Part shown: positions 1 to 64,000 of the stretch, one piece after another
How positions within the stretch are numbered: position 1 is the stretch's first letter
How the letters are laid out: each line of letters begins with the position of its first letter
Virus record (IMG/VR): IMGVR_UViG_3300027899_000001
Location: 248,001 to 312,000 of that record
Length of the DNA stretch: 64,000 nt
Strand: one strand, 5' to 3'
The notes under the pieces: model-generated
The model's input: the letters and a program-made list of their open reading frames with translations, nothing else
Database searches by the model: none
Told to the model about the DNA's origin: nothing
Made by a program: the position numbers and the translations under genes

Positions 1-653
1 CCGTATCCAGAAGCTGTTGCACTTTCTGATAATTTAGCTAAATGAAAAGTTCTAAATTCACTAAGATAAATTTTTAATGTAAAATATCTCATCATATCAG
101 GAAGAACCCATCTTTGATAAACATCATCCCAAGCAATTTTTTTATAAAGATTCATTAAATAACTCATTCTTCCATCTAATCCTTCAAGACATGTGATATT
201 TATTCTTTTATCATTAAGAATTCTTTGGCCTTTAGTAGGATCAACTTTTAACAATTCGTTAACACCATCAATTGATTGAAAATAATAAGGAAAATCATAT
301 TGTAAATTTTCAAATTTTAATATAAATTCTCTTAACATTTCAGCACGTGTTGGTTCATTAGCATTTTCTAAATACGAAACAGCAGAATAAGAATTTTCAG
401 GAGTAAAAGAGCTATAAACAGAATTTCCAGTAAATCCACCAATAGTTTTAAGTGTATCTGCAATAAAAAATAAAGGATGTGGCATTACATCATATAATGC
501 ACTGTTAGATGCACTATTATAATTTACATCTGATTGAGATCCGAATATTAATTTAAAAGAATAGTATGTTGGTTCATCAAAACGTTTTGATAAAGTATAT
601 TTTTCAGCTATCTTTGGAGATGCGCCTCTAAATTGATTATACATAGTTTTCAT
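1..653 (-). CDS. Putative virion structural protein, partial (3' end runs off the window start)
   Basis: Hand-translated open frame from ATG at 653 (MKTMYNQFRGASPKIAEK...WVLPDMMRYFTLKIYLSEFRTFH...) with no stop before position 1. Co-directional with the baseplate genes. Not in the ORF track. Confidence 0.55.
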   Translation of the reverse strand, partial: MKTMYNQFRGASPKIAEKYTLSKRFDEPTYYSFKLIFGSQSDVNYNSASNSALYDVMPHPLFFIADTLKTIGGFTGNSVYSSFTPENSYSAVSYLENANEPTRAEMLREFILKFENLQYDFPYYFQSIDGVNELLKVDPTKGQRILNDKRINITCLEGLDGRMSYLMNLYKKIAWDDVYQRWVLPDMMRYFTLKIYLSEFRTFHLAKLSESATASGY

Positions 654-661
654 ATCTTCTT

Positions 662-2365
662 CTAAATTTTTGTTTTATTAACTGCTTGCACGGGTAAAGG
701 TGGTGGCCATTCTCTTCTTGTTAAAATAAATTCTTGTGTAAAATTACTAAAACTAATTTCATCACTTTTGCTAGTACTACTCCATGATAAAACAAAACCT
801 TTAACAATGTACCATCCACTATAAAATCTATCTAACATATCATTAAACTCTGCGTCAGGATTTATTTTCATATTTTCAATAGAATCTACTTTAATTATAG
901 CCATAGGTAATTTATCTCCTCGTATTATATTAAAATTATTTCCATTAACTTCTACATGTACATTTAATTTATCAAGTTCTTTGTTATTAATTAAATTTTG
1001 AACTTTAGCAAGCTGATAACTCTTATGATGATTTCCTGTCCATTGTAAATTATCATTATCAGGATTACTAATAGTATATTGTACTCCTAACCAAGGATAT
1101 TTTTCATAAATATCTGTATAACTATAATTAGCACGTTTTAAATCTTTAGTATTAGTAGAAGCATCAAATTTAGCGCGGCCTCTTAATAAAATCATTTTAT
1201 TTGATTTATCTTCATCATATGTAGGTTCTACTGTTATTGCCCAATAATTTTTATTTTTTTCCGTTTTTGGATTTTCATATACATCTTTATTATGTTCAAA
1301 CATCTCACATGTCATTTTTGTTCCAATTTGAAATGTTATATTTGATGATTTATTTATTGGTCTCCAAGTTATAATATAAAAGGGCGTAGTTCTAAAACTT
1401 AAATAATTTGAAAAAACTTTTACCATTGGCCTAGTTTTTTCTTCTTCTGTATTAGCACCATAATTCCAGTTTTTATCAAAATTTGAAATTAACGCCGCAA
1501 CATCTACTTCTGATTCTGCTGACATTAATTGTTTATTAAGATTAATAAAATTTAGATTATAATACACGTCTATCCAACATGCGTAAAAAGATTTATTATC
1601 TCTCCATGCTCTTTCAATTAAATTATTAATAAAAATATCTCCTGCTATATTAGCTTTGAGCCAAATTTGTTTATCATTAGTATCATCTTCATTAGATGAA
1701 AATCCTAATTTATATCTTTTTGCAAAATCTTTAGCTGCTTCAAGTGTAGTTCCTTCAAAATGATAGTCATTTTTTTGACTTTTAAGTCCTGGAATAAATA
1801 ATTCTCCATAAAAAGACATTCTAATTAGTTCTTTTCTTTCAGTTGAAGTTGGTAATACATGTACTCCAGTAATAACATAATCATTGCGAATAATTTTTAA
1901 TGTATCTGTTTTATTACGTATAGCAACTGAAATTATATCTCCATCTTTTGGCATTTCTTTTGCTAAAAATAATTGACTTATAAATGCACAATCTAATGAA
2001 ATTTTGGGTAAAAATTCTGTACAATCAATTGAAAAATTTAATATCTCTTCTCTATTGAAAATATAATCATTAATTTTTATAAGAGGAAATTCCATAGATA
2101 TAACATCCTCTACTTTTTGTGTTTTTATATTTTTTTCTCCGGGCAATGATAATTCATCTAATTCAATTGTTTTAGGAAATACTGTTATAATTCTATTTAA
2201 CACTGTTGTTTGTTGTTCTTGAAGTTGCGTAGTTGTAGTAGATGTATTATTAACAGGCGGTATTATTACTCGTTGTACAGGAATATCCTTTGACGCGTTT
2301 GATTTAGTTACTGAATTAACAGCACTTGTAGGAACAGATGGTATACTCTGTATTATTTCAGCCAT
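662..2365 (-). CDS. Putative baseplate hub / tail structural protein
   Basis: 567 aa. The C-terminal 'RGDKLP...FYSGWYIVKG...QEFILTRREW' resembles hub (gp27/late-control D-like) ends. Adjacent to a gp53-like gene. Confidence 0.4.
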   Translation of the reverse strand: MAEIIQSIPSVPTSAVNSVTKSNASKDIPVQRVIIPPVNNTSTTTTQLQEQQTTVLNRIITVFPKTIELDELSLPGEKNIKTQKVEDVISMEFPLIKINDYIFNREEILNFSIDCTEFLPKISLDCAFISQLFLAKEMPKDGDIISVAIRNKTDTLKIIRNDYVITGVHVLPTSTERKELIRMSFYGELFIPGLKSQKNDYHFEGTTLEAAKDFAKRYKLGFSSNEDDTNDKQIWLKANIAGDIFINNLIERAWRDNKSFYACWIDVYYNLNFINLNKQLMSAESEVDVAALISNFDKNWNYGANTEEEKTRPMVKVFSNYLSFRTTPFYIITWRPINKSSNITFQIGTKMTCEMFEHNKDVYENPKTEKNKNYWAITVEPTYDEDKSNKMILLRGRAKFDASTNTKDLKRANYSYTDIYEKYPWLGVQYTISNPDNDNLQWTGNHHKSYQLAKVQNLINNKELDKLNVHVEVNGNNFNIIRGDKLPMAIIKVDSIENMKINPDAEFNDMLDRFYSGWYIVKGFVLSWSSTSKSDEISFSNFTQEFILTRREWPPPLPVQAVNKTKI

Positions 2366-2946
2366 TACGTATTTTTACTTTTTATTGCATTAATTAAAAA
2401 TTCACTAGTTGTCATTCCATTTTGTAAACATGTATCTGTGCCTGCTCCAAAATGTACTCTACCGTTTCTATATGTTATTTGAGTTTCTCCTTCTTCTGCA
2501 ATATTTGGTGGCAATGCGCCCTCAGGAGCACCACTTACAATTTGTCTATCTTGAAAATCATTATTTTGTTTTGGTATTTTTGTAGGATCTATATATTTAT
2601 AACTATCTCTTATAAGTTTAGCTCCATCAACTCCGGTACCTTGTTGAGAAGATATCATAGTCTTTACAGAATCTAAATTAGGAATTAAAATTAAATCATT
2701 TTCTGCTATAGAAAAAGGGTTTGAAATTCCGTTATATTTTAAAATAACTTCTGCATATAAAGTATTATTATAAACTGCTGCTGAAATTAAATCTGGTCTC
2801 ATTGCAAATTGTTTTGGAACTTTATAAATATTATACGCTACATAATTTTGAGATTTAAGATCAAACATAGATGCAGTTAAATCTTTAATTTCTATTCCAT
2901 CGGGTCTAGTAAATTTCGGTTTTGTGTCAAGACTATTTAAAAACAT
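2365..2946 (-). CDS. Baseplate wedge protein, T4 gp53-like / LysM-like
   Basis: 'RPDLISAAVYNNTLYAEVILKYNGISNPFSI...LILIP' matches the gp53/LysM-type wedge pattern. Confidence 0.65.
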   Translation of the reverse strand: MFLNSLDTKPKFTRPDGIEIKDLTASMFDLKSQNYVAYNIYKVPKQFAMRPDLISAAVYNNTLYAEVILKYNGISNPFSIAENDLILIPNLDSVKTMISSQQGTGVDGAKLIRDSYKYIDPTKIPKQNNDFQDRQIVSGAPEGALPPNIAEEGETQITYRNGRVHFGAGTDTCLQNGMTTSEFLINAIKSKNT

Positions 2947-2963
2947 AATTATATTTTATTATT

Positions 2964-5324
2964 TTATGAATGAGCTTTCTTAGCAATCCATTTAGAAGTT
3001 CGATAAGAACTTTTAAATAATTCATTTTGACTAAGAGTAGCATTAGAATTTTCTGATATACCTATTCTAAAAGCTTCTCTATTCCATACACTTACACTTC
3101 CTGCTAATACATTTGGGCGTGCTTCTAATTGACTTTTAGGAATATTACGGCTATCCATTCCTTGTTGATATAAAACACCCATTCTTCCTTTTGGCATACT
3201 TCCTATGTATCGTAATTCTCCTTTATCCTTTCCTGTAGCTGCATCAACTACTGTTTCATAATCAGAAGAACCTAATGAATCAGGAAGATTATATATTCTA
3301 CCCATACCACGATTAAACATAGATTCAATAGCATCTTTATCTCTAGCCATAGCATGTTTTAGACTAACTATTATTTTAATTTCTGTTGGAAAATCATCTG
3401 GCCCAAGTTCATCATTGAATTCAACTGTAACACCGTCACAAACTAAATTTCCTATCATTGCTATAGGATTTAAAGGATTACCAATAGTAATGTGCCATTC
3501 TCCTACAGGCTCTCCTGTTAAAATTGCTTTAAGACCACTTAAATAAGGAACTTGACCAGCAGTTCTATGTGCAAATGCATTTTTTATTAAATTTTCTCCA
3601 GCACCGGTAAATAATGAAGTAAATGCGCCGAATCCACTTCCTTTTTCTCCACTAAACAATTGACTAAAAACCATTTTAGCAGTTTTCCAAATACTATCAA
3701 ATGCTGCATTAGCTGTACCACTACCTCCATCTCCTGTAAATTTTTGAATAACACTTTTTGAGTATCCTAAAACATCACCTTTATAAAGCATATTTGATGA
3801 TCCTATTAATGGGTGAGCTGCGGGAGCTGCCATAAATCTATGAGCTCCCCCAAAGAATACAGCACTTGCAGATCCTATTACTAAGAAATTGGATAAAATA
3901 TCAAGCAAAACAGCTTTAGGATTAATTCCACCTACAGGTCTTGCAACGTATTCAAACGTAAGATTTAAAGTATCCATTTCAAATTTCATACCAGGTTTAC
4001 GTTTTGTTACTGCATCAATTCTATTTATAGGACCTTGTATTCTATTTTCAAATGGGCCATCTTTATATGGATCTGGCGGTAATTGTCCATCATTTTGTGC
4101 TACTGTTGGATCAAAATTTCCAGTAGCTACATCTAATAATTTAGCCATATTAGCCATTGCTGGAAAAATTTTACCCAATCCATCTGTACTACTAGGTACA
4201 GAATCAGCAGTAACTTCCCATATAGCTGCTTGAACAGGTTCCCATAAAACTCCCGTTGTAAATTTTAATAAATTATTTAAACTGTTTCCTGTATCGCCTC
4301 CTAAATAAGTTATTGCAGAAGCCATTGGTGCAAATTCTGTAGTTTCATCTGATGAAGTTCCTCTGTCTTCATTTATATCTGAACTAGTAGATCCATAATT
4401 TGCGCCGCCTTTCATTCCTGGAAATTTTAAATTATCTAATATCGGCGCAGGATATCTTCTAAGAGTAATTAATCTATTATTTGCAATTTTATTCCAATAT
4501 TTTGCAAAAACAAAATCTGTAAAATGATAAGGAGTTCTCCCATAAGGATCTCCATTTCCCCAATCTATTAATGCTGATGTAGTTGGTGTACTTGCATAAT
4601 TATATGCTTGTTGAGGAGAAGTATCAACTTCATACCATCTTCTTTCATTTTTTTGATTTATTAATTTTGATCCAGCGTTAGATCCATATAATCTTATAAG
4701 CGCATAAGTGTTTTGTAAAGCTGGAACACCGTAATAAAAATCATCTGCTTTAAGCTTATTATATAATGTGTCTCTTACTGTTAATAATTTATTTTTTGTA
4801 GCTTCATCAGGAAGAGTACGAATAGTTTCATTGCTCATAAGATATCCTGAACTTGTAACTTCTTTAAATTCTGAAGAAAATGGAGTATATAATTTAGCAT
4901 GTAATCCATCATTAGCCATTTGTTCTTCTATTCTATCTAATCTTCTATCAAAAGGACTAGGACCTACGTTATTTGTATAATTTATATCTGTATCATGAGA
5001 AGTTTCGATATTATCTAATCCTGGTTTAGCCGCTTCAATTCCTGCGCATCTCATTAATATTTGAGTATGTAAGCCTTCTACCCATACATAATTAGCAGCA
5101 TCATACATATGAGCATTTTCTGTTTTCTGAAAATTTTTATATACATATTGCCCGTGAATATTAAGATCTCCTGCTTTATCTAATGCAGTTTTATCTGCTA
5201 CATAAGTAGCTGCCACCGCATCTCTTATGCATGCATTATTTTGTGCTAAATCTAACCATCCCATCCATGCTTCGGCTTTTGCTCTCCATCTTTCGAATAT
5301 TTCTGCTGCAGTTTCCTTTGCCAT
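2964..5324 (-). CDS. Large virion structural protein, probably baseplate/tail-tube associated
   Basis: 786 aa. The C-terminal block 'WHITIGNPLNPIAMIGNLVC...FPTEIKIIVSLKHAMARD' looks like a tube-fold domain. Preceded by the late-promoter-like motif. Confidence 0.4.
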   Translation of the reverse strand: MAKETAAEIFERWRAKAEAWMGWLDLAQNNACIRDAVAATYVADKTALDKAGDLNIHGQYVYKNFQKTENAHMYDAANYVWVEGLHTQILMRCAGIEAAKPGLDNIETSHDTDINYTNNVGPSPFDRRLDRIEEQMANDGLHAKLYTPFSSEFKEVTSSGYLMSNETIRTLPDEATKNKLLTVRDTLYNKLKADDFYYGVPALQNTYALIRLYGSNAGSKLINQKNERRWYEVDTSPQQAYNYASTPTTSALIDWGNGDPYGRTPYHFTDFVFAKYWNKIANNRLITLRRYPAPILDNLKFPGMKGGANYGSTSSDINEDRGTSSDETTEFAPMASAITYLGGDTGNSLNNLLKFTTGVLWEPVQAAIWEVTADSVPSSTDGLGKIFPAMANMAKLLDVATGNFDPTVAQNDGQLPPDPYKDGPFENRIQGPINRIDAVTKRKPGMKFEMDTLNLTFEYVARPVGGINPKAVLLDILSNFLVIGSASAVFFGGAHRFMAAPAAHPLIGSSNMLYKGDVLGYSKSVIQKFTGDGGSGTANAAFDSIWKTAKMVFSQLFSGEKGSGFGAFTSLFTGAGENLIKNAFAHRTAGQVPYLSGLKAILTGEPVGEWHITIGNPLNPIAMIGNLVCDGVTVEFNDELGPDDFPTEIKIIVSLKHAMARDKDAIESMFNRGMGRIYNLPDSLGSSDYETVVDAATGKDKGELRYIGSMPKGRMGVLYQQGMDSRNIPKSQLEARPNVLAGSVSVWNREAFRIGISENSNATLSQNELFKSSYRTSKWIAKKAHS

Positions 5325-5339
5325 ATTAATTCTTTTTAA

Positions 5340-5350
5340 TTTATATATTC
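5340..5350 (-). promoter_or_regulatory. Putative late promoter motif GAATATATAAA
   Basis: Exact 11-mer 16 nt upstream of the ATG at 5324; recurs before other late-type genes. Confidence 0.55.
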
Positions 5351-5351
5351 A

Positions 5352-5382
5352 AACAAAAAACCTGATCGCATTGATCAGGTTT
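5352..5382 (-). terminator. Rho-independent terminator
   Basis: 10-bp stem AAACCTGATC/GATCAGGTTT, 5-nt loop, U-tract on the minus strand. Confidence 0.7.
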
Positions 5383-5407
5383 AAGATATAAAATTAAAAA
5401 CAAATTA

Positions 5408-5857
5408 TTATGTTTTAATTTCTTTATTTATTTTTTCTATAGTATTTATTATAGATCTACACTCAATGAGTCTAATTTTTTTAATTGATGGGAAAAATAC
5501 AATTTCATCAAAAACTGGATACAAATATTCTAATTTAGGAATATTATAATCATCTAATAAAACAACTTCATTTATAGTATCTATTTCTGCAATAGTTTCA
5601 AATAAATTATTTATAATATTTTCGTTTATTTCCGGATTTGAATATATTATGCCTCTTATTCGTTTAGATTTAGCATGCATTCGTATCAAATTAGTTATAT
5701 GATTACTTATAATAAACGACCCATAATTATCAATCATAGAATATGTATATCCAAATTGTTCTAATACTTCAGGAATATAAATTACTGAAAACAATTTTAA
5801 ATTAAGGAATGATCGTTTAAGTTTTGTAGTTCCTTCTATAGTTACGTAAAATTTCAA
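5408..5857 (-). CDS. Hypothetical protein
   Basis: 149 aa ORF, co-directional with neighbours. Confidence 0.6.
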   Translation of the reverse strand: MKFYVTIEGTTKLKRSFLNLKLFSVIYIPEVLEQFGYTYSMIDNYGSFIISNHITNLIRMHAKSKRIRGIIYSNPEINENIINNLFETIAEIDTINEVVLLDDYNIPKLEYLYPVFDEIVFFPSIKKIRLIECRSIINTIEKINKEIKT

Positions 5858-5874
5858 TCTTTTTTAATTTAAGT

Positions 5875-6159
5875 TTAACTTTGAAGATATTCTTTTCTTG
5901 CTTCTTCTAATGCATCCATTATTGGAATTTTTTTTCTTTTTGCAATATCTTCTGCTAATGAATGAATAATACTAGATTCTTTTTCTTCTAAAAATGCATT
6001 AGTTTGTTTTCTAATTTCTTCAGCAACTTCTTTTTCACGTTGTTTGCCTTGTATTATATTTTCTCGTATTAAATCAAATTTCTTTTCTCTTGGAAGTTTT
6101 TGTTGATATTGAATAATACCTAAATTGTGTGACATTTGACGTCTTTCTCTTCTATTCAT
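5875..6159 (-). CDS. Hypothetical charged/helical protein
   Basis: 94 aa ORF. Confidence 0.6.
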   Translation of the reverse strand: MNRRERRQMSHNLGIIQYQQKLPREKKFDLIRENIIQGKQREKEVAEEIRKQTNAFLEEKESSIIHSLAEDIAKRKKIPIMDALEEARKEYLQS

Positions 6160-6180
6160 AATTTTAATTTTTAATAAATA

Positions 6181-6738
6181 TTATTTTGAATATGTTTTAT
6201 TTTCCAAACTATTAATATAGAAATAATTAAATAATCTTAAGTAACCTGCAAGTAACAATGTATCATCAGATGTTATAACGTAACTAGAATCAATCATTTT
6301 AAATTGCGCCTTATTTTTTGTAGTTTCTATTTCTTCTGTTTCTTTTATACCTTTTGCAGTTAAATCTACACAATATAAATCTATAGGAGAATCTGAAGTT
6401 AAATTATTATAAAGACTGCCTAAATACATCCAATCATCTGCATTTGTAAGATTCATTCCTATAACTTCAAATAATACTCTATTTGCTGCAACTAAATTAG
6501 TGCCATCATCTTGAGAAATATATCCATTTATAAGAGTATAATCATAGTCTTCAAAAATATAATTATAATCTTTAACTACTCCTACTTTATCAAGTAAACC
6601 TTTAGAATCAATAGTATAAGGTAATACTGCAGCACGATGTTTCTTTGAGATTAAAAAGAAGTGTTCGTCTATAGAGACTACATCTTCAAATTTACCCTCA
6701 AGTACAGTTTTACGTTCTATTTTTTTGTTTTCCATCAT
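6181..6738 (-). CDS. Nudix-fold protein with a degenerate Nudix box
   Basis: 'GYISQDDGTNLVAANRVLFEVIG' has the spacing of Gx5Ex7REUxEExGU but lacks key Glu residues. Flanking 'AAVLPY' and 'WMYLG' are Nudix-like. Confidence 0.5.
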   Translation of the reverse strand: MMENKKIERKTVLEGKFEDVVSIDEHFFLISKKHRAAVLPYTIDSKGLLDKVGVVKDYNYIFEDYDYTLINGYISQDDGTNLVAANRVLFEVIGMNLTNADDWMYLGSLYNNLTSDSPIDLYCVDLTAKGIKETEEIETTKNKAQFKMIDSSYVITSDDTLLLAGYLRLFNYFYINSLENKTYSK

Positions 6739-6750
6739 AACTAATTATTT

Positions 6751-7449
6751 TTATACTTGTAGTATATTGCCATTTATACTATTAGATTGAGTTTCATACA
6801 TATCTGTTATAGCTGTTTTTAATGCATCTTTTATTTCTTTAACAGTTATATTTTGTATTATATATTCCACAAATTTTTTGTCGCCATCATCAAAGGATTC
6901 TTTAGCAATATTGTATAAATTTTTAGGTGGTAATGAAATAGTCAAATTCATAAAAATTTCGCTATCAACTTTTTTACTTTTTGACATTAAAATGTATATT
7001 GGATCTGAAGTATCTGCTGAGCTAGAGTTTTCAATTGTACGAAATTCAGGAGGAATAGGCGGAGGCGATATTGGATTTGATATATTTCCAAAATTAGAAG
7101 CTCGTGGTGCAGATTTTTTAGGAGGAGTTAATCTTATAATTTTTTTACCTGGAACAAATGGTTGAACACAAACTTTTTCTCCATCGGCATTAGTTTCCCA
7201 TACTTCTTCTTCTCTTCCAACCCATTCTTCTTTAAACTGCCAACAGTTATTAGGATGATCTATTTCTGCCATTAATTTTCCAGTAAGATCAGTTTTGTTT
7301 AATTCTGCAACAAAAGATTCATTTATTCTTGAGCTATCCTTAAAAACTATATACACATTTTCTTCATCTTGTTCAACTCTATCAAATATTTGTATTTGAC
7401 CTTTTTGATCTCCTGCAATCCATTGAAAATAACGTTTATCGTTGTTCAT
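6751..7449 (-). CDS. Hypothetical protein
   Basis: 232 aa ORF with a Pro-rich linker. Confidence 0.6.
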   Translation of the reverse strand: MNNDKRYFQWIAGDQKGQIQIFDRVEQDEENVYIVFKDSSRINESFVAELNKTDLTGKLMAEIDHPNNCWQFKEEWVGREEEVWETNADGEKVCVQPFVPGKKIIRLTPPKKSAPRASNFGNISNPISPPPIPPEFRTIENSSSADTSDPIYILMSKSKKVDSEIFMNLTISLPPKNLYNIAKESFDDGDKKFVEYIIQNITVKEIKDALKTAITDMYETQSNSINGNILQV

Positions 7450-7496
7450 TTTCTTTATTTTTAATTGTTACATTTTTTATGCGTTTTATTTGCATA

Positions 7497-7835
7497 TCAT
7501 ACAATGATGAATCTTGAGTATTGTTCTTGATATTCTCTAGACCAATCAGTAATGAATCCTTCGTCTTTCCACGAAATATAATCTTCCCGAAAATTTTCCA
7601 ACACATATTCAAAAAATTTTTTATAGTCACCTGAACTTAAATAATCTATTCTAGATACGGGAATTGTGAATGTATGTAAAGTTCCTCTAACTCTCCAATA
7701 ATAATGTAATATATCAGTTAAAGGATTTTTATCAAATATTCCATATTCTACATACAGCGGAGTTACCCATCCTTCGGGATTAATTTCAATAGTTTTTATG
7801 TTTATAAGTTCTGAAAAATCAAAATTATGTGGCAT
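7497..7835 (-). CDS. Hypothetical protein
   Basis: 112 aa ORF. Confidence 0.55.
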   Translation of the reverse strand: MPHNFDFSELINIKTIEINPEGWVTPLYVEYGIFDKNPLTDILHYYWRVRGTLHTFTIPVSRIDYLSSGDYKKFFEYVLENFREDYISWKDEGFITDWSREYQEQYSRFIIV

Positions 7836-7840
7836 AAATA

Positions 7841-8224
7841 TTATCCTTTAGGTTTTTCATCTGGTTTTTCATTTGGTTTTTTTGAACCTACTATAACAAC
7901 ATCTGTGCTATTATCATCTGGTTGAGGTTCTGGATCTACTACAACACTATCTTTAGAACCCACAAATTTTCTTAATCCTAATAAAGCACTTGCAAGAGAT
8001 AAAAGTATTATTATTTTACCCATTACCTCTATAACATCTGGTTTTTCTATGAACCATCCTACCATTGCTGCAATAAATGATGCTGCACCCACCAATACAA
8101 GTATTATTCCAGCAAATCCACTTCCTGAAGTTTTTCCAGTAGTATTATTAAATGTTTCTGAAAAAACAAATTTAGATTTATTATAACTTCCCATTCCCAT
8201 TATAAATAATTTTAAATTAAACAA
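7841..8224 (-). CDS. Membrane protein with two predicted TM helices
   Basis: Hydrophobic stretches 'FAGIILVLVGAASFIAAMVGWF' and 'IIILLSLASALLGL'. The true start may be a downstream Met. Confidence 0.55.
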   Translation of the reverse strand: MFNLKLFIMGMGSYNKSKFVFSETFNNTTGKTSGSGFAGIILVLVGAASFIAAMVGWFIEKPDVIEVMGKIIILLSLASALLGLRKFVGSKDSVVVDPEPQPDDNSTDVVIVGSKKPNEKPDEKPKG

Positions 8225-8304
8225 TAAAATTGTTTTATTTTATTTTATATATTATTGAGAATTTAAGAGTTTCACGGTAAGGATAATATCAAAAAATCAT
8301 AACG

Positions 8305-8342
8305 ATAACATCACTTATGTTATTATTAATAAGTGATGTTAT
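8305..8342. repeat. Perfect 14-bp inverted repeat with a 10-nt spacer
   Basis: ATAACATCACTTAT (8305-8318) / ATAAGTGATGTTAT (8329-8342), intergenic. Confidence 0.85.
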
Positions 8343-8357
8343 TTTATTCATGGTTAA

Positions 8358-8555
8358 TTACTTAATTATATCTGCAATATTTGTAGTATTAATTCCTACA
8401 ATTTCATAATCTTCAACTCCTAAATGTTTAGCAATTTTTGCTTCAACATCAGTAGGAGACATTGCAAATACAATATAAGAATCTTTCCTATATTTCAAGT
8501 TTCCTTTTTTGTCTTCAAAAGACATTTTTACTGTTGCTTTGTAATATTGGTTCAT
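8358..8555 (-). CDS. DUF4494-like small protein
   Basis: Pattern 'YYKATVK...G..K...SYIV.A.S.T..EAKI' resembles the Bacteroidota DUF4494 N-terminal unit as recalled. Confidence 0.5.
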   Translation of the reverse strand: MNQYYKATVKMSFEDKKGNLKYRKDSYIVFAMSPTDVEAKIAKHLGVEDYEIVGINTTNIADIIK

Positions 8556-8567
8556 GTTTTTAATTAT

Positions 8568-8903
8568 TTAAGTTATTTTTAAATTACTAGTTGGTGGCAT
8601 TCTTTTTTCATTTGGTTCTTGAAGTTTAAATTCTTCTTGTTTTTCAGCCAATACTGATTCTGGTAATACTCCTTGTGGATTTAATTCATTAGGAACTTTT
8701 CCACATTTTTGACAAATTATAACTTCTAAAGGATATAATTCTTCGTTTCCAGATGGAGCAATAAGAGCAGATACTTTTTTAAATACTATGCCCGGTTTAA
8801 ATAATTGTCCCCCACAATCACAGGTCAGAGTTTTAAAAGCTTTCATCATATCAGGCGTAAGTTTAATCTGAGCTGATGGGGGTTTTTGATTTGATGTGTC
8901 CAT
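8568..8903 (-). CDS. Zn-ribbon hypothetical protein
   Basis: CDC...CQKC cysteine pairs. Confidence 0.55.
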   Translation of the reverse strand: MDTSNQKPPSAQIKLTPDMMKAFKTLTCDCGGQLFKPGIVFKKVSALIAPSGNEELYPLEVIICQKCGKVPNELNPQGVLPESVLAEKQEEFKLQEPNEKRMPPTSNLKIT

Positions 8904-8918
8904 TTTTATAATTTAATT

Positions 8919-9290
8919 TTAATTTTCTTGAACAGGATAAGAATTTCTATTTTCCATTTCTTTAATTACTTTTACGTATGATTTTTCTTCAGTATCAGGA
9001 GTATATAATTTAACAAGTTTAACGGGTTTTGACATCGCAAATGCCATACCTAAATCGAAGTGAGATCCTTTACTATTTACATCCCAGAAAATATCAACTC
9101 TATCAGCTTGTTGCATAAATTCCATATGTTTTCTACAAATAAAATAGCCAGTTGGATCAGTTTGATCGACAGCGTATTTGGGATTATGAACAGTATGGCC
9201 TTCTCCTTTTAATAATTCAACATAAGTATCTATTTCTTGTTGTTGATCATCTGTTACACCTCTTACGGGACAAATTAAATGTATTTTCAT
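8919..9290 (-). CDS. Nucleoside 2-deoxyribosyltransferase / N-glycosidase-like protein (NDT/Rcl/MilB fold)
   Basis: 'IHLICPVRG', 'MQQADRV', 'SKGSHFDLGMAFAMSKPV' motifs. Confidence 0.6.
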   Translation of the reverse strand: MKIHLICPVRGVTDDQQQEIDTYVELLKGEGHTVHNPKYAVDQTDPTGYFICRKHMEFMQQADRVDIFWDVNSKGSHFDLGMAFAMSKPVKLVKLYTPDTEEKSYVKVIKEMENRNSYPVQEN

Positions 9291-9934
9291 AAGTTTTGTT
9301 TTTTAAGTTTCCAATATTTTTTTAATCCTTCTGTTATTTTTAATCTTGATTCTAATGATACTGTTTTATTTTTATTTCCTATACTTATTTTTTGTCTAGT
9401 TTCTATTGAAGAACTTTTCCCTTTATACCCTGAATTTTTTCCTTTTCTTTTTTTACTCATTTTTTCTTTTGTTTCAATAGATGCTATTTTACCAATATGT
9501 GATTTACTATTTTTAATTTTGTGTTCTTCTGTATGAGGTTTTTGCATTTTTTCTATTACTTCTATTCTTTTCATTGCTAATTTTGTTTTTTCGCTTATAT
9601 TTTTTCGTTGTTCTTCAGTCATGGGTATACTTTTAATTTTTTCAATAGCATATTCATAATCTTTTGCTGATATATTATATTTCAGTTTTTTACTAGATGC
9701 CATTCTAAGAAAGGCGTATGCAATTTTTCGATTTTCATTATAAATATATGTTAATAATTTATGACAAATAAAGTGTTCTTTAGCTGTTAATAAAACTTTA
9801 TTTTCTTCATTATCATTACCCCCTAAACATTTTGGTAATATATGATGATTTTCATAATATACACTTGTTTCTTTTAATCTATTTTCTGATTTTGAATTTT
9901 GAATTATAGATTTATATATTTTTTGATAATTCAT
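9287..9934 (-). mobile_element. Free-standing HNH homing endonuclease with NUMOD3-like repeats
   Basis: 'YYENHHILPKCLGG.DN.EN.V.LTAKEHF.CH.LL' followed by basic repeats. Confidence 0.8.
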
Positions 9935-10317
9935 TCTTTTTCTTTAATATTTTTATCTCTGTAAATTGATGCAAAAGTTCCAAGTTTTCCATCTATTTCT
10001 AAATAAGATACATACCATTTATTTAAATCGTGTTCAAATTTAGATACACTTCCATCATCATTTATTTTAATATAATAATTTTTAGTAATATACATATTCC
10101 AATTAACAGAAAGTATTTCTTCTCTAGTAACTTTATATGCATCTTTAAGAAAATATGATTTTAATCTTTCTTCAAAAATTACATCTTTAACAAATAACGG
10201 ATGTTCTACTGGTGTAATTGAAAATTCGCTAATAGTTATAACATATAGTCTATTTAATTTACGTATATCTGTGATTTTTATACCTGTGTGTGTCCAATCT
10301 AGATTGTCTTTTGTCAT
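9931..10317 (-). CDS. Hypothetical protein
   Basis: 128 aa ORF with an ATGA overlap to the HNH gene. Confidence 0.6.
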   Translation of the reverse strand: MTKDNLDWTHTGIKITDIRKLNRLYVITISEFSITPVEHPLFVKDVIFEERLKSYFLKDAYKVTREEILSVNWNMYITKNYYIKINDDGSVSKFEHDLNKWYVSYLEIDGKLGTFASIYRDKNIKEKE

Positions 10318-10321
10318 AATA

Positions 10322-10984
10322 TTATTGTTTTGGCGTATCTTTAATTTTATTAAGTTCTTTATCTAAATCATCTTCTGATAAAGAAAAATTATCCATTGAA
10401 GTATTACTACTAAAACCTCTTGAATTTGATGAATAATATGCAGCTGCTTTGAACATTTTTCCAGTATCTTTTACTGTATAATTTACATTATTAGATACAC
10501 CCATTCCTCCACCTGCCGCCCAAGCATCTTGATCAGCTCCCATAAATACAACATCCCATTTGTATACATCTTGTTGATGTTTCATTTTTCTTTTAACATC
10601 TTCGATTTTATATTCACGAGATGAATTTTCTTCACCATCAGTCATAATAACCATTATAACTTTTTCTGGTTTTTCTTCTTCGGGAGTAGCATCAAGTCTT
10701 TTTCCAACTGCATCAATTGTTTTTCCAACTGCGTCAAGAAGAGCAGTCATACCGCTTGGAGAATAAGTTTTTGAATTTAAAGGAGGTGTTTTTTGAATAT
10801 CAAGACCGTTATGAACTATATCATATTTAGTATCAAATTTAACAAGTGTGAGCTTTGCTTCACCTGGCATTTTTTGATGTGTTTCAAGAAAAGTATTAAA
10901 TCCTCCAATAGTATCGTTTCTAACTGATCCCATTGAACCTGATTCATCAATAACAACAATAAGTTCGCATAAATCTTTTTTCAT
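10322..10984 (-). CDS. von Willebrand factor A domain protein
   Basis: MIDAS 'DESGSM', 'GMTALLDA', 'IMTDGEEN'. Confidence 0.85.
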   Translation of the reverse strand: MKKDLCELIVVIDESGSMGSVRNDTIGGFNTFLETHQKMPGEAKLTLVKFDTKYDIVHNGLDIQKTPPLNSKTYSPSGMTALLDAVGKTIDAVGKRLDATPEEEKPEKVIMVIMTDGEENSSREYKIEDVKRKMKHQQDVYKWDVVFMGADQDAWAAGGGMGVSNNVNYTVKDTGKMFKAAAYYSSNSRGFSSNTSMDNFSLSEDDLDKELNKIKDTPKQ

Positions 10985-11010
10985 ATTCTTTTTTATTTTA
11001 TATTAGTAAT

Positions 11011-11676
11011 TTATTTATCAGTTTTAAATTTGCAATTTATAAAATGATATCTTATCATATTTGGGCCTCTACCTATTAAATTACAATATGGGCATATTAG
11101 TGTTTTAAAATTTTTAGGTTTTCCTTTTCTTTTTAAAGACATTTCATCTTTAATTTTTTTAGCTCGTTCTATTCCAAATATTTCTTCATATGTTTTACCA
11201 GTATTTTCTTTTGCACGTTTAACAATTCCATACGATTGATAATTTTTACCATACATTCCATTTTTTTCTCCTTTTATATCATTAGAATGCTTAATTTTTC
11301 TTTCTTCGGTATAATTAGATTTTAATGTTTCAGACATTTTAATTAACGTTTCATTTGAATGTTTTTTTCCAAACATGCCATTATCTTCTCCAAAAAACGC
11401 ACCGCCTACTGCATCATTTTTTAAATTATAATATAATGGATTATTTTTGGCATCTACTTCTTTTAATGTTTTATCTTCTATTTCTCTAAATTTATTTCCT
11501 ATATAAAGTATTTTTCTTTCAAAATTATCAACTCCGTATTTTTTAATAGCATTTATAAACACAGTTCCTGATCCTATATAATTATCTTGAACATCTCCAA
11601 GATGTGATCCTATATATTTTTTTCCATTTATATTATTTGTCCATTCGTAGACAAACCCACAATCATCATTAATCAT
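11011..11676 (-). mobile_element. Free-standing GIY-YIG (Seg-like) homing endonuclease
   Basis: 'GFVYEWTNNINGKKYIGSH...YIGSG...' plus NUMOD3 'GMFGKKHS' repeats. Confidence 0.8.
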
Positions 11677-11682
11677 TAGCTA

Positions 11683-12384
11683 TTATACATTATATTTTAA
11701 AAAATCTTTTCGAGTTATACAGGCATTACCAGTTTCTATATAATGTTCAAGTAAATAAAATTGTTTTTCATATAAATGTAAACTTCCACTATTCCATATA
11801 ATTGCTCTTTTATTTATATGTAAATCATCACCCAATTTGTCTAAGATATATTTATGCCATGCGTAATCATTTCTATAGCCTGCCCATGCATCATTAGATC
11901 TCATTAACACATAAGAATATAAAATATTATTTCTAATCAAAAATTGAACAGCATAAGTACACATAAAATCATTTTTATTATTTTTATTATAATCTTCCCA
12001 CATAGTAGGACGATTATAAATCATTACACCTCGTCTTGAACTTTTTTGTTGTGTTAATTCTGTTAAACAATTTTTATATTGATAACCATTTTCTTTTGAA
12101 AAAACACACCAACCATAATTAGAATTTATAAATCCGCTTGGGTCTGCGACGTTTTTCCATATTGTAGGCGTATTTTTTATATCATTAACATTCAAAGATT
12201 GAGATAAATACCAATCAAGTTCATTTTTTACATATTCTTCATTAGTTTTTCCAAATATATATGATTCATCTGCTATAAATTGTGCACATATAAGATCAAT
12301 AACTTTTCCACCAAATTTATCAGTTTCAAATTTTTGTTCTTTATATTTTTTAACGAATTGATTTCTGATATCTTTTACTTTCAT
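11683..12384 (-). CDS. gp42: dCMP hydroxymethylase (T4 gp42-like, thymidylate synthase fold)
   Basis: 'INSNYGW', catalytic 'DFMCT', 'MRSND...GYRNDYAW', 'IIWNSGSLHLY' closely parallel T4 gp42 as recalled, including the dCMP-specifying Asp in RND. Confidence 0.85.
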   Translation of the reverse strand: MKVKDIRNQFVKKYKEQKFETDKFGGKVIDLICAQFIADESYIFGKTNEEYVKNELDWYLSQSLNVNDIKNTPTIWKNVADPSGFINSNYGWCVFSKENGYQYKNCLTELTQQKSSRRGVMIYNRPTMWEDYNKNNKNDFMCTYAVQFLIRNNILYSYVLMRSNDAWAGYRNDYAWHKYILDKLGDDLHINKRAIIWNSGSLHLYEKQFYLLEHYIETGNACITRKDFLKYNV

Positions 12385-12393
12385 AGTTTTTAT

Positions 12394-12603
12394 TTATTTT
12401 TTATATCTTTTATCTTTTAATAGTTTCACTGCATATGAAGATAGTTTTTCTAATTGAGATAAATTCATCTCATAGATAAACTCTTGAAGCATTTCAATTT
12501 CAAGAGACATTAAATATTCATTATCTTCTTTATCCTTTGGTTTCATTTTCTTTGTATATTTCCCAATCAAATCCAGAAAGATATTCTTCATATGTTTCTT
12601 CAT
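12394..12603 (-). CDS. Hypothetical protein (true start possibly downstream)
   Basis: ORF track; overlaps the neighbouring Zn-ribbon ORF. Confidence 0.4.
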   Translation of the reverse strand: MKKHMKNIFLDLIGKYTKKMKPKDKEDNEYLMSLEIEMLQEFIYEMNLSQLEKLSSYAVKLLKDKRYKK

Positions 12604-12730
12604 CTAAAACATAATCCCAATAATAATATGCATTTTTGCAATTCGGGCAATCTCCTGAATCGTAATCTTCAACTTCAAATATATAATTACAAATGGGACA
12701 AGTTAATTCATTCATTTTTTTATTCATCAT
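12530..12730 (-). CDS. Small Zn-ribbon protein
   Basis: CPIC...CPNC. Confidence 0.6.
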   Translation of the reverse strand: MMNKKMNELTCPICNYIFEVEDYDSGDCPNCKNAYYYWDYVLDEETYEEYLSGFDWEIYKENETKG

Positions 12731-13010
12731 GATAAACTATCCATGCAATATCATCACTATCAATTTTAAATGATCCGTCATCTTTTTCTCCATCAACTTC
12801 TGGAACTTCAGGAAGTTCTATTGGATAATCAAAACTAACTTTAGGATGAAAAGATCCATCTCCATCAGCATAAAATGCACAAAATCTTGAAGCTCCTGCA
12901 TTTCCAAGGCGTTCCATATATTTAAACATTTTCTTTAATGCTATTGCATCAGCAGGTCTAATATTATCAATAGTGATAACTAACTTATGTTCTTTTCTTT
13001 CTAGTGCCAT
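12720..13010 (-). CDS. Hypothetical protein
   Basis: 96 aa ORF in a tightly packed operon. Confidence 0.6.
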   Translation of the reverse strand: MALERKEHKLVITIDNIRPADAIALKKMFKYMERLGNAGASRFCAFYADGDGSFHPKVSFDYPIELPEVPEVDGEKDDGSFKIDSDDIAWIVYHDE

Positions 13011-13013
13011 ATT

Positions 13014-13268
13014 TTATTTGTGTAAATATTTTTTAACATTCATTTCATGAGCTACATTTCTTTCTACATCATAATCACTATGAATTACAATTGTATATGT
13101 TAACGCCCATATAAACCAATATAAAGTATAAGTTCTTGTAAGCCACCATCCTTGAACATTTTTCATGTAATCAAATTTTGGAAGCCATTTATTCCACTCA
13201 AAAGTGGGATAATCTTTAAATCCTATTGGCGCATACCAATATCTATAAAATTTCAACTTTCTTCTCAT
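13014..13268 (-). CDS. Hypothetical Trp/Tyr-rich protein
   Basis: 84 aa ORF. Confidence 0.5.
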   Translation of the reverse strand: MRRKLKFYRYWYAPIGFKDYPTFEWNKWLPKFDYMKNVQGWWLTRTYTLYWFIWALTYTIVIHSDYDVERNVAHEMNVKKYLHK

Positions 13269-13569
13269 TTTCTAAAGTATTATTTGTTTCATCTTGTTTT
13301 ACAGATGGCGAGCAATTAAGATACTCAAAAGCAAACATTTTACGAGTAAATTTTTTACTCCATCCAAAGTGTTTTGCTAATAAATTTACAGCCCATTCAT
13401 ACCATTCATCATGTTGAGCTTGAGTTACTTCATATTTTTTATAAAATGCTCGAAAATCTTTTTCACCCACCCATTCTTTTTCTACTTGAGCTATTGTTGT
13501 GTTATGATAAGGAACTAACCAACCATCTATTAAATCATCAAGAGTTGGCTCCTTTTTTCTTGTTCTCAT
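13243..13569 (-). CDS. Hypothetical protein
   Basis: 108 aa ORF with an ATGA overlap to the kinase. Confidence 0.55.
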   Translation of the reverse strand: MRTRKKEPTLDDLIDGWLVPYHNTTIAQVEKEWVGEKDFRAFYKKYEVTQAQHDEWYEWAVNLLAKHFGWSKKFTRKMFAFEYLNCSPSVKQDETNNTLENEKKVEIL

Positions 13570-14180
13570 TTTACAAATTGTATTACTTCTTTTAATATTT
13601 GTTTTTTAGATCTAAACGCAGTTTCTTCCATAACAACTACTTCATCTACTTTTAACATAAGTTTATTTTTTATTTTTGAAAAATCATGTGCTTCTTTAAA
13701 CAATTCAAGTTCTTTAGTTTTTTGTTCTAAATTTTGTGAAAAAGAATCGCCATCTTCTTTAAGTAAAAAGAAATAAGGATCTGCTGTTAAAGTAATAAGA
13801 TATATGTCAAATTTATTGTCAACATAAGGTAATTCAGTAATTTCCCAGTTCATTAATTTATTTTTCAAAAAATTACCATCTACGTTTCTAAACATTTGAC
13901 CATATACATATTCTCCTAAGTGTGATCTATTCCATATAATTATGTCTTCATAATAATTATATCTAGAATAGCAAAAAACATTTTTAATTTTATGAACTAA
14001 TTGAATTTCATTATCAAAACATTTAAATTGATAATCTAAAGTTTCTTCAACAGTCATGCCTTTAGGAGGTTTTCCAAAATGTCTTATTGTAATATTATTA
14101 TAATCAAACTTTTTACAAATACCTTCAATAAGAGTAGATTTACCAAGTCTATCTCCCCCCTCGATCACAATGAGTTTCAT
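13566..14180 (-). CDS. Deoxynucleoside monophosphate kinase (thymidylate-kinase-like P-loop)
   Basis: 'IVIEGGDRLGKST' P-loop; 'WNRSHLGEYVYG' DR-type motif. Confidence 0.8.
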   Translation of the reverse strand: MKLIVIEGGDRLGKSTLIEGICKKFDYNNITIRHFGKPPKGMTVEETLDYQFKCFDNEIQLVHKIKNVFCYSRYNYYEDIIIWNRSHLGEYVYGQMFRNVDGNFLKNKLMNWEITELPYVDNKFDIYLITLTADPYFFLLKEDGDSFSQNLEQKTKELELFKEAHDFSKIKNKLMLKVDEVVVMEETAFRSKKQILKEVIQFVK

Positions 14181-15069
14181 ATTTAATAAATTTTTTATTA
14201 TATCTTTCTGTAAATATTAATTTTTTATCTTCTATTAAATTTTTTATTTCTTCAAAAGATACTTGTTTTACACATTCAGTTAATTTATATTTAAAATTTT
14301 GTTGTTTACAAAATACCTCAGCGGCTTCTTTTTTTCTTGCAACTGTATCGCTATTCCATAATTTTTTAGGCTTAATTTCTATTAAAAATTTATCTTCAAT
14401 TAAAAAATCTGGATAATACGTTCTTTTGTTTCCGTTATAGTCAATATATTCAATTTTATATTTCTTTTTTTCAGCTCCTTCCCATTTTAAATTAAATCTT
14501 TCAATAACATATATCATATATGATAATTCTTTTAGAGATCTAAAAAACCACCCTTTATACCAACCACTCCAACCATTACCTGAACCCTGAGGAGAAGGCT
14601 TACCATACATATTATTTTTATCGCCTTTACGAGATTCACTATAATGTTGTCGTAATCGTTTACCTGTTTCTTCACCCCAGATTTGTTCAATGGTTTTTCC
14701 ATTTTGATCTAATGAGGCCCATCCATGCGAATATTTACCACCAAAATTTGCATTATTTTTTCCACTATTTGCTGTAGAATTTTTTTCTTTAGCAATAATA
14801 GCACCATCAATTCCTAAAATTTCTTCTAATGTTTTATTTTTTAAACTTTTATTATATTGAATTAATTTATTAGAATTTCGAATGCCTTCTTTATATTGCT
14901 GTTTATTCTTACAGCTTCTGCATAAATCTTTATAATATTTCTGAAATCCTAGTTGTTGATTTAATAAAGAAGAATCCCATATATTATCACATTCATCACA
15001 TTGAATTATTATTCGTTGTTTATTAGTTATTGTAGAATTTTTTAATTTAATTACTTCACTTAAAATCAT
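14149..15069 (-). mobile_element. Homing-endonuclease-like protein (Zn finger + NUMOD3-like repeats + TnsA-like PD-(D/E)xK nuclease)
   Basis: CDEC/CRSC; 'NNMYGK'; 'YYPDFLIEDKFLIEIKP'. Confidence 0.7.
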
Positions 15070-15094
15070 GTTTTATTCTATATATTCATAATTT

Positions 15095-15136
15095 TTATTC
15101 AACTCTATCTCCATCTTCAATAATTATTAATTTCAT
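15095..15136 (-). pseudogene. Stranded 5' remnant of the dNMP kinase gene (MKLIIIEDGDRVE*)
   Basis: Hand-translated; aligns with the kinase start MKLIVIEGGDRLG; ATGA-coupled to the upstream small ORF. Confidence 0.75.
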
Positions 15137-15276
15137 TTTTTCTCTTTAAGTAATTTTTCTAATTCTTTTTGTTGAGAATAATTAAGTGTATGTTTAGACT
15201 TTAAGTATAATAACCATGAAAATCTATCTTTTAATCCAGTGTCTCTTGCAAAAGATGCAGATTTAAGTATAGCCAT
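15133..15276 (-). CDS. Small hypothetical protein (47 aa)
   Basis: Hand-translated MAILKSASFARDTGLKDRFSW...KEKK*; its stop overlaps the remnant ATG. Confidence 0.45.
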   Translation of the reverse strand: MAILKSASFARDTGLKDRFSWLLYLKSKHTLNYSQQKELEKLLKEKK

Positions 15277-15397
15277 TATAATGAATTTTTAAGTATTTCA
15301 ATTAATTCATTTTTATCAATATATGTTCTTATATCTTGGGTATTCCAATATGCTTGTCCCTTATCTATTAATTCAGTACGCATTCCATTTATTAGAT

Positions 15398-15811
15398 TTA
15401 TAACTTCATCAAGTGTAAAAGTTTTTCACTTGATATAGTTAACGGTTCATTAACTGTTTCTTCTGAATTTATTGTAGGCGGGTGAGTCATATATATTCCA
15501 TATTTATCAACTAATTTAAGAAAAGCATCTTCAATACAGTTTGAATCTAATGTTCCATTTTTTAAATTAACTAAAGTAGAATATGTACTACTATCTAAAT
15601 TAGTATATCCTTGTTGACTAAATGACGCATGAGTTCCTGGCATTCCAGGAGGACCTTGAATTCCTGTCATTCCCGGTTGACCCACAGGTCCTACACTTCC
15701 TGAAATTCCTTCAGTTAATAAACTTGCTCTTACGTAATTTTTCATCCATTGTTCTTTTTTATCATCAATTGCATTAGTTTTTAATCTCGGTTCAATACTT
15801 GTATATCCCAT
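15398..15811 (-). CDS. Hypothetical protein with a short collagen-like (G-X-Y)n tract
   Basis: GISGSVGPVGQPGMTGIQGPPGMPG. Confidence 0.6.
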   Translation of the reverse strand: MGYTSIEPRLKTNAIDDKKEQWMKNYVRASLLTEGISGSVGPVGQPGMTGIQGPPGMPGTHASFSQQGYTNLDSSTYSTLVNLKNGTLDSNCIEDAFLKLVDKYGIYMTHPPTINSEETVNEPLTISSEKLLHLMKL

Positions 15812-17022
15812 TAGAATAAAGATTTTGATTTATTATTTAATTCTTTTGTATTATCCTGCATATAAACAGATTGAGTAGATAATGTACGATTACCTTTTAT
15901 TATTTCAACTATTTCTCGAGTTACATCCTCACATGTGCAAACTGGAACATTTTGAGTTATTTTAGGATATTCCTTTATACTTTCAAGTTCATAATCATGA
16001 GGTAATCCCATCAGGTGCATATATTCTCTTATATTAATAAGTCTATCCTCTGAAGGATGAAGTGTTCTATTCATCATCTCAGATATCACCGCGTACACAT
16101 AATCTCTATCTAATCCAAGAACACGATATCCAAGTCTAAAATTTTTACCCATCTCAGTCTTTTTAATAACATGAGCAGTATTCTTTTTAACTATATTAGA
16201 CGCGTTCGGTAAAGTTTCAAGAAAATCTTTAAAATCATATAATAATCCCTGTCGTTTAAGATAATCGTATGAAGTTAAATGAGTTTTATATGTTTTATAA
16301 ATTTCATTTTTCCAATCAGTTCCATATATTTTTTTAAAGAATTTTGTTATTTCATATTCATTTACATCTGAATCTTCATTCATATATTTATCTTGATAAC
16401 TTGCTCTTTTAGGTATATCTTTTAAATATTTAGAAATATTTGGCATCGGTCTATTATATGAATGTAATATAGGAGCGTATTTACCTTTTAGAAATATTGC
16501 AAATGTACGAGGACGAAATTGGGGAATTCCGTGCTTTATCGTATTTGTTTTATAAAATGTAACTGCATAATCATTTGCTTCAGCAATTTTAATAAGATTA
16601 TTTCTTACATCTTCTCCACTGCCTGTATAAAGGCCCGGAGCATTTTCAAATGCATAAATAGTTGGACTTAAAAAATCTAAGATAAAGACTGCTGATTTAT
16701 ACATCCATTCATTTGGTTCTGCAGTTCCTCTTGAACCCTTAGGACGTTGTGCAGCTTGAGATAATCCAGAACAAGGTGGAACTGCTGTGACAAAATCAAG
16801 ATTTTTAGAAAATTCTTGTAGTTTATGAACTTCGTTATCATTCATATTATCTAATTGAATATAAGGCACATCGTGTCCTTTTTTCAAAAGATATCTTCTC
16901 AATAAATCGTCATTAGCTTTAAAAGGAGTATAGGATGTAATTGCCAGAGGAGGGCTTCCTATTATATTCATATTTCCAAGAGCAAAACCTCCAGCAAGAG
17001 GTATATGTGCTATGTAACGCAT
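15811..17022 (-). CDS. DNA cytosine-C5 methyltransferase homolog with a divergent motif I
   Basis: Motif IV 'PPCSGLS', VI 'ENAPG', VIII 'GIPQFRPRTF', IX 'RLINIREYMHLMGLP', X 'QNVP'. Motif I reads 'IPLAGG' instead of FxGxGG. Confidence 0.75.
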   Translation of the reverse strand: MRYIAHIPLAGGFALGNMNIIGSPPLAITSYTPFKANDDLLRRYLLKKGHDVPYIQLDNMNDNEVHKLQEFSKNLDFVTAVPPCSGLSQAAQRPKGSRGTAEPNEWMYKSAVFILDFLSPTIYAFENAPGLYTGSGEDVRNNLIKIAEANDYAVTFYKTNTIKHGIPQFRPRTFAIFLKGKYAPILHSYNRPMPNISKYLKDIPKRASYQDKYMNEDSDVNEYEITKFFKKIYGTDWKNEIYKTYKTHLTSYDYLKRQGLLYDFKDFLETLPNASNIVKKNTAHVIKKTEMGKNFRLGYRVLGLDRDYVYAVISEMMNRTLHPSEDRLINIREYMHLMGLPHDYELESIKEYPKITQNVPVCTCEDVTREIVEIIKGNRTLSTQSVYMQDNTKELNNKSKSLF

Positions 17023-17084
17023 GTTAAAATATTTAATATAGTTTAATTATTATACCTTTAAAGAGATTAAAAGTTTTAATTTAT

Positions 17085-17116
17085 TAAAAAAAGAGACGCC
17101 CCTCGTAAGGAGCGTC
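17085..17116 (-). terminator. Rho-independent terminator with a UACG tetraloop
   Basis: Minus strand GACGCTCCT-TACG-AGGGGCGTC followed by TCTTTTTTT. Confidence 0.75.
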
Positions 17117-17146
17117 AGGCCAAAGATTCTATCTTTGGGGATGCAA

Positions 17147-17557
17147 CTATTTTTTACTTTTTACAAATATTAAAGAATCTATTTCTTTATGTTGTTCTTT
17201 AAGAACTTCTTCAGTTTTTTCTAATTGTTTATAGTTTATTGCTCTTTGAGTTTTTCTTAATGTATCAATTTCCACGGGTTCAATTTTCTTTTGAGTTGTT
17301 ATTTTTTTAGCTTCTTGTTGTACATCTTCTGTATCTAAAGATTTATCTTCATATGTAGTTTCATCGGGTGTTGTTATTACTAACATAGTAATAGTATCTT
17401 CTGAAATATTTAATACTGGCATAGTAGAATCAACACTATATTCATCTATACTATACATTTCTTTAGGCGGATTTGATCTTGACATACAAGCTCCACATGA
17501 TACAAAAATCATGTATAATAAAAATAATAATCCTATTGTAATTAGTTTTCTTTTCAT
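17147..17557 (-). CDS. Putative lipoprotein / membrane-anchored protein
   Basis: Basic N-terminus, hydrophobic stretch, 'FVSC' lipobox-like Cys. Confidence 0.45.
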   Translation of the reverse strand: MKRKLITIGLLFLLYMIFVSCGACMSRSNPPKEMYSIDEYSVDSTMPVLNISEDTITMLVITTPDETTYEDKSLDTEDVQQEAKKITTQKKIEPVEIDTLRKTQRAINYKQLEKTEEVLKEQHKEIDSLIFVKSKK

Positions 17558-17829
17558 TTCATTTGCATATATTGTATAATCTTGCCATTCAATAATTGTT
17601 GTTCAGTTAAAACACTATTAACCTTTTCAAGTTGATCGGTATTTTCATTAACTGCTTTTGTTAAAGTTTCTACTTGAACTTGTAACTTAGTATTTTTAAC
17701 AGTTTCAGAACGTATCCAACCTATAACTGATGCTAAAAATAAAACGATATATACTACATCTTTAACATTTGATATAAGCTTGCTCCACGGGGAAAGTTTT
17801 TTTTCTATTTTTTCCGGATTTATTGGCAT
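17554..17829 (-). CDS. Single-TM coiled-coil membrane protein (spanin/holin-like)
   Basis: TM 'VVYIVLFLASVIGW' followed by a heptad-rich tail; 4-nt overlap with the lipoprotein gene. Confidence 0.4.
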   Translation of the reverse strand: MPINPEKIEKKLSPWSKLISNVKDVVYIVLFLASVIGWIRSETVKNTKLQVQVETLTKAVNENTDQLEKVNSVLTEQQLLNGKIIQYMQMK

Positions 17830-17843
17830 TTCTAAAAATAATT

Positions 17844-18251
17844 TTAACCTCCTAAATTCATACCTCCTAAATCTGGGCCTTTTTCTGCTGCAGGTTCTGC
17901 TGGTACTGCAGCAGGTTCAGGCGATTTTTTCGCAGATTTAGGTTTTTCTGGTTCTTCTTTATCAATAAAATATTTTTTATATAAATTTATAGCAGCAGGC
18001 TCTTCAAAAATACCCTTTTTCATTCCTTCACTATAATATTTTTCATTCTCAGACAAATGTTGAAGAACAATTGTTTCAACTACTGATAAATCAGAAGAGT
18101 GTTCTTTTTCAACTTCCATTCCTACAAGAAATTCTCTTGAATCAACATCTTCAACAGTTAAACCGACTTTCTTTTGTCCTTTAAATATATCTTTATCGTT
18201 TGCTACTGATGATATAAATTCATTAAGACTTTCGTATACTAATTTTTTCAT
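17844..18251 (-). CDS. DUF5661-like protein with a capsid-targeting-like leader
   Basis: 'GMEVEKEH...I...HL.E...YY'; N-terminus MKKLVYESLNEF. Confidence 0.55.
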   Translation of the reverse strand: MKKLVYESLNEFISSVANDKDIFKGQKKVGLTVEDVDSREFLVGMEVEKEHSSDLSVVETIVLQHLSENEKYYSEGMKKGIFEEPAAINLYKKYFIDKEEPEKPKSAKKSPEPAAVPAEPAAEKGPDLGGMNLGG

Positions 18252-18263
18252 ATTATAGTTTAT

Positions 18264-18274
18264 TTTATATATTC
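18264..18274 (-). promoter_or_regulatory. Putative late promoter motif GAATATATAAA
   Basis: Exact 11-mer 13 nt upstream of the ATG at 18251. Confidence 0.5.
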
Positions 18275-18278
18275 ATAA

Positions 18279-18527
18279 TTAGGTTATAGATATAACTACT
18301 CCCCTGTCAGTAAATCTTCTTAATGCTTCAGTAACGTTTTCAATAGTAGCAGCGGGGTCATTCACTGTAATTGTTGCTTCGCTTTCTCTTGGATCTGGTC
18401 TATTACGTGGATCTGATCTATCAAATGGTTTATCAACTTGTGTAACATTTTGAAATTGTCTTTCTAGGGTGTGCGTAATTACATGAATCATTCCACGAGG
18501 GCCTTTAACTTCTACTTTAATTTCCAT
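18279..18527 (-). CDS. Hypothetical protein
   Basis: 82 aa ORF. Confidence 0.55.
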   Translation of the reverse strand: MEIKVEVKGPRGMIHVITHTLERQFQNVTQVDKPFDRSDPRNRPDPRESEATITVNDPAATIENVTEALRRFTDRGVVISIT

Positions 18528-18565
18528 AATTTTAATTTATTTTAGTTTATTTTAATATATATTCA

Positions 18566-18883
18566 TTAAATTTCATCTTCTGGTAAAATCTCTAAATCTT
18601 CTCCTTCAAGAAATGAATAAACATATTCATCTATAAATTGTTTTTGATATTCCGCAGGAGTATTATCAAGAATTGTATTTACAAGGTTATTTACGCCTTC
18701 TCTATTATAAAGTTCTTGTATTAAATAAGCAAATCCTTCATAATAAGTATCAACTTCTATATTATATCTTTTTAATTTTTCTGTAAGATATCTATTTCTA
18801 TTAAAACCTATTTTCATATCTTTAATAGGATCTGAATGTTCTTCAAATTTTTCATATAAAGATTCTTTAATAAGTTTTTTCAT
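18566..18883 (-). CDS. 'ESDPI-leader' family protein
   Basis: N-terminus MKKLIKESLYEKFEEHSDPIKDMKIG. Confidence 0.65.
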   Translation of the reverse strand: MKKLIKESLYEKFEEHSDPIKDMKIGFNRNRYLTEKLKRYNIEVDTYYEGFAYLIQELYNREGVNNLVNTILDNTPAEYQKQFIDEYVYSFLEGEDLEILPEDEI

Positions 18884-18891
18884 ATTAATAT

Positions 18892-19755
18892 TTATTTTTG
18901 ATCATCACCTTCCATAGCTCTAATTTCACGTCTATATTTCTTTTCATGTTCATATTCATACTCATGATAATCTGTAAAATACGGAGGTTTAGAAAGCTGT
19001 CTTCTATAATTTGCGCGGGGTACTATGTCTTTAAATGTAGGCGTTATAGTAAATCTTACTATTCGTGGTAATGTTACATCATCTTTTTTAAAATAATGTC
19101 TAATTAATCGCGGTTTAATTAAAATGGAAGAAAATCCCAAGTTATTAATAATATCTTTAACATATTTACCTAACTTATCAATTTCATTTTTCGGTAAGTT
19201 TTTAATTTTAGGATTATTAAACCAGAAATCTATATATCCATTACGTACATATACTGTAAAAATATAATGATTCTTATCAGCGTTTCCAAATAATTTAACT
19301 AAATCTTTGTATCTTGATTTTAATCCTATGCCCATATCATATATCGCATCATCACTTTCAATAAATTTTTCATCTATATGTTTTTGGGGTTTTATACGTT
19401 TTCCTGTATCTGGGTGTCTTTTAGGATATCCTAATTTTAATAATTTATTTCTTACACCCATATAAATATATGCAAAAGGATTACCAGTATGTCTGTTTTC
19501 CATTTTAGTATAATTCTTAGCGTATTCATCTAATATATTATAATATTTCCAATTAAATGCAGTATTTTCATCTTCAGGAAAAATGATATCATCAGGGATT
19601 TTATCTGTACCTAAAATAACAGTTAAATATTTAAAAAACCAATCTGCAGCGTCATCTTCATCTTTAAATCTACGTTTCGCATAAATTCCTATTCCTAAGT
19701 CATGAATGGGATCCGACTCTTCTATAAATTTTTCGTTAATATATTGTGCTCGCAT
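18892..19755 (-). CDS. 'ESDPI-leader' family protein, two tandem units
   Basis: N-terminal INEKFIEESDPIHDLGIG and internal IDEKFIESDDAIYDMGIG. Confidence 0.7.
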   Translation of the reverse strand: MRAQYINEKFIEESDPIHDLGIGIYAKRRFKDEDDAADWFFKYLTVILGTDKIPDDIIFPEDENTAFNWKYYNILDEYAKNYTKMENRHTGNPFAYIYMGVRNKLLKLGYPKRHPDTGKRIKPQKHIDEKFIESDDAIYDMGIGLKSRYKDLVKLFGNADKNHYIFTVYVRNGYIDFWFNNPKIKNLPKNEIDKLGKYVKDIINNLGFSSILIKPRLIRHYFKKDDVTLPRIVRFTITPTFKDIVPRANYRRQLSKPPYFTDYHEYEYEHEKKYRREIRAMEGDDQK

Positions 19756-19778
19756 TAAAGAGACTTTTATTTATATAT

Positions 19779-19928
19779 TTAATCTTCATAATATATAAAT
19801 TCACGTCCTTCATAGTTTTTTAATTTTACACAATTTCCTTCACGTCCAACGTAATAATCTGGTAACATAGGTATTTTACCACCCGGAGTATCAATAATAA
19901 ACTGAGGAACAAACCTAAATTTTTTCAT
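19779..19928 (-). pseudogene. Stranded 3' end of kamA, present as its own 49-aa ORF
   Basis: Hand-translated MKKFRFVPQFIIDTPGGKIPMLPDYYVGREGNCVKLKNYEGREFIYYED*; matches the canonical KamA C-terminal pattern (VP.F.ID.PGG.KIP..P.Y...L.NYEG). Confidence 0.8.
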
Positions 19929-19939
19929 GAATATATAAA
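19929..19939 (+). promoter_or_regulatory. Putative late promoter motif GAATATATAAA
   Basis: Exact 11-mer 8 nt upstream of the endonuclease ATG at 19947. Confidence 0.5.
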
Positions 19940-19946
19940 ATAAAAA

Positions 19947-20966
19947 ATGAAAGAATTCAAAAAAGAAAAGAATTTATTTATATGTGAAGAATGCCAACGC
20001 ACATTTGTTAAAATCGATGGGTTAAGTAAACATATAAGACTTAATCACTATTCTCAAAAAACATATTATGATAAATGGCTAAAAGAAAATGATGAAAATA
20101 CTTGTAAAATTTGTAAAAAAGAAACAACATTTATAGGATTAGGAAAAGGTTATAAAAATTGTTGTTCATCTGACTGCACTAAAAAATTTAGAACACATAA
20201 AATTCAAGCAACTTTATTACTTAGATATGGTGTAAATTCTCCTACTAAAGATAAAACTATTAGAGAAAAAGTAAATAAAACGATGATAAAAAAATATGGG
20301 CATAAATGCCCTATGAAAAATGAAAAAATACAAAAAGAAATAAAACAAAATAATTTAAAAAAATTGGAAGTAGAATATCCATTTCAGTCTTTAAAAATTC
20401 AAGAAAAAATAATTATATCTAATTTAGAAAATTTCGGAGTAAAAAATACGTTTCAACGAATAGATGTAAAAAATAAAATAAAAGAAACTTGTATGCAAAG
20501 ATATGGAGTTGAAAATCCAAATAATAATAAAAAAGTTAGAGATAAAATAGAAAAAACTTGTATAGATAAATATGGAGTTAAAAATCCATCACAGAATAAA
20601 GAAGTGCATGATAAACAACAAAAAAACGCGTGTTATTCAAAAAAATATAAAAATACTATTATAAACTATAGAGCATCTTATGAATATGATTTTTTAGAAA
20701 AATTTTACCCAGTATATTCTGATATAGTTAATGGCCCAACAATAAAATATCAATATAAAAATGAATCCAGATTATATTTTCCAGATTTTTACATTCCATC
20801 TTTAAATCTTATCGTTGAAATAAAAAATTCTTATCTTTTAAAAAAAGATAAAGAAAAAATAGAAGCAAAGAAAAAATATACTATTCTTAATGGGTATAAT
20901 TATTTAATAATTACTAATAAAGATTATTCTACATTTTCTTCATATCTTAAAATTTCTCCAGTATAA
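19947..20966 (+). mobile_element. Homing-endonuclease-like protein (C2H2 finger, YGV.NP repeats, C-terminal PD-(D/E)xK nuclease)
   Basis: 'FICEECQR...HIRLNH'; repeated 'YGVxNP'; 'YFPDFYIPSLNLIVEIK'. Confidence 0.7.
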
Positions 20967-22099
20967 CTTTTAAATTCATATACATGATCTTTATGCGATA
21001 TAATGTTATCACAGACTTCAATTTTTCCTAAATGAGAATCTACAATAAATGTTGGACACGCGTAACCACTCGTCCAGCCTCTCAATGCTGAGATAATCTG
21101 AAGTCCTTTATTAATAGTAGTTCTAAAATGACTTGTACCTGCAACAAGATCGCATGCATATATATAATATGGTCTAACTCTAATTGTAAGAAGACTATTC
21201 ATAAGCTTTTTCATAATTTGTGGGTCATCGTTAACGCCTTTGAGTAATACTGTTTGAGAACCTAAAGGAATTCCTGCATTCGCAAGCTTTTCACACGCTT
21301 GTTTAACTTCTGAAGTTATTTCATCGGGATGAGAGAAATGAATACTTATGAATAAAGGATGATATTTCTTTAAGATATTAGTTAACTCTGGCGTAATTCT
21401 TTGAGGTAACACAACAGGAACTTTAGTTCCAATTCTTAAGAACTCAACGTGTTTTATTTCTTTAATTTCTTTAAGAAGATATTCTATACTATCGTCATTC
21501 ATAGTTAAAGGATCTCCTCCAGATAATAACACATCTCGTATCTCAGTATGTTCTCTAATATACTGAAGCGCCTTTTCCCACGCTTTCTTAGGAATTCGTT
21601 CTCTATTTATGAGTCTACTTCTTGTACAGTATCGACAATTTGAAGAACAAAAGTCCGTGGTTAGAAATAATACACGATCTGGATATCTATGAACTATACA
21701 TTCCACAGGACTTTGATGTTCTTCGTTCAGCGAGTCGTTTTTCTCATTTTCAGTTACGTGAAGTTCGTTATTGGTTGGAATAACGCACTTTCCGATTCCT
21801 TCTGAAAGAGAAGTGATTGTACTTGCATAATATGGAGTAATTCTTAATGGTAAATTTATATTCTTGGATAATTCATAATTTGAATCTCCAAATATACGAC
21901 TCAATTCTTCATATGTAGTTATACTGTTACGTATCTGCCAATGCCAATCATTCCAATTAGTATCAGATACATCTGAATAAAATCTATTTTTAAAAGATTG
22001 AGTTTTTTCGGAGATGATAAGAGGGGGTTCTTCAGTATCAACGATAATCTCCTGAGCTGGTTGATACTGGTTTTTAGACGAATCTATTTGTTGTTCCAT
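20924..22099 (-). CDS. kamA: KamA-family radical SAM lysine 2,3-aminomutase
   Basis: 'WNDWHWQIRN', 'VHRYPDRVLF...CSSNCRYCTR', 'LLSGGDPL', PLP-Lys 'LLKGVND', 'VRPYY'. Confidence 0.85.
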   Translation of the reverse strand: MEQQIDSSKNQYQPAQEIIVDTEEPPLIISEKTQSFKNRFYSDVSDTNWNDWHWQIRNSITTYEELSRIFGDSNYELSKNINLPLRITPYYASTITSLSEGIGKCVIPTNNELHVTENEKNDSLNEEHQSPVECIVHRYPDRVLFLTTDFCSSNCRYCTRSRLINRERIPKKAWEKALQYIREHTEIRDVLLSGGDPLTMNDDSIEYLLKEIKEIKHVEFLRIGTKVPVVLPQRITPELTNILKKYHPLFISIHFSHPDEITSEVKQACEKLANAGIPLGSQTVLLKGVNDDPQIMKKLMNSLLTIRVRPYYIYACDLVAGTSHFRTTINKGLQIISALRGWTSGYACPTFIVDSHLGKIEVCDNIISHKDHVYEFKSYTGEILRYEENVE

Positions 22100-22179
22100 T
22101 TTGTAGTAAAAAATTTTACTTTTATATTCGTATTTTTAGTTTAGTTTTGTTCTATATATCAAAATTTTTGGGATAAAAA

Positions 22180-22255
22180 GATGGCGTGAACCTGGATCCC
22201 ACCCTGTACCTACGAAGATGATTTTCGTTGTTCTGACATTAAACTACACGCCATC
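22180..22255 (-). ncRNA. tRNA-like element (degenerate T-arm, UCA at the anticodon position)
   Basis: 9-bp closing stem GATGGCGTG/CACGCCATC; D-arm TA-GTTT-AATGTCA-GAAC-A; perfect ACGAA/TTCGT stem with 7-nt loop AATCATC; no GTTCRA T-loop. Confidence 0.45.
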
Positions 22256-22291
22256 CGGATTATGGTTAAATTTAGGGCCCAGCTAACCATC

Positions 22292-22636
22292 TTATTCTGG
22301 TAAGGTCATTTTAAAAAACTCGAAAATGGGATTAACATTTTGTTTAGAATGCATCGAAATGTCATCTAAGGTCCGTAGAGATATCGCGTTCTCTAAAGTA
22401 ATAGAACCATATTCTATCCAAAGACCTATAGAATCTACTTCATCTGGTGCACTGGTTAAAAGATCATCGAAAATACTCGTGACAATTTGTTCAGTCAATG
22501 CTTCGTTTAGTATATAGTTTTCAGGAATTTCAAATTTAGCAGATATTTTTTTAAGGTATTCTGCTTTGCCTTCTTCTATATCAGTATCTCTTTTCATCAA
22601 AGAGATTGATATACTTTTAATTAAGTTTAAATCCAT
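22292..22636 (-). CDS. Hypothetical protein
   Basis: 114 aa ORF. Confidence 0.55.
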   Translation of the reverse strand: MDLNLIKSISISLMKRDTDIEEGKAEYLKKISAKFEIPENYILNEALTEQIVTSIFDDLLTSAPDEVDSIGLWIEYGSITLENAISLRTLDDISMHSKQNVNPIFEFFKMTLPE

Positions 22637-22659
22637 AAACTAATTTTTTTATTATATAT

Positions 22660-22992
22660 TTATGTTTGTCTAATTCTAAATCCTCTTCGTTGTAACATTT
22701 TTTGTAACATCTCAGAATCAAACCAGGGGTTTTCTCCTTTTATTTTACAATATTCATTAATAAACATTTGTATATCATGATGATATTTTTCATTTATATA
22801 ATAAGTATTAGATTTAATTATATCGTTAGGTATTGTAGGAGTTTTTAAAATTTGAGGTAATATTTTTATTATATATTGAAACATTCGTACATCATCAGGA
22901 AAATTTTTCTTGGTGTGAGTTATTCCAATACCCATATCATAAATGGGATCAGATTCTTCTACAAATTTTTCAAATACATATTGCGCTTTCAA
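22660..22992 (-). CDS. 'ESDPI-leader' family protein
   Basis: MKAQYVFEKFVEESDPIYDMGIG (TTG start); its payload resembles unit 1 of 18892-19755. Confidence 0.7.
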   Translation of the reverse strand: MKAQYVFEKFVEESDPIYDMGIGITHTKKNFPDDVRMFQYIIKILPQILKTPTIPNDIIKSNTYYINEKYHHDIQMFINEYCKIKGENPWFDSEMLQKMLQRRGFRIRQT

Positions 22993-23007
22993 ATTTAATT
23001 TATTTTA

Positions 23008-23018
23008 TTTATATATTC
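23008..23018 (-). promoter_or_regulatory. Putative late promoter motif GAATATATAAA
   Basis: Exact 11-mer 16 nt upstream of the start at 22992. Confidence 0.5.
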
Positions 23019-23126
23019 AAAACTCTACATTAATATATAATAAAAGAGGTGAGGCTCTGACAAGCCAATTGGTAGTTTGGATAACCAACTGTCCCCCTTT
23101 AATTATATATTAGTCTAAAATAAAGT

Positions 23127-23816
23127 TTGGAAATCATGAATCATCAAAAAGTCTATGAATCTATAATTCAGAGAGCAAAATCTGAAAATAGAATTAAACT
23201 TAATAGAAATAATGAAAATTATATTTATTATGAAAATCATCATATTTTGCCCAAATGCTTAGGTGGAAATAATGATAAAGATAATTTGGTTTTATTAACA
23301 GCAAAGGAACATTATGTCTGTCATAAATTACTTACATATATTTATAAAGAAAACGCAAAAATATACGGTGCTTTTTTCTATATGTCATTTAATAAAAAAT
23401 ATGACAAATTTTTATCAGCTCGAGATTATGCTTACGCAATAGAATTAAATACTATCGCACATATTAATAAAAAACAATCGTTAGAAACAAAAGAAAAAAG
23501 AAGAAAATCAATGTTAGGTAAAAACAAAGGAAAAAAAATGAAAAAAGAATTTGGCGAAAACATTTCTAAACGTTTAAAAGGAAACATTCCTTGGAATAAA
23601 GGAAAACCCGGGTGTTTTTCAAATGATACTATTAATAAAATGTCAATAGCTGCAATAGGAGTAAAAAATTCATTAGAATCAAATGAAAAAAATAGGCAAT
23701 CTCATATAGGAAAAACTACATGGAATAAAGGATTAACAAAAGAAATTGATGAACGGGTTTTAAAATGTTCACTTAAAATTTCTAAAACTCTTAAAAATAA
23801 AAATTTATTAAATTAA
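23127..23816 (+). mobile_element. Free-standing HNH homing endonuclease
   Basis: 'YYENHHILPKCLGGNNDKDNLVLLTAKEHYVCHKLL'; paralog of 9287-9934; 'PWNKG' repeats. Confidence 0.8.
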
Positions 23817-24517
23817 GACTGGCCCGGACCCTTTATAGCAATTCCGCTAATTGCAGGGTTGGATCTATCATTAGGTTGCGAAAATTGTTTTACCCTATTC
23901 GCATCAGTTATATCGGCAGCATTTTGCTGAAGACCTATACTCTCTTCAACTTCTCCTTTGGCTGCTACTGCTTTACCATCTGTAACTTTATTAAGTTCTT
24001 CTGGAGCCATTGTTCCAAATCCTGAACGTTCTTCCCAATAATCTTTTCCATAATCAATTGTAAGTTGTTCTCCAGCTTTTATAGTTCTTGCTGCGATAAA
24101 ATACATTTGACGATTATCTTTATTATAAGCAAATGTGATATTTGGTTGAGGTGAATGCCCATATAAACTGCCATATCCAAGCACAATACCGTATTGCATT
24201 TTATTTTTATCGATTTCAAAAATATAATCTTTTAATCTTGGAACTGCTTTTGCTTCAAGACCCACAAAAATAATAGGCGCAATTTCAACTATTTCTCCTT
24301 TAGCATATTGTGTTTTAGCTAACACAAGATATCCTCCATTCTTTTTCTTAGAATATTCTACACGATTAACATTGAACACTTCTTTACGCGCTGTCAAGAA
24401 ACCCCCTTTATCAGCAATATGTGAAGGTTTTACTACGATATCTGTTTTTTCAAACGGATTGTAAAATTCTTCATCTAGTTTAGCAAATTGATCAAATGTT
24501 TTAATTTTATATTTCAT
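23813..24517 (-). CDS. SET-domain protein methyltransferase
   Basis: 'KNGGYLVLAK...KGEIVE', 'GSLYGHSPQPN' (NHS-like), 'AARTIKAGEQLTIDYG'. Confidence 0.8.
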   Translation of the reverse strand: MKYKIKTFDQFAKLDEEFYNPFEKTDIVVKPSHIADKGGFLTARKEVFNVNRVEYSKKKNGGYLVLAKTQYAKGEIVEIAPIIFVGLEAKAVPRLKDYIFEIDKNKMQYGIVLGYGSLYGHSPQPNITFAYNKDNRQMYFIAARTIKAGEQLTIDYGKDYWEERSGFGTMAPEELNKVTDGKAVAAKGEVEESIGLQQNAADITDANRVKQFSQPNDRSNPAISGIAIKGPGQS

Positions 24518-24538
24518 GATTGAATTAATTTTTTATAT

Positions 24539-25264
24539 TTATTCATCTGATATATTTCTTTCTTTCAACTTATGATAATATTGAGCAAATTTATGAGCTA
24601 ATATTTTTTTAACTTTAGGAGTTAAAAAAGTATTCCATAGTTCATAATGTACACCGAATATCTTTTTAAATTCATTATATAGATTATTGATGTTTTTAAT
24701 ATGCCCATTTTCATCAAAAAAATCTAATTTACTAATGGTTTCTAAGAAAAAAGAATGTATTTCTTCAGTACTATTATAATAACGACGATTAAACTGATCT
24801 CCTGAAAGTCCAGGCGCTTGATACGATTTTTTTAAGGGCATATTAGAATTTTTTCCTTTACTACGATACCAATTATATGCATGACTTAATTCATGTAGTA
24901 TTCTTTCATATTTATTTCCATGAATTATTATTAAGCCCTTTGAAAATTGTAATTCATTTAAAAGTCCATATTTTTTTAATTGAGCATTAGTTCTATTAAA
25001 AGCAGTGGGCGGTAAAAAGCTACCAGAAAATTCAAAATTAGGAAAATATAATCTAATTGCTACATCTTGTATCATTTTATACGTATCACTTTTTTCTATG
25101 TCTACTAAATCTTTTATAAAATATGTTTCATTTGATTTAATTTCTTTATTTTCAGTTTTACGTAAAATTATTTGCGCTAATTTTTTTAAGTCAATATAAC
25201 TATCATATGTTTCATTTAAAACAGAATATTTTTTATATAAATCGTAAGAGATAAAATTGTTCAT
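24539..25264 (-). CDS. Putative zincin-like metallopeptidase (HExxH)
   Basis: 'ILHELSHAY' with a downstream 'YYNSTEEI' Glu; leader ends in VLNE. Confidence 0.45.
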   Translation of the reverse strand: MNNFISYDLYKKYSVLNETYDSYIDLKKLAQIILRKTENKEIKSNETYFIKDLVDIEKSDTYKMIQDVAIRLYFPNFEFSGSFLPPTAFNRTNAQLKKYGLLNELQFSKGLIIIHGNKYERILHELSHAYNWYRSKGKNSNMPLKKSYQAPGLSGDQFNRRYYNSTEEIHSFFLETISKLDFFDENGHIKNINNLYNEFKKIFGVHYELWNTFLTPKVKKILAHKFAQYYHKLKERNISDE

Positions 25265-25281
25265 ATCTATTTTTATATGAA

Positions 25282-25893
25282 TTATGGCTTATATTGTATT
25301 GGCTTTGATTTATTAGTATCATCTTTATAATCTGAAAATGATTGAAATGTTTGTGATTTATATTTTGGCATCTTTCCTTTATTTGTTACAAAGATTTTTT
25401 TGAATTCATTAAAACTCATTGTTCCTACTGCCATGCGTTTAATTTGATTTATAAATTGAGAAATATGATTAGGATGAAGCAACATTGCTGTAAACTTTTT
25501 ACTTAATTCATTTTCCGTACCTGCATATCTTTTATATTCATATTCAGGAAGAGCCATTTTTCTAATGTATGTTCTTACTCCATTCAATAAAGATTCATAG
25601 TATTTTTTTGCTAATAAGTATTTTTCAATATAATCAGCAGCTTCGTAATAAAAATCAATATTATGTTCAACTTTATCAATTTCAGACTTAGGATAATTTC
25701 CTTCTAATTCACGAATGTTAATTTTATTTAACAAACTATTTAAACGATCAATATCGTCTAATGTTCTGCTTATAATAGTATCTTTTTGAATTTCAGAAAC
25801 TTGATTTGATTCAAATTGATCAAATACATCAGAAATACTTTTATATAAATATTTTGATTGTTTATAAAATTCTACTGTACTCTTTAAACTCAT
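25282..25893 (-). CDS. Hypothetical protein
   Basis: 203 aa ORF. Confidence 0.6.
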   Translation of the reverse strand: MSLKSTVEFYKQSKYLYKSISDVFDQFESNQVSEIQKDTIISRTLDDIDRLNSLLNKINIRELEGNYPKSEIDKVEHNIDFYYEAADYIEKYLLAKKYYESLLNGVRTYIRKMALPEYEYKRYAGTENELSKKFTAMLLHPNHISQFINQIKRMAVGTMSFNEFKKIFVTNKGKMPKYKSQTFQSFSDYKDDTNKSKPIQYKP

Positions 25894-25909
25894 TATTAAA
25901 ATTATTTTA

Positions 25910-26899
25910 TTATGCTAATTTACCTGTTTGTTCACCTTCTACTTTAGTTTCATCTGTGAGAGGCCCTTCAAATGATTTAGCATATTTAATATCGCATTGA
26001 TTGTTTTCTTTTTCTCCAACTATCTTATATGTTATTAATTTATCATCAACACTAACTATTACTACTTCTTTTTCTCCTATGCCTTTAATATTAATTTTAT
26101 ATTTTTTTCCAACTTCAAGTTTAGGAGTTTGTTTTTCTGTTTGTGCTTCTTCTTGATCTTTTTGTATTTTAGCCTTTTGTTCTTCTGTTTGTGTAGTAGT
26201 TTCTTGAATTTTCTCATCGTTGTATCTATTAGCATAAGAACTTTCATCATAAAGTTTGTAGGCTTCTTCATTAGTCAATACTTTTCTTGCATCAGCTTCA
26301 ATAGTTTTTGAAATGTATGAATATGCATTCATTTGAATTTGTGTATGTAATAATTGCCAATAATTTTTTAATTTAAGAGCAGCAGCATCTTTTCCACCTT
26401 TAAAAAATGCAGCTGTTGCATCTAATATTCCTGTTATAGTTGATGATGTTTCTGCATTACTAATTTTTTTATCAAAAGCAGCATCTGCATTAGATAAAAA
26501 TTTATCTACTGCGCCATAAATAGCATCTAATTGTCTTTTTTGTAAATTCGATGTCGTTTTAATTTTATTATTTAAAATTTTCTTTAATTCTTCGCCTTTT
26601 TTATTTTCTTTAATAGCTTCTGCTAAAGCAGTAGTTACACTTCTTTCTAATTTTAATACATTAGGAAGATATTTATTTATTATTTTTTCTGTTACTTGGT
26701 CTTGAGTTCTTTTTGCAGTTTTATTTAAAGTTCTTTTAATTCTACCCCATTTTGTAAAAAGGTTTCCTTTTTCTGTTTCGACATCTTCAGGTTTTCCTGC
26801 AATTGTTTCATTGGCTTCATTTAAACCCAATTCTTTAAATAAACTATTTCCATTTATATCAACAACTTCAGAAAGTTGTAAGTATTCACTATATTTCAT
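25910..26899 (-). CDS. Hypothetical helical protein with a capsid-targeting-like leader
   Basis: MKYSEYLQLSE...GLNE; 329 aa. Confidence 0.6.
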   Translation of the reverse strand: MKYSEYLQLSEVVDINGNSLFKELGLNEANETIAGKPEDVETEKGNLFTKWGRIKRTLNKTAKRTQDQVTEKIINKYLPNVLKLERSVTTALAEAIKENKKGEELKKILNNKIKTTSNLQKRQLDAIYGAVDKFLSNADAAFDKKISNAETSSTITGILDATAAFFKGGKDAAALKLKNYWQLLHTQIQMNAYSYISKTIEADARKVLTNEEAYKLYDESSYANRYNDEKIQETTTQTEEQKAKIQKDQEEAQTEKQTPKLEVGKKYKINIKGIGEKEVVIVSVDDKLITYKIVGEKENNQCDIKYAKSFEGPLTDETKVEGEQTGKLA

Positions 26900-26946
26900 A
26901 ATCTTCTTACTTTTATTTTTATATATATTCTAGTACAAAAAGCTTT

Positions 26947-26957
26947 GAATATATAAA
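26947..26957 (+). promoter_or_regulatory. Putative late promoter motif GAATATATAAA (divergent pair with the variant at ~26918-26930)
   Basis: Exact 11-mer 17 nt upstream of the ATG at 26974. Confidence 0.5.
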
Positions 26958-26973
26958 ATAAAATATTACTACT

Positions 26974-28281
26974 ATGAAACATGTATATGAATCTTTAAAA
27001 GAATTTAATGATTATAAATTCTTCAAACTTTTAGAAGAAAAAGAAGAACCTGGTACTGATAAGCAAAATCTACAATCTAAAGAAAAAGATGGTTTAGCTA
27101 TTATAGATAAGGTCATAAAGAATTTTGATGACTTTAAAAAAGATGCTAAAGGTGAAATTCTTAAGTATAAAGAATTCTGGGAAGAAAATCAGCAAACTAA
27201 AAAGGCATTTTCTAATGGAGATGTCTATAAAATGTATGATGGTAATTACGTTGTAGGTGTTCTTGAATTACCAGTAGAAACATTATCTGATGGTAGTATA
27301 GAAGGTGGATTAGGAGCAACAGATGAACCAGTAGAAGAGATTATTGAAGGCAAAGAATTAATGGAAGCTACAAAAGAAGAAGACGATTTAGGTCTTGATC
27401 TTGGTTTAACAGATGAACCCATAACAGAACCTAATACTAGTCCTGCTCCAAATGAAGTTCCAGCAGATCCTAATACACAAGAATTAGAAGAGCCTGCTCC
27501 TGATCAATCGGGAAATTCAGGATTAACTGATCAATCTCCAGTAGAAGAACCTCCAATGGATCAAGCACCAGTTGAAGAACCTTCGCCAGATCTTACAGCG
27601 CCCCAAACATATTTAGTAGTATATGACATGTCAGGTGATGATAAAGAAGAAATTTTTAGATGTGGTTCTAATAATGTAGTTCAAGGATTTCAAGCATTCT
27701 ATAATGACACTTTTAAAGGATCAATGAAAAATGCTATATTACAATATAAGAAACAAAAAGAACAAGAAAAAGCTGAAGCTGAAAAAACAGAGAAGAAAAA
27801 AGTTCAAGCTGAAAAACAAACTAAAGTTCAAAAATTCTTAGGTGAAGCTCTTGAAGAAGATATGCCAGAAGATGATGAAATGCAGTCTTGGCTTGATGAA
27901 GTAAGAGATTATCTTATATCTGAATATGAAATTGAAGAAGATGTAGTAGATGATTTCTTAGAATTAGCTTCTGAACAATTAGCTGATTTATTTGATGGAG
28001 GATCAAGTGCATTTGATGCAGCTGGAACAGTTGCTACAGATGAAGATATTTTATCAGAACTTGATAAAGATGATGAAGACGAAGATGATATTGACATAGA
28101 AGATGAAGATGAATTAGATGATGAAGATCTTGAGGATCTTGGTGAAGAAGAAGATGAAGAAGAATATCCTGAAGATGAAGATGATGAAGAAGATGATGAC
28201 GATACACATGAAGAAGAATTAGGAAAAATAATTGGAAGAGATACAATGAGACGTCCATTACGTTTATCAGATGAAGATTAA
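26974..28281 (+). CDS. Highly acidic low-complexity protein
   Basis: 435 aa; Pro/Glu-rich middle, D/E-saturated C-terminus; leader MKHVYESLKEF. Confidence 0.7.
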   Translation: MKHVYESLKEFNDYKFFKLLEEKEEPGTDKQNLQSKEKDGLAIIDKVIKNFDDFKKDAKGEILKYKEFWEENQQTKKAFSNGDVYKMYDGNYVVGVLELPVETLSDGSIEGGLGATDEPVEEIIEGKELMEATKEEDDLGLDLGLTDEPITEPNTSPAPNEVPADPNTQELEEPAPDQSGNSGLTDQSPVEEPPMDQAPVEEPSPDLTAPQTYLVVYDMSGDDKEEIFRCGSNNVVQGFQAFYNDTFKGSMKNAILQYKKQKEQEKAEAEKTEKKKVQAEKQTKVQKFLGEALEEDMPEDDEMQSWLDEVRDYLISEYEIEEDVVDDFLELASEQLADLFDGGSSAFDAAGTVATDEDILSELDKDDEDEDDIDIEDEDELDDEDLEDLGEEEDEEEYPEDEDDEEDDDDTHEEELGKIIGRDTMRRPLRLSDED

Positions 28282-28300
28282 TAAAATATAAAATTTAAAA

Positions 28301-28324
28301 CAAAGGGAACTTCGGTTCCCTTTG
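28301..28324 (+). terminator. Rho-independent terminator with a cUUCGg loop
   Basis: CAAAGGGAAC-TTCG-GTTCCCTTTG. Confidence 0.8.
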
Positions 28325-28370
28325 TTATTTAACAAAACTTTAACAAGATATCAGCGTATAATATAAAATA

Positions 28371-28385
28371 TTTGTTTATATTTAC
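28371..28385 (+). promoter_or_regulatory. Putative early/middle promoter element TTTGTTTATATTTAC
   Basis: Identical 15-mer upstream of the phosphoesterase at 63675-63689 (-). Confidence 0.45.
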
Positions 28386-28396
28386 AATAAAATTTT

Positions 28397-29203
28397 ATGA
28401 GCAAACACTTTGACGAAATTATCATAATTGGTCTTGAGAGGTGTCAAAACAGAATTGACATGGTTGAATCTCAACTTAAAAATTTTAATCTTCCCTATCG
28501 TATCTTTCCCGCATTTGATGGACAGCAAATAGCAAATCCGTCAATGAAAACAATGACACGTGCTCCTCTTAAAGCATTTTCTAATTTTAATCCCAGTAGA
28601 CCTAAATATCTTCCGGGTATGTTATGTTGTGGGTTATCTCATATAGCAGCAATGAAACATGCTCAGATGATGAATCTTAAAGGAATACTTTTACTTGAAG
28701 ATGATGTCATATTATCTCCTGATTTTGCAGATAGATTAAAATTGATTGAAGAAGTTCCAGACGATGCAGATTTAATTTATATTGGAGCTATTGTGACAAG
28801 CGATCATTTAAGTAAGAAATATAAAATATCTGAACATGTATGGGATGCTCAGAAAATGAGTCTTTACGCAACTCATTCCTTTATAGTCACGCGTAAAGGA
28901 TATACACCAGTTATTAAAAAAATGATGGAATGCGAAGATACATGCGATTCATTATTAGTTGAAGGTGTTCAAAAACAGGAAATTAAAGCATATGCAGTAA
29001 TTCCATTTTGTACATATCAAATAGAAGGAACATCAGAAATTGATGGTAAAAAGAAATCATTAAATCATACAAAAACTTTATATTCTCCGGATGAAAATTT
29101 TAGTAACATGGGAGGCTATGATCGTAAAACTAAAATGAATGTTAATGATATAACAAGTGAATATAGCTACGAAAAAAGTGCAAAACCTAAATCTTTATTC
29201 TAA
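28397..29203 (+). CDS. Glycosyltransferase, GT25-like
   Basis: 'IIGLER...R', 'AFDG', 'LCCGLSH', 'LLLEDD'; ends KPKSLF. Confidence 0.75.
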   Translation: MSKHFDEIIIIGLERCQNRIDMVESQLKNFNLPYRIFPAFDGQQIANPSMKTMTRAPLKAFSNFNPSRPKYLPGMLCCGLSHIAAMKHAQMMNLKGILLLEDDVILSPDFADRLKLIEEVPDDADLIYIGAIVTSDHLSKKYKISEHVWDAQKMSLYATHSFIVTRKGYTPVIKKMMECEDTCDSLLVEGVQKQEIKAYAVIPFCTYQIEGTSEIDGKKKSLNHTKTLYSPDENFSNMGGYDRKTKMNVNDITSEYSYEKSAKPKSLF

Positions 29204-29337
29204 TGAACGAAAACAAATGTCCAAAACATGAATTAGTCTTCGTAAGAAATATCTACGAAGACAAAAAAAGTGAATGGAAATGTTCTAAATGTGGAAAAAC
29301 AAAATATAAAAAATATCTTAATAAAAGAGAAAAATGA
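29203..29337 (+). CDS. Small Zn-ribbon protein (44 aa)
   Basis: Hand-translated MNENKCPKH...WKCSKCGK...*; overlaps both neighbours. Confidence 0.45.
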   Translation: MNENKCPKHELVFVRNIYEDKKSEWKCSKCGKTKYKKYLNKREK

Positions 29338-29561
29338 ATGCACAAGAATATATCGATTATCTTAAAGATTTTGCTGAAAAAATAGATGATGAAACTCTTA
29401 AATCAGTAGGAATTAAATCTATTGCAATTATACAAGAAGTTCTTGCAAAAGATCCAATGAAACCAAAATTATTGGTAAAAAAATTAGATGAAACACAATA
29501 TAGTGTATATGGTAGAGATGAAATTTTAACAGAATTGAACAGAATATTTAGAGACGTATGA
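29334..29561 (+). CDS. Hypothetical protein
   Basis: 75 aa ORF. Confidence 0.55.
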   Translation: MNAQEYIDYLKDFAEKIDDETLKSVGIKSIAIIQEVLAKDPMKPKLLVKKLDETQYSVYGRDEILTELNRIFRDV

Positions 29562-30802
29562 AAATAGCTTTAGTAATGGGAAGAGGCGCAGAAGGCGCCG
29601 GAATTCAACGATATGTTATTGAATTATCGACATTTTTATCTAAAAAACAAATTGAACATATTATCTATATCATGGATGATAAAAAATGGGGACGTGGAGG
29701 ATTTCAAACATTTCCTCAAAAACCATCTATGATTACAAAAGATAACATTGATAATTTTTCAGATGTATTGAATAAATTTGATTATGTGTTTATCAATAGT
29801 GTTCCAAGTATTAAACATTCAGAATGGGCTATTGATGGATTTCTTAAAATGGTCAAGGGTATAAAAACCAAAAAGATTATATTTCAAAATGATCATAAAA
29901 TAGCTTCTATTCATAGAAATGCTAATTTTATTGAGATGTGTGGTCTTTGTGATGGTATAGTATCTCATAGTATTACATCTCCTTTCTATAATAAACTTGT
30001 AGATGTATATGGAGGCGCTGTTAGATCTAAATTTATTCAACTTCAAGTAGGATTTAATTTCTCTCAGTTAGCAAAATATCGTAAAGAAGATCATGTTAAA
30101 AAAATTACATATCTTGGTAGATATGCTACATTTAAACAACCTGACAGATTATTTGCTTTTCTTCCTTATGCTAAAGATAATGATATATTACTTGAAATGA
30201 AAGGTGTTGAAAGATCACTTGGCGCTTTGAATATCTTTTATGATGATATCGAAAATAAAATTCCCAAACATGATATCATTCAGGTTGATAAAAATTTCTT
30301 TAAAACTGGAATGTCAGCTTTAGATGCTGATAGAAGTTATGAACATGTTTATATATATGGTCCTTATGATTATGTAGATGGAATGGAAACATTAAGCAAA
30401 TCATTAGTAGGCGCAGATTTTTATCATCTTAATGCAGATGCATATGGAGATAATTTTGAATATGCTCAATGTGAAATAATTGGAGTAGGAACAGTTCCTA
30501 TGTTTGATTATCATTGGGCAGAAAATTGTTACATATATGAAAATGGTAAGAAAACTGATAAAAGATTTGTAGAACTTGATACTTATGGACTTTTTGTTAA
30601 AAAAGATTTAACAAATGTAAAGGAAATAGTAGAAAAAATTAACAATATATATTCTGATAAGAAACTTCATAAACAATATTTAGATTGTAGTTTTGAAGTT
30701 ACACGAAATCATTGTGATAGTGAATTTATATTTCAAAATCTTATAGATGGTATTTCAGGATTAGAAAAAGCAAAACAAATAAAAACTAAACCCTTATTTT
30801 AA
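29558..30802 (+). CDS. agt: DNA alpha-glucosyltransferase, T4 AGT-like
   Basis: 'MGRGAEGAGI', 'INSVP', 'NDH...S.HRN', 'SHS', 'GRYATFK', 'GVERS', 'EYAQCE...GTVP.F' parallel T4 AGT as recalled; ends KTKPLF. Confidence 0.8.
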   Translation: MKIALVMGRGAEGAGIQRYVIELSTFLSKKQIEHIIYIMDDKKWGRGGFQTFPQKPSMITKDNIDNFSDVLNKFDYVFINSVPSIKHSEWAIDGFLKMVKGIKTKKIIFQNDHKIASIHRNANFIEMCGLCDGIVSHSITSPFYNKLVDVYGGAVRSKFIQLQVGFNFSQLAKYRKEDHVKKITYLGRYATFKQPDRLFAFLPYAKDNDILLEMKGVERSLGALNIFYDDIENKIPKHDIIQVDKNFFKTGMSALDADRSYEHVYIYGPYDYVDGMETLSKSLVGADFYHLNADAYGDNFEYAQCEIIGVGTVPMFDYHWAENCYIYENGKKTDKRFVELDTYGLFVKKDLTNVKEIVEKINNIYSDKKLHKQYLDCSFEVTRNHCDSEFIFQNLIDGISGLEKAKQIKTKPLF

Positions 30803-30803
30803 A

Positions 30804-31730
30804 ATGGCACGACCTAAAAAAGTAAAAGTAGAAGAACCTGCTAAAATAGCAGTAGAAGAAAAAGAAACTCTAAATGATATTATAATTGAAAAAAGTAACA
30901 TTTATCCATTAGGAGAAATACAGATTGTAGATAATCCGGTGTTTGAAGTTCCATATTTGGAATTTAATTATAATAAAGAGTCTGACACCATTTCTCTAGA
31001 AAAACAAAAACAAACAATACAAGTTAGCACTTCTAGAGTAGGCACGCATATAACTTCAGAACAAGCTAAAGAATTTAAAGATAAATTTAATTTAGACTTA
31101 AACGAAGTTGTTAAAAAAGCATTGATAAATGAAGCTTCTCAACAATTAACAAAACATTATATATCAAAAATTGGAGAAGCTGCTACAGAAAATTATATTA
31201 AAGAATATACCCGTTGGGATAAGTTTAAAGTATGGGCATATAAACTTGTTAAAAAACAATATAGAAAAAAAATAAAAATTCAAACTTCTAAAGAGTTAAA
31301 TTATAGAATTTTAAAAGAAGCCAATAATATTGCAGCAAATAGTAGATGGGGAAGTGGAAATTTTGTTATATGTAGTTTAAAAACTGCTATGCTTTTACAG
31401 AGTTCATCTAATTTTGTATATGCTACTTTAAATAAACCTGTATCTACAAATGGCAGTATTTATCCAATTGGAACTATTGCAGGCGTGACTATTTATGTAG
31501 ATCCTTATATGTTATATCAAGATACTAATGTATACATAGGAAGAAGAAATAATACAAATCAGCCTGGCATAAAACTATTTTTTAAAGAATCTTATAGTTA
31601 TATGCAAACGGAAGGTCTTGGTGCTCCAAAGGTTATATTAGAAATGAGATACGCAATCGCAGGCGTTGGTAAAAATTATAAAGACCAATATAGAAAATTT
31701 GAATACATTGATAAAATCATAAACAAATGA
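30804..31730 (+). CDS. Truncated paralog of the major capsid protein
   Basis: 'NGSIYPIGTIAGVTIYVDPYMLYQDTNVYIGR...TEGLGAPKVILEMRYA' aligns with 'NGSLYPLGTIAGMTLYVDPNMLYSDTRVLVGR...TEGTGAPKVIIKTRYA' in 56803-58575. Confidence 0.8.
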   Translation: MARPKKVKVEEPAKIAVEEKETLNDIIIEKSNIYPLGEIQIVDNPVFEVPYLEFNYNKESDTISLEKQKQTIQVSTSRVGTHITSEQAKEFKDKFNLDLNEVVKKALINEASQQLTKHYISKIGEAATENYIKEYTRWDKFKVWAYKLVKKQYRKKIKIQTSKELNYRILKEANNIAANSRWGSGNFVICSLKTAMLLQSSSNFVYATLNKPVSTNGSIYPIGTIAGVTIYVDPYMLYQDTNVYIGRRNNTNQPGIKLFFKESYSYMQTEGLGAPKVILEMRYAIAGVGKNYKDQYRKFEYIDKIINK

Positions 31731-32026
31731 AAAAGAAATTAATAATTTTAGTATGTTATTTAAGTGTAAATGATGAATTATCTTATCAAGAAATTCAAGA
31801 ACATTTATCAGATTTTAAAAGAATTTTAGATGAATCATTTGATAATGAATTACAGGAAAATACAAATACTATAATTAAAAGTATAGTTTTACCTGTACAT
31901 TATCAGCCTACATCTATAGAATGTATTTTCCCAACAGAGCCTGATTTACCAGAAGAAGTAATTGAAAGACTTGAACAAATTGAATTAACACAGAAAAATT
32001 ATGACGAACACAGATCTAAGGATTAA
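31727..32026 (+). CDS. Hypothetical protein
   Basis: 99 aa ORF. Confidence 0.55.
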   Translation: MKKKLIILVCYLSVNDELSYQEIQEHLSDFKRILDESFDNELQENTNTIIKSIVLPVHYQPTSIECIFPTEPDLPEEVIERLEQIELTQKNYDEHRSKD

Positions 32027-32282
32027 ATATAAATTTGACACAGGATTATATCCAACTAAAATGGATTATCGTGGAAACCTAACTCAAGAATATGCTAAAT
32101 GGCTTGAAGAATATGGCGGTGATTATCCACCATTGTATTTAACTACTTGGCAACGTGAGTATTTCAAAAAAGAAACTGGAAATTACGCCACGTTTTATAA
32201 AAAAGGAAGAATACATTATAAACGAGACTATAGATTTTGGTTAGAAGATTTTGTGCGTAAAATATTATCATTAGAACAATAA
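32001..32282 (+). CDS. Hypothetical protein with an internal duplicated Y..WLE motif
   Basis: 93 aa; 'FDTGLY...YAKWLEE' and 'KETGNY...YRFWLED'. Confidence 0.55.
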   Translation: MTNTDLRIKYKFDTGLYPTKMDYRGNLTQEYAKWLEEYGGDYPPLYLTTWQREYFKKETGNYATFYKKGRIHYKRDYRFWLEDFVRKILSLEQ

Positions 32283-32298
32283 TCATAAGATATAAATT

Positions 32299-33018
32299 AT
32301 GAGTTTAATAGACGAACGATATGATAAACGAGTTTGTATTTGTCTTAAAGAAAGAGATGACAAGTATAAATATATGTTGGCACAATTTATTAAAAATAAT
32401 ATAGACGCTGAATTTTATAGGCCTGTAATTCAAGGACATGCACATCATTTTGTAAAACCTTATGCACAAATCTATAACAGAAGGGATATAAATTATGTAA
32501 GATTTAATGAAGAATTTCCTAATGAATTTGGATGTTTCTTAAGTCATTATAATGTTATTAAATCTGCTTTATTAGATGGTGCTGAAAGTATTTTTGTATT
32601 TGAAGATGATTGCGCATTTCATAAAGATTTTACTACATTACTTCCTAAATATTTAGATACTATTCCTGAAGGAACAGATGGAATTTTGCTTTATTCTTTT
32701 ATGTATCAATTTGAACCTCAAAATGTTAGATTAAAACCGAGATGGACAAAAGGATTTGCAAGTTGGTCTTTTTTAGCATATGGATTAAATAGAAGGGCAA
32801 TGGAAGGATATATTAAACTTCAAGATGAAACACCAATGATTGCAGATAGAGGATCTTGGACTATGATGACACAAATGAATTATAATTTTGTTATCGCAAG
32901 CCCTCCGTTAGTAGTTCCTTCAAAAATACTTACATCAAGTATTCGAGGAGAAAATAAAAATTATGAAAAAAACAAGAGTGTATTTTTATTAGGAATAAAT
33001 GAAACAGATTATGAGTAA
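32299..33018 (+). CDS. Glycosyltransferase, GT25-like
   Basis: 'EFGCFLSH', 'FVFEDD'. Confidence 0.7.
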   Translation: MSLIDERYDKRVCICLKERDDKYKYMLAQFIKNNIDAEFYRPVIQGHAHHFVKPYAQIYNRRDINYVRFNEEFPNEFGCFLSHYNVIKSALLDGAESIFVFEDDCAFHKDFTTLLPKYLDTIPEGTDGILLYSFMYQFEPQNVRLKPRWTKGFASWSFLAYGLNRRAMEGYIKLQDETPMIADRGSWTMMTQMNYNFVIASPPLVVPSKILTSSIRGENKNYEKNKSVFLLGINETDYE

Positions 33019-33286
33019 ATATAGAAAACTGCCAGTAATAATAGAAGCAGAATCTGTGACAGAACTTATATATAACGCAAAAAATAATTGGAGTGCACTT
33101 CCTAATTGGATAAAAGAAAATTATGAAAAAGGAAAAATTTTCTTTCTTAATAATAGTATAGAAATTATGACAGATGAAGGAAGAATGCGTGGCGAAAAAA
33201 ATGATTATATTATTAAAGGAATTCATAATGAAATTTATCCATGTAAACCTGATATATTTAATTTAACGTATGAAAAACTTGATTAA
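32999..33286 (+). CDS. Conserved phage hypothetical protein (likely start 33011)
   Basis: 'KYRKLPVIIEA...EG.M....DYIIKG...E.YPCKPDIF..TYE' is a widespread phage pattern. Confidence 0.65.
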   Translation: MKQIMSKYRKLPVIIEAESVTELIYNAKNNWSALPNWIKENYEKGKIFFLNNSIEIMTDEGRMRGEKNDYIIKGIHNEIYPCKPDIFNLTYEKLD

Positions 33287-33440
33287 AGAAGAACATAATG
33301 AAGCTAAAATTATAATTGAAGATGCTTCTGTAATATTAGAAGGCGAATTTACAGAATTCGCTGATATTGATCCTTCAGGAAGATATTGGTTATATAGATG
33401 GGATCATAATAAAAAAGAATGGATAAAAACAAAATGGTGA
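33270..33440 (+). CDS. Small hypothetical protein (56 aa)
   Basis: Hand-translated MKNLIKEEHNE...WIKTKW*; fills an operon gap. Confidence 0.4.
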   Translation: MKNLIKEEHNEAKIIIEDASVILEGEFTEFADIDPSGRYWLYRWDHNKKEWIKTKW

Positions 33441-33456
33441 ATAAATAAAATAAAAA

Positions 33457-33657
33457 ATGACAACATTACTTAAAAGAACACTAAAACCAAACAAATGGAT
33501 TGGTGGTGTTTGTGGCGGTCTCGGCAAATTTTTTGGAGTAGATCCACTTATTTGGAGACTGATTTTTATATTTGGAAGTATGTTTACAATATTTCCGTTT
33601 ATAGTAACTTATGTAGTTATGTGGATTATAGTTCCAAAAGAAACTCCAACCGTTTAA
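33457..33657 (+). CDS. pspC: PspC-domain membrane protein
   Basis: 'KWIGGVCGGLGKFFGVDP..WRL.F....Y..MWI.VP'. Confidence 0.85.
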   Translation: MTTLLKRTLKPNKWIGGVCGGLGKFFGVDPLIWRLIFIFGSMFTIFPFIVTYVVMWIIVPKETPTV

Positions 33658-33669
33658 TACCTTTACTTT

Positions 33670-34449
33670 ATGACATTTGCAACGTATGTAATGACATTCG
33701 ATCAAGAAAAATGGATCATGCGAAATCTTGAGAATGCCTATCCTCATGTAGATAATATCTATGTAATGTATAGTAAATTACCATGGGGATATAATCCACA
33801 AGCAAGAGAAACTTATACAAATTCATTTGATTTGAATATCATTAAAAATTCTCCTTATATGGACAAAATAACCATTATTGAAGGAGATTGGATGAGTGAT
33901 ACTGATCAAAGAAATGCTTGTCTTCAACGTGCTAAAAAAGATGGATATGATTTTTTAATGGTTCATGATGCAGATGAATTTTATTTTCATAATGATTTTG
34001 ATAAAATAATTGATTATGTTCATACATATGAAAATTATGATGTATTTGATATAAATCTTTATGCATTTTGGAAATCATTTAAATATGTTTTAATAGATCC
34101 ATCAAAACCGCATAGAATAGGCGGCACAAATCAAACAGTTGTTAATTTACGCAGAGTTGATAAATATGATTACATTAGAGATACTCATACAAAAAATCGT
34201 GTAACAATTCCTGATATAATATGCTATCACGGATCTTATGTATTAACAAATGAAGAAGTATATAAAAAAATAAAAACTTGGAGTCATAATAATGATTTTA
34301 ACGTAGATGATTGGTATAATAAGGTGTGGCTACCTTGGACTATAGAATCTAAAAATTTACATCCTATTTGGCCTTGGTGTTGGGATCATTGTGAAGTATT
34401 TGAAAATATGTTGCCTGAAGCAATAGAAGATTTTGATTTTGTAAACTAA
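33670..34449 (+). CDS. Glycosyltransferase, GT-A/GT2-like
   Basis: 'QRN..L......D.....DADE' pattern. Confidence 0.65.
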   Translation: MTFATYVMTFDQEKWIMRNLENAYPHVDNIYVMYSKLPWGYNPQARETYTNSFDLNIIKNSPYMDKITIIEGDWMSDTDQRNACLQRAKKDGYDFLMVHDADEFYFHNDFDKIIDYVHTYENYDVFDINLYAFWKSFKYVLIDPSKPHRIGGTNQTVVNLRRVDKYDYIRDTHTKNRVTIPDIICYHGSYVLTNEEVYKKIKTWSHNNDFNVDDWYNKVWLPWTIESKNLHPIWPWCWDHCEVFENMLPEAIEDFDFVN

Positions 34450-34462
34450 AATATAAATAATT

Positions 34463-34651
34463 ATGGCAAAAGAACCCTTTGTAGATGTAATAGAGAAGTC
34501 AACTCTATATTTATCGTTATCAGAAAATCTTTTAATTAAATTAGATCGTTTTTTATGTAATACAAATTTAACAAAAAAAGAACAAGAAAATATAATAAAA
34601 ATTATAGAAGAAATTTATAGTGAAGCATATGTTAATAGTTTAACAGATTAA
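34463..34651 (+). CDS. Hypothetical protein
   Basis: 62 aa ORF. Confidence 0.5.
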   Translation: MAKEPFVDVIEKSTLYLSLSENLLIKLDRFLCNTNLTKKEQENIIKIIEEIYSEAYVNSLTD

Positions 34652-35383
34652 GTGGAAAAGATTAAAGTTTATACATATCACGGATTTGGCGATCAGTGTA
34701 TCTGTTATGGAATTCTTAAAGAATTTGCAAAAAGATATAATGAAGTAAAAGTGTATTCTGATGTAATGAATAAAAATACATTTAATTCAATTACTCGTTT
34801 ATATTCTAGCCTGAAAAATGTAGAATTAATAGATGAAGTCTATAAAGAAGAAATTCACGCTGCTGATCATAAAATAGCTCATACTAAATACTGGTTTGAT
34901 AAAGTTCTTCCATGGTATCAAGATCCATCATTACCTCCACCAGAATGGTTTAAAGATGATTGGTGGTTTGATAGACAATGGTATTTAAATGCTAGTTTGC
35001 CATTTAATTTAAAATGGGATAATTTTTATTTTGAAAGAGATTTAAATAAAGAAAAAGAAGTTTTTTATGATATCTTGGGCTTAAAAGATAATCAAGAATT
35101 TTTATTTTTTCATGAAGATCCTGTAAGAAATTATAATATTAATAAAAAACATCTAAATGCAAATATTAAATGGATAGATTTTTTTAATTATCAAGATATT
35201 AGCATATTAGATATTTTATATACTATTGAACATGCTAAAGAAGTGCATACTTTTAATACAAGTACATTAACATTTATTGATTTAATGAATATTCAGCACC
35301 CTGCTTTATATTATCATATGTATGTAAGACCATCAATATTTGATAGTATAAATTTAAGATTACCTTGGAATTTAATAACATAA
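34652..35383 (+). CDS. Putative GT-B glycosyltransferase, paralog 1 of 3
   Basis: 'HGFGDQ...G', 'WDNFYFERD', 'YTIEHAKEVH'. Confidence 0.55.
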   Translation: MEKIKVYTYHGFGDQCICYGILKEFAKRYNEVKVYSDVMNKNTFNSITRLYSSLKNVELIDEVYKEEIHAADHKIAHTKYWFDKVLPWYQDPSLPPPEWFKDDWWFDRQWYLNASLPFNLKWDNFYFERDLNKEKEVFYDILGLKDNQEFLFFHEDPVRNYNINKKHLNANIKWIDFFNYQDISILDILYTIEHAKEVHTFNTSTLTFIDLMNIQHPALYYHMYVRPSIFDSINLRLPWNLIT

Positions 35384-35386
35384 AAT

Positions 35387-36124
35387 ATGAAAGTATATAC
35401 ACATACGCAATTTGGAGATCATGTTGTAACATTTGGAATTATTAAAGAATATTCAAAACAATATGATGAAGTAATATTAACTATTAGTGATAACGCACAA
35501 GGAACTTTAGTAAGTTCTTCTCATAATGATAATATTAAAAGATTATTTTCAAGTATTCCTAATGTAGTTTTAACAACTGAACGATTTGCAGATAATGAAT
35601 ATGATAAAATTATTAGTAGCGGTTGGTGGTATGAACAAGTTAAGCCATGGTTTGAAAATCAAGATTTACCATATACATTAGGAGATAATATGATAGGAGA
35701 TAGATTTTGGTATATTCTTGGTGGTGTTCCATTTTATTTAAAATGGGATAATTTTTACTTTGAAAGAGATCCCAAAAAAGAAAAAGAAGCATATTATGAT
35801 ATATTTGGATTAAAAGAAAATCAACAATATTTATTTTTACATGAAGATCCAAAAAGAAATAATGGAATATGTATAAATAGGAAGTATGTTAGTGATATGT
35901 ATAGAGTAATTGAATTAGCAAAATATCCTGAAGTAAGCGTGTTAGATATTTTATACACTATTGAAAAAGCTAAAGAAGTGCATATTATTAATACTGGATT
36001 AAGATCTTTTATAGATTTAATGAATATAAATCATAACAATTTAATTTATCATAAATACACAAGACCTAATCCAGTAGAACAAGCAGCAATGAGATTAAAT
36101 TGGAAAGTAATAGATAAATTTTAA
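35387..36124 (+). CDS. Putative GT-B glycosyltransferase, paralog 2 of 3
   Basis: 'QFGDH...G', 'WDNFYFERD', 'YTIEKAKEVH'. Confidence 0.55.
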   Translation: MKVYTHTQFGDHVVTFGIIKEYSKQYDEVILTISDNAQGTLVSSSHNDNIKRLFSSIPNVVLTTERFADNEYDKIISSGWWYEQVKPWFENQDLPYTLGDNMIGDRFWYILGGVPFYLKWDNFYFERDPKKEKEAYYDIFGLKENQQYLFLHEDPKRNNGICINRKYVSDMYRVIELAKYPEVSVLDILYTIEKAKEVHIINTGLRSFIDLMNINHNNLIYHKYTRPNPVEQAAMRLNWKVIDKF

Positions 36125-36126
36125 AT

Positions 36127-36768
36127 ATGGAAGGTAGCAGAACAGATATAATAAATTCTATTTTTGATAATTTTGATTTTGAATCTTATCTTGAAATAGG
36201 AGTGTATTATCCAGAAAATAATTTTAATAAAATTAATGCAAAATTAAAGCATTCAGTTGATAATCTTCTTGGAGCTTCCACTTGGTATACATATTATGTG
36301 GATAGCGATTGTTTTTTTGAAAAACATGTAGGAAATCAAAAATATGATGTTATTTTTATAGATGCATTACATGAAGAACATCAATGCTATAGAGATGTTA
36401 AAAATGCATTAAAACATCTTAATAAAAATGGATTTATTGTAATGCATGATTGTAATCCATTAGAAGAAAAAAATACAATACCATATAAAGATTTTCTTAA
36501 CGGTGTAGATTCTGGAGGAAGATGGAATGGAACAGTTTATCGTGCATATGTACGATTAAAAAATGAATTAAGAGATTATTCATGTTTTACAGTTGATGAA
36601 GATTGTGGAGGATGTGGAATTTTAACACAACAAAAATTATTACCAAATAATCCATTGCCATTTAATGTTGATAATTTTGGTTGGAAAGAATTTGATGAAA
36701 ATCGAAAAAAAACATTACAATTAATTTCTTATGATGAATATCTTCATATACTAAACACTGCGAGATGA
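36127..36768 (+). CDS. Class I SAM methyltransferase (Methyltransf_24-like)
   Basis: 'YLEIGV', 'YDVIFIDALH', 'IVMHD'. Confidence 0.75.
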   Translation: MEGSRTDIINSIFDNFDFESYLEIGVYYPENNFNKINAKLKHSVDNLLGASTWYTYYVDSDCFFEKHVGNQKYDVIFIDALHEEHQCYRDVKNALKHLNKNGFIVMHDCNPLEEKNTIPYKDFLNGVDSGGRWNGTVYRAYVRLKNELRDYSCFTVDEDCGGCGILTQQKLLPNNPLPFNVDNFGWKEFDENRKKTLQLISYDEYLHILNTAR

Positions 36769-37385
36769 ATTATTATAGCCAAACAGGAGAAGATAAAATA
36801 ATAGAAGAATATTTTGAAAAAAATTATATTGGTGGTTGTATAGAAGTTGGCGCAATGGATGGCGTAGGTAATAGCAATACTAATTATTTTGAAAAAAGTG
36901 GATGGTATAGTTTATGTGTTGAACCAAATCCTCATTATTTTAAACAATTAATTAATAATAGATTACATAGCATTAATTACGCTATATCAAATGTTAATGA
37001 TGATTTAATTTTTAATATAGTAGATATTAAAGACTCGTATATTCATCAAGATGCTATAAGTTCTTTAAAAATAGATGATAGACTATTTAATCAACACAAA
37101 GATTTAGGATATAATATGTCAATAATACCTATAATCGTTAAGGCTATAACATTAGACTATTGTATTGAACATTTTTATAAATATGATACACTAGATTTTA
37201 TAAGTATTGATACAGAAGGAACAGAATTAGATGTACTAAAAGGATTTTCTATTGAAAAATGGATTCCTAAATTATTAATAATTGAAAATAATTATAATGA
37301 CCCAGATATAGAAATTTATTTAGATATGTTTGGATATAAAAAAGATAGAAGATTAGCAGTAAATGATTTTTATATTAAAAAATGA
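36765..37385 (+). CDS. FkbM-family methyltransferase
   Basis: 'YYSQ.GED', 'IEVGA.DG...SNT', 'VEPNP', 'IDTEG.E..VL.G'. Confidence 0.85.
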   Translation: MNYYSQTGEDKIIEEYFEKNYIGGCIEVGAMDGVGNSNTNYFEKSGWYSLCVEPNPHYFKQLINNRLHSINYAISNVNDDLIFNIVDIKDSYIHQDAISSLKIDDRLFNQHKDLGYNMSIIPIIVKAITLDYCIEHFYKYDTLDFISIDTEGTELDVLKGFSIEKWIPKLLIIENNYNDPDIEIYLDMFGYKKDRRLAVNDFYIKK

Positions 37386-37828
37386 AATTTATTCAATTAT
37401 CTAACATAGAATTTTTAAAATCTTCTATAGAAAAATTTTTTATAGATAATAAATACGCGTATGCATTTTTTAGTCCGCATGAATATTCTTATGATGCATT
37501 ATTAAAAGAAATAGCTTCTAAACCAAAAGATTATTTTGTATTTTTAATGGATGATAATAATATTGCTGGATATGGTTTACTTAGAGGATGGAGCGAAGGA
37601 TATGATATTCCAAGCTTAGGAATAATGATAGATATTAATTATCAAGGAAAAAAATTATCAGAAACATTGATGAATCACCTACATCAAATTTGTGTTGATA
37701 GAAATGCTAAAAAAATAAGACTAAGAGTTTATAGAAAAAACTATAAAGCAATTTCTCTTTATAATAAATTAGGATATGTATTATCTGATTTTGATGAAAA
37801 TACATTTATAGGATTTAAAACATTATAA
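37382..37828 (+). CDS. GNAT N-acetyltransferase
   Basis: 'YQGKKLSETLM', 'N.KAI.LY.KLG'. Confidence 0.85.
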   Translation: MKFIQLSNIEFLKSSIEKFFIDNKYAYAFFSPHEYSYDALLKEIASKPKDYFVFLMDDNNIAGYGLLRGWSEGYDIPSLGIMIDINYQGKKLSETLMNHLHQICVDRNAKKIRLRVYRKNYKAISLYNKLGYVLSDFDENTFIGFKTL

Positions 37829-37829
37829 T

Positions 37830-38132
37830 ATGGCAGATACAGTAGGATCACTTATAGATAAATTAACTACAGTTGATTTAAAATTATGGAATAGTCAAGA
37901 AATTTTATATGAAATAAGAAGAATGACTTTTGAAGAATATAAAGAAAAATATTTTAAATCAGAAGAAGGTGCAAAAGAAATGTGGGAAATGCTCAAAAAA
38001 ACCACAGATCTTAATTATCAAAGAAGTTCATTGATACATGAAATTGATGAAAAATTAATTGATATGATTAATACAGGATTAAGCGGAGACGATTTTTTAA
38101 AATATACACAAAACCCTCATAAAACTTATTAA
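37830..38132 (+). CDS. Small helical protein, DUF4254-like
   Basis: 'T.GSLIDKL...LKLW...N.QRS.LI.EID'. Confidence 0.55.
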   Translation: MADTVGSLIDKLTTVDLKLWNSQEILYEIRRMTFEEYKEKYFKSEEGAKEMWEMLKKTTDLNYQRSSLIHEIDEKLIDMINTGLSGDDFLKYTQNPHKTY

Positions 38133-38133
38133 A

Positions 38134-39240
38134 ATGATACCATCATACAGACCTTATTTACCAAAGAGAGTTCTAAAATATGCGCATGAAGCTCTTGATT
38201 CAACATGGATTTCATGTTACGGAAAATACATACAAATGGTTGAAGAAAAATTAAGTGAAATTTCTCAATGTAAATATGTATTAACAACCGATCATGGCAC
38301 TTCTGCAGTACATTTGGTTGCAAAGGCTCTTGAGTTTAAATATCCTGAAATTAAAAAACTTATTGTTCCTTCAAATGTTTTTGTAGCAGCTTGGAATATG
38401 TTTATCACTAATCCTATTTATGAATTAATTCCAGTAGAAGCAGATATTAATACGTGGAATATTAATTATGAGTATTTAATAAAAGCTCATAAGGAACATC
38501 CAGATGCTGCATTTTTAGCAGTTCATAATATGGGCAATATCATAAATATTCCCTATATAAAATTTCATTGTCCTAATATGATTATTGTTGAAGATAATTG
38601 TGAAGGGTTTTTAGGTAGTTATGGAAACTATAAAGCGGGTTCACAGGCATTAGCATCTGCTATATCTTTTTTTGGAGGTAAAACTATTACAACAGGAGAA
38701 GGCGGCGCATTTTGCACAAATGATGAAGAAATTGCTAATGAAATTAAAAGAGTAAAATCACAAGGAGTTACATCAAGAAATTTTGTTTTTTCTGGCTTAG
38801 GATATAATTATAGAATGACTAACGTTGAAGCTGGTCTTTTATATGGTCAACTTGAAATATTAGATGAAATACTTGAATTAAAAAATAATGTTTTTAATTT
38901 ATATAAAGAAGAATTGGAAAATGTGGAAGAAATTGAATTTCAAGAATCATCAGAAGTTTGTAAACATTCTCATTGGATGTTTGGAATAAGAATGAAAACT
39001 TTCAATAAAGAAAAAACAGATGCACTAAAATATTTTCTTTATACAGGTAATGTAGAAACAAGACCTATGTTTCCTCCAATGAATTATCATAGTCATTTTA
39101 GTCATTTTCCTGATTTTTCAGTTTCAAAACAATTATTTGAAACTGCCTTTATTCTTCCATCCTTTCCTGATTTAACTAAAAAAGAAATAAAATACATATG
39201 TAAAACGCTTAAAGATTATTTACATAAAAATGGGAATTAA
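38134..39240 (+). CDS. DegT/DnrJ/EryC1/StrS PLP-dependent sugar aminotransferase (perosamine-synthase-like)
   Basis: 'GTSAVHL', 'VEDNCE', 'SFFGGKTITTGEGG', 'GYNYRMTN'. Confidence 0.9.
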   Translation: MIPSYRPYLPKRVLKYAHEALDSTWISCYGKYIQMVEEKLSEISQCKYVLTTDHGTSAVHLVAKALEFKYPEIKKLIVPSNVFVAAWNMFITNPIYELIPVEADINTWNINYEYLIKAHKEHPDAAFLAVHNMGNIINIPYIKFHCPNMIIVEDNCEGFLGSYGNYKAGSQALASAISFFGGKTITTGEGGAFCTNDEEIANEIKRVKSQGVTSRNFVFSGLGYNYRMTNVEAGLLYGQLEILDEILELKNNVFNLYKEELENVEEIEFQESSEVCKHSHWMFGIRMKTFNKEKTDALKYFLYTGNVETRPMFPPMNYHSHFSHFPDFSVSKQLFETAFILPSFPDLTKKEIKYICKTLKDYLHKNGN

Positions 39241-39924
39241 ATGAAAATTTTAATACTTGGTGATGGTAAATTAGCAACAGAACTAATTAAACAAACGGGA
39301 TGGGATTATATTAGTCGTAAAAAAGATGATATAGATTTTACTTATCCATTTACATATTTAGAAAAACTTAGATCATATGATGTTGTTATAAATTGTATAG
39401 GATATACAAAAACATATGAAAATGAAAGAAAAAAGAACTGGAATATTAATTATGTTGGTGTTATTCATTTAATGAATTATTGTAATAGTTTTCATAAAAA
39501 ATTGGTTCAAATTAGTACTGATTATGTTTATGCTAATTCAAATAATTCTCATTCTGAAGATGATATTCCAGTTCATTTTGAAAGTTGGTATACATATACA
39601 AAACTTTTAGCTGATGGATATATTCAAGCAGTAGGAAAGAATTATTTATTATTAAGAACTACATTTAAACCTCGCCCATTTCCATGGAAAAAAGCATGGG
39701 ATGATATAAAAACGAATTCTGATTATGTTGATGTTATTGCAAATTTAATAATAGAATTGATAAAAAAAGAAGCTACTGGAGTTTATAATGTAGGAACTAA
39801 TCCAAAAACATATTTTAAATTAGCTATTAAAACTAATCCCGGCTGTCAACTTGATAATAGTAATGAATTTAATCATCCTAAAAATGTTACTATGAATTTA
39901 GATAAATTACATAACATACTATGA
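39241..39924 (+). CDS. RmlD-like NDP-4-keto-sugar reductase (SDR)
   Basis: 'LILGDGKL', 'VINCIGYT', 'QISTDYV', 'YTYTK', 'LLLRT'. Confidence 0.8.
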   Translation: MKILILGDGKLATELIKQTGWDYISRKKDDIDFTYPFTYLEKLRSYDVVINCIGYTKTYENERKKNWNINYVGVIHLMNYCNSFHKKLVQISTDYVYANSNNSHSEDDIPVHFESWYTYTKLLADGYIQAVGKNYLLLRTTFKPRPFPWKKAWDDIKTNSDYVDVIANLIIELIKKEATGVYNVGTNPKTYFKLAIKTNPGCQLDNSNEFNHPKNVTMNLDKLHNIL

Positions 39925-41234
39925 TAACTACTCCATTTTATGAATTTAAAAATTCTTTAACAACAGAAAATAAATTTCAAAGTCTAATTTCTTTTATGAA
40001 TTCTTATCAATATATAAGAGAGAACAATTATTTTAAGGTTCATGAAATTGATTTAAAAGAAATAAAAAAATGGAATATAAATAATAAAGAAATAGTTCAT
40101 GAATCTGGAAAATTTTTCAAAATTGAGGGAATAAAAGTTCATACAAATTATGGAAATAAACATGATTGGGATCAGCCTATTATCAATCAACATGAAATAG
40201 GAATATTGGGTATAATTACTAAAGTACGTAATGGCGTGCGTTATTTTTTAATGCAACTTAAAATGGAACCAGGCAATATAAATCTTTTACAATTATCTCC
40301 AACTGTGCAGGCAACAAAAAGTAATTTTTTACAAGTTCATAAGGGAAAATCTACATTATATTTAGAGTATTTTGCCGAAAATAAAAAATCAAAAATATTA
40401 ATTGACCAATTACAATCAGAACAAGGTGGAAGATTTCTTAGAAAAAGAAATCGTAATATGATTGTAGAAATATATGATGAATTTGTAATTCCAGAAAATT
40501 TCTTTTGGTTAACATTAGGAGAAATAAAAAACCTTTTGCATTTAGAAAATTTTGTAAACATGGATGCAAGATCTGTGTTGTCTACTATTCCTCTTGATTA
40601 TGATTTTGGCATGCCATTATATGCTGATCAAGAAGTAATACGTTGGTTTATTGATCAAAAAATGAAATATGAATTACAAATAGAAAAGGTATCATTATCA
40701 CAATTAAAAGATTGGCATATAGCTAAAAATAGAATTTATAATTTTTATAGAGCTGATAAGTTTTTTACAGTAATAGGAATAAAAGTTGAAACAAAAAACA
40801 GAGAAATATTTTCTTGGTGCCAGCCTATGTTTAAAGATGAAAACGAAGGATTAATAGGACTTATAATGAAAAAATTTAAAGGCGATAATCATTATTTATT
40901 TCAAGTAAAAGTATTACCAGGTAATATAGATATTATTGATTTATCGCCAACTGTATCATATTCAAATTATAAACAATATATAGGATATGAAGATCAACTT
41001 GAATTTTTTGATAGATTCATATATCCAAAAAATTCACAAATTTTATATGATGTAAAACAGTCAGAAGAAGGGGGAAGATTTTATCATTTACAAACTAGAA
41101 ATATGCTAATTGAGATAGATGATGAAATAGATATTCCTGATAATTATATTTGGCTTAATAAAGATCAAATAAACAAATTTTTACCTTACGGAATGTTTAA
41201 TGTAGAATCAAGAAGTTTAATTTCAATAATATAA
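39921..41234 (+). CDS. NDP-hexose 2,3-dehydratase (EvaA/TylX3/OleV family)
   Basis: Duplicated domain: 'WDQPII.Q.E.GILG...EPGN...QLSPTVQAT.SN...QSEQGGRF..K.NRN' and 'QSEEGGRFY...RN'. Confidence 0.9.
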   Translation: MITTPFYEFKNSLTTENKFQSLISFMNSYQYIRENNYFKVHEIDLKEIKKWNINNKEIVHESGKFFKIEGIKVHTNYGNKHDWDQPIINQHEIGILGIITKVRNGVRYFLMQLKMEPGNINLLQLSPTVQATKSNFLQVHKGKSTLYLEYFAENKKSKILIDQLQSEQGGRFLRKRNRNMIVEIYDEFVIPENFFWLTLGEIKNLLHLENFVNMDARSVLSTIPLDYDFGMPLYADQEVIRWFIDQKMKYELQIEKVSLSQLKDWHIAKNRIYNFYRADKFFTVIGIKVETKNREIFSWCQPMFKDENEGLIGLIMKKFKGDNHYLFQVKVLPGNIDIIDLSPTVSYSNYKQYIGYEDQLEFFDRFIYPKNSQILYDVKQSEEGGRFYHLQTRNMLIEIDDEIDIPDNYIWLNKDQINKFLPYGMFNVESRSLISII

Positions 41235-41246
41235 ATAATATAAATT

Positions 41247-42185
41247 ATGAATGTAGCATTAATTGGAACAGGATATTGGGGTAAAAAATATGTACATACT
41301 TTAATGAGTATAGAAGATATAAATTTATCCTGGGTATGTGCAAAAACTGATACAGAAAAATTTGCACCAACAAATACAAAATTCACTAACAACTATAAAG
41401 ATATTCTGCATGATAAAGATGTAGAATGCATTATAATTGCAACACCACTTGAAACACACTATGAAATAGCAAAAGACTGCCTAATAGCAAGAAAGCATGT
41501 ATTATTAGAAAAACCATTTACAAGAACTTCTGAAGAAGCTTCAAAATTATTTCATATAGCAATAGAAGAAGAACTTATATTAATGCCCGGACATATTTAT
41601 TTACATCATGACGGTATAGTACAATTAAAAAAATTAATAGATAACAAAAAAATAGGTAAAGTTGAATCTTTTTTTTCAAAAAGATTAAGTACAAGTTATA
41701 AATATTTAAATGCGTTATGGGAAGCTGGCGCGCACGATATATACATATTAGATTATTTTTTTGGTGATAAGTATAGTTATGAAATGAAAAATATAATGGG
41801 GGATATTACTCATTGCGTATTTAATTTAGAATATAATAATAAAAATAAATTAAATTCACCATATATTTATAATGATCCTAATTTACATATAATAAATGTG
41901 TATATTGAAGTTTGTAATAAATATCCAAATAAAGTAAGAGAAATAATTATAAATGGGTCTAAAAAACAAGCAATATTTGATGACAAGTCAATAGTTTTAA
42001 TAGATAATATAACTAGAGAAATCGATATTGTACAGTATAATAATACTATATCACCATTAGAAAAACAATGTAGACATTTCTTTGAGTGTATAAGAAATAA
42101 TAATATTAAACCTATATCTAACGCTTTTGATGGATTTAAGAATATACAAGTACTAGAAAGAATTAATAGTTTATTAAATCTTTAA
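41247..42185 (+). CDS. Gfo/Idh/MocA oxidoreductase (probable NDP-sugar 3-ketoreductase)
   Basis: 'IGTGYWG', 'IATP..TH', 'KHVLLEKP'. Confidence 0.85.
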   Translation: MNVALIGTGYWGKKYVHTLMSIEDINLSWVCAKTDTEKFAPTNTKFTNNYKDILHDKDVECIIIATPLETHYEIAKDCLIARKHVLLEKPFTRTSEEASKLFHIAIEEELILMPGHIYLHHDGIVQLKKLIDNKKIGKVESFFSKRLSTSYKYLNALWEAGAHDIYILDYFFGDKYSYEMKNIMGDITHCVFNLEYNNKNKLNSPYIYNDPNLHIINVYIEVCNKYPNKVREIIINGSKKQAIFDDKSIVLIDNITREIDIVQYNNTISPLEKQCRHFFECIRNNNIKPISNAFDGFKNIQVLERINSLLNL

Positions 42186-42197
42186 ATATAAAATAAT

Positions 42198-43064
42198 ATG
42201 GACAAATTAAAAGTAGCCTTTTTAGATTTTTGGCCAGAAATAACAGATGAAAATATATTTTTACCGATTCTTCAAAATCATTTTGATGTAGAAATAACAA
42301 AAAATAATCCTGATGTAATTATACATTCTATATTTGGTGGTATGCGAGAAACTCCTAATTATAAGTGTAAAAAAATTCTTTATCTTGGTGAAAATTATAG
42401 ACCAACAAATTTTAAATCTGATTATTCTATATCTTTTGATCCTCAAACTGAAACAAATTATAGATTACCTTTATGGCAATTATATATGATTCTAAGTCCT
42501 GTTCAAAAAGAAGCATTATTTGGACCAAGAATTAACTATGAACATTTTGATAGAGGTGGTTCTTTTGTTGTATCAAATCCTGGTAATTTCTTTAGAAACG
42601 GATTTTATGATAGTTTTAGTTTTGTATCTTGGCTGCAATGGTTTTCATATGGAAGATATAAGACAAATAGTTATGATTTAATAAAAGCTTCACAAGGAAA
42701 ATATTGGAGACAAGCAAAATATGAATTTTTTCAACAATATAAACATAAATATGCTATAGTATTTGAAAATAATTCATATCCTTATTATTGTACTGAAAAG
42801 CTAATGGATGCATTTCTAGCAGGCAGTTTACCTTTATATTGGGGCGATCCTAAAGTAAACGAAGACTGGAATAAAGAAGCATTTATAAATGTAGGAAAAC
42901 TTGGACAACAAGCAGCGCATGAATTAGTTCATTCTATGGAAAGAGATCCTATTTTATTTCGAGATATGTATTCAAAGCCAGTATTTACAGATGAACAGCG
43001 TCAAAAACATTTAAATAATATTGATGGTTTTAAAGATTGGCTAATAAATATAATAAAAAAATAA
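42198..43064 (+). CDS. Glycosyltransferase family 10 (alpha-1,3-fucosyltransferase-like)
   Basis: 'FEN...YY.TEKL.DAF.AG..P.YWG'. Confidence 0.85.
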   Translation: MDKLKVAFLDFWPEITDENIFLPILQNHFDVEITKNNPDVIIHSIFGGMRETPNYKCKKILYLGENYRPTNFKSDYSISFDPQTETNYRLPLWQLYMILSPVQKEALFGPRINYEHFDRGGSFVVSNPGNFFRNGFYDSFSFVSWLQWFSYGRYKTNSYDLIKASQGKYWRQAKYEFFQQYKHKYAIVFENNSYPYYCTEKLMDAFLAGSLPLYWGDPKVNEDWNKEAFINVGKLGQQAAHELVHSMERDPILFRDMYSKPVFTDEQRQKHLNNIDGFKDWLINIIKK

Positions 43065-43837
43065 TATTAATGAAAAAATTAGAAATTACAACAATCGTTG
43101 GATGCAGCAATATGTGTTCGTATTGTCCGCAAGAGTTACTCATAAAAGCATATACAGACAAAAAGAAAAAAATGAGTTTTGAAGATTTTAAAAAGATAAT
43201 GGCCAATGTTCCCAAAAATGTTGGCATTGATTTTTCAGGTTTTTCAGAAGCATTTTTAAATAAAGAATCATCTTTGATGATGAAATATTCTATTGAAAAT
43301 GGATATAACACTGTTTTATATACTACTCTTACAGGTTTTACAGAAAATGATGTTGAAGTTTTAAAAGGACTATATTTTGATAGTGTAGTTTTTCATCAAT
43401 ACGATGGTAAATCATTTAATTCAGAAAAATTTAATGTAAAAAGAACATTATTTGAAAGTTCAATACGATCTAAACAAAAATTTGGATTAGCATTTATTGA
43501 ATCTCCAGATAAATCTAAAAAAGGACTTACTCTTTGGTCAAGAGGCGGCAATCTATTTGAAATGACACCAGTAAAAGGACCTGTATTTTGTTCATCTGCG
43601 CCTGAAGATTTTAATCATAATTTAGTTATGCCTAATGGCGATGTTTATATATGTTGTATGGATTATGGATTAAAACATAAATTAGGAAATTTAAACGAAA
43701 CTAATTACAATAACTTAGATAGAACTATTATAACACAGCTCTCTAATAAGAGTATGTCTGATTTGTTATGTAGAACATGTGAACTTTGTAAACAAAGATA
43801 TGAAATATTAATAGGGGGAATGCCTCATAAATTTTAA
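43037..43837 (+). CDS. Radical SAM / SPASM-type protein
   Basis: 'GCSNMCSYC'; C-terminal 'NGDV..CC.D...LGN...C..C'. Confidence 0.8.
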   Translation: MANKYNKKIILMKKLEITTIVGCSNMCSYCPQELLIKAYTDKKKKMSFEDFKKIMANVPKNVGIDFSGFSEAFLNKESSLMMKYSIENGYNTVLYTTLTGFTENDVEVLKGLYFDSVVFHQYDGKSFNSEKFNVKRTLFESSIRSKQKFGLAFIESPDKSKKGLTLWSRGGNLFEMTPVKGPVFCSSAPEDFNHNLVMPNGDVYICCMDYGLKHKLGNLNETNYNNLDRTIITQLSNKSMSDLLCRTCELCKQRYEILIGGMPHKF

Positions 43838-43840
43838 ATT

Positions 43841-44512
43841 ATGAATATAGTTGTAATCAGTCTCGAAAGAGCTGTAAATAGAAGAGAACGTATAAAAGCT
43901 CAATTAGAAGAAAGAAAGATTGATGCAATAATAATGGATGCTGTTGATGGAAAAAACCTTTCTGAACAAGAACTTAATAAAAGAATATCTTTACAGGGAG
44001 GGTATCGTTTTGGTGAAAAATTTAAGCCAGGAGAAATAGCATGTACTATGTCTCATATAAATGCACTTAAAATTGCACAAGAAAAAGATTGGCCATATTT
44101 AATTGTATTAGAAGATGATATAATCATGGCTGATGATTTTGAAAAAAGAATAAATTTTTTAATTAGAATTCTTCCTGCATTTTGGGAACACGTATATCTT
44201 TCAGGAATTCCACGTTTAGGATTTGCGCCTAAACCTTTATTAGATCTACCTAATATTGTTCTTTCTATTTTTACAGAGTGCACACATTCAATGATGATAA
44301 AAAATACAGCATATCAAAAATTAATTGATCATTTATCGCAATTTGAAACTACAACAGATGATATGTATAATAGCATTATAAGTAATAAGAAACTTGCATC
44401 TTTTACATATTATCCCTTTGTTACTTACCCATCAGATGATTATACATATATATGGGATCTTAAATTAGAAAGAGAACATAAAGCAAAACAATACTTCAGA
44501 AACACTATATAA
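43841..44512 (+). CDS. Glycosyltransferase, GT25-like
   Basis: 'ISLER..RR', 'AVDG', 'GEIAC..SH', 'LEDD'. Confidence 0.85.
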   Translation: MNIVVISLERAVNRRERIKAQLEERKIDAIIMDAVDGKNLSEQELNKRISLQGGYRFGEKFKPGEIACTMSHINALKIAQEKDWPYLIVLEDDIIMADDFEKRINFLIRILPAFWEHVYLSGIPRLGFAPKPLLDLPNIVLSIFTECTHSMMIKNTAYQKLIDHLSQFETTTDDMYNSIISNKKLASFTYYPFVTYPSDDYTYIWDLKLEREHKAKQYFRNTI

Positions 44513-44517
44513 AATAT

Positions 44518-45234
44518 ATGGAAAATTCAATATACATTTACCATCATCTTGGGTTAGGCGATCATTTTCTTTGCAATGGAATAGTAAGAACCTATGCAGA
44601 AAGATACGATAAAGTATTTTTATTTGCAAAACCACGAAATAATACTAATGTTGTACGTTTGTATAAAGATCTAACAAAATTAAAAGTGCTACCATTAGAT
44701 GATCCAGATGTAAGATTTTTTATGCAAATAAATCCTAATAATAATTATAAAATTATAGGAATAACTCCAGAATGGTTTAGAAAATTAGATGTAGAAAAGG
44801 CATTCTTATCATTTGATCACGGATTCTATGTAGCAGCTGATGTTCCATTTGAAGATAAATGGAATAAATTTTACTTTGAAAGAGATATTGAATCTGAGAA
44901 AAATGCATATTATAATAGACTTAATTTAAAAGATGAAGAAGAATATTTATTTGTTCATGACGATAGAGAAAGAGGAAGATATTTTAAACCTGAAACTATA
45001 GAAAAAGGAATTAAAATTATTAGAGCAACTGATTATAAAGATGTGGGAATATTTGATTTTATATACACAATAGAACATGCTAAAGAAGTTCATGTAATGA
45101 ATAGTTCTTTTTCCTGTTTAATAGATACTATGCAAATAAAAAATGATCATTTATTTTATCATCATTATGCAAGAACAGATATGGGAGAAAATCCTAATCA
45201 TCAATTTAAATTAAATTGGACAATTTTAAAATAA
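44518..45234 (+). CDS. Putative GT-B glycosyltransferase, paralog 3 of 3
   Basis: 'HLGLGDH..CNG', 'WNKFYFERD', 'YTIEHAKEVH'. Confidence 0.55.
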   Translation: MENSIYIYHHLGLGDHFLCNGIVRTYAERYDKVFLFAKPRNNTNVVRLYKDLTKLKVLPLDDPDVRFFMQINPNNNYKIIGITPEWFRKLDVEKAFLSFDHGFYVAADVPFEDKWNKFYFERDIESEKNAYYNRLNLKDEEEYLFVHDDRERGRYFKPETIEKGIKIIRATDYKDVGIFDFIYTIEHAKEVHVMNSSFSCLIDTMQIKNDHLFYHHYARTDMGENPNHQFKLNWTILK

Positions 45235-45250
45235 TTTAATAATCTATAAA

Positions 45251-45634
45251 ATGGAAATACTTGTACCTGTATCATTAGGAGAATTATATGATAAAATATC
45301 GATTTTGCTTATTAAAAAAGAAAATGTTAAAGATACAATTAAATTAGAAAATATTCAAAAAGAATTAGATATTCTTCAAGATATTGCTGAAAATTTTGAT
45401 ATTGATGGAATATATCATACAGAATTATACAATATAAACAGTCACATATGGAATATAGAAGATAAAATACGAATAAAAGAAAAAAATAAAGATTTCCATA
45501 ATGATGAATTTATTGAATTGGCTCGATCAGTTTATTTTTGGAATGATAAACGATCAGAAGTAAAAAGACAAATCAATCTTCAATATAACTCAAGTATAAT
45601 AGAAGAAAAACAATATGAAAAATACAAATTGTAG
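45251..45634 (+). CDS. Small helical protein, DUF6165-like
   Basis: 'PVSLGEL.DKI.IL.IK...L..IN..IW.IED.IR...ARSVY..ND.R...K..IN'. Confidence 0.7.
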   Translation: MEILVPVSLGELYDKISILLIKKENVKDTIKLENIQKELDILQDIAENFDIDGIYHTELYNINSHIWNIEDKIRIKEKNKDFHNDEFIELARSVYFWNDKRSEVKRQINLQYNSSIIEEKQYEKYKL

Positions 45635-46910
45635 AATAACAAATTCTCCCCTTATAGAATTATTTTCGTTAGGAGATCTTTATATATCAGATTTTATTAA
45701 AACAGAAGGAGACTATAGAGGAACAAAAAAATGGGATTTAACATTGATGTTATCTCCAGATACTCAGTGCCTTCAGTTAAAAGAAAATGCAGATAAAGAT
45801 TTTATGTATGGCAAATATTGGTATCGTTCGGGTACTAATACTACTATGAAAATGGAACTTTTTGATATTGCTAATTCTTGTATGAATTTATCTAAAATAA
45901 AGGCAAAAAATGATGTAGATGATCCTTATGATAAATTAGTATTTTTAGACATAGCATCAAATGATGGAACATTATTATCATTTGTCAATAATAAGAAATA
46001 TGAACGGATAGGAATAGATCCAGCAGAAGGAAGTTTTCAAATTGAAGCAAAAAATAATTGTGATATTGCAGTTAAAGATTTTTTCTCAAAAGATGTTTAT
46101 GAAAAATGGGAACCAATAATATCTGGAGAATTAACTAAAGCTTCTATTGTTACATGTATTGCTATGTTTTATGATCTTGAAGATCCTCTTTTATTTCTTA
46201 AAGATGTTTACGATATTATGGAAGATGATGGTTTATTTGTTATTCAACAAAGTTATATGCCATTAATGATTAAACAACTTGCATTTGATAATATTTGTCA
46301 TGAACATGTATTTTATCATTCTTTATATTCAATGGAATATATGTTAAGGCAGATTGGATTTAAAGTAGTCGATGTTATATTAAATGATGTTAATGGCGGA
46401 AGCTTTAGAACATATATTCAAAAACAAAAAGCAAAGCCAGAATCTTTTGGATCTTCACCATATAGAGATGTAGCTCAAATGCGTCTACAATCACTCAGGG
46501 AATATGAGAAGACATTAAATCTTAAAGATAAGGAATCCTATATAAACTTTTGGAATGATATTCAAGAGTTAAAAAAACAGACTTGCGAATTTGTTATGAA
46601 AGCACATGAATCAGGAAAAAGTATATGGGTTTATGGCGCATCAACTAAAGGTAATACACTTCTTCAGTGGTTTGGATTAGATAATTTGTGGATAGATGGC
46701 GCTGCAGAAAGAAGCCCTTATAAATTTGGACTAAAAACAATAGGTACAAATATACCTATTCATTCTGAAGAAACCATGAGAAATATTCATCCAGATTATT
46801 TACTCGTTTTACCTTGGCATTTTATAGATGAATTTAAAGAAAGAGAAAAATCATATTTAGAAAAGGGTGGGCATTTTATTATACCATGTCCTAAATTTGA
46901 AATAATATAA
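45615..46910 (+). CDS. NDP-hexose C-methyltransferase (EryBIII/TylCIII/NovU-like)
   Basis: N-terminal Zn-binding 'CR...LG', 'DIASNDG.LL', 'HEH..Y.S', C-terminal 'GASTKGNTLL...PDY.L.LPW'. Confidence 0.85.
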   Translation: MKNTNCRITNSPLIELFSLGDLYISDFIKTEGDYRGTKKWDLTLMLSPDTQCLQLKENADKDFMYGKYWYRSGTNTTMKMELFDIANSCMNLSKIKAKNDVDDPYDKLVFLDIASNDGTLLSFVNNKKYERIGIDPAEGSFQIEAKNNCDIAVKDFFSKDVYEKWEPIISGELTKASIVTCIAMFYDLEDPLLFLKDVYDIMEDDGLFVIQQSYMPLMIKQLAFDNICHEHVFYHSLYSMEYMLRQIGFKVVDVILNDVNGGSFRTYIQKQKAKPESFGSSPYRDVAQMRLQSLREYEKTLNLKDKESYINFWNDIQELKKQTCEFVMKAHESGKSIWVYGASTKGNTLLQWFGLDNLWIDGAAERSPYKFGLKTIGTNIPIHSEETMRNIHPDYLLVLPWHFIDEFKEREKSYLEKGGHFIIPCPKFEII

Positions 46911-46916
46911 TTAAAA

Positions 46917-47696
46917 ATGAAAATATATGTAGATAAAGATGTAAATATATTTGAAGGAGAAGCTGCTGAAAAATTATTAAAAGAACATAATGACAAACAA
47001 TATTTTATAAAAAATGTAGGTGTTCCTAAAGTAGATATTGAACGTTGGAATGAAGCGCAATCATATGAACGAAAAACTTGGTGTGATTCTGCAGCTAAAA
47101 ACATGGAAACTGATCATAATGAAGAGCATGAAAAACACTTTGGTGGATATGAAGAATTAAATTTTATGCTTCCTAACACATATCTTAATATAATTGAATT
47201 AGGATGTGGGCCATTTACTAATTTACGATTAATAGTTCCAAAAATATATCATCTGCCTATTAAAAATATTGATTTATTAGATCCGCTTATAAACGAATAT
47301 ATCAATCATTCTCCATCCTGTGCATATAAAAACGGTTATTTAAATATGTTAAAAGTTAATTTATATAATTGTGCTATAGAAAATTATATAACAACAAAAG
47401 AATATCAATTAGTTGTAATGATAAATGTAATAGAACATTGTTTTGATGTTGATGAAATATTTAAAAAAATATCTAATATATTATGTGATAATGGTATTTT
47501 TATTTTTCATGATAAATTTATTAAAGAAAAAAATATTGATGAATTTTATGAAAGAATTTATGATTCTGGACATCCTTTAAAATTAACGTATAAATATATT
47601 GAAGATATAATAGAAACAAATTTTAAAACTTTATATACAAAATCATATATAGATCAATATGATAATGAATGTATATATAAAATACTTAAAAAATAA
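46917..47696 (+). CDS. Class I SAM methyltransferase
   Basis: 'IELGCGP', 'NVIEH'. Confidence 0.75.
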   Translation: MKIYVDKDVNIFEGEAAEKLLKEHNDKQYFIKNVGVPKVDIERWNEAQSYERKTWCDSAAKNMETDHNEEHEKHFGGYEELNFMLPNTYLNIIELGCGPFTNLRLIVPKIYHLPIKNIDLLDPLINEYINHSPSCAYKNGYLNMLKVNLYNCAIENYITTKEYQLVVMINVIEHCFDVDEIFKKISNILCDNGIFIFHDKFIKEKNIDEFYERIYDSGHPLKLTYKYIEDIIETNFKTLYTKSYIDQYDNECIYKILKK

Positions 47697-47701
47697 TTTT
47701 A

Positions 47702-47749
47702 ATGAATAAAAAAATAGCGCTTATCACCGGGATAACTGGCCCACATTAA
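47702..47749 (+). pseudogene. Stranded 5' remnant of gmd (MNKKIALITGITGPH*)
   Basis: Hand-translated; aligns with NKKIALVTGING at the start of the intact gmd. Confidence 0.8.
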
Positions 47750-47804
47750 ATATCAATTATGTCAGTAATTAAAATAATATATACAATAAACGATTTTATA
47801 TATT

Positions 47805-48566
47805 ATGGGAAGAAAAAAACAAGAAATTATATTTGAAAAAAGACTCTGCGAAGAATGCAGTAATGAATTTATAATAAATAAAAAATCAAAAAAGAGGTTT
47901 TGTTGTTCTATTTGTGCAAAAAGAAATAATGGAAAAAGAAATAAAGGAAAAAAACATTTTGATGAAATAAACAAAAAGAAAGGATTAATTGGAGAAAAAA
48001 ATCCAATGTTTGGAAGATCATATTATGATATTTGGATAAATAAATTTGGAAAAGAGATAGCAGACGAAAAATTAAATCAAATTAAAGAAAATAAAAAAGG
48101 TAAAAAACATACTAAAGAACATAATAAAAAAATAAGTGAATCATTACGTGGTTTAAAAAATCCTTTCTTTGGAAAAAAACATAAACCCGAGTCATTAGCA
48201 AAAATAAGTGAAAACCATAGAGATTGTAAAGATAAAAATAATCCTATGTTTGGGCAGGGCGATAAAATTAGAAGAGAAAAAAATGGTTCATGGTTTGGAG
48301 GAATAAGTAATGAGCCTTATGATACACTATTTAATGAAGAACTTAAAACTAAAGTAAGAATTAGAGATAATTATAAATGTGTTATTTGTGGAAAATCTGG
48401 GTATGTTGTGCATCATATAGATTATAATAAACATAATAGTATAGAAGAAAACTTAGTAACTTTGTGTAAAAGTGATCATATGAAAACAAATTCTCATAGA
48501 GATAGTTGGATAGAATTTTTTAAATCGATAATAAATATGTTGTATGAGTATAAAATTAAGCAATAA
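47805..48566 (+). mobile_element. Free-standing HNH endonuclease with NUMOD3-like repeats
   Basis: 'NPMFG/NPFFG' repeats; C-terminal 'RDNYKC..C...VHHIDYNK.N....NL.TLC..H'. Confidence 0.8.
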
Positions 48567-49608
48567 AAAAATTGCCCTGGTGACTGGTATCAACGGGCAA
48601 GATGGTTCCTATTTGGCTGAACTACTTTTATCAAAGGGATATATTGTGCATGGCATAATAAGAAGAGCATCTTCTTTTAATACACAACGCATTGATCATA
48701 TTTTTTCAAATTCAAATTTAACATTACATTTTGGTGATGTAACTGATGCATTAGCAATTGATGATCTTATAAAAAATCTTCAGCCTACTGAAATTTATCA
48801 TTTAGCAGCGCAATCACATGTTAAAGTTTCTTTTGATCTTCCAAGATATACAGCAGAAGTAGATGCAATTGGAACATTAAATATTCTTGAATCTATAAGA
48901 AAACATTCTCCAAAAACAAAATTATATAATGCATGTACATCAGAATTATTTGGAAAAGCCTCAGAAATTCCTCAAAAAGAAACTACAAGATTTCACCCAA
49001 GAAGTCCATATGGAGTAGCAAAATTATATTCATATTGGATTCTTGAAAATTATGTAGAATCTTATGGAATATTTGCAATTAATGGCATACTTTTTAATCA
49101 TGAAAGTGAAAGACGAGGCGAAACATTTGTTACAAGAAAAATAACAATCGGATTATCTAAATTCTCAAATAGTTATCAGGTTGTTCAAAATTATAAACAA
49201 ATTGTTCCGCCATTGTCTATGGGAAATCTTTATTCTAAAAGAGATTGGGGATATGCACCAGATTATGTTGAGGCTATGTGGATGATGCTTCAACAAGAAA
49301 ATCCAGAAACCTTTGTTATTGCAACAGGAGAAACTCACACGATAAAAGAATTTATTGATGAAGCTATTAAATATACTCCATTTAGTGGAAAAGTTAAATG
49401 GATAGGAGAAGGCGTAGATGAAAAACTTATGTATAATAATATAATACTTATAGAAATTGATCCTAAATATTATAGGCCTGCTGAAGTAGAACATCTTGTA
49501 GGAGATTATTATAAAGCAAAAACTAAACTTAAGTGGAAACCAACAACAACATTTCATGAATTAGTTAGAAAAATGATGATTTGCGATTTAGAACAATTTA
49601 GTAAATAA
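48544..49608 (+). CDS. gmd: GDP-mannose 4,6-dehydratase
   Basis: 'TGINGQDGSYLAE.LL.KGY.VHG..RR', 'LAAQSHV', 'PRSPYGVAK', 'FNHES.RRG.TFVTRKI', 'RDWG'. Confidence 0.95.
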   Translation: MSIKLSNKKIALVTGINGQDGSYLAELLLSKGYIVHGIIRRASSFNTQRIDHIFSNSNLTLHFGDVTDALAIDDLIKNLQPTEIYHLAAQSHVKVSFDLPRYTAEVDAIGTLNILESIRKHSPKTKLYNACTSELFGKASEIPQKETTRFHPRSPYGVAKLYSYWILENYVESYGIFAINGILFNHESERRGETFVTRKITIGLSKFSNSYQVVQNYKQIVPPLSMGNLYSKRDWGYAPDYVEAMWMMLQQENPETFVIATGETHTIKEFIDEAIKYTPFSGKVKWIGEGVDEKLMYNNIILIEIDPKYYRPAEVEHLVGDYYKAKTKLKWKPTTTFHELVRKMMICDLEQFSK

Positions 49609-49614
49609 AAAAAT

Positions 49615-50316
49615 ATGCTAACTATTCTTTATAGAGCCTGTGATAAAGAATTAATATATCCTTTAACACGTAAAGAAAGGCCATCTTGGTTTAATAAAAT
49701 AAATTGTTTTAATTCATTATATAAAAGTATTTTGAGTAGTAAATATAAAAACGATATAAATGTTATTGTTTTTATGGATGGTGATAAATGTATTTTATCA
49801 GATTTTATAGAAGAATGTGGATATACTATTATTTATAATAAATTAAATTCAGGACCTAATTCATTAAAATATCAACTTGATTTTTCTGATGATATAGATA
49901 CTGACATATATTTTGTCGAAGATGATTATTTGCATATTACAGAAGCGATTGATCATTTATATATGGGTGTAAAAAAATTTGGTTTAATAACAGGATATGA
50001 TTGTATAGACAGATATGTTAGAACTGACGACATTACTAAAGACAAAGAATCTATTTATTTTTATAATGGAAGACATTGGAGAACTGCTGAAAGTACTACT
50101 TTAACGTGGGCTGTATCAAAAGAATTAAAATCTATTATAATATCAAATTTTAAAACTTATGGATGGCGTGATAGAGTATTTTTTAGAAACATGTTTGAAA
50201 AAGGAATAAGATTATATCAACCAATACCTGGCGTATCTACTCATGTACATGAACCATTTTTATCTCCCGGTATTAATTGGGAAGAAATAAATAATATGAA
50301 TTCTAAAAAAATATAA
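49615..50316 (+). CDS. Putative GT-A glycosyltransferase
   Basis: 'IYFVEDDYLH'. Confidence 0.6.
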   Translation: MLTILYRACDKELIYPLTRKERPSWFNKINCFNSLYKSILSSKYKNDINVIVFMDGDKCILSDFIEECGYTIIYNKLNSGPNSLKYQLDFSDDIDTDIYFVEDDYLHITEAIDHLYMGVKKFGLITGYDCIDRYVRTDDITKDKESIYFYNGRHWRTAESTTLTWAVSKELKSIIISNFKTYGWRDRVFFRNMFEKGIRLYQPIPGVSTHVHEPFLSPGINWEEINNMNSKKI

Positions 50317-50317
50317 A

Positions 50318-51022
50318 ATGAAACTTTTAATTTTAATATTAGGGGCAAATGACCAAACCAGCACAAATTTAATAGAAAATGGTATACTACCCACGTGGGG
50401 GCAAGATGTTTCTAATGATATTCAAATAATGTATTATTATGGAGATAAACCTAAAAATGAAATTGTAGGAAATAATATATTTTTAACCACATCTGATGCA
50501 TATGGAATTCCGATGTTTAAAAAAACTTGTGATGCATTTCAACTAGTTTTTGATAATATTGATTTTGATATAATGTTTAGAACTAATGTTAGTACATATG
50601 TAAGAACAAAATATCTTCATAAAATTTTATCTGAGCAAAAACCCATCGATTTATTTGGATCTGCTATTCCTAGTAATGTAGTTCCAGGAACATTTACAGG
50701 AATAACTGCGGTTTTTTCAAAAGATGTTATTGGAAAAATATTAGAAAATAGAAATGCGACAAACCCCGTTAAAGAACCCGAAGATATGGCAATAGAATAT
50801 CTTTTAAAAAATAAAATTTTTAAAGATTCATATACATATCTTTTTAAAAATTTTAAAAGATTTGATATCTTAGAAAATTCTATTCTACGATTACAAGATC
50901 CGTTATTTTTTTTAAAACATAATGATGAATATACATTTAGATGTAAAACTGTTAATGGAAATAGAAACATGGATGTTGAAAAAATGAAACAATTATATAA
51001 AATATTTAATAGTAATATATAA
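50318..51022 (+). CDS. Putative glycosyltransferase, GT31/fringe-like
   Basis: 'TWG', 'K...AF......FD...RTN..TYV', 'EDMAI'. Confidence 0.55.
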   Translation: MKLLILILGANDQTSTNLIENGILPTWGQDVSNDIQIMYYYGDKPKNEIVGNNIFLTTSDAYGIPMFKKTCDAFQLVFDNIDFDIMFRTNVSTYVRTKYLHKILSEQKPIDLFGSAIPSNVVPGTFTGITAVFSKDVIGKILENRNATNPVKEPEDMAIEYLLKNKIFKDSYTYLFKNFKRFDILENSILRLQDPLFFLKHNDEYTFRCKTVNGNRNMDVEKMKQLYKIFNSNI

Positions 51023-51031
51023 ATAAAACTT

Positions 51032-51592
51032 ATGTATTGGGAAAAAATTTATGGTTGGTTTACATTTCAAACATTATATGATGAAATGGTTAAAAAATAT
51101 GATAATGCTATCTTTGTTGAAATTGGCACATTTAAAGGGAAGTCTATTGTATACTTAGCTGAAGAAGTAAAAAAAGCAAATAAAAATATTAAAATCTATG
51201 GAATTGATTTATTTATCGTTGATGGGCAAATGATATTTAATAGCCCTGATCTTAAAACTCCAAAGGGATATAATTTTTATGAAGAATTTATACGAAATAT
51301 TGAGCCAGTAAAAGAATACATTACTCCTATACAAATGAGTAGTTTAGATGCTTATAAAGAATTTGAAGATGAAAGCGTAGATTTTTTATTTATTGATGGA
51401 GAACATCTATATGAAATAGTCATTGAAGAATTAAATTTGTGGTATCCCAAAATTAAAAAGGGTGGTATTATCGGCGGTCATGATTATTGGTGGGGCGATG
51501 GAGGCGTAAAAAAAGCAGTAGGAGAATTTTTTCCAATGGGTGAAATTAAAATTGAATCAGATGATTCAACTTGGACAGTTTATAAATCATAA
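51032..51592 (+). CDS. Class I SAM methyltransferase (Methyltransf_24-like)
   Basis: 'VEIGTFKGKS', 'DFLFIDGEH.YE', 'K.GG.I.GHDY'. Confidence 0.85.
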   Translation: MYWEKIYGWFTFQTLYDEMVKKYDNAIFVEIGTFKGKSIVYLAEEVKKANKNIKIYGIDLFIVDGQMIFNSPDLKTPKGYNFYEEFIRNIEPVKEYITPIQMSSLDAYKEFEDESVDFLFIDGEHLYEIVIEELNLWYPKIKKGGIIGGHDYWWGDGGVKKAVGEFFPMGEIKIESDDSTWTVYKS

Positions 51593-51604
51593 AAAAATAA
51601 AAAT

Positions 51605-52207
51605 ATGGACAGACCTGGGCAATTAAATAGAGAAACGGTAATAGGAAAAAAAATATATGAATTAACAACACTTCCTGAAATTTCTACAGTAGTTGATATT
51701 GGAACATGGAATGGTAATGGAAGTACTCGATGTATTTATGAAGGAATATTAGAGAGTAGAAAAAAAGATTATAAAGTTTTATCGTTTGAAATTGATAGAA
51801 ATTTTTATAAACAAGCAAAATTTAATTTATTTCCTCCTTTAAACAATTTTGATTTAGTTTATGGATCTTTAGTATCTTATGAAGAACTAATAAAGCAACG
51901 AGAAATTTATGGCAATCATAAATGGTTAGAAGAAGATTTAGTAAATTTATCAAAGGCTCCTTATGTATTTAATATGGTGCCCGAGAAAATTAATTTATGT
52001 GTAATGGATGGAGGAGAATTTTCAGGATATATAGAATTTACTAAATTATGGAAAAGATGTGATTACATTGTATTAGATGATACTCTTACATATAAACACA
52101 CGGAAAGTAGAAAATTTATACTCGATAATTTAGATGATTTTACTGTAATTTATGATAATATTAATGAAAGAAATGGTTGTATGATAGTTAATGTTAAACA
52201 GAAATAA
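51605..52207 (+). CDS. Methyltransferase-like protein
   Basis: 'VDIGTWNG.GST', 'MDGGEF', 'LDD'. Confidence 0.55.
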   Translation: MDRPGQLNRETVIGKKIYELTTLPEISTVVDIGTWNGNGSTRCIYEGILESRKKDYKVLSFEIDRNFYKQAKFNLFPPLNNFDLVYGSLVSYEELIKQREIYGNHKWLEEDLVNLSKAPYVFNMVPEKINLCVMDGGEFSGYIEFTKLWKRCDYIVLDDTLTYKHTESRKFILDNLDDFTVIYDNINERNGCMIVNVKQK

Positions 52208-52967
52208 AATGAAAGTACTTTTAGTAACACTTGCGATAGGAGAAGCTTATTTAAAACAATATGAATTATTATTTAAACAAAGTCAAGAAAACTACGCCAA
52301 AAGATATAAATATGATTTTAAAGTAATTACAGATTTTTTAGATAAAGATAAAAATAATCAACTTAAATCTACTATTACTTTTAATAAGATATTAGTATGT
52401 AGTCAAGAATGGTCAAAAGACTATGATTTAATAATATTTGTTGATGCAGATATTTTAATTAGTGTTTGGGCTCCACCGTTGCATAATTATATGGATTATG
52501 AGAATCTTATTGGAATGGTTGATGAATTTTCTCAACCAACAAAAGCTAAAAGATTAGAACTACATAAGAGACAGAAATGGGAAGCAAATGCTGTTGAATT
52601 TTATAAATTATGTGATTTAGATATTGAAACAGATATGGTTTTTAATACAGGCGTAATGGTAATGCAACCAAAAATACATGCAGATTTTTTAGAAGGCATA
52701 TATAAAAAATATATAGAAAAATCAAAAACACATAAAAGAGGCTACATTTTTGAAGAAACTTGTATAAGTTATGAAATGCAAAAAAATAATTTATATAAAA
52801 TTTTACCTAATAAATTTAATGCTCTTTGGGCATTAATAGCTTGGGATAATATAGATAATATACTTCTAGAAGATTTTTTTAGAGATAACTATTTTACACA
52901 TTTCGCAGGACAAGCAGAACTTGCTAAAGTACCTGCATTACATAAACAATATAATACTCTTTTTTAA
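52191..52967 (+). CDS. GT-A glycosyltransferase (GT34/GT8-like; likely start 52209)
   Basis: 'FVDADIL', 'FNTGVM', 'THFAG'. Confidence 0.65.
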   Translation: MLNRNKMKVLLVTLAIGEAYLKQYELLFKQSQENYAKRYKYDFKVITDFLDKDKNNQLKSTITFNKILVCSQEWSKDYDLIIFVDADILISVWAPPLHNYMDYENLIGMVDEFSQPTKAKRLELHKRQKWEANAVEFYKLCDLDIETDMVFNTGVMVMQPKIHADFLEGIYKKYIEKSKTHKRGYIFEETCISYEMQKNNLYKILPNKFNALWALIAWDNIDNILLEDFFRDNYFTHFAGQAELAKVPALHKQYNTLF

Positions 52968-53817
52968 AATGTTTGATTTTATAAATGGAAATAAATTTTG
53001 CGATTTTGCAACGTATTCTATATTCCCTTGGGATAATTTGCATTGGACAAATGATATATTACGAAAAAATGCTATTATATATGTTAAAACAGATTTTATT
53101 CAAGATGTATTTAATCAATTAAAATTTTCATCTAATAAATATGTTTTAATAACGCATATGTCCGATTATGCGATAACAGAAAATATATTTAAAAGTCGTC
53201 CTTCTTGTATTAAAAAATGGTTTGCTCAAAATGCTGTATATGATCACCCCGATCTTATTCCAATTCCAATTGGTATAGAAAATCATAAAGGAAATCAAAA
53301 AGGAAAATCAACAGATCATCAGTGGTTATCAGAAAACTTAGAAATATTACGTGCTAATCCTAAAAATGAAAAAATACTTTATTGTAACTGGTATACTCCA
53401 AATAATCCTGTTGCTCGTACTGGAATACTACAAAAATTACGAAATAATAATGTTCAATATATCTGGGATAGACAAGGAGGAGAAGAAGATAATAAAGAAA
53501 ATGATAATAAAATAGCTAAACTTACATATTATCAATATTGTGATCACGTATCACGTTATAAATTTATGGTGTGTCCTCCAGGACATGGCGTTTCTATTCA
53601 TCAACCATTTGAAGCTATGTATTTTGGATGTGTTCCTATAGTTATACGACACAGAATTTATAATAATTGTGAAGATATGCCAATGATTCAGGTAAATGAT
53701 TGGACAGAAGTAAACTATAACTTACTTGAAGCATATAATAATAAAATAGTTAATAATGAAAAAATTTATATGCCTTATTGGGAAAACTTAATTACAACTG
53801 AATTTAATAAATTATGA
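52921..53817 (+). CDS. Exostosin-like (GT47-type) glycosyltransferase (likely start 52969)
   Basis: 'YKF..CPPG.G...H..FEA.Y.GCVPIV'. Confidence 0.65.
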   Translation: MLKYLHYINNIILFFKMFDFINGNKFCDFATYSIFPWDNLHWTNDILRKNAIIYVKTDFIQDVFNQLKFSSNKYVLITHMSDYAITENIFKSRPSCIKKWFAQNAVYDHPDLIPIPIGIENHKGNQKGKSTDHQWLSENLEILRANPKNEKILYCNWYTPNNPVARTGILQKLRNNNVQYIWDRQGGEEDNKENDNKIAKLTYYQYCDHVSRYKFMVCPPGHGVSIHQPFEAMYFGCVPIVIRHRIYNNCEDMPMIQVNDWTEVNYNLLEAYNNKIVNNEKIYMPYWENLITTEFNKL

Positions 53818-54896
53818 GAGTAATAGTCATTGGTGCAGGTATTCATGGATTAAGTACAGCAATTACATTAGCTAATAACGGATTTGATGTTACAGTATTA
53901 GAACAAAATAATGCTATAATGTCAGGCACATCTAATGCTACACATAATCGTGCTCATTTAGGATTTCATTATCCACGATCATATGAAACCGCATTAGAAT
54001 GTATGAATGGATTAGACTTATTTAAACAAAAGTATAACGATGTTCTAGTTTATCCTAAAAAAAATTATTATCTTATTTCAGATATTTCAAATGTAACATT
54101 TGAAGAATATGAGAATTTTTGTAATCATATTAATGTACCATATAAAATAGAAATGCCTACGGGATATGTTTATGAAGAACATATTACTGGTGCTATATTA
54201 GTAAATGAACCTATATTTGATATAAAAAAATTAAAAACACTACTCTTTTCTGAATTATTAAACAATGGAATTTCTATACATGTTAACGCTAAAGTAACTG
54301 GATTTTATCCATTTTCGACAAATTCAGATTATACTGTTATTACAACAAATGGTACTTTTAAAACTGATTTAATAATAAATGCAACCTATGCTTTTTCAAA
54401 TAATACTCTTAAAATTTTAGGATTAGAAGAAGATATGACAGAATATTATTTACAAGATACTGAAGTAGTAGTTGTAAAAAGTCCAGTTTCTTTACCATCA
54501 TTAACAATTATGGATGGAAAGTTTTTTTCTATAATGGAATATGCTAATGAAATTACAAATTTATATTTATTATATGATGTTGTCAATTCCATTTTATCAA
54601 AAGAAGAAGGCTATTATTACACTCCAAAAAAATATGAAACAAATTTTAAAAAGATTATAGAACACGGCTCAGAATATTTTCCATTTTTTAAAGATCTTGA
54701 ATATGTTGAATCTTGGTATGGATCACGACCAATACCAGTTAAAATTACTACTGATGCAAGAACTACAAGAATTGTTTCACATAAAAAATATAAAGGAATT
54801 TATTCAATTTTAGAAGGTAAATTTATATCAGCTCCTTTAATTGCTAATAAAGTTGTCTCATTAATACAAACAGAATTATATGAAAAAAATAATTAG
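53814..54896 (+). CDS. FAD-dependent oxidoreductase
   Basis: 'VIGAGIHG', 'GTS...HNR.HLG.HYPRS'. Confidence 0.85.
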   Translation: MRVIVIGAGIHGLSTAITLANNGFDVTVLEQNNAIMSGTSNATHNRAHLGFHYPRSYETALECMNGLDLFKQKYNDVLVYPKKNYYLISDISNVTFEEYENFCNHINVPYKIEMPTGYVYEEHITGAILVNEPIFDIKKLKTLLFSELLNNGISIHVNAKVTGFYPFSTNSDYTVITTNGTFKTDLIINATYAFSNNTLKILGLEEDMTEYYLQDTEVVVVKSPVSLPSLTIMDGKFFSIMEYANEITNLYLLYDVVNSILSKEEGYYYTPKKYETNFKKIIEHGSEYFPFFKDLEYVESWYGSRPIPVKITTDARTTRIVSHKKYKGIYSILEGKFISAPLIANKVVSLIQTELYEKNN

Positions 54897-55527
54897 TTTT
54901 TCACTTTGGGGCGATAATCCAAAATATTTGCAAGGAGCTATTGAAAATATTAAATTACAAAAACAATTATTTCCAGATTGGATTTGTAGATTTTATTATC
55001 ATGAATCAATAAATCATAGATATATTTCAGAATTATATCACGATGGTGCTGAAATAATTATAAAACATGAAAATCCTGTAATTAAACATATGGACGCTCC
55101 AGGAATGTTTTGGAGATTTGAAGTTCTTAAGGATAGTGATGTAGAAAGATTTATAGTTAGAGATTGTGATGGAAGATTATCTCAACGAGAAGTAAATTGT
55201 GTAAAAGATTGGGAATTTTCTGAAAAGGAATTTCATATTATAAGAGATCATATTCATCATAATACTAAAATTATGGGCGGTGTGTGGGGAGCAACAAAAG
55301 AATTTATAAATAGAATAGATTATGATGATCTGTTAAAACAATTTAACACATTACAATATAATAATATATATGCTTCTGATCAAGAATTTCTTGCAAGAAT
55401 GATATATCCTTTAATTAAAGAATCTGCATGTATTCATGATGATTGGGATAGATATCGTGAAAACGCAAAAAAAATACCTCACATGAGAGAAGAAAATCAT
55501 TTTATAGGAGAACCAATAGAATTATGA
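54880..55527 (+). CDS. Putative glycosyltransferase (viral 'FSLWG...RDCD...RE' family)
   Basis: 'SFSLWG..PKY..GA.EN', 'MFWRF', 'RDCD.R...RE', 'RDH..H', 'DQ.FL'. Confidence 0.55.
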   Translation: MKKIISFSLWGDNPKYLQGAIENIKLQKQLFPDWICRFYYHESINHRYISELYHDGAEIIIKHENPVIKHMDAPGMFWRFEVLKDSDVERFIVRDCDGRLSQREVNCVKDWEFSEKEFHIIRDHIHHNTKIMGGVWGATKEFINRIDYDDLLKQFNTLQYNNIYASDQEFLARMIYPLIKESACIHDDWDRYRENAKKIPHMREENHFIGEPIEL

Positions 55528-56270
55528 AAAAAGTACACATATCATTCGGAAATGAAGATTATTATAAAAGTTTAGATGTATTAGAAGAATCATCTTTAGT
55601 AGTAGGAAAAATAGATCAATTTATTAGATATACTCAAAATGAATTAAAAATTGAAGAATTTTGGAGAAAAAATTCTTTCATATTATCTCAACATAGAGGT
55701 GCAGGATTTTGGATATGGAAACCTTATCTTATCTTAAAGACATTTGAAACGCTCGAGAATGGTGATACAGTCCTCTACAGTGATGCAGGACTTAAAGTAA
55801 TAGATAACCTTAGTCCTTTATTTGATATCGCTAAAAGCAATATTAATAAGGGTAAAATTATTTTTAAAGTACCCTGGGTTGGCGCAAATCATATTGCTAA
55901 AATATGGACTAAAAGAGATTGTTTTATATTAACAGATGCTGATGAAGAAAAGTACTGGAATGCTCCTATGACTAATGGTGCAGTTTCATTATGGGTAAAA
56001 AATGAAGATAATATAAATTTCTTAAAAGAATGGTTAAGATATTTAAGAGATACAAGAATTGTAACTGATGATCCTAATATGTGCGGAAAAGCAAATTTTA
56101 TAGAATTTAAAGATCATAGACATGATCAGTCTGTTTTAACTATTTTATCTGTAAGAAATAATTTTGAGTTGTTTAGAGATCCTACTCAATGGGGAAACGA
56201 AGAAAAGGGCAAATTCTTAAATTCACCCTATTCTCAATTATTTCATCATCACCGAAATTTTAAACATTAA
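55524..56270 (+). CDS. Putative glycosyltransferase ('WKPY...D.G...HRHDQS' family)
   Basis: 'RGAGFWIWKP', 'LYSDAG', 'HRHDQS.L'. Confidence 0.55.
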   Translation: MKKVHISFGNEDYYKSLDVLEESSLVVGKIDQFIRYTQNELKIEEFWRKNSFILSQHRGAGFWIWKPYLILKTFETLENGDTVLYSDAGLKVIDNLSPLFDIAKSNINKGKIIFKVPWVGANHIAKIWTKRDCFILTDADEEKYWNAPMTNGAVSLWVKNEDNINFLKEWLRYLRDTRIVTDDPNMCGKANFIEFKDHRHDQSVLTILSVRNNFELFRDPTQWGNEEKGKFLNSPYSQLFHHHRNFKH

Positions 56271-56272
56271 TT

Positions 56273-56710
56273 TTAAACTGCTGAAACTATAAGACCATCT
56301 ACTATATTAAACACCGAAGCATCTCCAAAATTTATTGATCCAGTAAGACCCGCAGGTGCTGTCCCTTGAACGCCTTGAATACCTTGTATTCCTTGTGCAC
56401 CTTGATCACCAGTTATGCCCTGAATTGCTTGAATTCCTTGTACTCCTTGAGCACCCGTTATTCCTTGAATACCTTGAATACCTTGAGCTCCAGTTATGCC
56501 CTGAATTGCTTGAATTCCTTGTACTCCTTGAGCACCTGTTATTCCTTGAATACCTTGAATACCTTGAGCTCCTTGTGAACCTGTTATTCCTTGTAATCCC
56601 TGAGTACCTTGAATACCAGTTATTCCTTGTGCGCCTTGAGCCATTACATATCCATCTAATAGTGTGCTAACATCTCTAGTTAAATCAGCATTAGTTTTTT
56701 CACGTATCAT
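56273..56710 (-). CDS. Collagen-like (G-X-Q/T) protein, probable head/virion fibre component
   Basis: About 30 Gly-X-Y triplets; directly downstream of the MCP with its own late-promoter motif. Confidence 0.75.
56409..56570 (-). repeat. Tandem 81-bp duplication within the collagen tract
   Basis: 56409-56489 vs 56490-56570, one mismatch by eye (CCCGT/CCTGT). Confidence 0.85.
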
Positions 56711-56739
56711 GTTTTATAGTTTATTTTATTTTTTTATAT

Positions 56740-56750
56740 TTTATATATTC
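56740..56750 (-). promoter_or_regulatory. Putative late promoter motif GAATATATAAA
   Basis: Exact 11-mer 30 nt upstream of the ATG at 56710. Confidence 0.5.
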
Positions 56751-56752
56751 AT

Positions 56753-56781
56753 AAAAAAAAGAGGCAATGTGCCTCTTTTTT
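56753..56781 (-). terminator. Rho-independent terminator after the MCP
   Basis: AAAAAAGAGGCA-atg-TGCCTCTTTTTT; symmetric, possibly bidirectional. Confidence 0.8.
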
Positions 56782-56802
56782 CGTTTATCTAAAGTTTAGT
56801 TA

Positions 56803-58575
56803 TTAAATAACTGAACCACTATTAGTTTCAAACCAAAGTGTAATATATTGAGTTTCTGGGTGGAAACCTGCGTCAACTAAAGCGTATCTAGTTTTGATGA
56901 TAACTTTAGGAGCACCTGTACCTTCAGTAATAAGCTTAACGCTTTCAGCCATAAGGTATGGGCAGAATACTGTTCCTGGTTCATCAATAGCACCTTTTCT
57001 TCCTACAAGTACTCTGGTATCAGAATAAAGCATGTTAGGATCTACATAAAGAGTCATTCCAGCGATTGTTCCGAGAGGATACAATGAACCGTTAGATTGA
57101 GTAAATGTATTGGTTATAGGTGAGAATGTGTAACCAGCATTTGTTTGAAGAGCTGTAGCAATTTTAAGGTTAGTAACAATAAAGTTAGCAGGACCTCTTC
57201 TTCCTCTTTGCATGATAACGTTACCAGCTGCAAGAATATTAGCCATAACTCTTTTGATAATTGTGTCTTGGTTTTCAAATGTTGCACCAACTACTGATGT
57301 ATATTTTGCGAATCCTGGAACAGTCATTGCTCCTGTAGTAACAGAACCAGCATCATTATATGCAAATGCAGTTGAATTAAGAGAACCTGTAGATGTACAG
57401 TTCATGTTAAGGTTAATACCTTCAACAGCGTTAGCTTTGATATGGTTTTTCCAACCGTGACCGAACAATCTTGAAAGAATGTGTTTGTTAATAGCTTGGC
57501 TAATTTCGTTGATTCCAGCATTTTCTACCATTGCGATAACATCAATACCCCATTGTTTATTAAGATCTTGAATTTGTTCCTGAGTAACAGAAACTGATAC
57601 TTGGAATGTGCCTACTTGTACAAATTTAGTAAATACCTGAAGACCAAGAGCTCTTGGATATTCCATTTCACCAACGCCTCTTTCCATAGGTTCATAAAGA
57701 GTAGTGCCTGAGACGAATGTTCCTCCCCAGTCAGCATTATCTGTTTGACCTGCACCGGTAAATCCTTGTACTTGATCTTCCAATGTGGAAATAAGTGTAG
57801 GATAAGTAGTAACATTATAAAGTAATGATTGATTTAATAGAGGAGCGACGTTTCCTGTACCATTGAAAATATCAGCCAAATTATCACCTGCTGTTCCAAA
57901 TGTTCCAGTTTTAAACATTGGGAAACCATCAATTCTTGATTTTCCAATATAAGTAGCTGTTAATGTAGAAGCACCTGTAGATACGTTTGTTGCTGAGTTA
58001 AATATTAAAGATGTTCCATTAGTAATTGTTCCTGCTGTAATAAGAGCTTGAACAGATGCATCAAGTTGAATTTTGAATGCATGAGGAGCATCGTATTGAC
58101 CATAAGCAGCAGAACCTTGGAAAGTAGCAGGATTTGCTGTTGCAGGACTAACTGCTGGTTGTGCGCCAAATGGTTGTTTTCCTCCAGCGTATACATAATC
58201 TAAATAGGATACAACTCCTGTTGGACCTGGCATAGGAACCACGTTAACAAGGTCAAAACCTATTGTTCTAGCGGCTACTTGAAGAGCCATAGGAAGAAGT
58301 GCAGGCCATTTGTCACCTGAACCTTTAACAGTTGTACCTGTAAATTGAGCTCCTGTAGTAGCTGCAACTGATGCAGGAACTGCAGTACCAACACCTGGTA
58401 CGTTGTAAAGAGTTGCATAAGGAACGGATACACCACCCATAGCAGCTTCATTTAATGCATGAAAATGTGCGTATTTAGAAATCCAACTCAATCTGTTTTT
58501 ATCTTTAAGACCAGTTACAGTTTCAATCATTGGAGACCATTTTTGCACAATTTGTTGTTCGTTTAATTGTTTCAT
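56803..58575 (-). CDS. gp23: Major capsid protein, T4 gp23-like
   Basis: 'KWSPMIE', 'DLVNV.PM.GPTG', 'EQIQDL...GID', 'NEI...IN', 'GTIAG', 'TRYAL'; downstream of the protease/scaffold gene. Confidence 0.9.
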   Translation of the reverse strand: MKQLNEQQIVQKWSPMIETVTGLKDKNRLSWISKYAHFHALNEAAMGGVSVPYATLYNVPGVGTAVPASVAATTGAQFTGTTVKGSGDKWPALLPMALQVAARTIGFDLVNVVPMPGPTGVVSYLDYVYAGGKQPFGAQPAVSPATANPATFQGSAAYGQYDAPHAFKIQLDASVQALITAGTITNGTSLIFNSATNVSTGASTLTATYIGKSRIDGFPMFKTGTFGTAGDNLADIFNGTGNVAPLLNQSLLYNVTTYPTLISTLEDQVQGFTGAGQTDNADWGGTFVSGTTLYEPMERGVGEMEYPRALGLQVFTKFVQVGTFQVSVSVTQEQIQDLNKQWGIDVIAMVENAGINEISQAINKHILSRLFGHGWKNHIKANAVEGINLNMNCTSTGSLNSTAFAYNDAGSVTTGAMTVPGFAKYTSVVGATFENQDTIIKRVMANILAAGNVIMQRGRRGPANFIVTNLKIATALQTNAGYTFSPITNTFTQSNGSLYPLGTIAGMTLYVDPNMLYSDTRVLVGRKGAIDEPGTVFCPYLMAESVKLITEGTGAPKVIIKTRYALVDAGFHPETQYITLWFETNSGSVI

Positions 58576-58657
58576 TTTTATTTCGTTATTTTATTTTTTA
58601 AATTTGTTTTATTTATTTTTATATAAACTGTTGTTTTTTATACTTAGTGCACTAAAA

Positions 58658-61003
58658 TTAGTTATTATAACGATTTTTCATATAATCACCAATGGACGCA
58701 ACATAAGTATCTAATTTTTGTTCACTTTCTTCTGGAGTTTTTGCGATGACAGACTCATTAAGAGTAAGATTAGGTTTAGTAATTAATCCGCTAGTTTCCC
58801 AGAAATTTTCGATCTGATACTGTGTATTCAATGTAAAGTATTCAGCTTTTGCATTAATCGTTTCTCTAATTACTTCTGAAGAGTTATAAAGATCTTTATA
58901 AGCTTTAGGAGCTAATGCTAACCATAAAGGTTCATTAGTTTGATTTTTTGCAACTGCATTTTCCCATAATTGCATAATTACTTTAGAATCAGTTGTTGGA
59001 ACTTTTGAAATTTCGTTTGCTACTTTTTCTTTATCAGTTGCGTCTAGACCAGCAAATCTTTTTCTATCAGTTTCACTTAAAAGCTGAGTGAATGGATATT
59101 GCTCTTTTACACTTTCATCTAATCCTTTTTCTTTTTCTAAAGATTGAATAATTGCTTCAAGTTTACTATCAAGATTTGTTTTTCTAGCTTGAATATCAGA
59201 AGTTTGATTTAAGCTTTCGTTTGTTAATCCTTTTCCGCCAGGTTTAACATTTAATTTAAGATTTTGTGCACTAGTATAGTTCTTTTTAGGACCATCACCA
59301 GATACACTTTCTTTTCCTTTTCCTATAGTTTTAACAACTTTAAGATCAGTTTTAAGATCTTTTGGATCATTGCAACAACCCCCATCTTTTGGAAGTGATG
59401 CACCTGCTTTAGAAGGATTCATTTGTAATTTATCGTTTCCAACAGGCATTTTTTCTTTACCAACTTTAACGTTTCTTAATTTTGCTGTAATAATTTTACC
59501 ATCAAATTCTACGCTAGTGTTTTTCTGATGTGCGGTATCAACTTTCACATTGCCAGCTTTCTTAAGAGTATCTGCTGTAATAACTGATATTCCTTTAAGA
59601 TTTGCTTCGTTAAGTGGTTTTGCTGTAATTGAATGTGTTTTTAGCATTTCGTCGATTTTTGATTTTAGTTCTGGACTTTTCTTTGATTCTGAAACTAATT
59701 CAACGTATTCAATAAGTTTCATGGCATCTTCTTTACTTATAGCTCTGCCAAACATATCTTCTGTCCAGTTTACAGAATGATTAAGATTTTTAGCAATGGA
59801 TGAAGTCCATTCATGCATGCCGTTAATAGCTTGGGCTTTTTCTGTACCCCATTCGTTAAGTGCATTAACACCTTTTGCGATTTGAGTTGTCCACTCATTA
59901 AGACCATCAAGCATTTCTGCGTTATGATCTACAGTTTCTCCAATTGCATTTGTGACCTTTGCTACTTCTGCAGTCCAGTCTTGGGTTGCATTTAGAGTTT
60001 TAGCATTATGATCTACAGTATCTGCAATCTTCTTAGTTAGTTTATAGTGATTATTGCTCTTTTCTGCTAATGTATCAGCATAAGTAGCGAGTTCATTTAC
60101 AGCTTTAGCGATTTCGGATTGCCAATTTAATGAATCTTCTTGGATTTTACGTATTTTTTCAACATATTTTTCCAATTTTCCTGATTTATCAGGAGAGTCA
60201 TTTGAATTTTCTAGTTTTTCCTTAATGGCGCCAAGCTCTTGATTGAATAATTCGGTCCATTTCTGGATAGCTTCTTCATTCATCATTGGTTTTGTTTCTG
60301 CCATTTGATTTTCGTGATTATTTTTAATTAATTGTTTTGCTTCTTCACGTAGTGGAACTGATGGATATTTATCAGTAACATCAATAATAGAGATGTCTTC
60401 ATTTAAAATACCGAGCTTAGAATTGATACTATGATCTTTACGTGTTGAAGAGGATTCGTTAAGTTGTTTTACTAATTCATTAATATAGGCTTGTTTTGGA
60501 TTGGCACCTTCATTAACTTTGTGAAGCTGTGCAGACTCGAAACCTGGTTTGGCAACCAAGTCATATGTGTAAATCTGCTGTATAGCTACTGTTTTGTCTT
60601 CGTTAACCGTACCAGCGGCTCTTGAAGAGATTGAAAGTGGAACTCCTGCTTCTAATAATGATTTAGCAATTTGCCCCTTCGGTGTTTCGAGTACTTCAAT
60701 ACGACCTAAAACTTGACGTTTTTGTTGATCATACCACAACTCAGATATTCTATGAGATACACCACCTAATGCAACTTCAAATCTTTCAGGATGATCTAAT
60801 TCACCAAGAAGGTTACCATTAGTAATGTCTTTCTTCAAATATTCTAAGTGGGGTAAATACTCTTTTTCTTCGTAAATACGACCATTTCTATTTTCAACTC
60901 CAAACTCAGCAAAAACACCTTCTAACATAGTCTTACCGTTTTTGGTAATTTTCTGTAGGTTTTGAGATGATCTTTCAAGGATCAAAAGTGATTTTTCTGC
61001 CAT
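58658..61003 (-). CDS. gp21: Prohead protease (gp21-like) fused to a coiled-coil scaffold
   Basis: 'LEGVF....N.NGRIY', 'LGELDHP', 'VSHRI', 'TPKG.I...L..G..L.ISSRAAG', 'TYD.VA.PG' in the first ~190 aa, followed by a long helical repeat region. Confidence 0.85.
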   Translation of the reverse strand: MAEKSLLILERSSQNLQKITKNGKTMLEGVFAEFGVENRNGRIYEEKEYLPHLEYLKKDITNGNLLGELDHPERFEVALGGVSHRISELWYDQQKRQVLGRIEVLETPKGQIAKSLLEAGVPLSISSRAAGTVNEDKTVAIQQIYTYDLVAKPGFESAQLHKVNEGANPKQAYINELVKQLNESSSTRKDHSINSKLGILNEDISIIDVTDKYPSVPLREEAKQLIKNNHENQMAETKPMMNEEAIQKWTELFNQELGAIKEKLENSNDSPDKSGKLEKYVEKIRKIQEDSLNWQSEIAKAVNELATYADTLAEKSNNHYKLTKKIADTVDHNAKTLNATQDWTAEVAKVTNAIGETVDHNAEMLDGLNEWTTQIAKGVNALNEWGTEKAQAINGMHEWTSSIAKNLNHSVNWTEDMFGRAISKEDAMKLIEYVELVSESKKSPELKSKIDEMLKTHSITAKPLNEANLKGISVITADTLKKAGNVKVDTAHQKNTSVEFDGKIITAKLRNVKVGKEKMPVGNDKLQMNPSKAGASLPKDGGCCNDPKDLKTDLKVVKTIGKGKESVSGDGPKKNYTSAQNLKLNVKPGGKGLTNESLNQTSDIQARKTNLDSKLEAIIQSLEKEKGLDESVKEQYPFTQLLSETDRKRFAGLDATDKEKVANEISKVPTTDSKVIMQLWENAVAKNQTNEPLWLALAPKAYKDLYNSSEVIRETINAKAEYFTLNTQYQIENFWETSGLITKPNLTLNESVIAKTPEESEQKLDTYVASIGDYMKNRYNN

Positions 61004-61232
61004 AATTTTCTTTATTTTATGTTAGTTTGAATTTTATACAATATTCTATTTATATATACAGATCTTAAGTGATTAAAAATAAGGTTAATGCATATACTTT
61101 TAAGACATTGTTAAATTCTTAAAAATATGGAGCATTAATATATTAGAAACAAACAAATTAAAGATACGTGTGATGTTAATGATATGTTAAAAAGAACTTA
61201 AAATTTCTATATCTCAATAATTTTTATTATAT

Positions 61233-61697
61233 TTGTATATAAAATATATAAAAATGCAAACATTTCTTCCGTATGATAATTTAGAAAAATCGGTAAAAGC
61301 TTTAGATAATAAAAGACTTGGAAAACAACGCGTCGAATGTTATCAGCTTATAAGCGTGATATCAGGCAGACCGAGAAAAGATGGAAAACCTTATAAAGGT
61401 TGGACTAATCACCCTATAACAGTGATGTGGAGAAATCACCTAAATGCATTAAAATTATACTATAATCTATGTATTGATGAATGGATAAAACGAGGATTTA
61501 AAAATACTATGGAAAAAGAAAAAATAGAAGGGCCTATAGTTTATCCTGAATGGTTTGGTTATATACCTTTTCACGCATCACATCGTTCTAATTTACTTAG
61601 AAAAGATAAAAGTTATTATTCTAAACTTGGATGGAGCGATTCGGCTGATTGGGCGTATTTATGGTTTGATAACGAAAGAGGCTGGCATTCTACTTAA
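61233..61697 (+). CDS. Pyrimidine-dimer DNA glycosylase / endonuclease V family (likely start 61254)
   Basis: 'MQTFLPY', 'LD.KRLGKQRVE', 'W.NHP', 'EW..RG', 'H.SHR.NLL.K'. Confidence 0.8.
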   Translation: MYIKYIKMQTFLPYDNLEKSVKALDNKRLGKQRVECYQLISVISGRPRKDGKPYKGWTNHPITVMWRNHLNALKLYYNLCIDEWIKRGFKNTMEKEKIEGPIVYPEWFGYIPFHASHRSNLLRKDKSYYSKLGWSDSADWAYLWFDNERGWHST

Positions 61698-62515
61698 TCT
61701 GTCTGTATTTCTCCGTTTACAGCACAAACCTTTTTAACATCTCTCCTTGAAAAATTTTTATAATTACCATGACAATAAAAACTTGCGCCTACATATTTAG
61801 GAGCAAATTCAAGAGATTTTAGTCTATTATTACTACAAGAAAATAATCCTGTTACAAATACAGGACATCCTCTTAAAGAAGTGAGATGATTATTTTGTAA
61901 AGTAAACATCCCTTGTATTTTATTAAATTGTATGTAAGAAGGAAATTCTGTAAGACCTTTCCATTTTAATATTACATTTTCATTAACATCAATGGTTAAA
62001 TCATCATTTATAGTATAATGTTTAATTTCATACTCATCTAACCATTTTTTTATTTTGATTTTAAATCCTATACCCATATCATAAATAGGATCTGATTCTT
62101 CTGTAAAAGCCTCTGATATAGTATTTTTATTAAGTTCGCTTTCTTTAAAAACTTTAAAATATTTTTTCCAACGTGAAATTGACGCAGTATTTGTTGCTTG
62201 AGAATATGTTCTTTCTTTTCCATTTAATATATTCTTTCTTATATCTAAAAATATTGGATTAATAGTGTATCCATAAGGAACAAGATTTAATTGTAATTCA
62301 TTTTTTGATAAATGTTTTATGTGATATACTATGTATAAACCAGTAGCGGGAAATGGCGTCTTATCATTAAATGCAAAATATTTACTTTCTTTAAGACATC
62401 TAAGAACATCTCCTACTTCAAGATTTTCAAAACCCTTATAACCTATTCCCATATCTTTAATAGGATCAAACTCTTCAGTAAATTTTTCGTTAATATGTTC
62501 TCTAATCAATTTCAT
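61694..62515 (-). CDS. 'ESDPI-leader' family protein, two units; the second carries LRR-like repeats
   Basis: INEKFTEEFDPIKDMGIG; internal ISEAFTEESDPIYDMGIG; 'NNHLTSLRGCP..V.G.FSCSNNRLKSLEFAP'. Confidence 0.7.
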   Translation of the reverse strand: MKLIREHINEKFTEEFDPIKDMGIGYKGFENLEVGDVLRCLKESKYFAFNDKTPFPATGLYIVYHIKHLSKNELQLNLVPYGYTINPIFLDIRKNILNGKERTYSQATNTASISRWKKYFKVFKESELNKNTISEAFTEESDPIYDMGIGFKIKIKKWLDEYEIKHYTINDDLTIDVNENVILKWKGLTEFPSYIQFNKIQGMFTLQNNHLTSLRGCPVFVTGLFSCSNNRLKSLEFAPKYVGASFYCHGNYKNFSRRDVKKVCAVNGEIQTD

Positions 62516-62871
62516 TAATCTTTAATGATGTATTTTTCTGTTGGAATTATATGATATGTAAGAGTAGTTATTCCTTTTCCTTTTACATTTATTAATCCGT
62601 CTCTATTCATAATTATTTCATCGACAAGAACTTCACAATGTTTTCGTGTAGAGGAGTATTTTCCAGCTTCATATAGATCCATTATTCCAGATATTCGTTT
62701 TCCATGAAATTGATATACAAATTTTACCCATTTTTGCCATACTAGATTTTCAAAATCTTTGTATATAGAAAAATATTTATCTTCAAATACTATATATCCT
62801 ATACCTAAATCATGTATTGGATCTGACTCTTCAGTAAATTTTTCGTATAATTTCTCCTTTAATTTTTTCAC
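62515..62871 (-). CDS. 'ESDPI-leader' family protein
   Basis: LYEKFTEESDPIHDLGIG. Confidence 0.7.
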   Translation of the reverse strand: MKKLKEKLYEKFTEESDPIHDLGIGYIVFEDKYFSIYKDFENLVWQKWVKFVYQFHGKRISGIMDLYEAGKYSSTRKHCEVLVDEIIMNRDGLINVKGKGITTLTYHIIPTEKYIIKD

Positions 62872-62890
62872 TCGAGATATTATTATTTGT

Positions 62891-62901
62891 TTTATATATT
62901 C
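62891..62901 (-). promoter_or_regulatory. Putative late promoter motif GAATATATAAA
   Basis: Exact 11-mer 20 nt upstream of the ATG at 62871. Confidence 0.5.
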
Positions 62902-62913
62902 CTATATAAACGA

Positions 62914-62941
62914 CAAAAGAGAGACTGAGGGAGTCTCTCTT
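62914..62941 (-). terminator. Rho-independent terminator
   Basis: AGAGAGACT/AGTCTCTCT stem, followed by a U-tract on the minus strand. Confidence 0.7.
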
Positions 62942-62959
62942 AAATCGACAAGAGGGTTG

Positions 62960-63652
62960 TTATAAATTTATCAACATACTAGCAACTCTTTTATTTCCCC
63001 TGTCATCAATACAGGCAATAAAATCGCCGCCAAAAAAATCTAATCGAGGAGTAACCTGAGGAGTATGTCCAAACACCTGATTTATTCCGTTATAAGGATC
63101 GTCAAGAACTTCCATGTAATCTGCCCAAAGTGGACCCGGAGTTCCTCTTCCGCCTCTCATTCTTCCAACTTTCCATATTAATTCTTGTCTATCATGAATT
63201 CTATTTAATGTGTCATGAATTAATTCGCCTTCTTTCATTTCAGGTTTAATAAAAAATTCATCATAATTTGTAGTGTATCCCGCGTGAGTAGCAAGAGTAT
63301 ATTTTTTAGTTGTATCATTAGTATATCCCCAAGCCATTTGAAACAAATCTGCATTATCATCAAAAATCTTTTTATATTCCCATGCAAATTCGTATTGTTT
63401 TCCGGTTATACCATCTATGCCGTGCATATATGCATAATCATGATTTCCGATAAGAAGCGTAACTTGATCTTTATTTTTACGAGCAAAGTTACAAATATTA
63501 TTAAGATTATATAACTGTATACTACGTTTAACAAAGAAACTATCTACATAATCGCCAAGAAACACGATTTTATAGAAATTTTTCATTCCTTCTTTAGCGA
63601 GTTCTTCCCACTCTATTAATCCATGTATATCCCCTATAAATAGTACTTTCAT
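62960..63652 (-). CDS. Calcineurin-like metallophosphoesterase
   Basis: 'GDIHG', 'GDYVD', 'GNHD', 'THAG', 'GHTP'. Confidence 0.9.
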   Translation of the reverse strand: MKVLFIGDIHGLIEWEELAKEGMKNFYKIVFLGDYVDSFFVKRSIQLYNLNNICNFARKNKDQVTLLIGNHDYAYMHGIDGITGKQYEFAWEYKKIFDDNADLFQMAWGYTNDTTKKYTLATHAGYTTNYDEFFIKPEMKEGELIHDTLNRIHDRQELIWKVGRMRGGRGTPGPLWADYMEVLDDPYNGINQVFGHTPQVTPRLDFFGGDFIACIDDRGNKRVASMLINL

Positions 63653-63674
63653 TTTGTTTGTTTTTTAATTATAT

Positions 63675-63689
63675 GTAAATATAAACAAA
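63675..63689 (-). promoter_or_regulatory. Putative early/middle promoter element TTTGTTTATATTTAC
   Basis: Identical to 28371-28385. Confidence 0.45.
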
Positions 63690-63718
63690 ATACTTGACAG
63701 AAAAAAATTATTTACATA

Positions 63719-63991
63719 TTAATTTGATAATTCCATCTTTACATGTGCAACAATTTCAGATATTTCTTCTATTTTATTTTGAATTATATCCATTTCTGAT
63801 AAATATACGCTTAAATTTGTGCAAATTTCTTGAAGATATTCTTCATTAATTGGCTGTTTATCTAATTCATCTGTTAGTTCATTGAATTGATTTTGAACTT
63901 TAGTGTAATTTTCCTTAAGTACATTTAATCTATCTTTGAACTCACCAAGCAGATAAACTTTTGCGGTGTGTTCAAAACTTTGAGTTGTCAT
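63719..63991 (-). CDS. Coiled-coil hypothetical protein
   Basis: 90 aa heptad-rich ORF. Confidence 0.55.
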   Translation of the reverse strand: MTTQSFEHTAKVYLLGEFKDRLNVLKENYTKVQNQFNELTDELDKQPINEEYLQEICTNLSVYLSEMDIIQNKIEEISEIVAHVKMELSN

Positions 63992-64000
63992 TTTATGAAG

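What the first reader, a model, noticed from the sequence alone, without database searches (positions are those of the whole stretch)
11683..30802. T4-type hydroxymethylcytosine + glucosylation pathway in a non-T-even jumbo-type phage
Seen: gp42-like enzyme (11683-12384), dNMP kinase (13566-14180) and AGT-like transferase (29558-30802). Established: in T-even phages these give alpha-glucosyl-hmC DNA that resists restriction. Inference: this genome is hmC-substituted and glycosylated, possibly with a sugar other than glucose, given the adjacent nucleotide-sugar island.
Basis: partly seen in the sequence, partly recalled or inferred. Interest (0 to 1): 0.65.

Follow-up and report, generated by a model that had tools for sequence, protein, structure and literature searches.

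The report
Glycosylated hydroxymethylcytosine pathway in jumbo phage
A 405 kb freshwater jumbo phage carries genes that should build hydroxymethylcytosine into its DNA and attach sugar to it, as phage T4 does, but it lacks T4's helper genes and adds an unexplained, widely conserved cytosine-methylase-like partner.

Summary
The gp42-like ORF is a T4-type 5-hydroxymethyl-dCMP synthase: 52.6% identical to T4 gp42, and it carries all four diagnostic residues, which separate it from thymidylate synthase and from RB69-type 5-hydroxy-dCMP synthases. The AGT-like ORF belongs to the T4 alpha-glucosyltransferase family: its nine best PDB fold matches are all T4 AGT. The "dNMP kinase" is a thymidylate-kinase-like nucleotide kinase, not a T4 gp1 homolog; the same type sits beside the TS homolog in the RB69, DLP3 and RL38JI clusters.

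The genome is complete (405 kb) and only distantly T4-like. I found no gp56/MazG-type dCTPase, DenA, DenB, Alc, beta-GT or TET. Complete replacement of cytosine is therefore not shown.

The AGT-like gene always travels with a small ORF and a GT25 glycosyltransferase. The nucleotide-sugar genes downstream form a variable cassette.

A distinct C5-methyltransferase-like gene lies between the kinase and the AGT-like gene. Across IMG/VR this subfamily is tightly linked to cytosine-type TS homologs: all 33 TS neighbours found carry Asp. Its role is unexplained.

Verdict: a new variant of a known kind of pathway. No chemical evidence is available, and the sugar is unknown.

The parts
11683..12384 (-). 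T4-type dCMP hydroxymethylase (5hm-dCMP synthase), gp42-like, 233 aa
   Evidence: PDB 1B49/1B5D E=3e-73 over the full length. 52.6% identical to T4 gp42 and 20% to RB69 gp48. Residues at E. coli ThyA positions L143/C146/D169/N177 are D/C/D/D, the same as T4. Falls in the T4-type clade, 100/99 support.
13566..14180 (-). Thymidylate-kinase-like nucleotide kinase, presumed 5hm-dCMP kinase, 204 aa
   Evidence: Pfam Thymidylate_kin 29.7 bits. Family profile against PDB: TMPK E=1e-5. 56% identical ortholog lies beside the TS homolog and the MTase-like gene in L022/L024/L026. TMPK-like kinases sit beside the TS homolog in the DLP3, RB69 and RL38JI clusters.
15811..17022 (-). C5-pyrimidine methyltransferase-like protein of a distinct phage subfamily, 403 aa; role unknown
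   Evidence: Pfam DNA_methylase 80.8 bits. Motifs I, IV (PC), VI (ENAP), VIII (QxRxR), IX and X are conserved across 21 homologs. In 20 of 21 distant AGT-like loci. All 33 TS genes found within 8 kb of 80 homologs are Asp-type. No TET association.
29558..30802 (+). AGT-family (T4 alpha-glucosyltransferase-like, GT-B) DNA glycosyltransferase candidate, 414 aa
   Evidence: Pfam AGT 44.4 bits; phrog_2888 E=3.8e-62; T4 AGT E=1.6e-18. AF2 model: nine best PDB matches are all T4 AGT, TM 0.80-0.89. G15, D115, H116, H140, R204, E306 and E311 are kept; H114 is Asn.
32001..32282 (+). Small conserved ORF (93 aa) that always accompanies the AGT-like gene
   Evidence: Present in 29 of 31 close-clade loci, and in L076. 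No family assigned.
32299..33018 (+). GT25-family (GT-A) glycosyltransferase; fixed partner of the AGT-like gene; candidate second-sugar transferase
   Evidence: Pfam Glyco_transf_25 E=1.1e-11. Present at 61-74% identity in 29 of 31 close-clade loci.
28397..29203 (+). Second GT25-family glycosyltransferase just upstream of the AGT-like gene
   Evidence: Pfam Glyco_transf_25 E=5.7e-14; phrog_2835 'glucosyltransferase'. Close orthologs (56-60%) in 3 relatives.
33670..56270 (+). Glycan island. Frequent glycosyltransferases: GT2 33670-34449, GT10 FucT 42198-43064, GT25 43841-44512. Variable NDP-sugar tailoring genes: DegT 38134-39240, 2,3-dehydratase 39921-41234, GFO/MocA 41247-42185, C-methyltransferase 45615-46910, Gmd 48544-49608, GT8 and GT47, several methyltransferases. 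The acceptor (DNA or virion) is undecided.
   Evidence: Pfam and NCBIfam hits; Gmd scores 464 bits against a 415-bit equivalog cut-off. The GTs recur in 10-13 relatives, whereas the biosynthesis genes recur in 0-2. The island is bracketed by a gp23 paralog (30804-31730) and the gp23 major capsid gene (56803-58575).
11011..11676 (-). GIY-YIG/NUMOD3 homing-endonuclease-like ORF abutting the gp42-like gene
   Evidence: Pfam SegE_GIY-YIG and NUMOD3. It may relate to the exchange of TS-homolog lineages seen in this clade. This is inference only.

Best explanation
The region encodes a pre-replicative cytosine hypermodification pathway. The gp42-like enzyme converts dCMP to 5-hydroxymethyl-dCMP. The adjacent thymidylate-kinase-like kinase phosphorylates it, and a cellular NDP kinase presumably completes 5hm-dCTP. 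The phage polymerase then incorporates hmC. After replication, the AGT-family enzyme transfers a hexose-type sugar from an NDP-sugar to the hydroxymethyl group, and the invariably linked GT25 enzyme probably extends it. Shown: family membership, catalytic and specificity residues, the AGT fold, and conserved gene linkage. Inferred: the kinase's substrate, DNA as the acceptor, the second sugar, and every chemical outcome. Unlike T4, the genome has no recognisable dCTPase and no cytosine-DNA nucleases, so replacement of C may be incomplete. A conserved C5-methyltransferase-like enzyme belongs to the same module and may act on the remaining cytosines.
For: gp42-like: E=3e-73 to T4 dCMP hydroxymethylase. 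Diagnostic residues are D/C/D/D as in T4. The RB69 5ho-dCMP synthase control gives E/C/N/D and ThyA gives L/C/D/N (criteria from PMC13326640). A separate canonical ThyA exists in the genome. AGT-like: Pfam, PHROG and PDB sequence hits. The fold search returns T4 AGT as hits 1-9, about 14 orders of magnitude ahead of generic GT4 enzymes. NDP- and ribose-binding residues are kept. Linkage: close-clade records that reach far enough upstream carry an Asp-type TS plus the MTase-like gene (G016, G013, G001, G003-5). 19 of 21 distant non-T-even AGT-like loci have an Asp-type TS within 10 kb. Two different cytosine-type TS lineages fill the same slot within the clade, which argues that the function, not the particular gene, is selected. 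Kinase: TMPK-like kinases sit beside the TS homolog in the characterised DLP3, RB69 and RL38JI clusters. A T4-like dCMP deaminase is present, 44% identical. No TET was found, so hmC cannot arise post-replicatively by the known route.
Against: There is no chemical or read-level evidence. The only public run holding this DNA is the probable source metagenome, kept as contigs. No gp56, MazG, PRA-PH or MazG-like dCTPase was found, although T-even controls score 109-121 bits. No DenA, DenB, Alc, beta-GT or Arn was found. A C5-methyltransferase would have no substrate in fully hmC-substituted DNA. The AGT-like gene heads a + strand block of glycan genes flanked by capsid genes, 17 kb from the gp42-like gene on the opposite strand. 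One relative, G006 (a 129 kb fragment), has AGT-like + GT25 but no Asp-type TS or MTase-like gene in the sequenced part.
Confidence: 0.7

Rival explanations
1. Mixed-mark genome. Without a dCTPase the phage incorporates both dC and hm-dC. hmC is glycosylated, and the conserved C5-methyltransferase-like enzyme methylates residual cytosines in its target motif. This gives two layers of protection rather than T4-style total replacement.
For: No dCTPase-like family is present in a complete genome, and the positive controls work. The MTase-like protein keeps all catalytic and AdoMet-type motifs. It is linked to Asp-type TS genes in 33 of 33 cases within 8 kb, and in 3 of 3 further near-complete genomes elsewhere in the genome. 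T-even-type loci, which do have gp56, lack it.
Against: Some module carriers do have a gp56-family gene (phage G, G019), so MTase presence does not simply track dCTPase absence. A motif-specific MTase cannot cover all residual cytosines. The Dut-like ORF or an unrecognised enzyme might deplete dCTP.
Confidence: 0.3
2. One reading: the AGT-like enzyme uses an unusual phage-made NDP-sugar from the adjacent island, so the DNA carries a non-glucose sugar or a longer glycan.
For: In distant loci the AGT-like gene directly abuts nucleotidyltransferase or epimerase/dehydratase genes, often with overlapping stop and start codons. Phage G has a G1P-thymidylyltransferase between its two AGT-like genes. 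The glucose-contacting His114 is Asn here. DNA-bound di- and trisaccharides of varied sugars are documented (10.1101/2023.12.21.572611; PMC13326640).
Against: This window's NDP-sugar biosynthesis genes are not conserved with the AGT-like gene: 0-2 of 31 relatives for each. Two of the three glucose contacts and the NDP contacts are T4-like. I found no sugar-1-phosphate nucleotidyltransferase among the island ORFs scanned. Gmd and 2,3-dehydratase chemistry implies GDP- or dTDP-sugars. Eight or more glycosyltransferases is far more than any known DNA glycan needs.
Confidence: 0.25
3. The AGT-like enzyme and the GT island glycosylate virion proteins or another non-DNA acceptor. hmC, if made at all, stays unglycosylated.
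For: The AGT-like gene is co-oriented with the glycan island and immediately followed by a gp23 paralog. The island ends at the major capsid gene. The island is variable, like surface-glycan loci. Virion glycosylation by phage GTs is known (cited in PMC12619734).
Against: The fold and sequence match T4 AGT specifically, far ahead of generic GT4 enzymes. The AGT family is strongly linked to cytosine-type TS genes across unrelated phages.
Confidence: 0.12
4. The gp42-like enzyme makes a different C5 product, either 5-hydroxy-dCMP as in RB69 or 5-methyl-dCMP as in Xp12.
For: TS homologs with Asp at the N177 position are now known to yield three different products (PMC13326640; 10.1101/2024.12.05.627091).
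Against: Asp is kept at the D169 position, whereas 5ho-dCMP synthases have Asn (the RB69 control confirms this). The L143 position is acidic, the hydroxymethylase state. The protein is 52.6% identical to T4 gp42 and 20% to RB69 gp48, and it lies in the T4-type clade.
Confidence: 0.03

Closest known systems
Phage T4 glucosyl-hmC system (gp42, gp1, gp56, alpha-GT, beta-GT, DenA/DenB, Alc)
   Same: The first enzyme is the same type, with all diagnostic residues. The AGT family and fold are the same. A dCMP deaminase homolog is present.
   Different: No gp56 dCTPase, gp1, beta-GT, DenA, DenB, Alc or Arn was detected. The kinase is TMPK-like. A C5-methyltransferase-like gene and a GT25 partner are added. 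The host genome is a 405 kb freshwater jumbo phage whose core genes are 22-29% identical to T4.
RB69 / DLP3 / RL38JI glycosylated 5-hydroxycytosine clusters (PMC13326640)
   Same: The architecture matches: a TS homolog next to a TMPK-like nucleotide kinase, plus glycosyltransferases and NDP-sugar genes.
   Different: Those TS homologs carry Asn at the D169 position and make 5ho-dCMP; this one keeps Asp. Those genomes encode a dCTPase. Their GTs are GT4-like arabinosyl or galactosyl transferases, not AGT-type.
ThyS-associated GT-B gene clusters mined from IMG/VR (Pyle et al., 10.1101/2023.12.21.572611)
   Same: A GT-B glycosyltransferase near a thymidylate-synthase homolog, read as pre-replicative hypermodification. 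That study also notes methyltransferases, secondary GTs, epimerases and structural genes nearby.
   Different: That study tested MT/5mYOX-dependent clusters, not this AGT/TS/MTase-like module. As far as I could read, it does not report the specific linkage of this MTase-like subfamily to Asp-type TS homologs.
Uncharacterised modules in Bacillus phage G and TIM5-like cyanophages
   Same: Phage G has two AGT-like genes, a C5-MTase-like gene sharing the PC-S-G-L-S motif IV, an Asp-type TS and a sugar nucleotidyltransferase within about 17 kb. S-TIM54 has ThyA-like, a hypothetical gene and a 'DNA methylase' adjacent to one another.
   Different: Sequence identity is only 23-31%. Those phages have no GT25 partner and no large glycan island. 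No DNA chemistry is reported for these phages in the papers I could read.
Phage C5-MT + TET/5mYOX + GT post-replicative pathway (PMC8256090)
   Same: A C5-methyltransferase-family gene and DNA glycosyltransferases occur in one cluster.
   Different: No TET/JBP in this genome, nor in 42 records carrying this MTase-like subfamily. hmC here comes from a nucleotide-level TS homolog.

Membership tests
T4-type 5-hydroxymethyl-dCMP synthase (gp42) | Full-length homology to T4 gp42 and placement in its clade | tested here: met
   E=3e-73 over residues 1-229 against 1B49. 52.6% identity. T4-type clade of 19 rows with 100/99 support.
T4-type 5-hydroxymethyl-dCMP synthase (gp42) | Catalytic Cys (E. coli ThyA C146 / T4 C148) | tested here: met
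   Cys is present in the F-M-C-T motif.
T4-type 5-hydroxymethyl-dCMP synthase (gp42) | Asp at the N177 position (T4 D179), which gives dCMP specificity | tested here: met
   Asp in the R-N-D-Y motif. Canonical ThyAs in the same alignment have Asn.
T4-type 5-hydroxymethyl-dCMP synthase (gp42) | Acidic residue at the L143 position, which admits water and gives a hydroxymethyl product | tested here: met
   Asp, as in T4; ThyA has Leu. Criterion from PMC13326640.
T4-type 5-hydroxymethyl-dCMP synthase (gp42) | Produces 5hm-dCMP from dCMP | not testable with these tools
   Needs expression followed by LC-MS.
5-hydroxy-dCMP synthase (RB69 gp48 type) | Asn at the D169 position | tested here: not met
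   The window protein has Asp; the RB69 gp48 control has Asn. Criterion.
DNA alpha-glucosyltransferase family (T4 AGT, Pfam PF11440) | Family profile above the curated cut-off, with end-to-end alignment | tested here: met
   44.4 bits against 25. phrog_2888 E=3.8e-62 over residues 1-397. T4 AGT residues 1-399 aligned.
DNA alpha-glucosyltransferase family (T4 AGT, Pfam PF11440) | AGT-specific GT-B fold, distinct from generic GT4 | tested here: met
   AF2 pLDDT 87. PDB hits 1-9 are all T4 AGT (TM 0.80-0.89, E 1e-25 to 1e-22). The next hits are GT4 enzymes at E about 1e-11 and TM 0.60 or less.
DNA alpha-glucosyltransferase family (T4 AGT, Pfam PF11440) | NDP and ribose contacts (G15, R204, E311) | tested here: met
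   All are conserved, and invariant in 20 homologs. Residue list from PMC6024577.
DNA alpha-glucosyltransferase family (T4 AGT, Pfam PF11440) | Glucose contacts (H114, H116, H140) | tested here: inconclusive
   H116 and H140 are kept; H114 is Asn. This fits glucose or a related hexose equally.
DNA alpha-glucosyltransferase family (T4 AGT, Pfam PF11440) | Acceptor is hmC in duplex DNA | not testable with these tools
   Supported only by gene linkage to Asp-type TS homologs.
T4 gp1 dNMP kinase | Homology to gp1 (phrog_139 / PDB 1DEK) | tested here: not met
   Only the P-loop matches, E=0.007. No tblastn hit. 1DEK is absent from the PDB hits.
Thymidylate kinase-like nucleotide kinases | Family profile, P-loop and central motif | tested here: met
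   Pfam 29.7 bits against 27. Profile against TMPK structures E=1e-5 over positions 2-179. The EG-D-GK-S/T P-loop and the N-R-x-H-x-G-E motif are invariant in 4 homologs.
Complete T4-style cytosine replacement system | dCTPase (gp56 or MazG-like) | tested here: not met
   phrog_173, PF03819, PF01503 and PF12643 give no hit at E<=0.1 in the complete genome. T-even controls score 109-121 bits. Only a Dut-like ORF is present.
Complete T4-style cytosine replacement system | Cytosine-DNA nucleases and transcription block (DenA, DenB, Alc) | tested here: not met
   phrog_1111 and phrog_1360 give no hit. Alc was tested by tblastn only and gave no hit.
DNA C5-cytosine methyltransferase | Conserved motifs I, IV (PC), VI (ENV-like), VIII (QxRxR), IX and X | tested here: met
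   Pfam 80.8 bits. The motifs are conserved in 21 homologs, with variant forms PC-(A/S)-G-L-S and E-N-A-P. Substrate and activity were not tested.
C5-MT + TET/5mYOX post-replicative hmC pathway | TET/JBP dioxygenase in the genome | tested here: not met
   PF12851 gives no hit in the genome. 0 of 42 records carrying the MTase-like subfamily score above the cut-off.

The most novel reading that the evidence does not exclude
The conserved C5-methyltransferase-like subfamily (motif IV PC-(A/S)-G-L-S, motif VI E-N-A-P) may not be an ordinary protective methylase. It could be an obligatory partner of nucleotide-level cytosine C5 modification. For example, it might act on hmC-containing DNA through the covalent C6-Cys intermediate to derivatise or edit the 5-substituent. 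Alternatively it might mark residual cytosines so that a phage nuclease or packaging system can tell phage DNA from host DNA. Either role would define a new step in phage cytosine hypermodification, present in hundreds of environmental phages including S-TIM5-like cyanophages and Bacillus phage G.
Probability: 0.12. Interest if true: 0.8.

Novelty: new variant of a known kind. Interest (0 to 1): 0.55.

Why it matters
Glycosylated hmC is the textbook phage counter-defence, but it has been characterised almost only in T-even coliphages. This locus shows that a true T4-type hydroxymethylase and a true AGT-family transferase operate in a very different setting: a 405 kb freshwater jumbo phage without the T4 machinery that removes dCTP and destroys cytosine DNA. 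Here the two genes are combined with a GT25 partner, a TMPK-like kinase and a methyltransferase-like enzyme. The same methyltransferase-like subfamily has at least 593 matching stretches in IMG/VR. Every TS-family gene I found beside it is of the cytosine type, and I found no paper describing this link. It gives a concrete, cloneable set of genes for three tests: whether hmC replacement can be partial, what the methylase-like enzyme does on hmC-containing DNA, and which sugars AGT-family enzymes can put on DNA. The answers matter for restriction and CRISPR evasion, for detecting modified phage genomes in metagenomes, and for enzyme tools used in hmC mapping.

Tried and rejected
1. Nucleotide similarity to known phages: megablast of 20 kb found nothing.
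2. Read-level evidence for modification: the only public holder is one freshwater metagenome, probably the source and kept as contigs. I did not use read laying, because contigs cannot report base modification.
3. Restriction-site avoidance as a proxy for unprotected DNA: C-containing palindromes show no general depletion (median O/E 1.0). GGATCC stands at 15 observed against 62 expected. The T4 control itself avoids GATC, so the test cannot discriminate.
4. T4 late-promoter motif TATAAATA, to time the AGT-like operon: 28 observed against 28.5 expected by chance, and none upstream of the operon or the MCP.
5. A hidden oxygenase or sugar enzyme among the conserved unknown ORFs 26974-28281 and 25910-26899: the protein atlas gave no usable hit.
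6. My first idea that the gp42-like gene was recently acquired from a T-even phage. I rejected it because the T4-type clade contains many non-T-even environmental contigs, and the window's protein forms its own subclade beside T4's branch.
7. Whether the MTase-like gene is the TET-coupled C5-MT: no TET in the genome or in 42 related records.
8. Whether the lineage equals the published 'moraphages': those reach at most 307 kb and no TS homolog is mentioned. Not established.
9. I did not run the large protein-representative search, because the family scans settled the identities.

Full report
**Setting**

The window is bases 248001-312000 of a 405,016 bp IMG/VR virus record with direct terminal repeats, rated 100% complete. 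It is about 27-29% GC. The only public run holding this DNA is a freshwater metagenome. The genome has a T4-like core: gp23, gp17, gp41, gp43, gp46/47, UvsX, gp32 and gp61. These are only 22-29% identical to T4. It is therefore a distant T4-core jumbo phage, not a T-even.

**The observation**

- **11683-12384(-):** matches T4 dCMP hydroxymethylase structures at E=3e-73 over the full length.
- **29558-30802(+):** matches Pfam AGT above the cut-off and phrog_2888 at 3.8e-62, and aligns end to end with T4 AGT at E=1.6e-18.
- **13566-14180(-):** is only weakly but consistently thymidylate-kinase-like (Pfam 29.7 bits; a family profile hits TMPK structures at E=1e-5). It is not a T4 gp1 homolog.

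**What the TS homolog makes**

This question needed care. A 2026 study shows that RB69's 'gp42' makes 5-hydroxy-dCMP, and it gives diagnostic residues (PMC13326640):

- catalytic C146
- N177D, giving dCMP specificity
- acidic L143, giving a hydroxymethyl product
- D169 kept in hydroxymethylases, but Asn in 5-hydroxy-dCMP synthases

In my alignment the window protein reads D/C/D/D, identical to T4. The RB69 gp48 control reads E/C/N/D, and canonical ThyAs read L/C/D/N. The window protein is 52.6% identical to T4 gp42 and 20% to RB69 gp48. A maximum-likelihood tree places it in the T4-type clade (19 rows, 100/99 support). That clade also holds many non-T-even environmental contigs. The window protein forms its own subclade with three relatives, beside T4's branch rather than inside it. 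The genome also has a separate canonical ThyA. I conclude that this is a 5hm-dCMP synthase, short of an enzyme assay.

**The transferase**

An AlphaFold model built from 20 homologs (pLDDT 87, pTM 0.86) has T4 AGT as its nine best PDB matches (TM 0.80-0.89, E 1e-25 to 1e-22). Generic GT4 enzymes follow only at E about 1e-11 and TM 0.6 or less.

Using the functional residues listed in PMC6024577, G15, R204 and E311 (NDP and ribose contacts), D115, H116, H140 and E306 are conserved. The glucose contact H114 is Asn. The closest named relative is Bacillus phage G gp306, at 27.7%.

**What is missing**

tblastn with 37 T4 proteins found gp42, a-gt, cd (dCMP deaminase, 44%) and core replication genes. 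It found no gp56, gp1, DenA, DenB, Alc, beta-GT, Arn or Ndd.

Profile searches of the complete genome were also negative for:

- the gp56 family (phrog_173), MazG, PRA-PH and MazG-like
- DenA and DenB
- TET/JBP

The same gp56 profile scores 109-121 bits in T-even-type genomes, so the method works. The only candidate nucleotide hydrolase is a Dut-like ORF next to the polymerase. T4-style total replacement of cytosine is therefore not demonstrated. An unrecognised dCTPase cannot be excluded.

**Conservation in relatives**

IMG/VR holds 31 loci with the AGT-like protein at 60-81% identity.

- **Fixed core:** AGT-like, a 93-aa ORF and a GT25 glycosyltransferase co-occur in 29-31 of the 31 loci.
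- **Frequent companions:** GT2, a GT10 fucosyltransferase and another GT25, in 10-13 loci.
- **Patchy:** the NDP-sugar biosynthesis genes of this window (DegT, 2,3-dehydratase, GFO/MocA, C-methyltransferase, Gmd, GT8, GT47) occur in 0-2 loci.

That part of the island is thus a variable cassette. It lies between a gp23 paralog and the major capsid gene.

Records that reach far enough upstream carry an Asp-type TS homolog and the methyltransferase-like gene: G016, G013, G001 and G003-5. The exception is G006, a 129 kb fragment.

The TS slot is filled by two different lineages: T4-type in this genome, G013 and G001, and a MilA-like type in G003-5. Both carry the cytosine and hydroxymethyl signatures.

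**A wider module**

Using a divergent AGT alignment, I examined 21 distant non-T-even AGT-like loci, including phage G. Of these, 19 have an Asp-type TS homolog within 10 kb, and 20 have a C5-methyltransferase-like gene, usually directly downstream of the AGT-like gene. None of the 13 loci L073-L085 (mostly T-even-type) has the methyltransferase-like gene.

In these loci the AGT-like gene often abuts sugar-activating genes: a cytidylyltransferase-like gene and an epimerase/dehydratase in L055, and NTP-transferases in L064 and L065. Phage G has a G1P-thymidylyltransferase.

**The methyltransferase-like gene (15811-17022)**

It keeps every catalytic motif of C5-methyltransferases, in a distinctive form. 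It belongs to a subfamily with at least 593 matching stretches in IMG/VR.

In the best 80 loci, 33 have a TS-family gene within 8 kb, and all 33 carry Asp at the N177 position. None is a canonical ThyA. Ten have an AGT-like gene and 14 have the TMPK-like kinase.

Three further near-complete jumbo genomes (360-389 kb) carrying this gene also have an Asp-type TS homolog elsewhere in the genome.

The subfamily is not TET-associated: 0 of 42 records score above the cut-off. Cultured carriers include TIM5-like cyanophages and a Pseudoalteromonas phage. I found no DNA chemistry reported for them and no paper describing this linkage, within a library that is incomplete.

A C5-methylase has no substrate in fully hmC-substituted DNA. 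So either replacement is partial, or the enzyme does something else. This is the main unexplained point.

**Comparison with what is known**

Glycosyltransferases next to TS homologs are already recognised as a widespread class of pre-replicative hypermodification clusters in IMG/VR (Pyle et al.). TMPK-like kinases beside the TS homolog occur in the characterised RB69, DLP3 and RL38JI clusters.

The finding is therefore a new variant of a known kind: T4-type chemistry at both ends, in a non-T-even jumbo phage, without dCTPase or nucleases, and with GT25 and methyltransferase-like partners.

**Verdict**

- **Observation:** confirmed.
- **Interpretation:** partly supported.
- **Confidence that the locus makes glycosylated hmC DNA:** about 0.7.
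- **Still open:** the extent of replacement, the identity of the sugar, and the role of the methyltransferase-like gene.

**Procedural notes**

I took no step that needed referral.

Noticed in passing
window 20924-22099 (-): A KamA-family radical SAM amino-acid 2,3-aminomutase. It scores 341 bits on TIGR00238, above the cut-off. Lysine 2,3-aminomutase scores 412 bits, below the equivalog cut-off. This is unusual in a phage. It is conserved at 69-71% in three relatives (L015, L028, L048). Its role is unknown, and a link to DNA or glycan modification is not excluded.
   Followed up: partly
window 23813-24517 (-): A SET-domain (lysine methyltransferase-type) protein lies between the methylase-like gene and the AGT-like gene. 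It is conserved at 61-76% in 11 relatives, and a weak homolog occurs in L064.
   Followed up: partly
window 9287-9934, 11011-11676, 14149-15069, 19947-20966, 23127-23816, 47805-48566: A dense scatter of homing-endonuclease-like ORFs (GIY-YIG, NUMOD3, HNH, TnsA-like/DUF7487). One abuts the gp42-like gene and one overlaps the kinase gene's start.
   Followed up: no
window 30804-31730 (+): A short gp23 paralog (308 aa, Pfam Gp23 77.7 bits) starts two bases after the AGT-like stop codon. It also follows the AGT-like gene in six relatives. It may be a gp24-like vertex or decoration protein.
   Followed up: partly
genome G000:C1 142068-143219 and 93378-93977 (outside the window): The T4 gp43-like DNA polymerase matches in two pieces about 49 kb apart (residues 106-509 and 557-752). 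This suggests a split polymerase gene.
   Followed up: no
whole genome: GGATCC is the most depleted 6-bp palindrome, 15 observed against 62 expected under a maximal-order Markov model. CTAG is at 0.54. This may reflect restriction pressure from the host.
   Followed up: partly
L022/L024/L026 versus window, L040 (G001), L087 (G013): Within one phage clade, the cytosine-type TS slot is occupied by two lineages that are only about 27-32% identical: T4-type and MilA-like. This looks like non-orthologous replacement of the first pathway enzyme.
   Followed up: yes
IMG/VR loci L089-L168; genomes G044, G059, G062: The C5-methyltransferase-like subfamily is abundant (at least 593 stretches) and common in 360-390 kb jumbo genomes. 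Every TS-family gene found within 8 kb of it (33 of 33) has the cytosine-specifying Asp.
   Followed up: yes
window 48544-49608 and 38134-46910 (+): The island encodes a bona fide GDP-mannose 4,6-dehydratase (464 bits against a 415-bit cut-off). It also encodes an NDP-hexose 2,3-dehydratase, a GFO/MocA reductase, a DegT aminotransferase, a sugar C-methyltransferase and a radical SAM/SPASM protein. Together these form a toolkit for deoxy-, amino- and methyl-branched sugars.
   Followed up: partly
G059:C1:9064-9579 (locus L181): The T4-type TS homolog of this 389 kb record, which IMG/VR classes as a provirus, contains one in-frame TGA within the match.
   Followed up: no
window 10322-10984 (-): A von Willebrand factor A-like protein (VWA; borderline, 23.3 bits against a 23.8-bit cut-off) lies just downstream of the gp42-like gene and the homing-endonuclease ORF.
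   Followed up: no

Follow-up and report, generated by a model that had tools for sequence, protein, structure and literature searches.

A homing-endonuclease-like gene within the P-loop codons of a phage kinase gene, accompanied by a second, in-frame copy of the kinase start

In a 405-kb freshwater phage, a homing endonuclease gene has probably inserted at the P-loop codons of a thymidylate-kinase-like gene, with a replacement start that keeps the kinase whole. The locus was analyzed in a stretch of 64,000 nucleotides of this phage (the window). As read from the sequence, the kinase gene is interrupted at its Walker A codons, between those for Gly13 and Lys14, by the nuclease gene with its own promoter-like leader, and the inserted block ends, at its 3' side, in a second, diverged copy of the first kinase codons, in frame with the kinase body. 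The neighbourhood comprises the kinase, small ORFs, a C5 methylase gene, and a thymidylate-synthase-like gene. On the minus strand, the order is a 47-aa ORF, a 13-codon remnant, a 25-nt leader, the 306-aa nuclease gene, and the 204-aa kinase gene:

15133..15276, minus strand: upstream ORF of 47 aa; its TGA overlaps the ATG of the remnant (ATGA).
15095..15136, minus strand: stranded original kinase 5' end, 13 codons plus TAA, MKLIIIEDGDRVE followed by the stop.
15070..15094, minus strand: leader of the nuclease gene with the box TATATAGAATAAA (motif enrichment, conservation in relatives).
14149..15069, minus strand: free-standing homing-endonuclease-like gene, 306 aa, ORF of 921 nt (PF08722, PHROG 15427, structure match).
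14142..14180, minus strand: replacement kinase 5' end, codons 1–13, MKLIVIEGGDRLG.
13566..14180, minus strand: working thymidylate-kinase-like gene, 204 aa (PF02223, PHROG 761).

The original prediction was that the short ORF ahead of the nuclease gene is the old start of the kinase gene, still coupled to the preceding gene. This remnant reads ATG AAA TTA ATA ATT ATT GAA GAT GGA GAT AGA GTT GAA TAA (15136-15095, minus) and is indeed ATGA-coupled, its ATG overlapping the TGA of the 47-aa ORF (15276-15133). It is identical to the new kinase 5' end at 27 of 37 nt and 9 of 12 residues, and the similarity stops within the Gly codon that precedes the Walker A Lys. Every codon of the remnant is common in the phage genome, and of 19 element-free alleles, 15 resemble the remnant more than the new 5' end (Wilcoxon p 0.003). 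The comparison with element-free relatives was most direct at L224, a syntenic locus in which a methylase gene and a 129-aa ORF are followed by a kinase gene whose ATG lies in an ATGA overlap exactly where the remnant lies. This locus aligns collinearly with the upstream ORF and remnant of the window, and also with the working kinase; in the alignment, the C-terminal part of the 47-aa ORF falls on the end of the 129-aa ORF, and the L224 kinase start is related to the remnant and collinear with it, as expected of an old kinase start. The remnant thus represents the dead original first 12–13 codons of the kinase.

The repeat is only 37 nt long and lies in AT-rich sequence, which could favor a chance similarity; however, none of 200 shuffled peptides scored as high as the remnant against the kinase start (z 10.9). 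Nor does the locus result from misassembly. Over 8.6 kb, its sequence recurs without change in a second IMG/VR record, and a 46-kb Logan contig contains the entire stretch with zero differences (this contig is not independent support because it may share the source sample). Moreover, seven further, independent contigs with related nucleases, obtained from other samples, repeat the order remnant, leader, nuclease, kinase. Hence, we give practically no weight to chance or misassembly as the origin of the similarity. A DNA search of the phage collection with positions 12700–16000 gave no match, and in the protein search of the same collection the best relatives were all below 35% identity; relatives were therefore taken from metagenomes. 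None of the RNA runs searched for the locus sequence carries it, and the only runs that do are two DNA metagenomes.

The working kinase begins, as had been proposed, inside the final 32 nt of the nuclease ORF (14180-14149). Its ORF opens at 14180 with ATG AAA CTC ATT GTG ATC GAG GGG GGA GAT AGA CTT GGT, matches PF02223 (29.7 bits, cut-off 27), has 221 homologues, and retains 33 of the 33 invariant columns of the family alignment (A1). The Walker A motif is N-terminal (GDRLGKST, residues 8–15). The gene had been called a dNMP kinase: it scores as thymidylate-kinase-like, and the dNMP label remains a guess. Because the second copy of the start codons is in frame with the kinase body, an intact kinase can be translated without RNA or protein splicing. 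If the block were instead an intron or intein-like insert and the remnant exon 1 of the kinase, a joint of ...GTT G to GT AAA TCT would keep the frame. This is scarcely credible because the second start is complete, the nuclease is read in a different frame, TAA closes the remnant, and an Rfam search of positions 12500-16500 gave no family match even at E <= 1. In addition, the remnants of some relatives have decayed, being frameshifted in L004 and L220 and truncated, with loss of the start, in L006, L218, and L219. A group I or group II intron was rejected on the lack of an Rfam match and the decayed remnants, and an intein on the frame of the nuclease and the stop codon that closes the remnant. 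Pfam detected no Hint or intein domain at the window locus; within the nuclease family, a split intein is limited to an AAA ATPase subgroup, in which the nuclease gene lies between the intein halves at the Walker A motif. The earlier view that no splicing is needed is thus borne out.

The new 5' end had also been described as having wobble positions atypical for the genome, and we found five rare G/C-ending codons among codons 3–8 (CTC, GTG, ATC, GAG, and GGG), each accounting for 2–6% of its synonymous family. For comparison, GC3 is 0.131 pooled over the long ORFs of the window and 0.109 in kinase codons 14–204, and only 0.74% of all 13-codon windows reach the G/C-ending codon count of the new 5' end. 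The overlap with the nuclease gene imposes no coding constraint on these wobbles, since the nuclease tail that overlies the new kinase start (ETHCDRGGR) is missing from all relatives. Recoding as a family-wide trait was rejected: in 58 occupied genes the mean GC3 difference between new 5' ends and gene bodies was 0.01 and not significant, the same result as in 21 element-free alleles, and the rare-codon cluster was seen in the window locus and a few others (L064, L149, L140). Most related kinases at occupied loci carry a different change, Gly8-to-Ser. It is enriched among them (6 of 7 occupied alleles vs 13 of 120 homologues), and the kinase tree shows it to be polyphyletic. However, this substitution was discarded as a marker of occupancy because the four ESGD alleles examined (L221–L223 and the contig of P0022) have no nuclease upstream. 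The rare codons here and the Gly-to-Ser change in relatives hint that the new 5' end may resist cleavage. The new 5' end in the window is not clearly foreign either, because the L224 allele is about equally near both copies (31/37 nt to the remnant, 30/37 nt to the new 5' end).

The protein encoded between the two kinase starts consists of a CxxC...CxxC zinc finger, two NUMOD3-like repeats, and a C-terminal TnsA-like PD-(D/E)XK domain. It matches PF08722 (TnsA-like N domain; 34.7 bits, gathering cut-off 26.5, residues 205-263) and is assigned to PHROG 15427, annotated as 'endonuclease'. Foldseek searches against the PDB with the AlphaFold2 model (pLDDT 87) returned weak matches to TnsA (E about 0.1), so a full structural scan was needed; its top match was TnsA (1t0f, Z 8.2, residues 158-304). 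The putative catalytic residues E181, E231, and K233 are invariant in alignment A2, and D221 is nearly so. We found 1189 homologues at E <= 0.001. The protein is thus predicted to be a free-standing homing endonuclease with intact putative catalytic residues, and it apparently belongs to a large phage family that has been uncharacterised so far. A Tn7-like transposon was rejected: none of the 9 neighbouring proteins scanned matches a transposase family, and the locus has no tnsB/tnsC partners, no TnsB/C/D partners more generally, and no transposon ends.

Presence of the nuclease gene at homologous kinase sites is sporadic among related loci. It is present at the kinase gene in the window, L004, L006, L217–L220, and the distant L037, and is missing at about 25 kinase loci in viral contigs. 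The kinase-methylase gap measures 410 nt in a sediment-metagenome contig of ~83% identity vs 2031 nt in the window. In the window and the seven related contigs, the remnants break within the same Gly codon before the Walker A Lys. L004 and L006 differ in their upstream genes and in their working 5' ends, and the 3' halves of their remnants are nearly identical despite these different surroundings, which indicates that the 3' half of the remnant travels with the nuclease gene.

A promoter-like box had been noted between the remnant and the nuclease gene. This box, TATATAGAATAAA at 15084-15072, ends 2 nt ahead of the nuclease ATG, and its motif occurs 19 times in the window vs 6.4 expected, a number reached in 0 of 100 shuffles. 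In 12 of the 19 copies, an ATG that begins an ORF of 40 aa or more lies 2–38 nt further on, in line with a recurrent element placed just ahead of start codons. Together with the last bases of the remnant, the leader also forms a sigma-70-like TTGAAT-16 nt-TAGAAT (15102-15075), which agrees with the consensus at 9 of 12 positions. The region has no excess of such matches (19 vs 16.3 expected), and the promoter reading is therefore based on the conservation of the leader and not on the sigma-70 scan: TTGAATAAAAATCATGAATATATAAAATAAAAC is kept in L004, L006, L058, L139, L140, L217, and L218 and, more loosely, in L219 and L220. We consequently describe the box as promoter-like, its identity as a late promoter being putative.

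This leader bears on the idea that the nuclease has been domesticated, acting as an autorepressor at a half-site in the remnant next to its own promoter or in phage competition or defence without homing. The remnant abuts the conserved promoter-like leader, its last bases provide the -35-like TTGAAT, and there is a precedent in I-TevI, which represses its own promoter via a site that resembles its homing site. However, the catalytic residues are intact and conserved, the gene comes and goes among homologous loci, and a regulatory role leaves the duplicated gene start unexplained. Furthermore, the catalytic domains of the nucleases at L126 and L134 are near-identical even though these genes adjoin unrelated targets, as expected of a mobile, modular endonuclease. 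We thus consider a domesticated nuclease very unlikely.

To extend the analysis beyond the kinase, 97 non-redundant loci of the nuclease family were surveyed. The downstream gene has GK[ST] within 55 residues in 64 of the 97 loci (66%) vs 27 of 345 background ORFs (7.8%; Fisher p 5e-31), and the median distance from the nuclease stop to the Lys codon is 34 nt. A screen at the DNA level overlooked diverged remnants (for example, at L004 and L006) and was replaced by a protein-level screen combined with direct reading. With this approach, a stranded copy of the N-terminus was detected in 22 of 62 P-loop loci vs 0 of 32 other loci. These remnants are located 12–89 nt ahead of the nuclease ATG, in at least six unrelated P-loop gene families, and 15 of the 22 matches extend to 2 or fewer residues from the Gly that precedes the Lys, the usual end being Gly|Lys of GK[ST]. 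Thus, the arrangement recurs across the nuclease family, in many phages and several P-loop gene families, and the original placement of the insertion in the P-loop codons agrees with the same break in the window, its seven relatives, and these other families. No remnant was detected in the other 40 P-loop loci, so many family members may simply sit upstream of their target gene. The loci adjoining 5'-3' exonuclease and methylase genes likewise had no detectable remnant.

These loci without remnants, together with the near-equal distance of the L224 allele from both copies, are what would be expected if the nuclease gene were an ordinary intergenic homing endonuclease gene. Imprecise repair would then have duplicated the kinase start on a single occasion, leaving the remnant as a scar and not as a working part, and the new 5' end would simply be the gene start of the donor or of the resident. 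Against a one-off event stand the presence of remnants in 22 loci and at least six gene families with the same Gly|Lys break at 12–89 nt before the nuclease ATG, and the near-identity of the remnant 3' halves of L004 and L006 despite differing upstream genes and working 5' ends. We therefore consider an accidental scar unlikely.

In the preferred reading, insertion of a homing endonuclease gene at the P-loop codons together with a replacement start, the nuclease would cut element-free alleles at or near these codons, and repair would copy the block from the occupied genome, with homology arms provided on the left by the remnant and on the right by the kinase body. Because both arms would lie within the target gene, spread would be independent of shared neighbouring genes. 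Substitutions in the new 5' end (five rare synonymous codons here, Gly-to-Ser at the matching position in most relatives) could shield the occupied allele from cutting, and the same substitutions may lower recombination between the repeats, which would delete the element. As a broader proposal, which seems plausible to us but falls just short of probable, the arrangement could be a third general strategy, next to introns and inteins, by which homing endonucleases reside in essential phage genes: a TnsA-like family specialised on start-proximal Walker A codons, supplying a replacement start, using the stranded start as the left arm, homing without shared neighbours, and hopping between unrelated P-loop families.

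The locus would show how a selfish nuclease can enter a needed gene at its most conserved motif without splicing. The Walker A motif is near the gene start, and copying ~13 codons is a cheap way to preserve function. The nuclease likely represents a new homing endonuclease family, numbering more than a thousand homologues, whose catalytic domain is TnsA-like. Since its target is readable (P-loop codons in several families of kinases and ATPases), target recognition by the zinc finger and the NUMOD3 repeats is directly testable. In annotation terms, the short ORFs stranded ahead of such nucleases are gene scars, and phage kinase N-termini may be mosaics. The family also unites two known arrangements, the gene-end replacement of fungal mitochondria and the split-intein 'fractured genes', which we compare below with other related systems.

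TnsA, a subunit of the Tn7 transposase (PDB 1t0f, 1f1z), is the best family (PF08722) and structural match, over residues 158-304; the window protein differs in having an N-terminal zinc finger and NUMOD3-like repeats instead of TnsB/C/D and in its homing-endonuclease context. The use of a restriction-endonuclease-like fold for homing is shared with I-Ssp6803I and I-Bth0305I, intron-encoded homing endonucleases of the PD-(D/E)XK fold (PMC3424549, PMC3239194). The match of the I-Bth0305I catalytic domain to the nuclease model is weak (Z 4.5), and both enzymes belong to other Pfam families, are intron-encoded, and have no duplicated exon end. In the T4 family, free-standing phage homing endonuclease genes likewise occupy critical sites in coding regions with no intron, as do mobE in nrdA of Aeh1, mobA between genes 39 and 60, and seg in gene 43 of phage 25 (PMC2988022). 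In those cases, the product of the host gene is split into two polypeptides that have to be reassembled, whereas here the short end is discarded and replaced and the protein remains in one piece; that review makes no mention of duplication. In 'fractured genes', a split intein has a free-standing endonuclease gene between its halves (Dassa et al. 2009, PMC2677866). These also are phage or metagenomic endonuclease genes within a conserved enzyme gene with control elements of their own, and the AAA ATPase P-loop subgroup of the window's nuclease family has exactly that layout. However, the window lacks an intein and function would be kept by duplicating 13 codons, and the endonucleases of fractured genes are GIY-YIG and Vsr-like, with no mention of TnsA in that paper (PMC2677866).

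The closest known analogue is the fungal mitochondrial mORF with a replacement C-terminus. These mORFs form 'gene hybrids' with atp6 in Allomyces macrogynus and with atp6, atp9, cox2, and nad3 in Glomus, and the displaced native terminal segment was not expressed in atp6 and cox2 (PMC3630166). Both systems combine an endonuclease ORF within a gene, a diverged, in-frame duplicate of the gene end, and a displaced native copy, with no splicing. The nucleases of the mORFs are LAGLIDADG or GIY-YIG enzymes and the one described here is a TnsA-like PD-(D/E)XK protein, so common descent is not implied. The two systems also differ in host, here a phage, and in target, here the Walker A codons. Finally, they are mirror images: the end exchanged in the mORF hybrids is the 3' one, with the native C-terminus lying downstream, whereas in the phage kinase gene it is the 5' one, with the native start lying upstream.

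Direct reading of the minus strand, on which every gene at the locus lies, bore out the original prediction of a stranded kinase start (the remnant) ATGA-coupled to the preceding gene, and of a working kinase that starts inside the last 32 nt of the nuclease. The source virus record is a 405,016-bp freshwater metagenome sequence with direct terminal repeats, and the window (bases 248001-312000) is AT-rich (G+C 27.6%). In transcription order, the features are:

15276-15133 (-), 47-aa ORF
15136-15095 (-), remnant, 13-codon ORF reading ATG AAA TTA ATA ATT ATT GAA GAT GGA GAT AGA GTT GAA TAA
minus strand, 25-nt leader between remnant and nuclease, containing TATATAGAATAAA
15069-14149 (-), nuclease, 306-aa ORF
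14180-13566 (-), kinase, 204-aa ORF, starting 32 nt ahead of the nuclease ORF end

The ATG of the remnant overlaps the TGA of the 47-aa ORF. Remnant and kinase start have 27 of 37 nucleotides and 9 of 12 residues in common, and none of 200 shuffled peptides gave an equally good match to the upstream region (z 10.9). A second IMG/VR record is identical over these features, and the whole stretch is also contained in a 46-kb Logan contig, which may derive from the window's own sample. The arrangement of remnant, nuclease and replacement start in the window is confirmed. The main points of the original reading are also supported; resistance of the new start to cleavage and a late promoter class are possible further features.

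That the remnant is the old kinase start was upheld by comparison with element-free relatives. At approximately 25 kinase loci from viral contigs, all lacking the nuclease, the kinase starts ATG AAA CTA ATA ATA ATT GAA GGA GGA GAT AGA TTA GGA AAA or a close variant. The nearest kinase relative, on a 156-kb scaffold syntenic with the window (L224), has the gene order DUF5661 gene, C5 methylase, 129-aa ORF and kinase, with the kinase ATG overlapping the upstream stop as ATGA. This locus is collinear with the end of the window's upstream ORF plus the remnant (15168-15094) and, in a separate alignment, with the working kinase (14180-13830). The distance from methylase to kinase body is 410 nt in a sediment-metagenome contig (approximately 83% identity) and 2031 nt in the window. 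The spacer itself is variable, because it holds three small ORFs in the window (15398-15811, 15276-15383 and 15133-15276, all minus strand; 137 aa with a collagen-like Gly-X-Y stretch, 35 aa and 47 aa), the single 129-aa ORF in L224 and almost nothing in L219 and the sediment relative.

The nuclease matched Pfam Tn7_TnsA-like_N over the cut-off and a PHROG named 'endonuclease', and had 1189 homologues at E <= 0.001. An alignment of 37 sequences revealed an N-terminal CxxC...CxxC pair, two NUMOD3-like repeats, the block GSGNGWSGWYKGW-FRS-KELS, and a PDF...E-I-K motif in which E181, E231 and K233 are invariant and D221 nearly so. The best solved structural match of its AlphaFold2 model (pLDDT 87) was TnsA (Z 8.2, residues 158-304), followed by other PD-(D/E)XK nucleases; Foldseek on its own gave weak matches. 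The kinase matched Pfam Thymidylate_kin barely over the cut-off and also PHROG 761; among its 221 homologues, an alignment of 36, with consensus start MKLIIIEGGDRLGKST, showed that it retains all 33 invariant residues. The window's phage also encodes a shorter, distant nuclease paralogue of 224 aa (G000:C1:326755-327360, minus strand; L003 1426-2100, minus strand) with 30% identity, NUMOD3-like repeats and YQPDF...VEIK, followed 3' by a 69-aa ORF and a 194-aa ORF without a P-loop at its start. A second homing-endonuclease-like gene, of SegE type (GIY-YIG plus NUMOD3; 11011-11676, minus strand), adjoins the 3' side of a thymidylate-synthase-like gene (11683-12384, minus strand), and thus at least two different selfish nucleases lie in this nucleotide-metabolism cluster.

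The new 5' end of the kinase does carry the atypical GC-rich wobbles originally noted: five of codons 3-8 each represent 2-6% of their synonymous family (CTC, 2% of Leu codons; GTG, ATC and GAG, 6% each; GGG, 5%), in a window where GC3 is 0.131 pooled over 55 long ORFs and 0.109 for kinase codons 14-204. The remnant uses common codons only, and of 19 element-free alleles, 15 are more similar to it than to the new 5' end (p 0.003). Because the last nine nuclease residues (ETHCDRGGR) extend past the ends of relatives, the 32-nt overlap is read-through, without coding constraint on the kinase start. The longest exact match between the two repeats is 9 nt. Either avoidance of self-cleavage or avoidance of deletion through recombination between the repeats may have selected for the changes. 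The recoding claim is limited because no family-wide rise of GC3 in new 5' ends was found, the L224 allele is equally near both sequences, and a Gly-to-Ser change present in 6 of 7 occupied alleles occurs in unoccupied alleles too. This change, which places Ser before the second Gly of E-G-G-D (ESGD) and takes at least two base changes, was seen in 13 of 120 kinase homologues (P0001-P0120), at six or more separate positions in the kinase tree, with L221-L223 as nuclease-free cases. Repeated escape from the nuclease, or an earlier period of occupation, may account for its recurrence.

The window contains 19 copies of the leader motif TATATA[AG]AATAAA where 6.4 would be expected (a threefold over-representation; for example 18271-18259 and 12405-12393, minus strand, and 19932-19944 and 26950-26962, plus strand), and 12 of the 19 precede the ATG of an ORF of 40 aa or more by 2-38 nt; the usual distance to a start codon is 2-14 nt. 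This enrichment and placement indicate a real recurrent signal of the phage, a candidate promoter or leaderless-start signal of the phage group. With the last bases of the remnant, the motif reads TTGAAT-16 nt-TAGAAT. Nuclease leaders in other contigs also bear it.

Seven other contigs (L004, L006 with the near-identical L138, and L217-L220) encode a nuclease 66-71% identical to the window's, with the kinase start overlapping or abutting the nuclease stop; the upstream genes vary (radical SAM, methylase, others). In all seven, remnant DNA lies 5' of the nuclease, with the leader TTGAATAAAAATCATGAATATATAAAATAAAAC or a variant between the two. A frameshift disrupts the remnant in L004 and L220, and no more than its 3' half survives in L006, L218 and L219. 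In this 3' half, L004 and L006 have almost the same remnant sequence, which differs from the working kinase 5' end at either locus, indicating that this half moves with the nuclease.

A family survey drew on 161 loci at which the nuclease ORF is complete. At 90% identity these group into 121 clusters, of which 97 have a same-strand gene directly downstream. A P-loop (GK[STGN] or SKT within the first 55 residues) was present in 64 of these 97 genes (66%) versus 27 of 345 other ORFs (7.8%) at the same loci (Fisher p 5e-31), and a strict Walker A pattern in 45% versus 1.7%. The Lys codon begins at a median of 34 nt (interquartile range 29-40) beyond the nuclease stop. Significant remnants, defined as stranded copies of the downstream N-terminus ending at most 100 nt from the nuclease ATG, were detected at 22 of 62 P-loop loci and 0 of 32 others, and for 15 of these remnants the similarity extends to within 2 residues of the Gly before the Lys (L067, remnant MLLNKFKGRLVIFEGEDHCG versus downstream start MLLNKFKGKLICLEGQDHCGKTT; L116, MSHKRIIFVGSTFSG versus MSHKRVIICGATCSGKTY). 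Targets were polynucleotide-kinase-like, thymidylate-kinase-like (the window's), classical thymidylate kinase, AAA_28, guanylate kinase, helicase and APS-kinase-like genes. At the polynucleotide-kinase-like loci L083-L087, L166 and L190 (e.g., L083 3390-3926), the post-nuclease copy and the remnant differ by a 5-nt indel, and the open frame begins only at a GTG or TTG codon close to VTGSGKST, possibly a sign of damage to the gene at this point.

Some family members lie instead upstream of a 5'-3' exonuclease or C5 methylase gene. At such loci (L126, L134, L114, L124 and L110), the exonuclease starts ...LLVDGNNL and the methylase ...LSLFDGISCG, each with a conserved motif in its first 15 residues; these loci have no detectable remnant. 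In the catalytic-domain tree, targets were clustered (26 changes versus 47 with shuffled labels), well-supported target switches were also present, and the window's clade included both kinase types. The catalytic domains of L126 (exonuclease) and L134 (methylase) are near-identical despite unrelated downstream genes, a modularity that points to the variable N-terminal region of the nuclease as the probable determinant of the target.

At six loci (L123 1167-4121; L210 341-3457; L179, L182, L185 and L208), an AAA ATPase gene is broken in two at the Walker A motif, with the nuclease between its halves. The upstream half ends with ...G(M/K)PG, then C and approximately 25 residues, and the downstream half begins with approximately 110-130 intein-like residues ending IVSHN ahead of (T/C)GK(T/S), an atypical split intein. 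This variant, again at Walker A codons, supports the view of the family as homing endonucleases aimed at P-loop DNA, and suggests that gene-end replacement is the solution used where the motif lies near the gene start.

No account of a TnsA-like homing endonuclease, of free-standing endonucleases that target P-loops, or of phage genes with a replaced start turned up in literature searches with partial journal coverage. The AAA ATPase loci resemble the 'fractured gene' layout (PMC2677866) but carry the window's nuclease family, a type unreported for that layout. In the T4 family, mob and seg genes split genes without duplication (PMC2988022). Closest among described phenomena is the mORF of fungal mitochondria, which enters atp6, atp9, cox2 or nad3, bringing a foreign copy of the C-terminus and displacing the native one (PMC3630166); the window's case is its mirror image, with a different nuclease fold and in a phage setting.

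What the first reader, a model, noticed from the sequence alone, without database searches (positions are those of the whole stretch)
15811..17022. C5-methyltransferase homolog with an altered cofactor motif in a phage that also makes hmC
Seen: catalytic PC, EN and RxR motifs are intact, but motif I is HIPLAGGF. Logic: fully hmC-substituted DNA leaves no free C5, so the co-presence with gp42 needs an explanation. Inference: substitution is partial and this enzyme caps residual C, or it transfers a non-methyl group from a SAM analogue, or it acts on hmC. Its KSKSLF tail suggests coupling to replication.
Basis: partly seen in the sequence, partly recalled or inferred. Interest (0 to 1): 0.6.

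Follow-up and report, generated by a model that had tools for sequence, protein, structure and literature searches.

The report
Clamp-tethered C5-methyltransferase-like enzyme of hmC phages
A jumbo freshwater phage that makes hydroxymethylcytosine also carries a cytosine-C5 methyltransferase look-alike with a rewired cofactor pocket; it belongs to a large phage-only family that always travels with the hydroxymethylcytosine genes and appears to ride the replication clamp, but what it does to DNA is not known.

Summary
ORF 15811-17022(-) has a full C5-MTase fold. The catalytic Cys, Glu and RxR are intact. Motif I is IPLAGGF instead of FxGxGG, and the ribose-binding Glu of motif II is Ser.

These changes are invariant in 175 relatives, so this is a selected variant and not decay. 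The family is large (412 clusters at E<=1e-30) and found only on phage-type contigs.

In 23 of 26 long records it co-occurs with a thymidylate-synthase homologue, usually 1-7 kb away; every neighbouring copy checked (44 loci) carries the dCMP-specifying Asp. A Tmk-like kinase and a DNA glycosyltransferase are also usual neighbours. Here these are a T4 gp42 homologue (E 3e-73), a kinase and a T4 alpha-glucosyltransferase homologue.

The KSKSLF tail recurs on this phage's DNA polymerase and glycosyltransferases. It co-varies with the polymerase and glycosyltransferase tails across lineages. I identified the phage's gp45-like clamp by fold; the tail-clamp docking test gave weak support.

Best reading (about 0.4): a replisome-tethered enzyme that modifies cytosines left without hmC. 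A reaction on hmC itself, or a non-methyl donor, is not excluded. Carboxy-SAM chemistry is not supported. An ordinary restriction-modification methylase is unlikely.

The parts
15811..17022 (-). C5-methyltransferase-like ORF (403 aa, P0001)
   Evidence: ORF list and translation. PF00145 80.8 bits. AF2 model pLDDT 90. VIA-align Z 25.6 to M.HaeIII and 24.9 to DNMT1.
16984..17004 (-). Altered motif I, IPLAGGF (canonical FxGxGG)
   Evidence: Re-translated. HHalign to canonical phage C5-MTases maps I7 to F and L9 to G. L9 is found in 172 of 172 and G11/G12 are invariant.
16930..16935 (-). Ser30-Tyr31 at the place of motif II Glu-aromatic (SAM ribose and adenine contacts)
   Evidence: HHalign maps S30 to the E of 'NEF' and Y31 to F. 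S/T in 171 of 173, never D/E; aromatic in 172. The roles of Glu and Phe are described for CmoX and HhaI in PMC12783734.
16759..16779 (-). Motif IV, PPCSGLS, with catalytic Cys84
   Evidence: C84 in 175 of 175. The residue after Cys is S/A/N where HhaI has Gln.
16636..16647 (-). Motif VI, ENAP (canonical ENV)
   Evidence: E126 and N127 in 175 of 175, A128 in 173 of 175.
16507..16521 (-). Motif VIII, QFRPR (RxR)
   Evidence: R170 and R172 in 175 of 175. Aligned to HhaI QKRER.
15943..15954 (-). Motif X, QNVP (canonical GN[AS]V)
   Evidence: Q357 in 175 of 175, N358 in 172 of 175. Aligned to HaeIII GNAVPV.
15814..15831 (-). C-terminal tail KSKSLF, candidate sliding-clamp docking peptide
   Evidence: LF is invariant in the close clade. 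The same tail type is on the PolB C-part, the alpha-GT homologue, a GT25 and others in this genome: 13 LF ends against 2.4 expected, P 1.5e-6. Tails co-vary across lineages. Docking to the clamp gave weak support. The tail is disordered in the model, residues 395-403 below pLDDT 50.
13566..14180 (-). Tmk-like nucleotide kinase, probable hm-dCMP kinase
   Evidence: PF02223 29.7 bits, phrog_761. Homologues lie within 10 kb of the MT-like gene in 34-35 loci.
11683..12384 (-). dCMP hydroxymethylase (T4 gp42 homologue)
   Evidence: E 3e-73 to 1B49, with Cys and Asp179 kept. 50% identity to T4 gp42.
29558..30802 (+). DNA alpha-glucosyltransferase homologue with tail ..KTKPLF
   Evidence: PF11440 AGT 44.4 bits. 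tblastn with T4 a-gt gives 7e-21 over the full length. Tail.
28397..29203 (+). GT25 glycosyltransferase with tail ..KPKSLF
   Evidence: PF01755 52.9 bits. Tail.

Best explanation
The ORF encodes a catalytically competent DNA cytosine-C5 transferase of a phage-only family. The family is a standing component of the pre-replicative hydroxymethylcytosine pathway: a dCMP-specific TS homologue, a nucleotide kinase and a DNA glycosyltransferase. Its short C-terminal tail docks on the phage's own gp45-like sliding clamp, as do the tails of the DNA polymerase and the hmC glycosyltransferases, so the enzyme scans newly made DNA behind the fork. The most likely chemistry is Cys84 attack on C6 of a flipped cytosine whose C5 is still free, meaning dC incorporated in place of hm-dC. 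The enzyme would then transfer a methyl group from SAM held in a remodelled pocket, where Ser30 and the family-specific F34/N37 insert replace the usual Glu. Together with glycosylation of hmC, this would leave no unsubstituted cytosine in the virion DNA. Shown: the fold, the intact catalytic residues, the family-wide altered cofactor motifs, the gene linkage, the shared and co-varying tails, and the existence of the clamp. Inferred: clamp binding in vivo, SAM as donor, residual C as substrate, and low sequence specificity.
For: Fold and catalytic motifs; invariance in 175 sequences. Linkage to the hmC pathway: 23 of 26 long records carry a divergent TS homologue, mostly 1-7 kb away. Within 10 kb, TS is found in 44 loci, the kinase in 35 and a putative GT in 32+12. 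All 44 TS homologues have Asp at the position that specifies cytosine, while the phage's own ThyA has Asn. Background: only about 2% of phage records have a gp42-like gene (1005 of 50,697). Not a cellular R-M gene: 2 hits in 185,579 species genomes, both MAG contigs that carry the same phage module. The TRD is alignable across the family. Free C is plausible here: no gp56-type dCTPase, MazG or PRA-PH in the complete 405-kb genome. One distant family member is fused to a zf-CXXC domain, a reader of unmethylated CpG. Clamp coupling. Docking score 0.40 against a best control of 0.02, graded weak support. In the marine T4-like group the clamp gene lies directly downstream of the MT-like gene.
Against: No assay exists, so the donor and the substrate are inferred. 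The two most conserved SAM contacts of the superfamily are changed in every member: the first Gly of FxGxG is Leu, and the motif II Glu is Ser/Thr. Residues that flank C5 are smaller (PCQ to PCS/A, ENV to ENA). That would also fit a bulkier substrate or donor. 12 of 27 related records encode a gp56-like or PRA-PH pyrophosphatase, often next to the gene. If these are dCTPases, little free C should remain there, yet the enzyme is fully conserved. A Nudix hydrolase next to the clamp loader could serve as a dCTPase in this phage. The score is below NCBIfam's dcm cut-off (52.9 against 100.65).
Confidence: 0.4

Rival explanations
1. The enzyme acts on 5-hydroxymethylcytosine, or its glycoside, in DNA. 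Cys84 adds to C6, the 5-CH2-OH is activated as an exocyclic methylene, and a nucleophile bound in the remodelled 'cofactor' pocket is attached. The result would be a new hypermodified cytosine, formed in competition with or complementary to glycosylation.
For: The association with dCMP-specific TS homologues is strict; no exception is seen in near-complete genomes. The enzyme is conserved even where a gp56-like pyrophosphatase is adjacent. The canonical SAM contacts are lost family-wide and the residues next to C5 are smaller. Ordinary C5-MTases are known to derivatise 5hmC with thiols and to add or remove aldehydes at C5 (Liutkeviciute 2009 and 2011, as cited in PMC7176277).
Against: No natural enzyme of this kind is known. 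Motif I GG, an acidic residue after strand 3 (D58 in 152 of 175), the aromatic at the adenine site and the motif X Asn are all kept, which fits an adenosyl cofactor. The clamp-tethered glycosyltransferases already use hmC. One family member carries a CXXC domain, which points to unmodified C.
Confidence: 0.22
2. The enzyme modifies residual unmodified cytosine, but with a group other than methyl. The donor would be a SAM analogue or another one-carbon source, for example DNA-level hydroxymethylation that gives the same hmC handle.
For: The cofactor pocket is altered. CmoX sets a precedent for a phage C5-MTase homologue that uses carboxy-SAM (PMC12783734; structural Z 24.0 to 8yf3).
Against: The CmoX signature Arg is absent: N358 is present in 172 of 175. 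There is no CmoA in the genome and no donor-synthesis gene among the conserved neighbours. No precedent exists for folate in this fold.
Confidence: 0.12
3. It is an ordinary sequence-specific 5mC methyltransferase kept for anti-restriction, and its place beside the hmC genes is only clustering of DNA-metabolism genes.
For: Homology to PF00145. Database annotations read 'site-specific DNA-cytosine methylase'.
Against: The family is absent from cellular genomes and R-M contexts. The linkage to Asp-type TS homologues holds across lineages only 30% identical and with different gene orders. The TRD is conserved. The tails are shared with the replisome. The cofactor motifs are invariantly non-canonical.
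Confidence: 0.1
4. It is not an enzyme of phage DNA modification. It could be a clamp-bound base-flipping or reader protein, or an enzyme aimed at RNA or at host DNA.
For: The cofactor motifs deviate. Dnmt2-type enzymes with all the DNA-MTase motifs methylate tRNA (EhMeth appears among the structural matches).
Against: Cys, Glu and both Arg are invariant in 175 sequences, which argues for catalysis on a flipped cytosine. The clamp tail places the protein on replicating phage DNA.
Confidence: 0.06

Closest known systems
Prokaryotic and phage DNA (cytosine-5) methyltransferases (M.HhaI, M.HaeIII; Pfam PF00145)
   Same: The whole fold matches (Z 24-25.6, 278-298 residues aligned). The motif IV Cys, motif VI Glu-Asn, motif VIII RxR, motif IX and the motif X Asn are shared.
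   Different: Motif I is IPLxGG, not FxGxGG. The motif II Glu is Ser/Thr. PCQ becomes PCS/A, ENV becomes ENA, GN becomes QN. There is a family-specific insert with invariant F34 and N37, a conserved TRD, a C-terminal clamp tail and no R-M partner. The family is found only on phage-type contigs and is tied to an hmC pathway.
DNMT1 family (DNMT1, MET1, CMT/ZMET2, DIM-2), with DNMT1 recruited to PCNA
   Same: These catalytic domains give the longest structural alignments (335-345 residues, Z 24-25). The concept is the same: a C5-MTase tethered to the sliding clamp behind the fork (own knowledge of the DNMT1 PIP box). A CXXC fusion occurs in one family member.
   Different: There are no regulatory N-terminal domains. 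The docking peptide is C-terminal and of the phage gp45 type. The genome is one where most C is expected to be hmC, and there is no maintenance logic.
CmoX, the DNA cytosine C5-carboxymethyltransferase of Synechococcus phage S-B43 (PDB 8yf3; PMC12783734)
   Same: It is a phage C5-MTase homologue repurposed by changes in the cofactor pocket and feeding a hypermodification pathway. Structural Z is 24.0.
   Different: CmoX keeps the Glu and Phe contacts to the SAM ribose and adenine and has Arg350 in place of HhaI Asn304, with a CmoA partner. Here the Glu is lost, the Asn is kept, and there is no CmoA.
T4 hydroxymethylcytosine pathway (gp42, gp1, gp56, alpha- and beta-glucosyltransferases)
   Same: The window has a gp42 homologue (50% identity), a nucleotide kinase and an alpha-GT homologue. 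Relatives carry a putative beta-GT-like gene.
   Different: T-even phages have no C5-MTase homologue: among 1005 phage records with gp42-like genes, only XG4 and the S-TIM5 group carry it. This phage lacks a gp56-type dCTPase. The T4 a-gt has no clamp tail.
Phage MT-TET-glycosyltransferase post-replicative pathway (PMC8256090; 10.1101/2023.12.21.572611)
   Same: A phage-specific C5-MTase sits in a gene cluster that ends in glycosylated hmC.
   Different: In that pathway the MTase makes 5mC, which a TET oxidises to hmC. Here hmC comes from a TS homologue at the nucleotide level. No Tet_JBP gene was detected in 27 records, although the control for that search was silent.
gp45-binding C-terminal peptides of T4 gp43, gp55 and DNA ligase (for example PDB 6drt)
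   Same: The peptide is a short C-terminal hydrophobic motif. Marine relatives carry T4-like S/T-L-[DE]-[DE]-F-F tails, next to T4 ..SLDFLFG and ..SLDFLYEAND. The phage clamp's best structural match is T4 gp45.
   Different: In this clade the motif is basic: [KR]x[KR]xLF-COOH. To my knowledge, clamp-docking tails on DNA-modifying enzymes (MTase-like, glycosyltransferases) have not been described.

Membership tests
DNA (cytosine-5) methyltransferase, PF00145 / Dcm superfamily | Two-domain C5-MTase fold | tested here: met
   AF2 pLDDT 90. Z 25.6, rmsd 3.2 A and 278 aligned to 1dct; Z 24.1 to HhaI.
DNA (cytosine-5) methyltransferase, PF00145 / Dcm superfamily | Catalytic motif IV Pro-Cys, motif VI Glu-Asn, motif VIII Arg-x-Arg | tested here: met
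   C84, E126, N127, R170 and R172 are invariant in 175 sequences. They align to HhaI and HaeIII.
DNA (cytosine-5) methyltransferase, PF00145 / Dcm superfamily | Motif I FxGxG(G) SAM loop | tested here: not met
   [IV]-P-L-x-G-G. The first Gly is Leu in 172 of 172 and the Phe is Ile/Val. The Pfam, NCBIfam and PDB-profile alignments start only at residue 60-65.
DNA (cytosine-5) methyltransferase, PF00145 / Dcm superfamily | Motif II acidic residue that binds the SAM ribose hydroxyls | tested here: not met
   Ser/Thr in 171 of 173, never Asp/Glu.
DNA (cytosine-5) methyltransferase, PF00145 / Dcm superfamily | Curated score cut-offs | tested here: inconclusive
   Pfam 80.8 against 22 is met. NCBIfam TIGR00675 52.9 against 100.65 is not met.
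DNA (cytosine-5) methyltransferase, PF00145 / Dcm superfamily | SAM binding and methyl transfer to C5 | not testable with these tools
   This needs biochemistry or a ligand co-fold.
CmoX-type C5-carboxymethyltransferase | Arg at the HhaI Asn304 position that binds the carboxymethyl group; SPPC motif | tested here: not met
   N358 in 172 of 175; the motif is [PC]PPC, not SPPC. Criteria from PMC12783734.
CmoX-type C5-carboxymethyltransferase | [quoted passage not shown] | tested here: not met
   No TIGR00740 match in the complete genome; the control rang in 10 genomes.
Restriction-modification methyltransferase | Occurrence in cellular genomes beside a restriction endonuclease; hypervariable TRD | tested here: not met
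   Only 2 hits in 185,579 species genomes, both phage-type contigs in MAGs. The TRD is alignable with 7 columns at 90% or more.
Phage MT-TET (5mYOX) hmC pathway methyltransferase | Partner Tet/JBP dioxygenase | tested here: inconclusive
   No PF12851 match in 27 records, but the control search rang nowhere.
Sliding-clamp client proteins (gp45 or PCNA interacting peptide) | Terminal hydrophobic docking motif shared with the cognate polymerase | tested here: met
   PolB C-part ..YARSLF, MT-like ..KSKSLF, AGT ..KTKPLF. Same-contig co-variation, for example L043 MT ..HVNTLF with PolB ..HVNTLF, and L040 MT ..TLESFI with GT ..SLEDFFS.
Sliding-clamp client proteins (gp45 or PCNA interacting peptide) | Physical binding to the clamp | tested here: inconclusive
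   The clamp was identified (P0269). The complex prediction verdict was weak support: score 0.40, best of 3 controls 0.02. The mark was reached by 58 of 80 solved complexes and 2 of 110 mismatched pairs, but at 0.60 or under by only 7 of those 80 and by both mismatches. Runs agree in at least 64% of contacts; partner pLDDT is at least 38.

The most novel reading that the evidence does not exclude
The family is a natural 'hmC transferase'. It would be a C5-MTase-fold enzyme that no longer methylates. Instead it would use covalent C6 catalysis on hydroxymethylcytosine, or on residual cytosine with a non-SAM donor, in nascent DNA while riding the sliding clamp. The product would be a cytosine hypermodification not yet described. 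This would be the DNA-level counterpart of the atypical reactions that Klimasauskas and colleagues forced on M.HhaI and M.SssI in vitro.
Probability: 0.25. Interest if true: 0.92.

Novelty: new variant of a known kind. Interest (0 to 1): 0.72.

Why it matters
Phage DNA hypermodification is a main source of new nucleic-acid chemistry and of epigenomics enzymes such as the glucosyltransferases, TET, 5mC-selective deaminases and CmoX. This analysis defines a large family of C5-MTase homologues found only on phage-type contigs, which I could not find described in the searched literature. Their cofactor pocket is changed in every member, and they are genetically locked to pre-replicative hmC synthesis, a setting where a C5 methylase should have little to do.

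Either outcome would be informative. One is a quality-control methylase that closes the gaps left by nucleotide-level replacement. The other is an enzyme that works on hmC. The co-varying clamp tails on the MT-like enzyme and the DNA glycosyltransferases also suggest that phages couple base modification physically to the replisome, as eukaryotes do with DNMT1 and PCNA. Cultured carriers exist (Pseudoalteromonas phage XG4, cyanophage S-TIM5), so the question can be tested directly.

Tried and rejected
- **Nucleotide search of the region against phages:** no match.
- **Sequence searches for the clamp:** phrog_223, PF02768, PF09116, PF02916 and phmmer with T4 gp45/44/62 all failed. HHalign of the clamp candidate against T4 gp45 gave only 1.4% probability, and a PDB profile search found nothing. 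The clamp was recognised only after folding.
- **dCTP-removing enzymes in the genome:** phrog_173, MazG, PRA-PH and tblastn or phmmer with T4 gp56 found none. A Nudix hydrolase seen by eye was not characterised.
- **Tet_JBP:** no match, but the control was silent, so this is uninformative.
- **CmoA:** absent.
- **Fusion partners of four long relatives:** only one gave a domain, zf-CXXC; the others had no Pfam match, and their contigs were too short to give context.
- **c3_415:** no PDB or PHROG match and only a weak GT10 hit. The beta-GT link rests on language-model features and is a lead only.
- **Sequencing runs:** one freshwater metagenome run, probably the source, is held only as contigs. 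Read laying was therefore not used, and no read-level evidence on modification or expression exists.
- **Literature:** seven searches found no paper on a C5-MTase homologue linked to dCMP hydroxymethylase. The library lacks most subscription journals.
- **Residue-level inspection of the cofactor pocket:** not possible, because model coordinates are not exposed.
Full report
**1. What is there**

The window is bases 248001-312000 of a complete, terminally repeated 405,016-bp virus record of about 27% GC. The only sequencing run that holds it is a freshwater metagenome. The finding's ORF is exact: 15811-17022 on the minus strand, 403 aa. It is the only PF00145 match in the genome.

Pfam scores it at 80.8 bits, but only from residue 60 onward. 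NCBIfam's dcm model behaves the same way and stays under its cut-off. A 28-sequence profile against PDB sequences also aligns only from residue 65 or so.

An AlphaFold2 model built on that alignment is confident (pLDDT 90). It superposes over its whole length, N-terminal half included, on C5-methyltransferases:
- M.HaeIII: Z 25.6
- DNMT1: Z 24.9
- DIM-2 and ZMET2: Z 24.4
- M.HhaI: Z 24.1
- CmoX: Z 24.0

**2. The motifs**

I made a profile-profile alignment of the family against four canonical phage C5-MTases. It maps I7-P-L9-A-G-G onto F-x-G-x-G-G. It maps S30-Y31 onto the Glu-aromatic pair of motif II. In HhaI and CmoX that pair holds the ribose hydroxyls and stacks on the adenine of the cofactor (PMC12783734).

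In 175 distinct family sequences:
- L9 is invariant.
- S30 is Ser/Thr in 171 of 173 and never acidic.
- Y31 is always aromatic.
- C84, E126, N127, R170, R172 and Q357 are invariant.
- ENV is ENA in 173 of 175.
- The residue after the catalytic Cys is Ser, Ala or Asn, where HhaI has Gln.
- The motif X Asn is kept in 172 of 175.

So the machinery for covalent attack on a flipped cytosine is under strong selection, and the cofactor pocket is changed in a fixed way. This is neither a decaying gene nor a peculiarity of this one phage.

**3. The family and its company**

The family has at least 254 close homologues and 79 viral loci. It has 412 representative clusters at E<=1e-30 among 1.84 billion proteins. 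In 185,579 prokaryotic species genomes it appears twice, both times on MAG contigs that carry the same phage gene set. Atlas neighbours with recorded taxa are viral.

Of 26 long records that hold a family member, 23 also hold a divergent thymidylate-synthase homologue. The three without one are 16-65% complete fragments. In most records the two genes lie 1-7 kb apart.

Conserved neighbours within 10 kb of the gene:
- TS homologue: 44 loci
- Tmk-like kinase: 35 loci
- 415-aa protein whose nearest named relatives by language-model features are T4 beta-glucosyltransferases: 32 loci
- T4 alpha-glucosyltransferase homologue: 12 loci
- NDP-sugar genes: NTP transferase in 32 loci, HAD phosphatase in 20, epimerase/dehydratase in 25

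Every one of the 44 neighbouring TS homologues has Asp at the position of T4 gp42 Asp179 / E. coli ThyA Asn177, the residue that switches the substrate from dUMP to dCMP. The phage's own canonical ThyA has Asn there (rule as used in 10.1101/2024.12.05.627091).

In this window the TS homologue is a 50-54% identical copy of T4 dCMP hydroxymethylase. For comparison, only about 2% of sequenced phages have such a gene. Of those, only XG4 and the S-TIM5 group carry the MT-like gene.

**4. Is cytosine fully replaced here?**

The genome has a dCMP deaminase. It has an alpha-glucosyltransferase homologue. It also has a 27-kb island of glycosyltransferases and deoxy/amino/branched-sugar enzymes. I found no gp56-type dCTPase, MazG or PRA-PH. 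A Nudix hydrolase next to the clamp loader is an untested candidate.

Incomplete replacement is thus plausible for this phage. However, 9 of 27 related records have a gp56-like pyrophosphatase and 3 more have a PRA-PH protein, in several cases directly beside the MT-like gene. Their substrate is unknown. If they are dCTPases, 'no dCTPase, hence free C' cannot be the general reason for the family's existence.

**5. The tail**

In this genome 13 of 513 ORFs end in Leu-Phe, against 2.4 expected (P 1.5e-6). They include:
- the C-terminal part of the split family-B DNA polymerase (..YARSLF)
- the alpha-glucosyltransferase homologue (..KTKPLF)
- a GT25 (..KPKSLF) and a GT8
- a 156-aa protein in the replication cluster
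- a 390-aa protein near the clamp loader (..GTALF), FEN/RNase H-like judged only from its N-terminal sequence
- the MT-like protein (..KSKSLF)

Across lineages the tails change together on the same contig:
- basic x-LF in this clade;
- acidic S/T-L-[DE]-[DE]-F-F in marine relatives, for example MT ..TLESFI with GT ..SLEDFFS;
- MT ..HVNTLF with PolB ..HVNTLF;
- MT ..IDLFENQ with PolB ..VDMFSF.

The acidic form resembles the gp45-binding ends of T4 gp43 (..SLDFLFG) and gp55 (..SLDFLYEAND).

No clamp was detectable by sequence. A 259-aa acidic protein in the replication cluster (G000:C1:96718-97497) is 22% identical to the conserved gene that lies immediately downstream of the MT-like gene in the marine T4-like group. 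It folds confidently (pLDDT 90.3), and its best structural match is T4 gp45, followed by PCNAs and beta clamps.

Co-folding this clamp with residues 368-403 of the MT-like protein gave the verdict 'weak support':
- score 0.40, best of three controls 0.02;
- the mark was reached by 58 of 80 solved complexes and 2 of 110 mismatched pairs, but at 0.60 or under by only 7 of those 80 and by both mismatches that passed;
- runs agree in at least 64% of contacts;
- partner pLDDT is at least 38.

Taken with the comparative evidence, I rate clamp tethering at about 0.7.

**6. What it does**

I commit to a replisome-tethered cytosine-C5 transferase that works on nascent phage DNA as part of the hmC programme. 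The most economical substrate is cytosine whose C5 is still free, with methyl as the product. Together with clamp-tethered glycosylation of hmC, this would leave no plain cytosine. A conserved TRD and the lack of any R-M context fit a context-poor scanning enzyme. A CXXC fusion in one distant member points to unmodified C. I give this 0.4.

The fixed loss of the two hallmark SAM contacts, together with the smaller residues around C5, keeps open a reaction on hmC itself. C5-MTases can be made to do that in vitro. A non-methyl donor also stays open. Carboxy-SAM is the one alternative I could test, and it fails: Asn rather than Arg at the key position, and no CmoA. An ordinary anti-restriction methylase is unlikely, for the reasons given in paragraph 3.

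**7. Limits**

No biochemical or read-level evidence bears on the modification state of this DNA. The residue equivalences in the cofactor pocket come from a profile alignment and from secondary structure, not from inspected coordinates. Record fragments limit the absence calls. The literature search covers open-access papers and bioRxiv only.

Noticed in passing
window 28397-56270 (+ strand): A 27-kb island of about 30 co-oriented genes for glycan synthesis. It holds a DNA alpha-glucosyltransferase homologue, three GT25, and GT2, GT8, GT10 (fucosyltransferase-like) and GT47 enzymes. It also holds an NDP-hexose 2,3-dehydratase, a DegT aminotransferase, a GFO oxidoreductase, a sugar C-methyltransferase, a GDP-mannose 4,6-dehydratase and an FAD oxidoreductase. 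Three of the glycosyltransferases end in the clamp-type LF tail, which suggests an elaborate glycan built on hmC DNA rather than on a cell surface.
   Followed up: partly
window 30804-31730 (+): A 308-aa ORF matches the T4 major capsid protein family (PF07068 Gp23, 77.7 bits, profile positions 126-348). It sits between the alpha-glucosyltransferase homologue and further glycosyltransferases, which is an odd place for a capsid-protein fragment.
   Followed up: no
window 20924-22099 (-) and 23813-24517 (-): A KamA-family radical-SAM aminomutase (TIGR00238 340.8 bits; lysine 2,3-aminomutase model 412 bits, below its cut-off) and a SET-domain protein. Both are conserved neighbours of the MT-like gene in this clade, in 9 and 17 loci, and also on the two MAG contigs. 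Their role is unknown.
   Followed up: partly
window 9287-9934, 11011-11676, 14149-15069 (-), 19947-20966, 47805-48566 (+): Homing-endonuclease-like genes (NUMOD3, SegE GIY-YIG, TnsA-like/DUF7487) are scattered between the hydroxymethylase, kinase and MT-like genes and inside the glycan island. They account for the variable spacing of the module between relatives.
   Followed up: no
window 15398-15811 (-): A 137-aa protein with a short collagen-like Gly-X-Y run. Its start overlaps the stop of the MT-like ORF by one base, which suggests translational coupling.
   Followed up: no
G000:C1:142056-143531 and 92925-94094 (outside the window): The family-B DNA polymerase is split into two ORFs about 48 kb apart. 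T4 gp43 residues 106-509 and 557-752 match them separately. The same split is seen in the marine relatives.
   Followed up: partly
G000:C1:96718-97497, 374259-375215, 375454-376050 (outside the window): A sliding clamp recognisable only by fold. An RFC/gp44-like clamp loader lies 278 kb away from it. A Nudix hydrolase lies directly upstream of the loader and might act on dCTP.
   Followed up: partly
loci L030, L031, L035, L043, L068: Some relatives carry two paralogous MT-like genes on one contig, both with clamp-type tails. They may have complementary targets, as the alpha- and beta-glucosyltransferases of T4 do.
   Followed up: no
window 17844-19755 (-) and many places in G000 (e.g. 78162-81550, 137557-138033, 145622-147784): A multi-copy gene family whose products begin with a shared N-terminal motif, M-K/R-x-x-[YV]-[IV]-x-E-K-F-x-E-E-S-D-P-[IV]-H-D (DUF5661-like). 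It is dispersed through the genome.
   Followed up: no
window 56000-60000: G+C rises to 34-35% against about 26% elsewhere, over two large minus-strand ORFs (56803-58575 and 58658-61003). They were not annotated.
   Followed up: no
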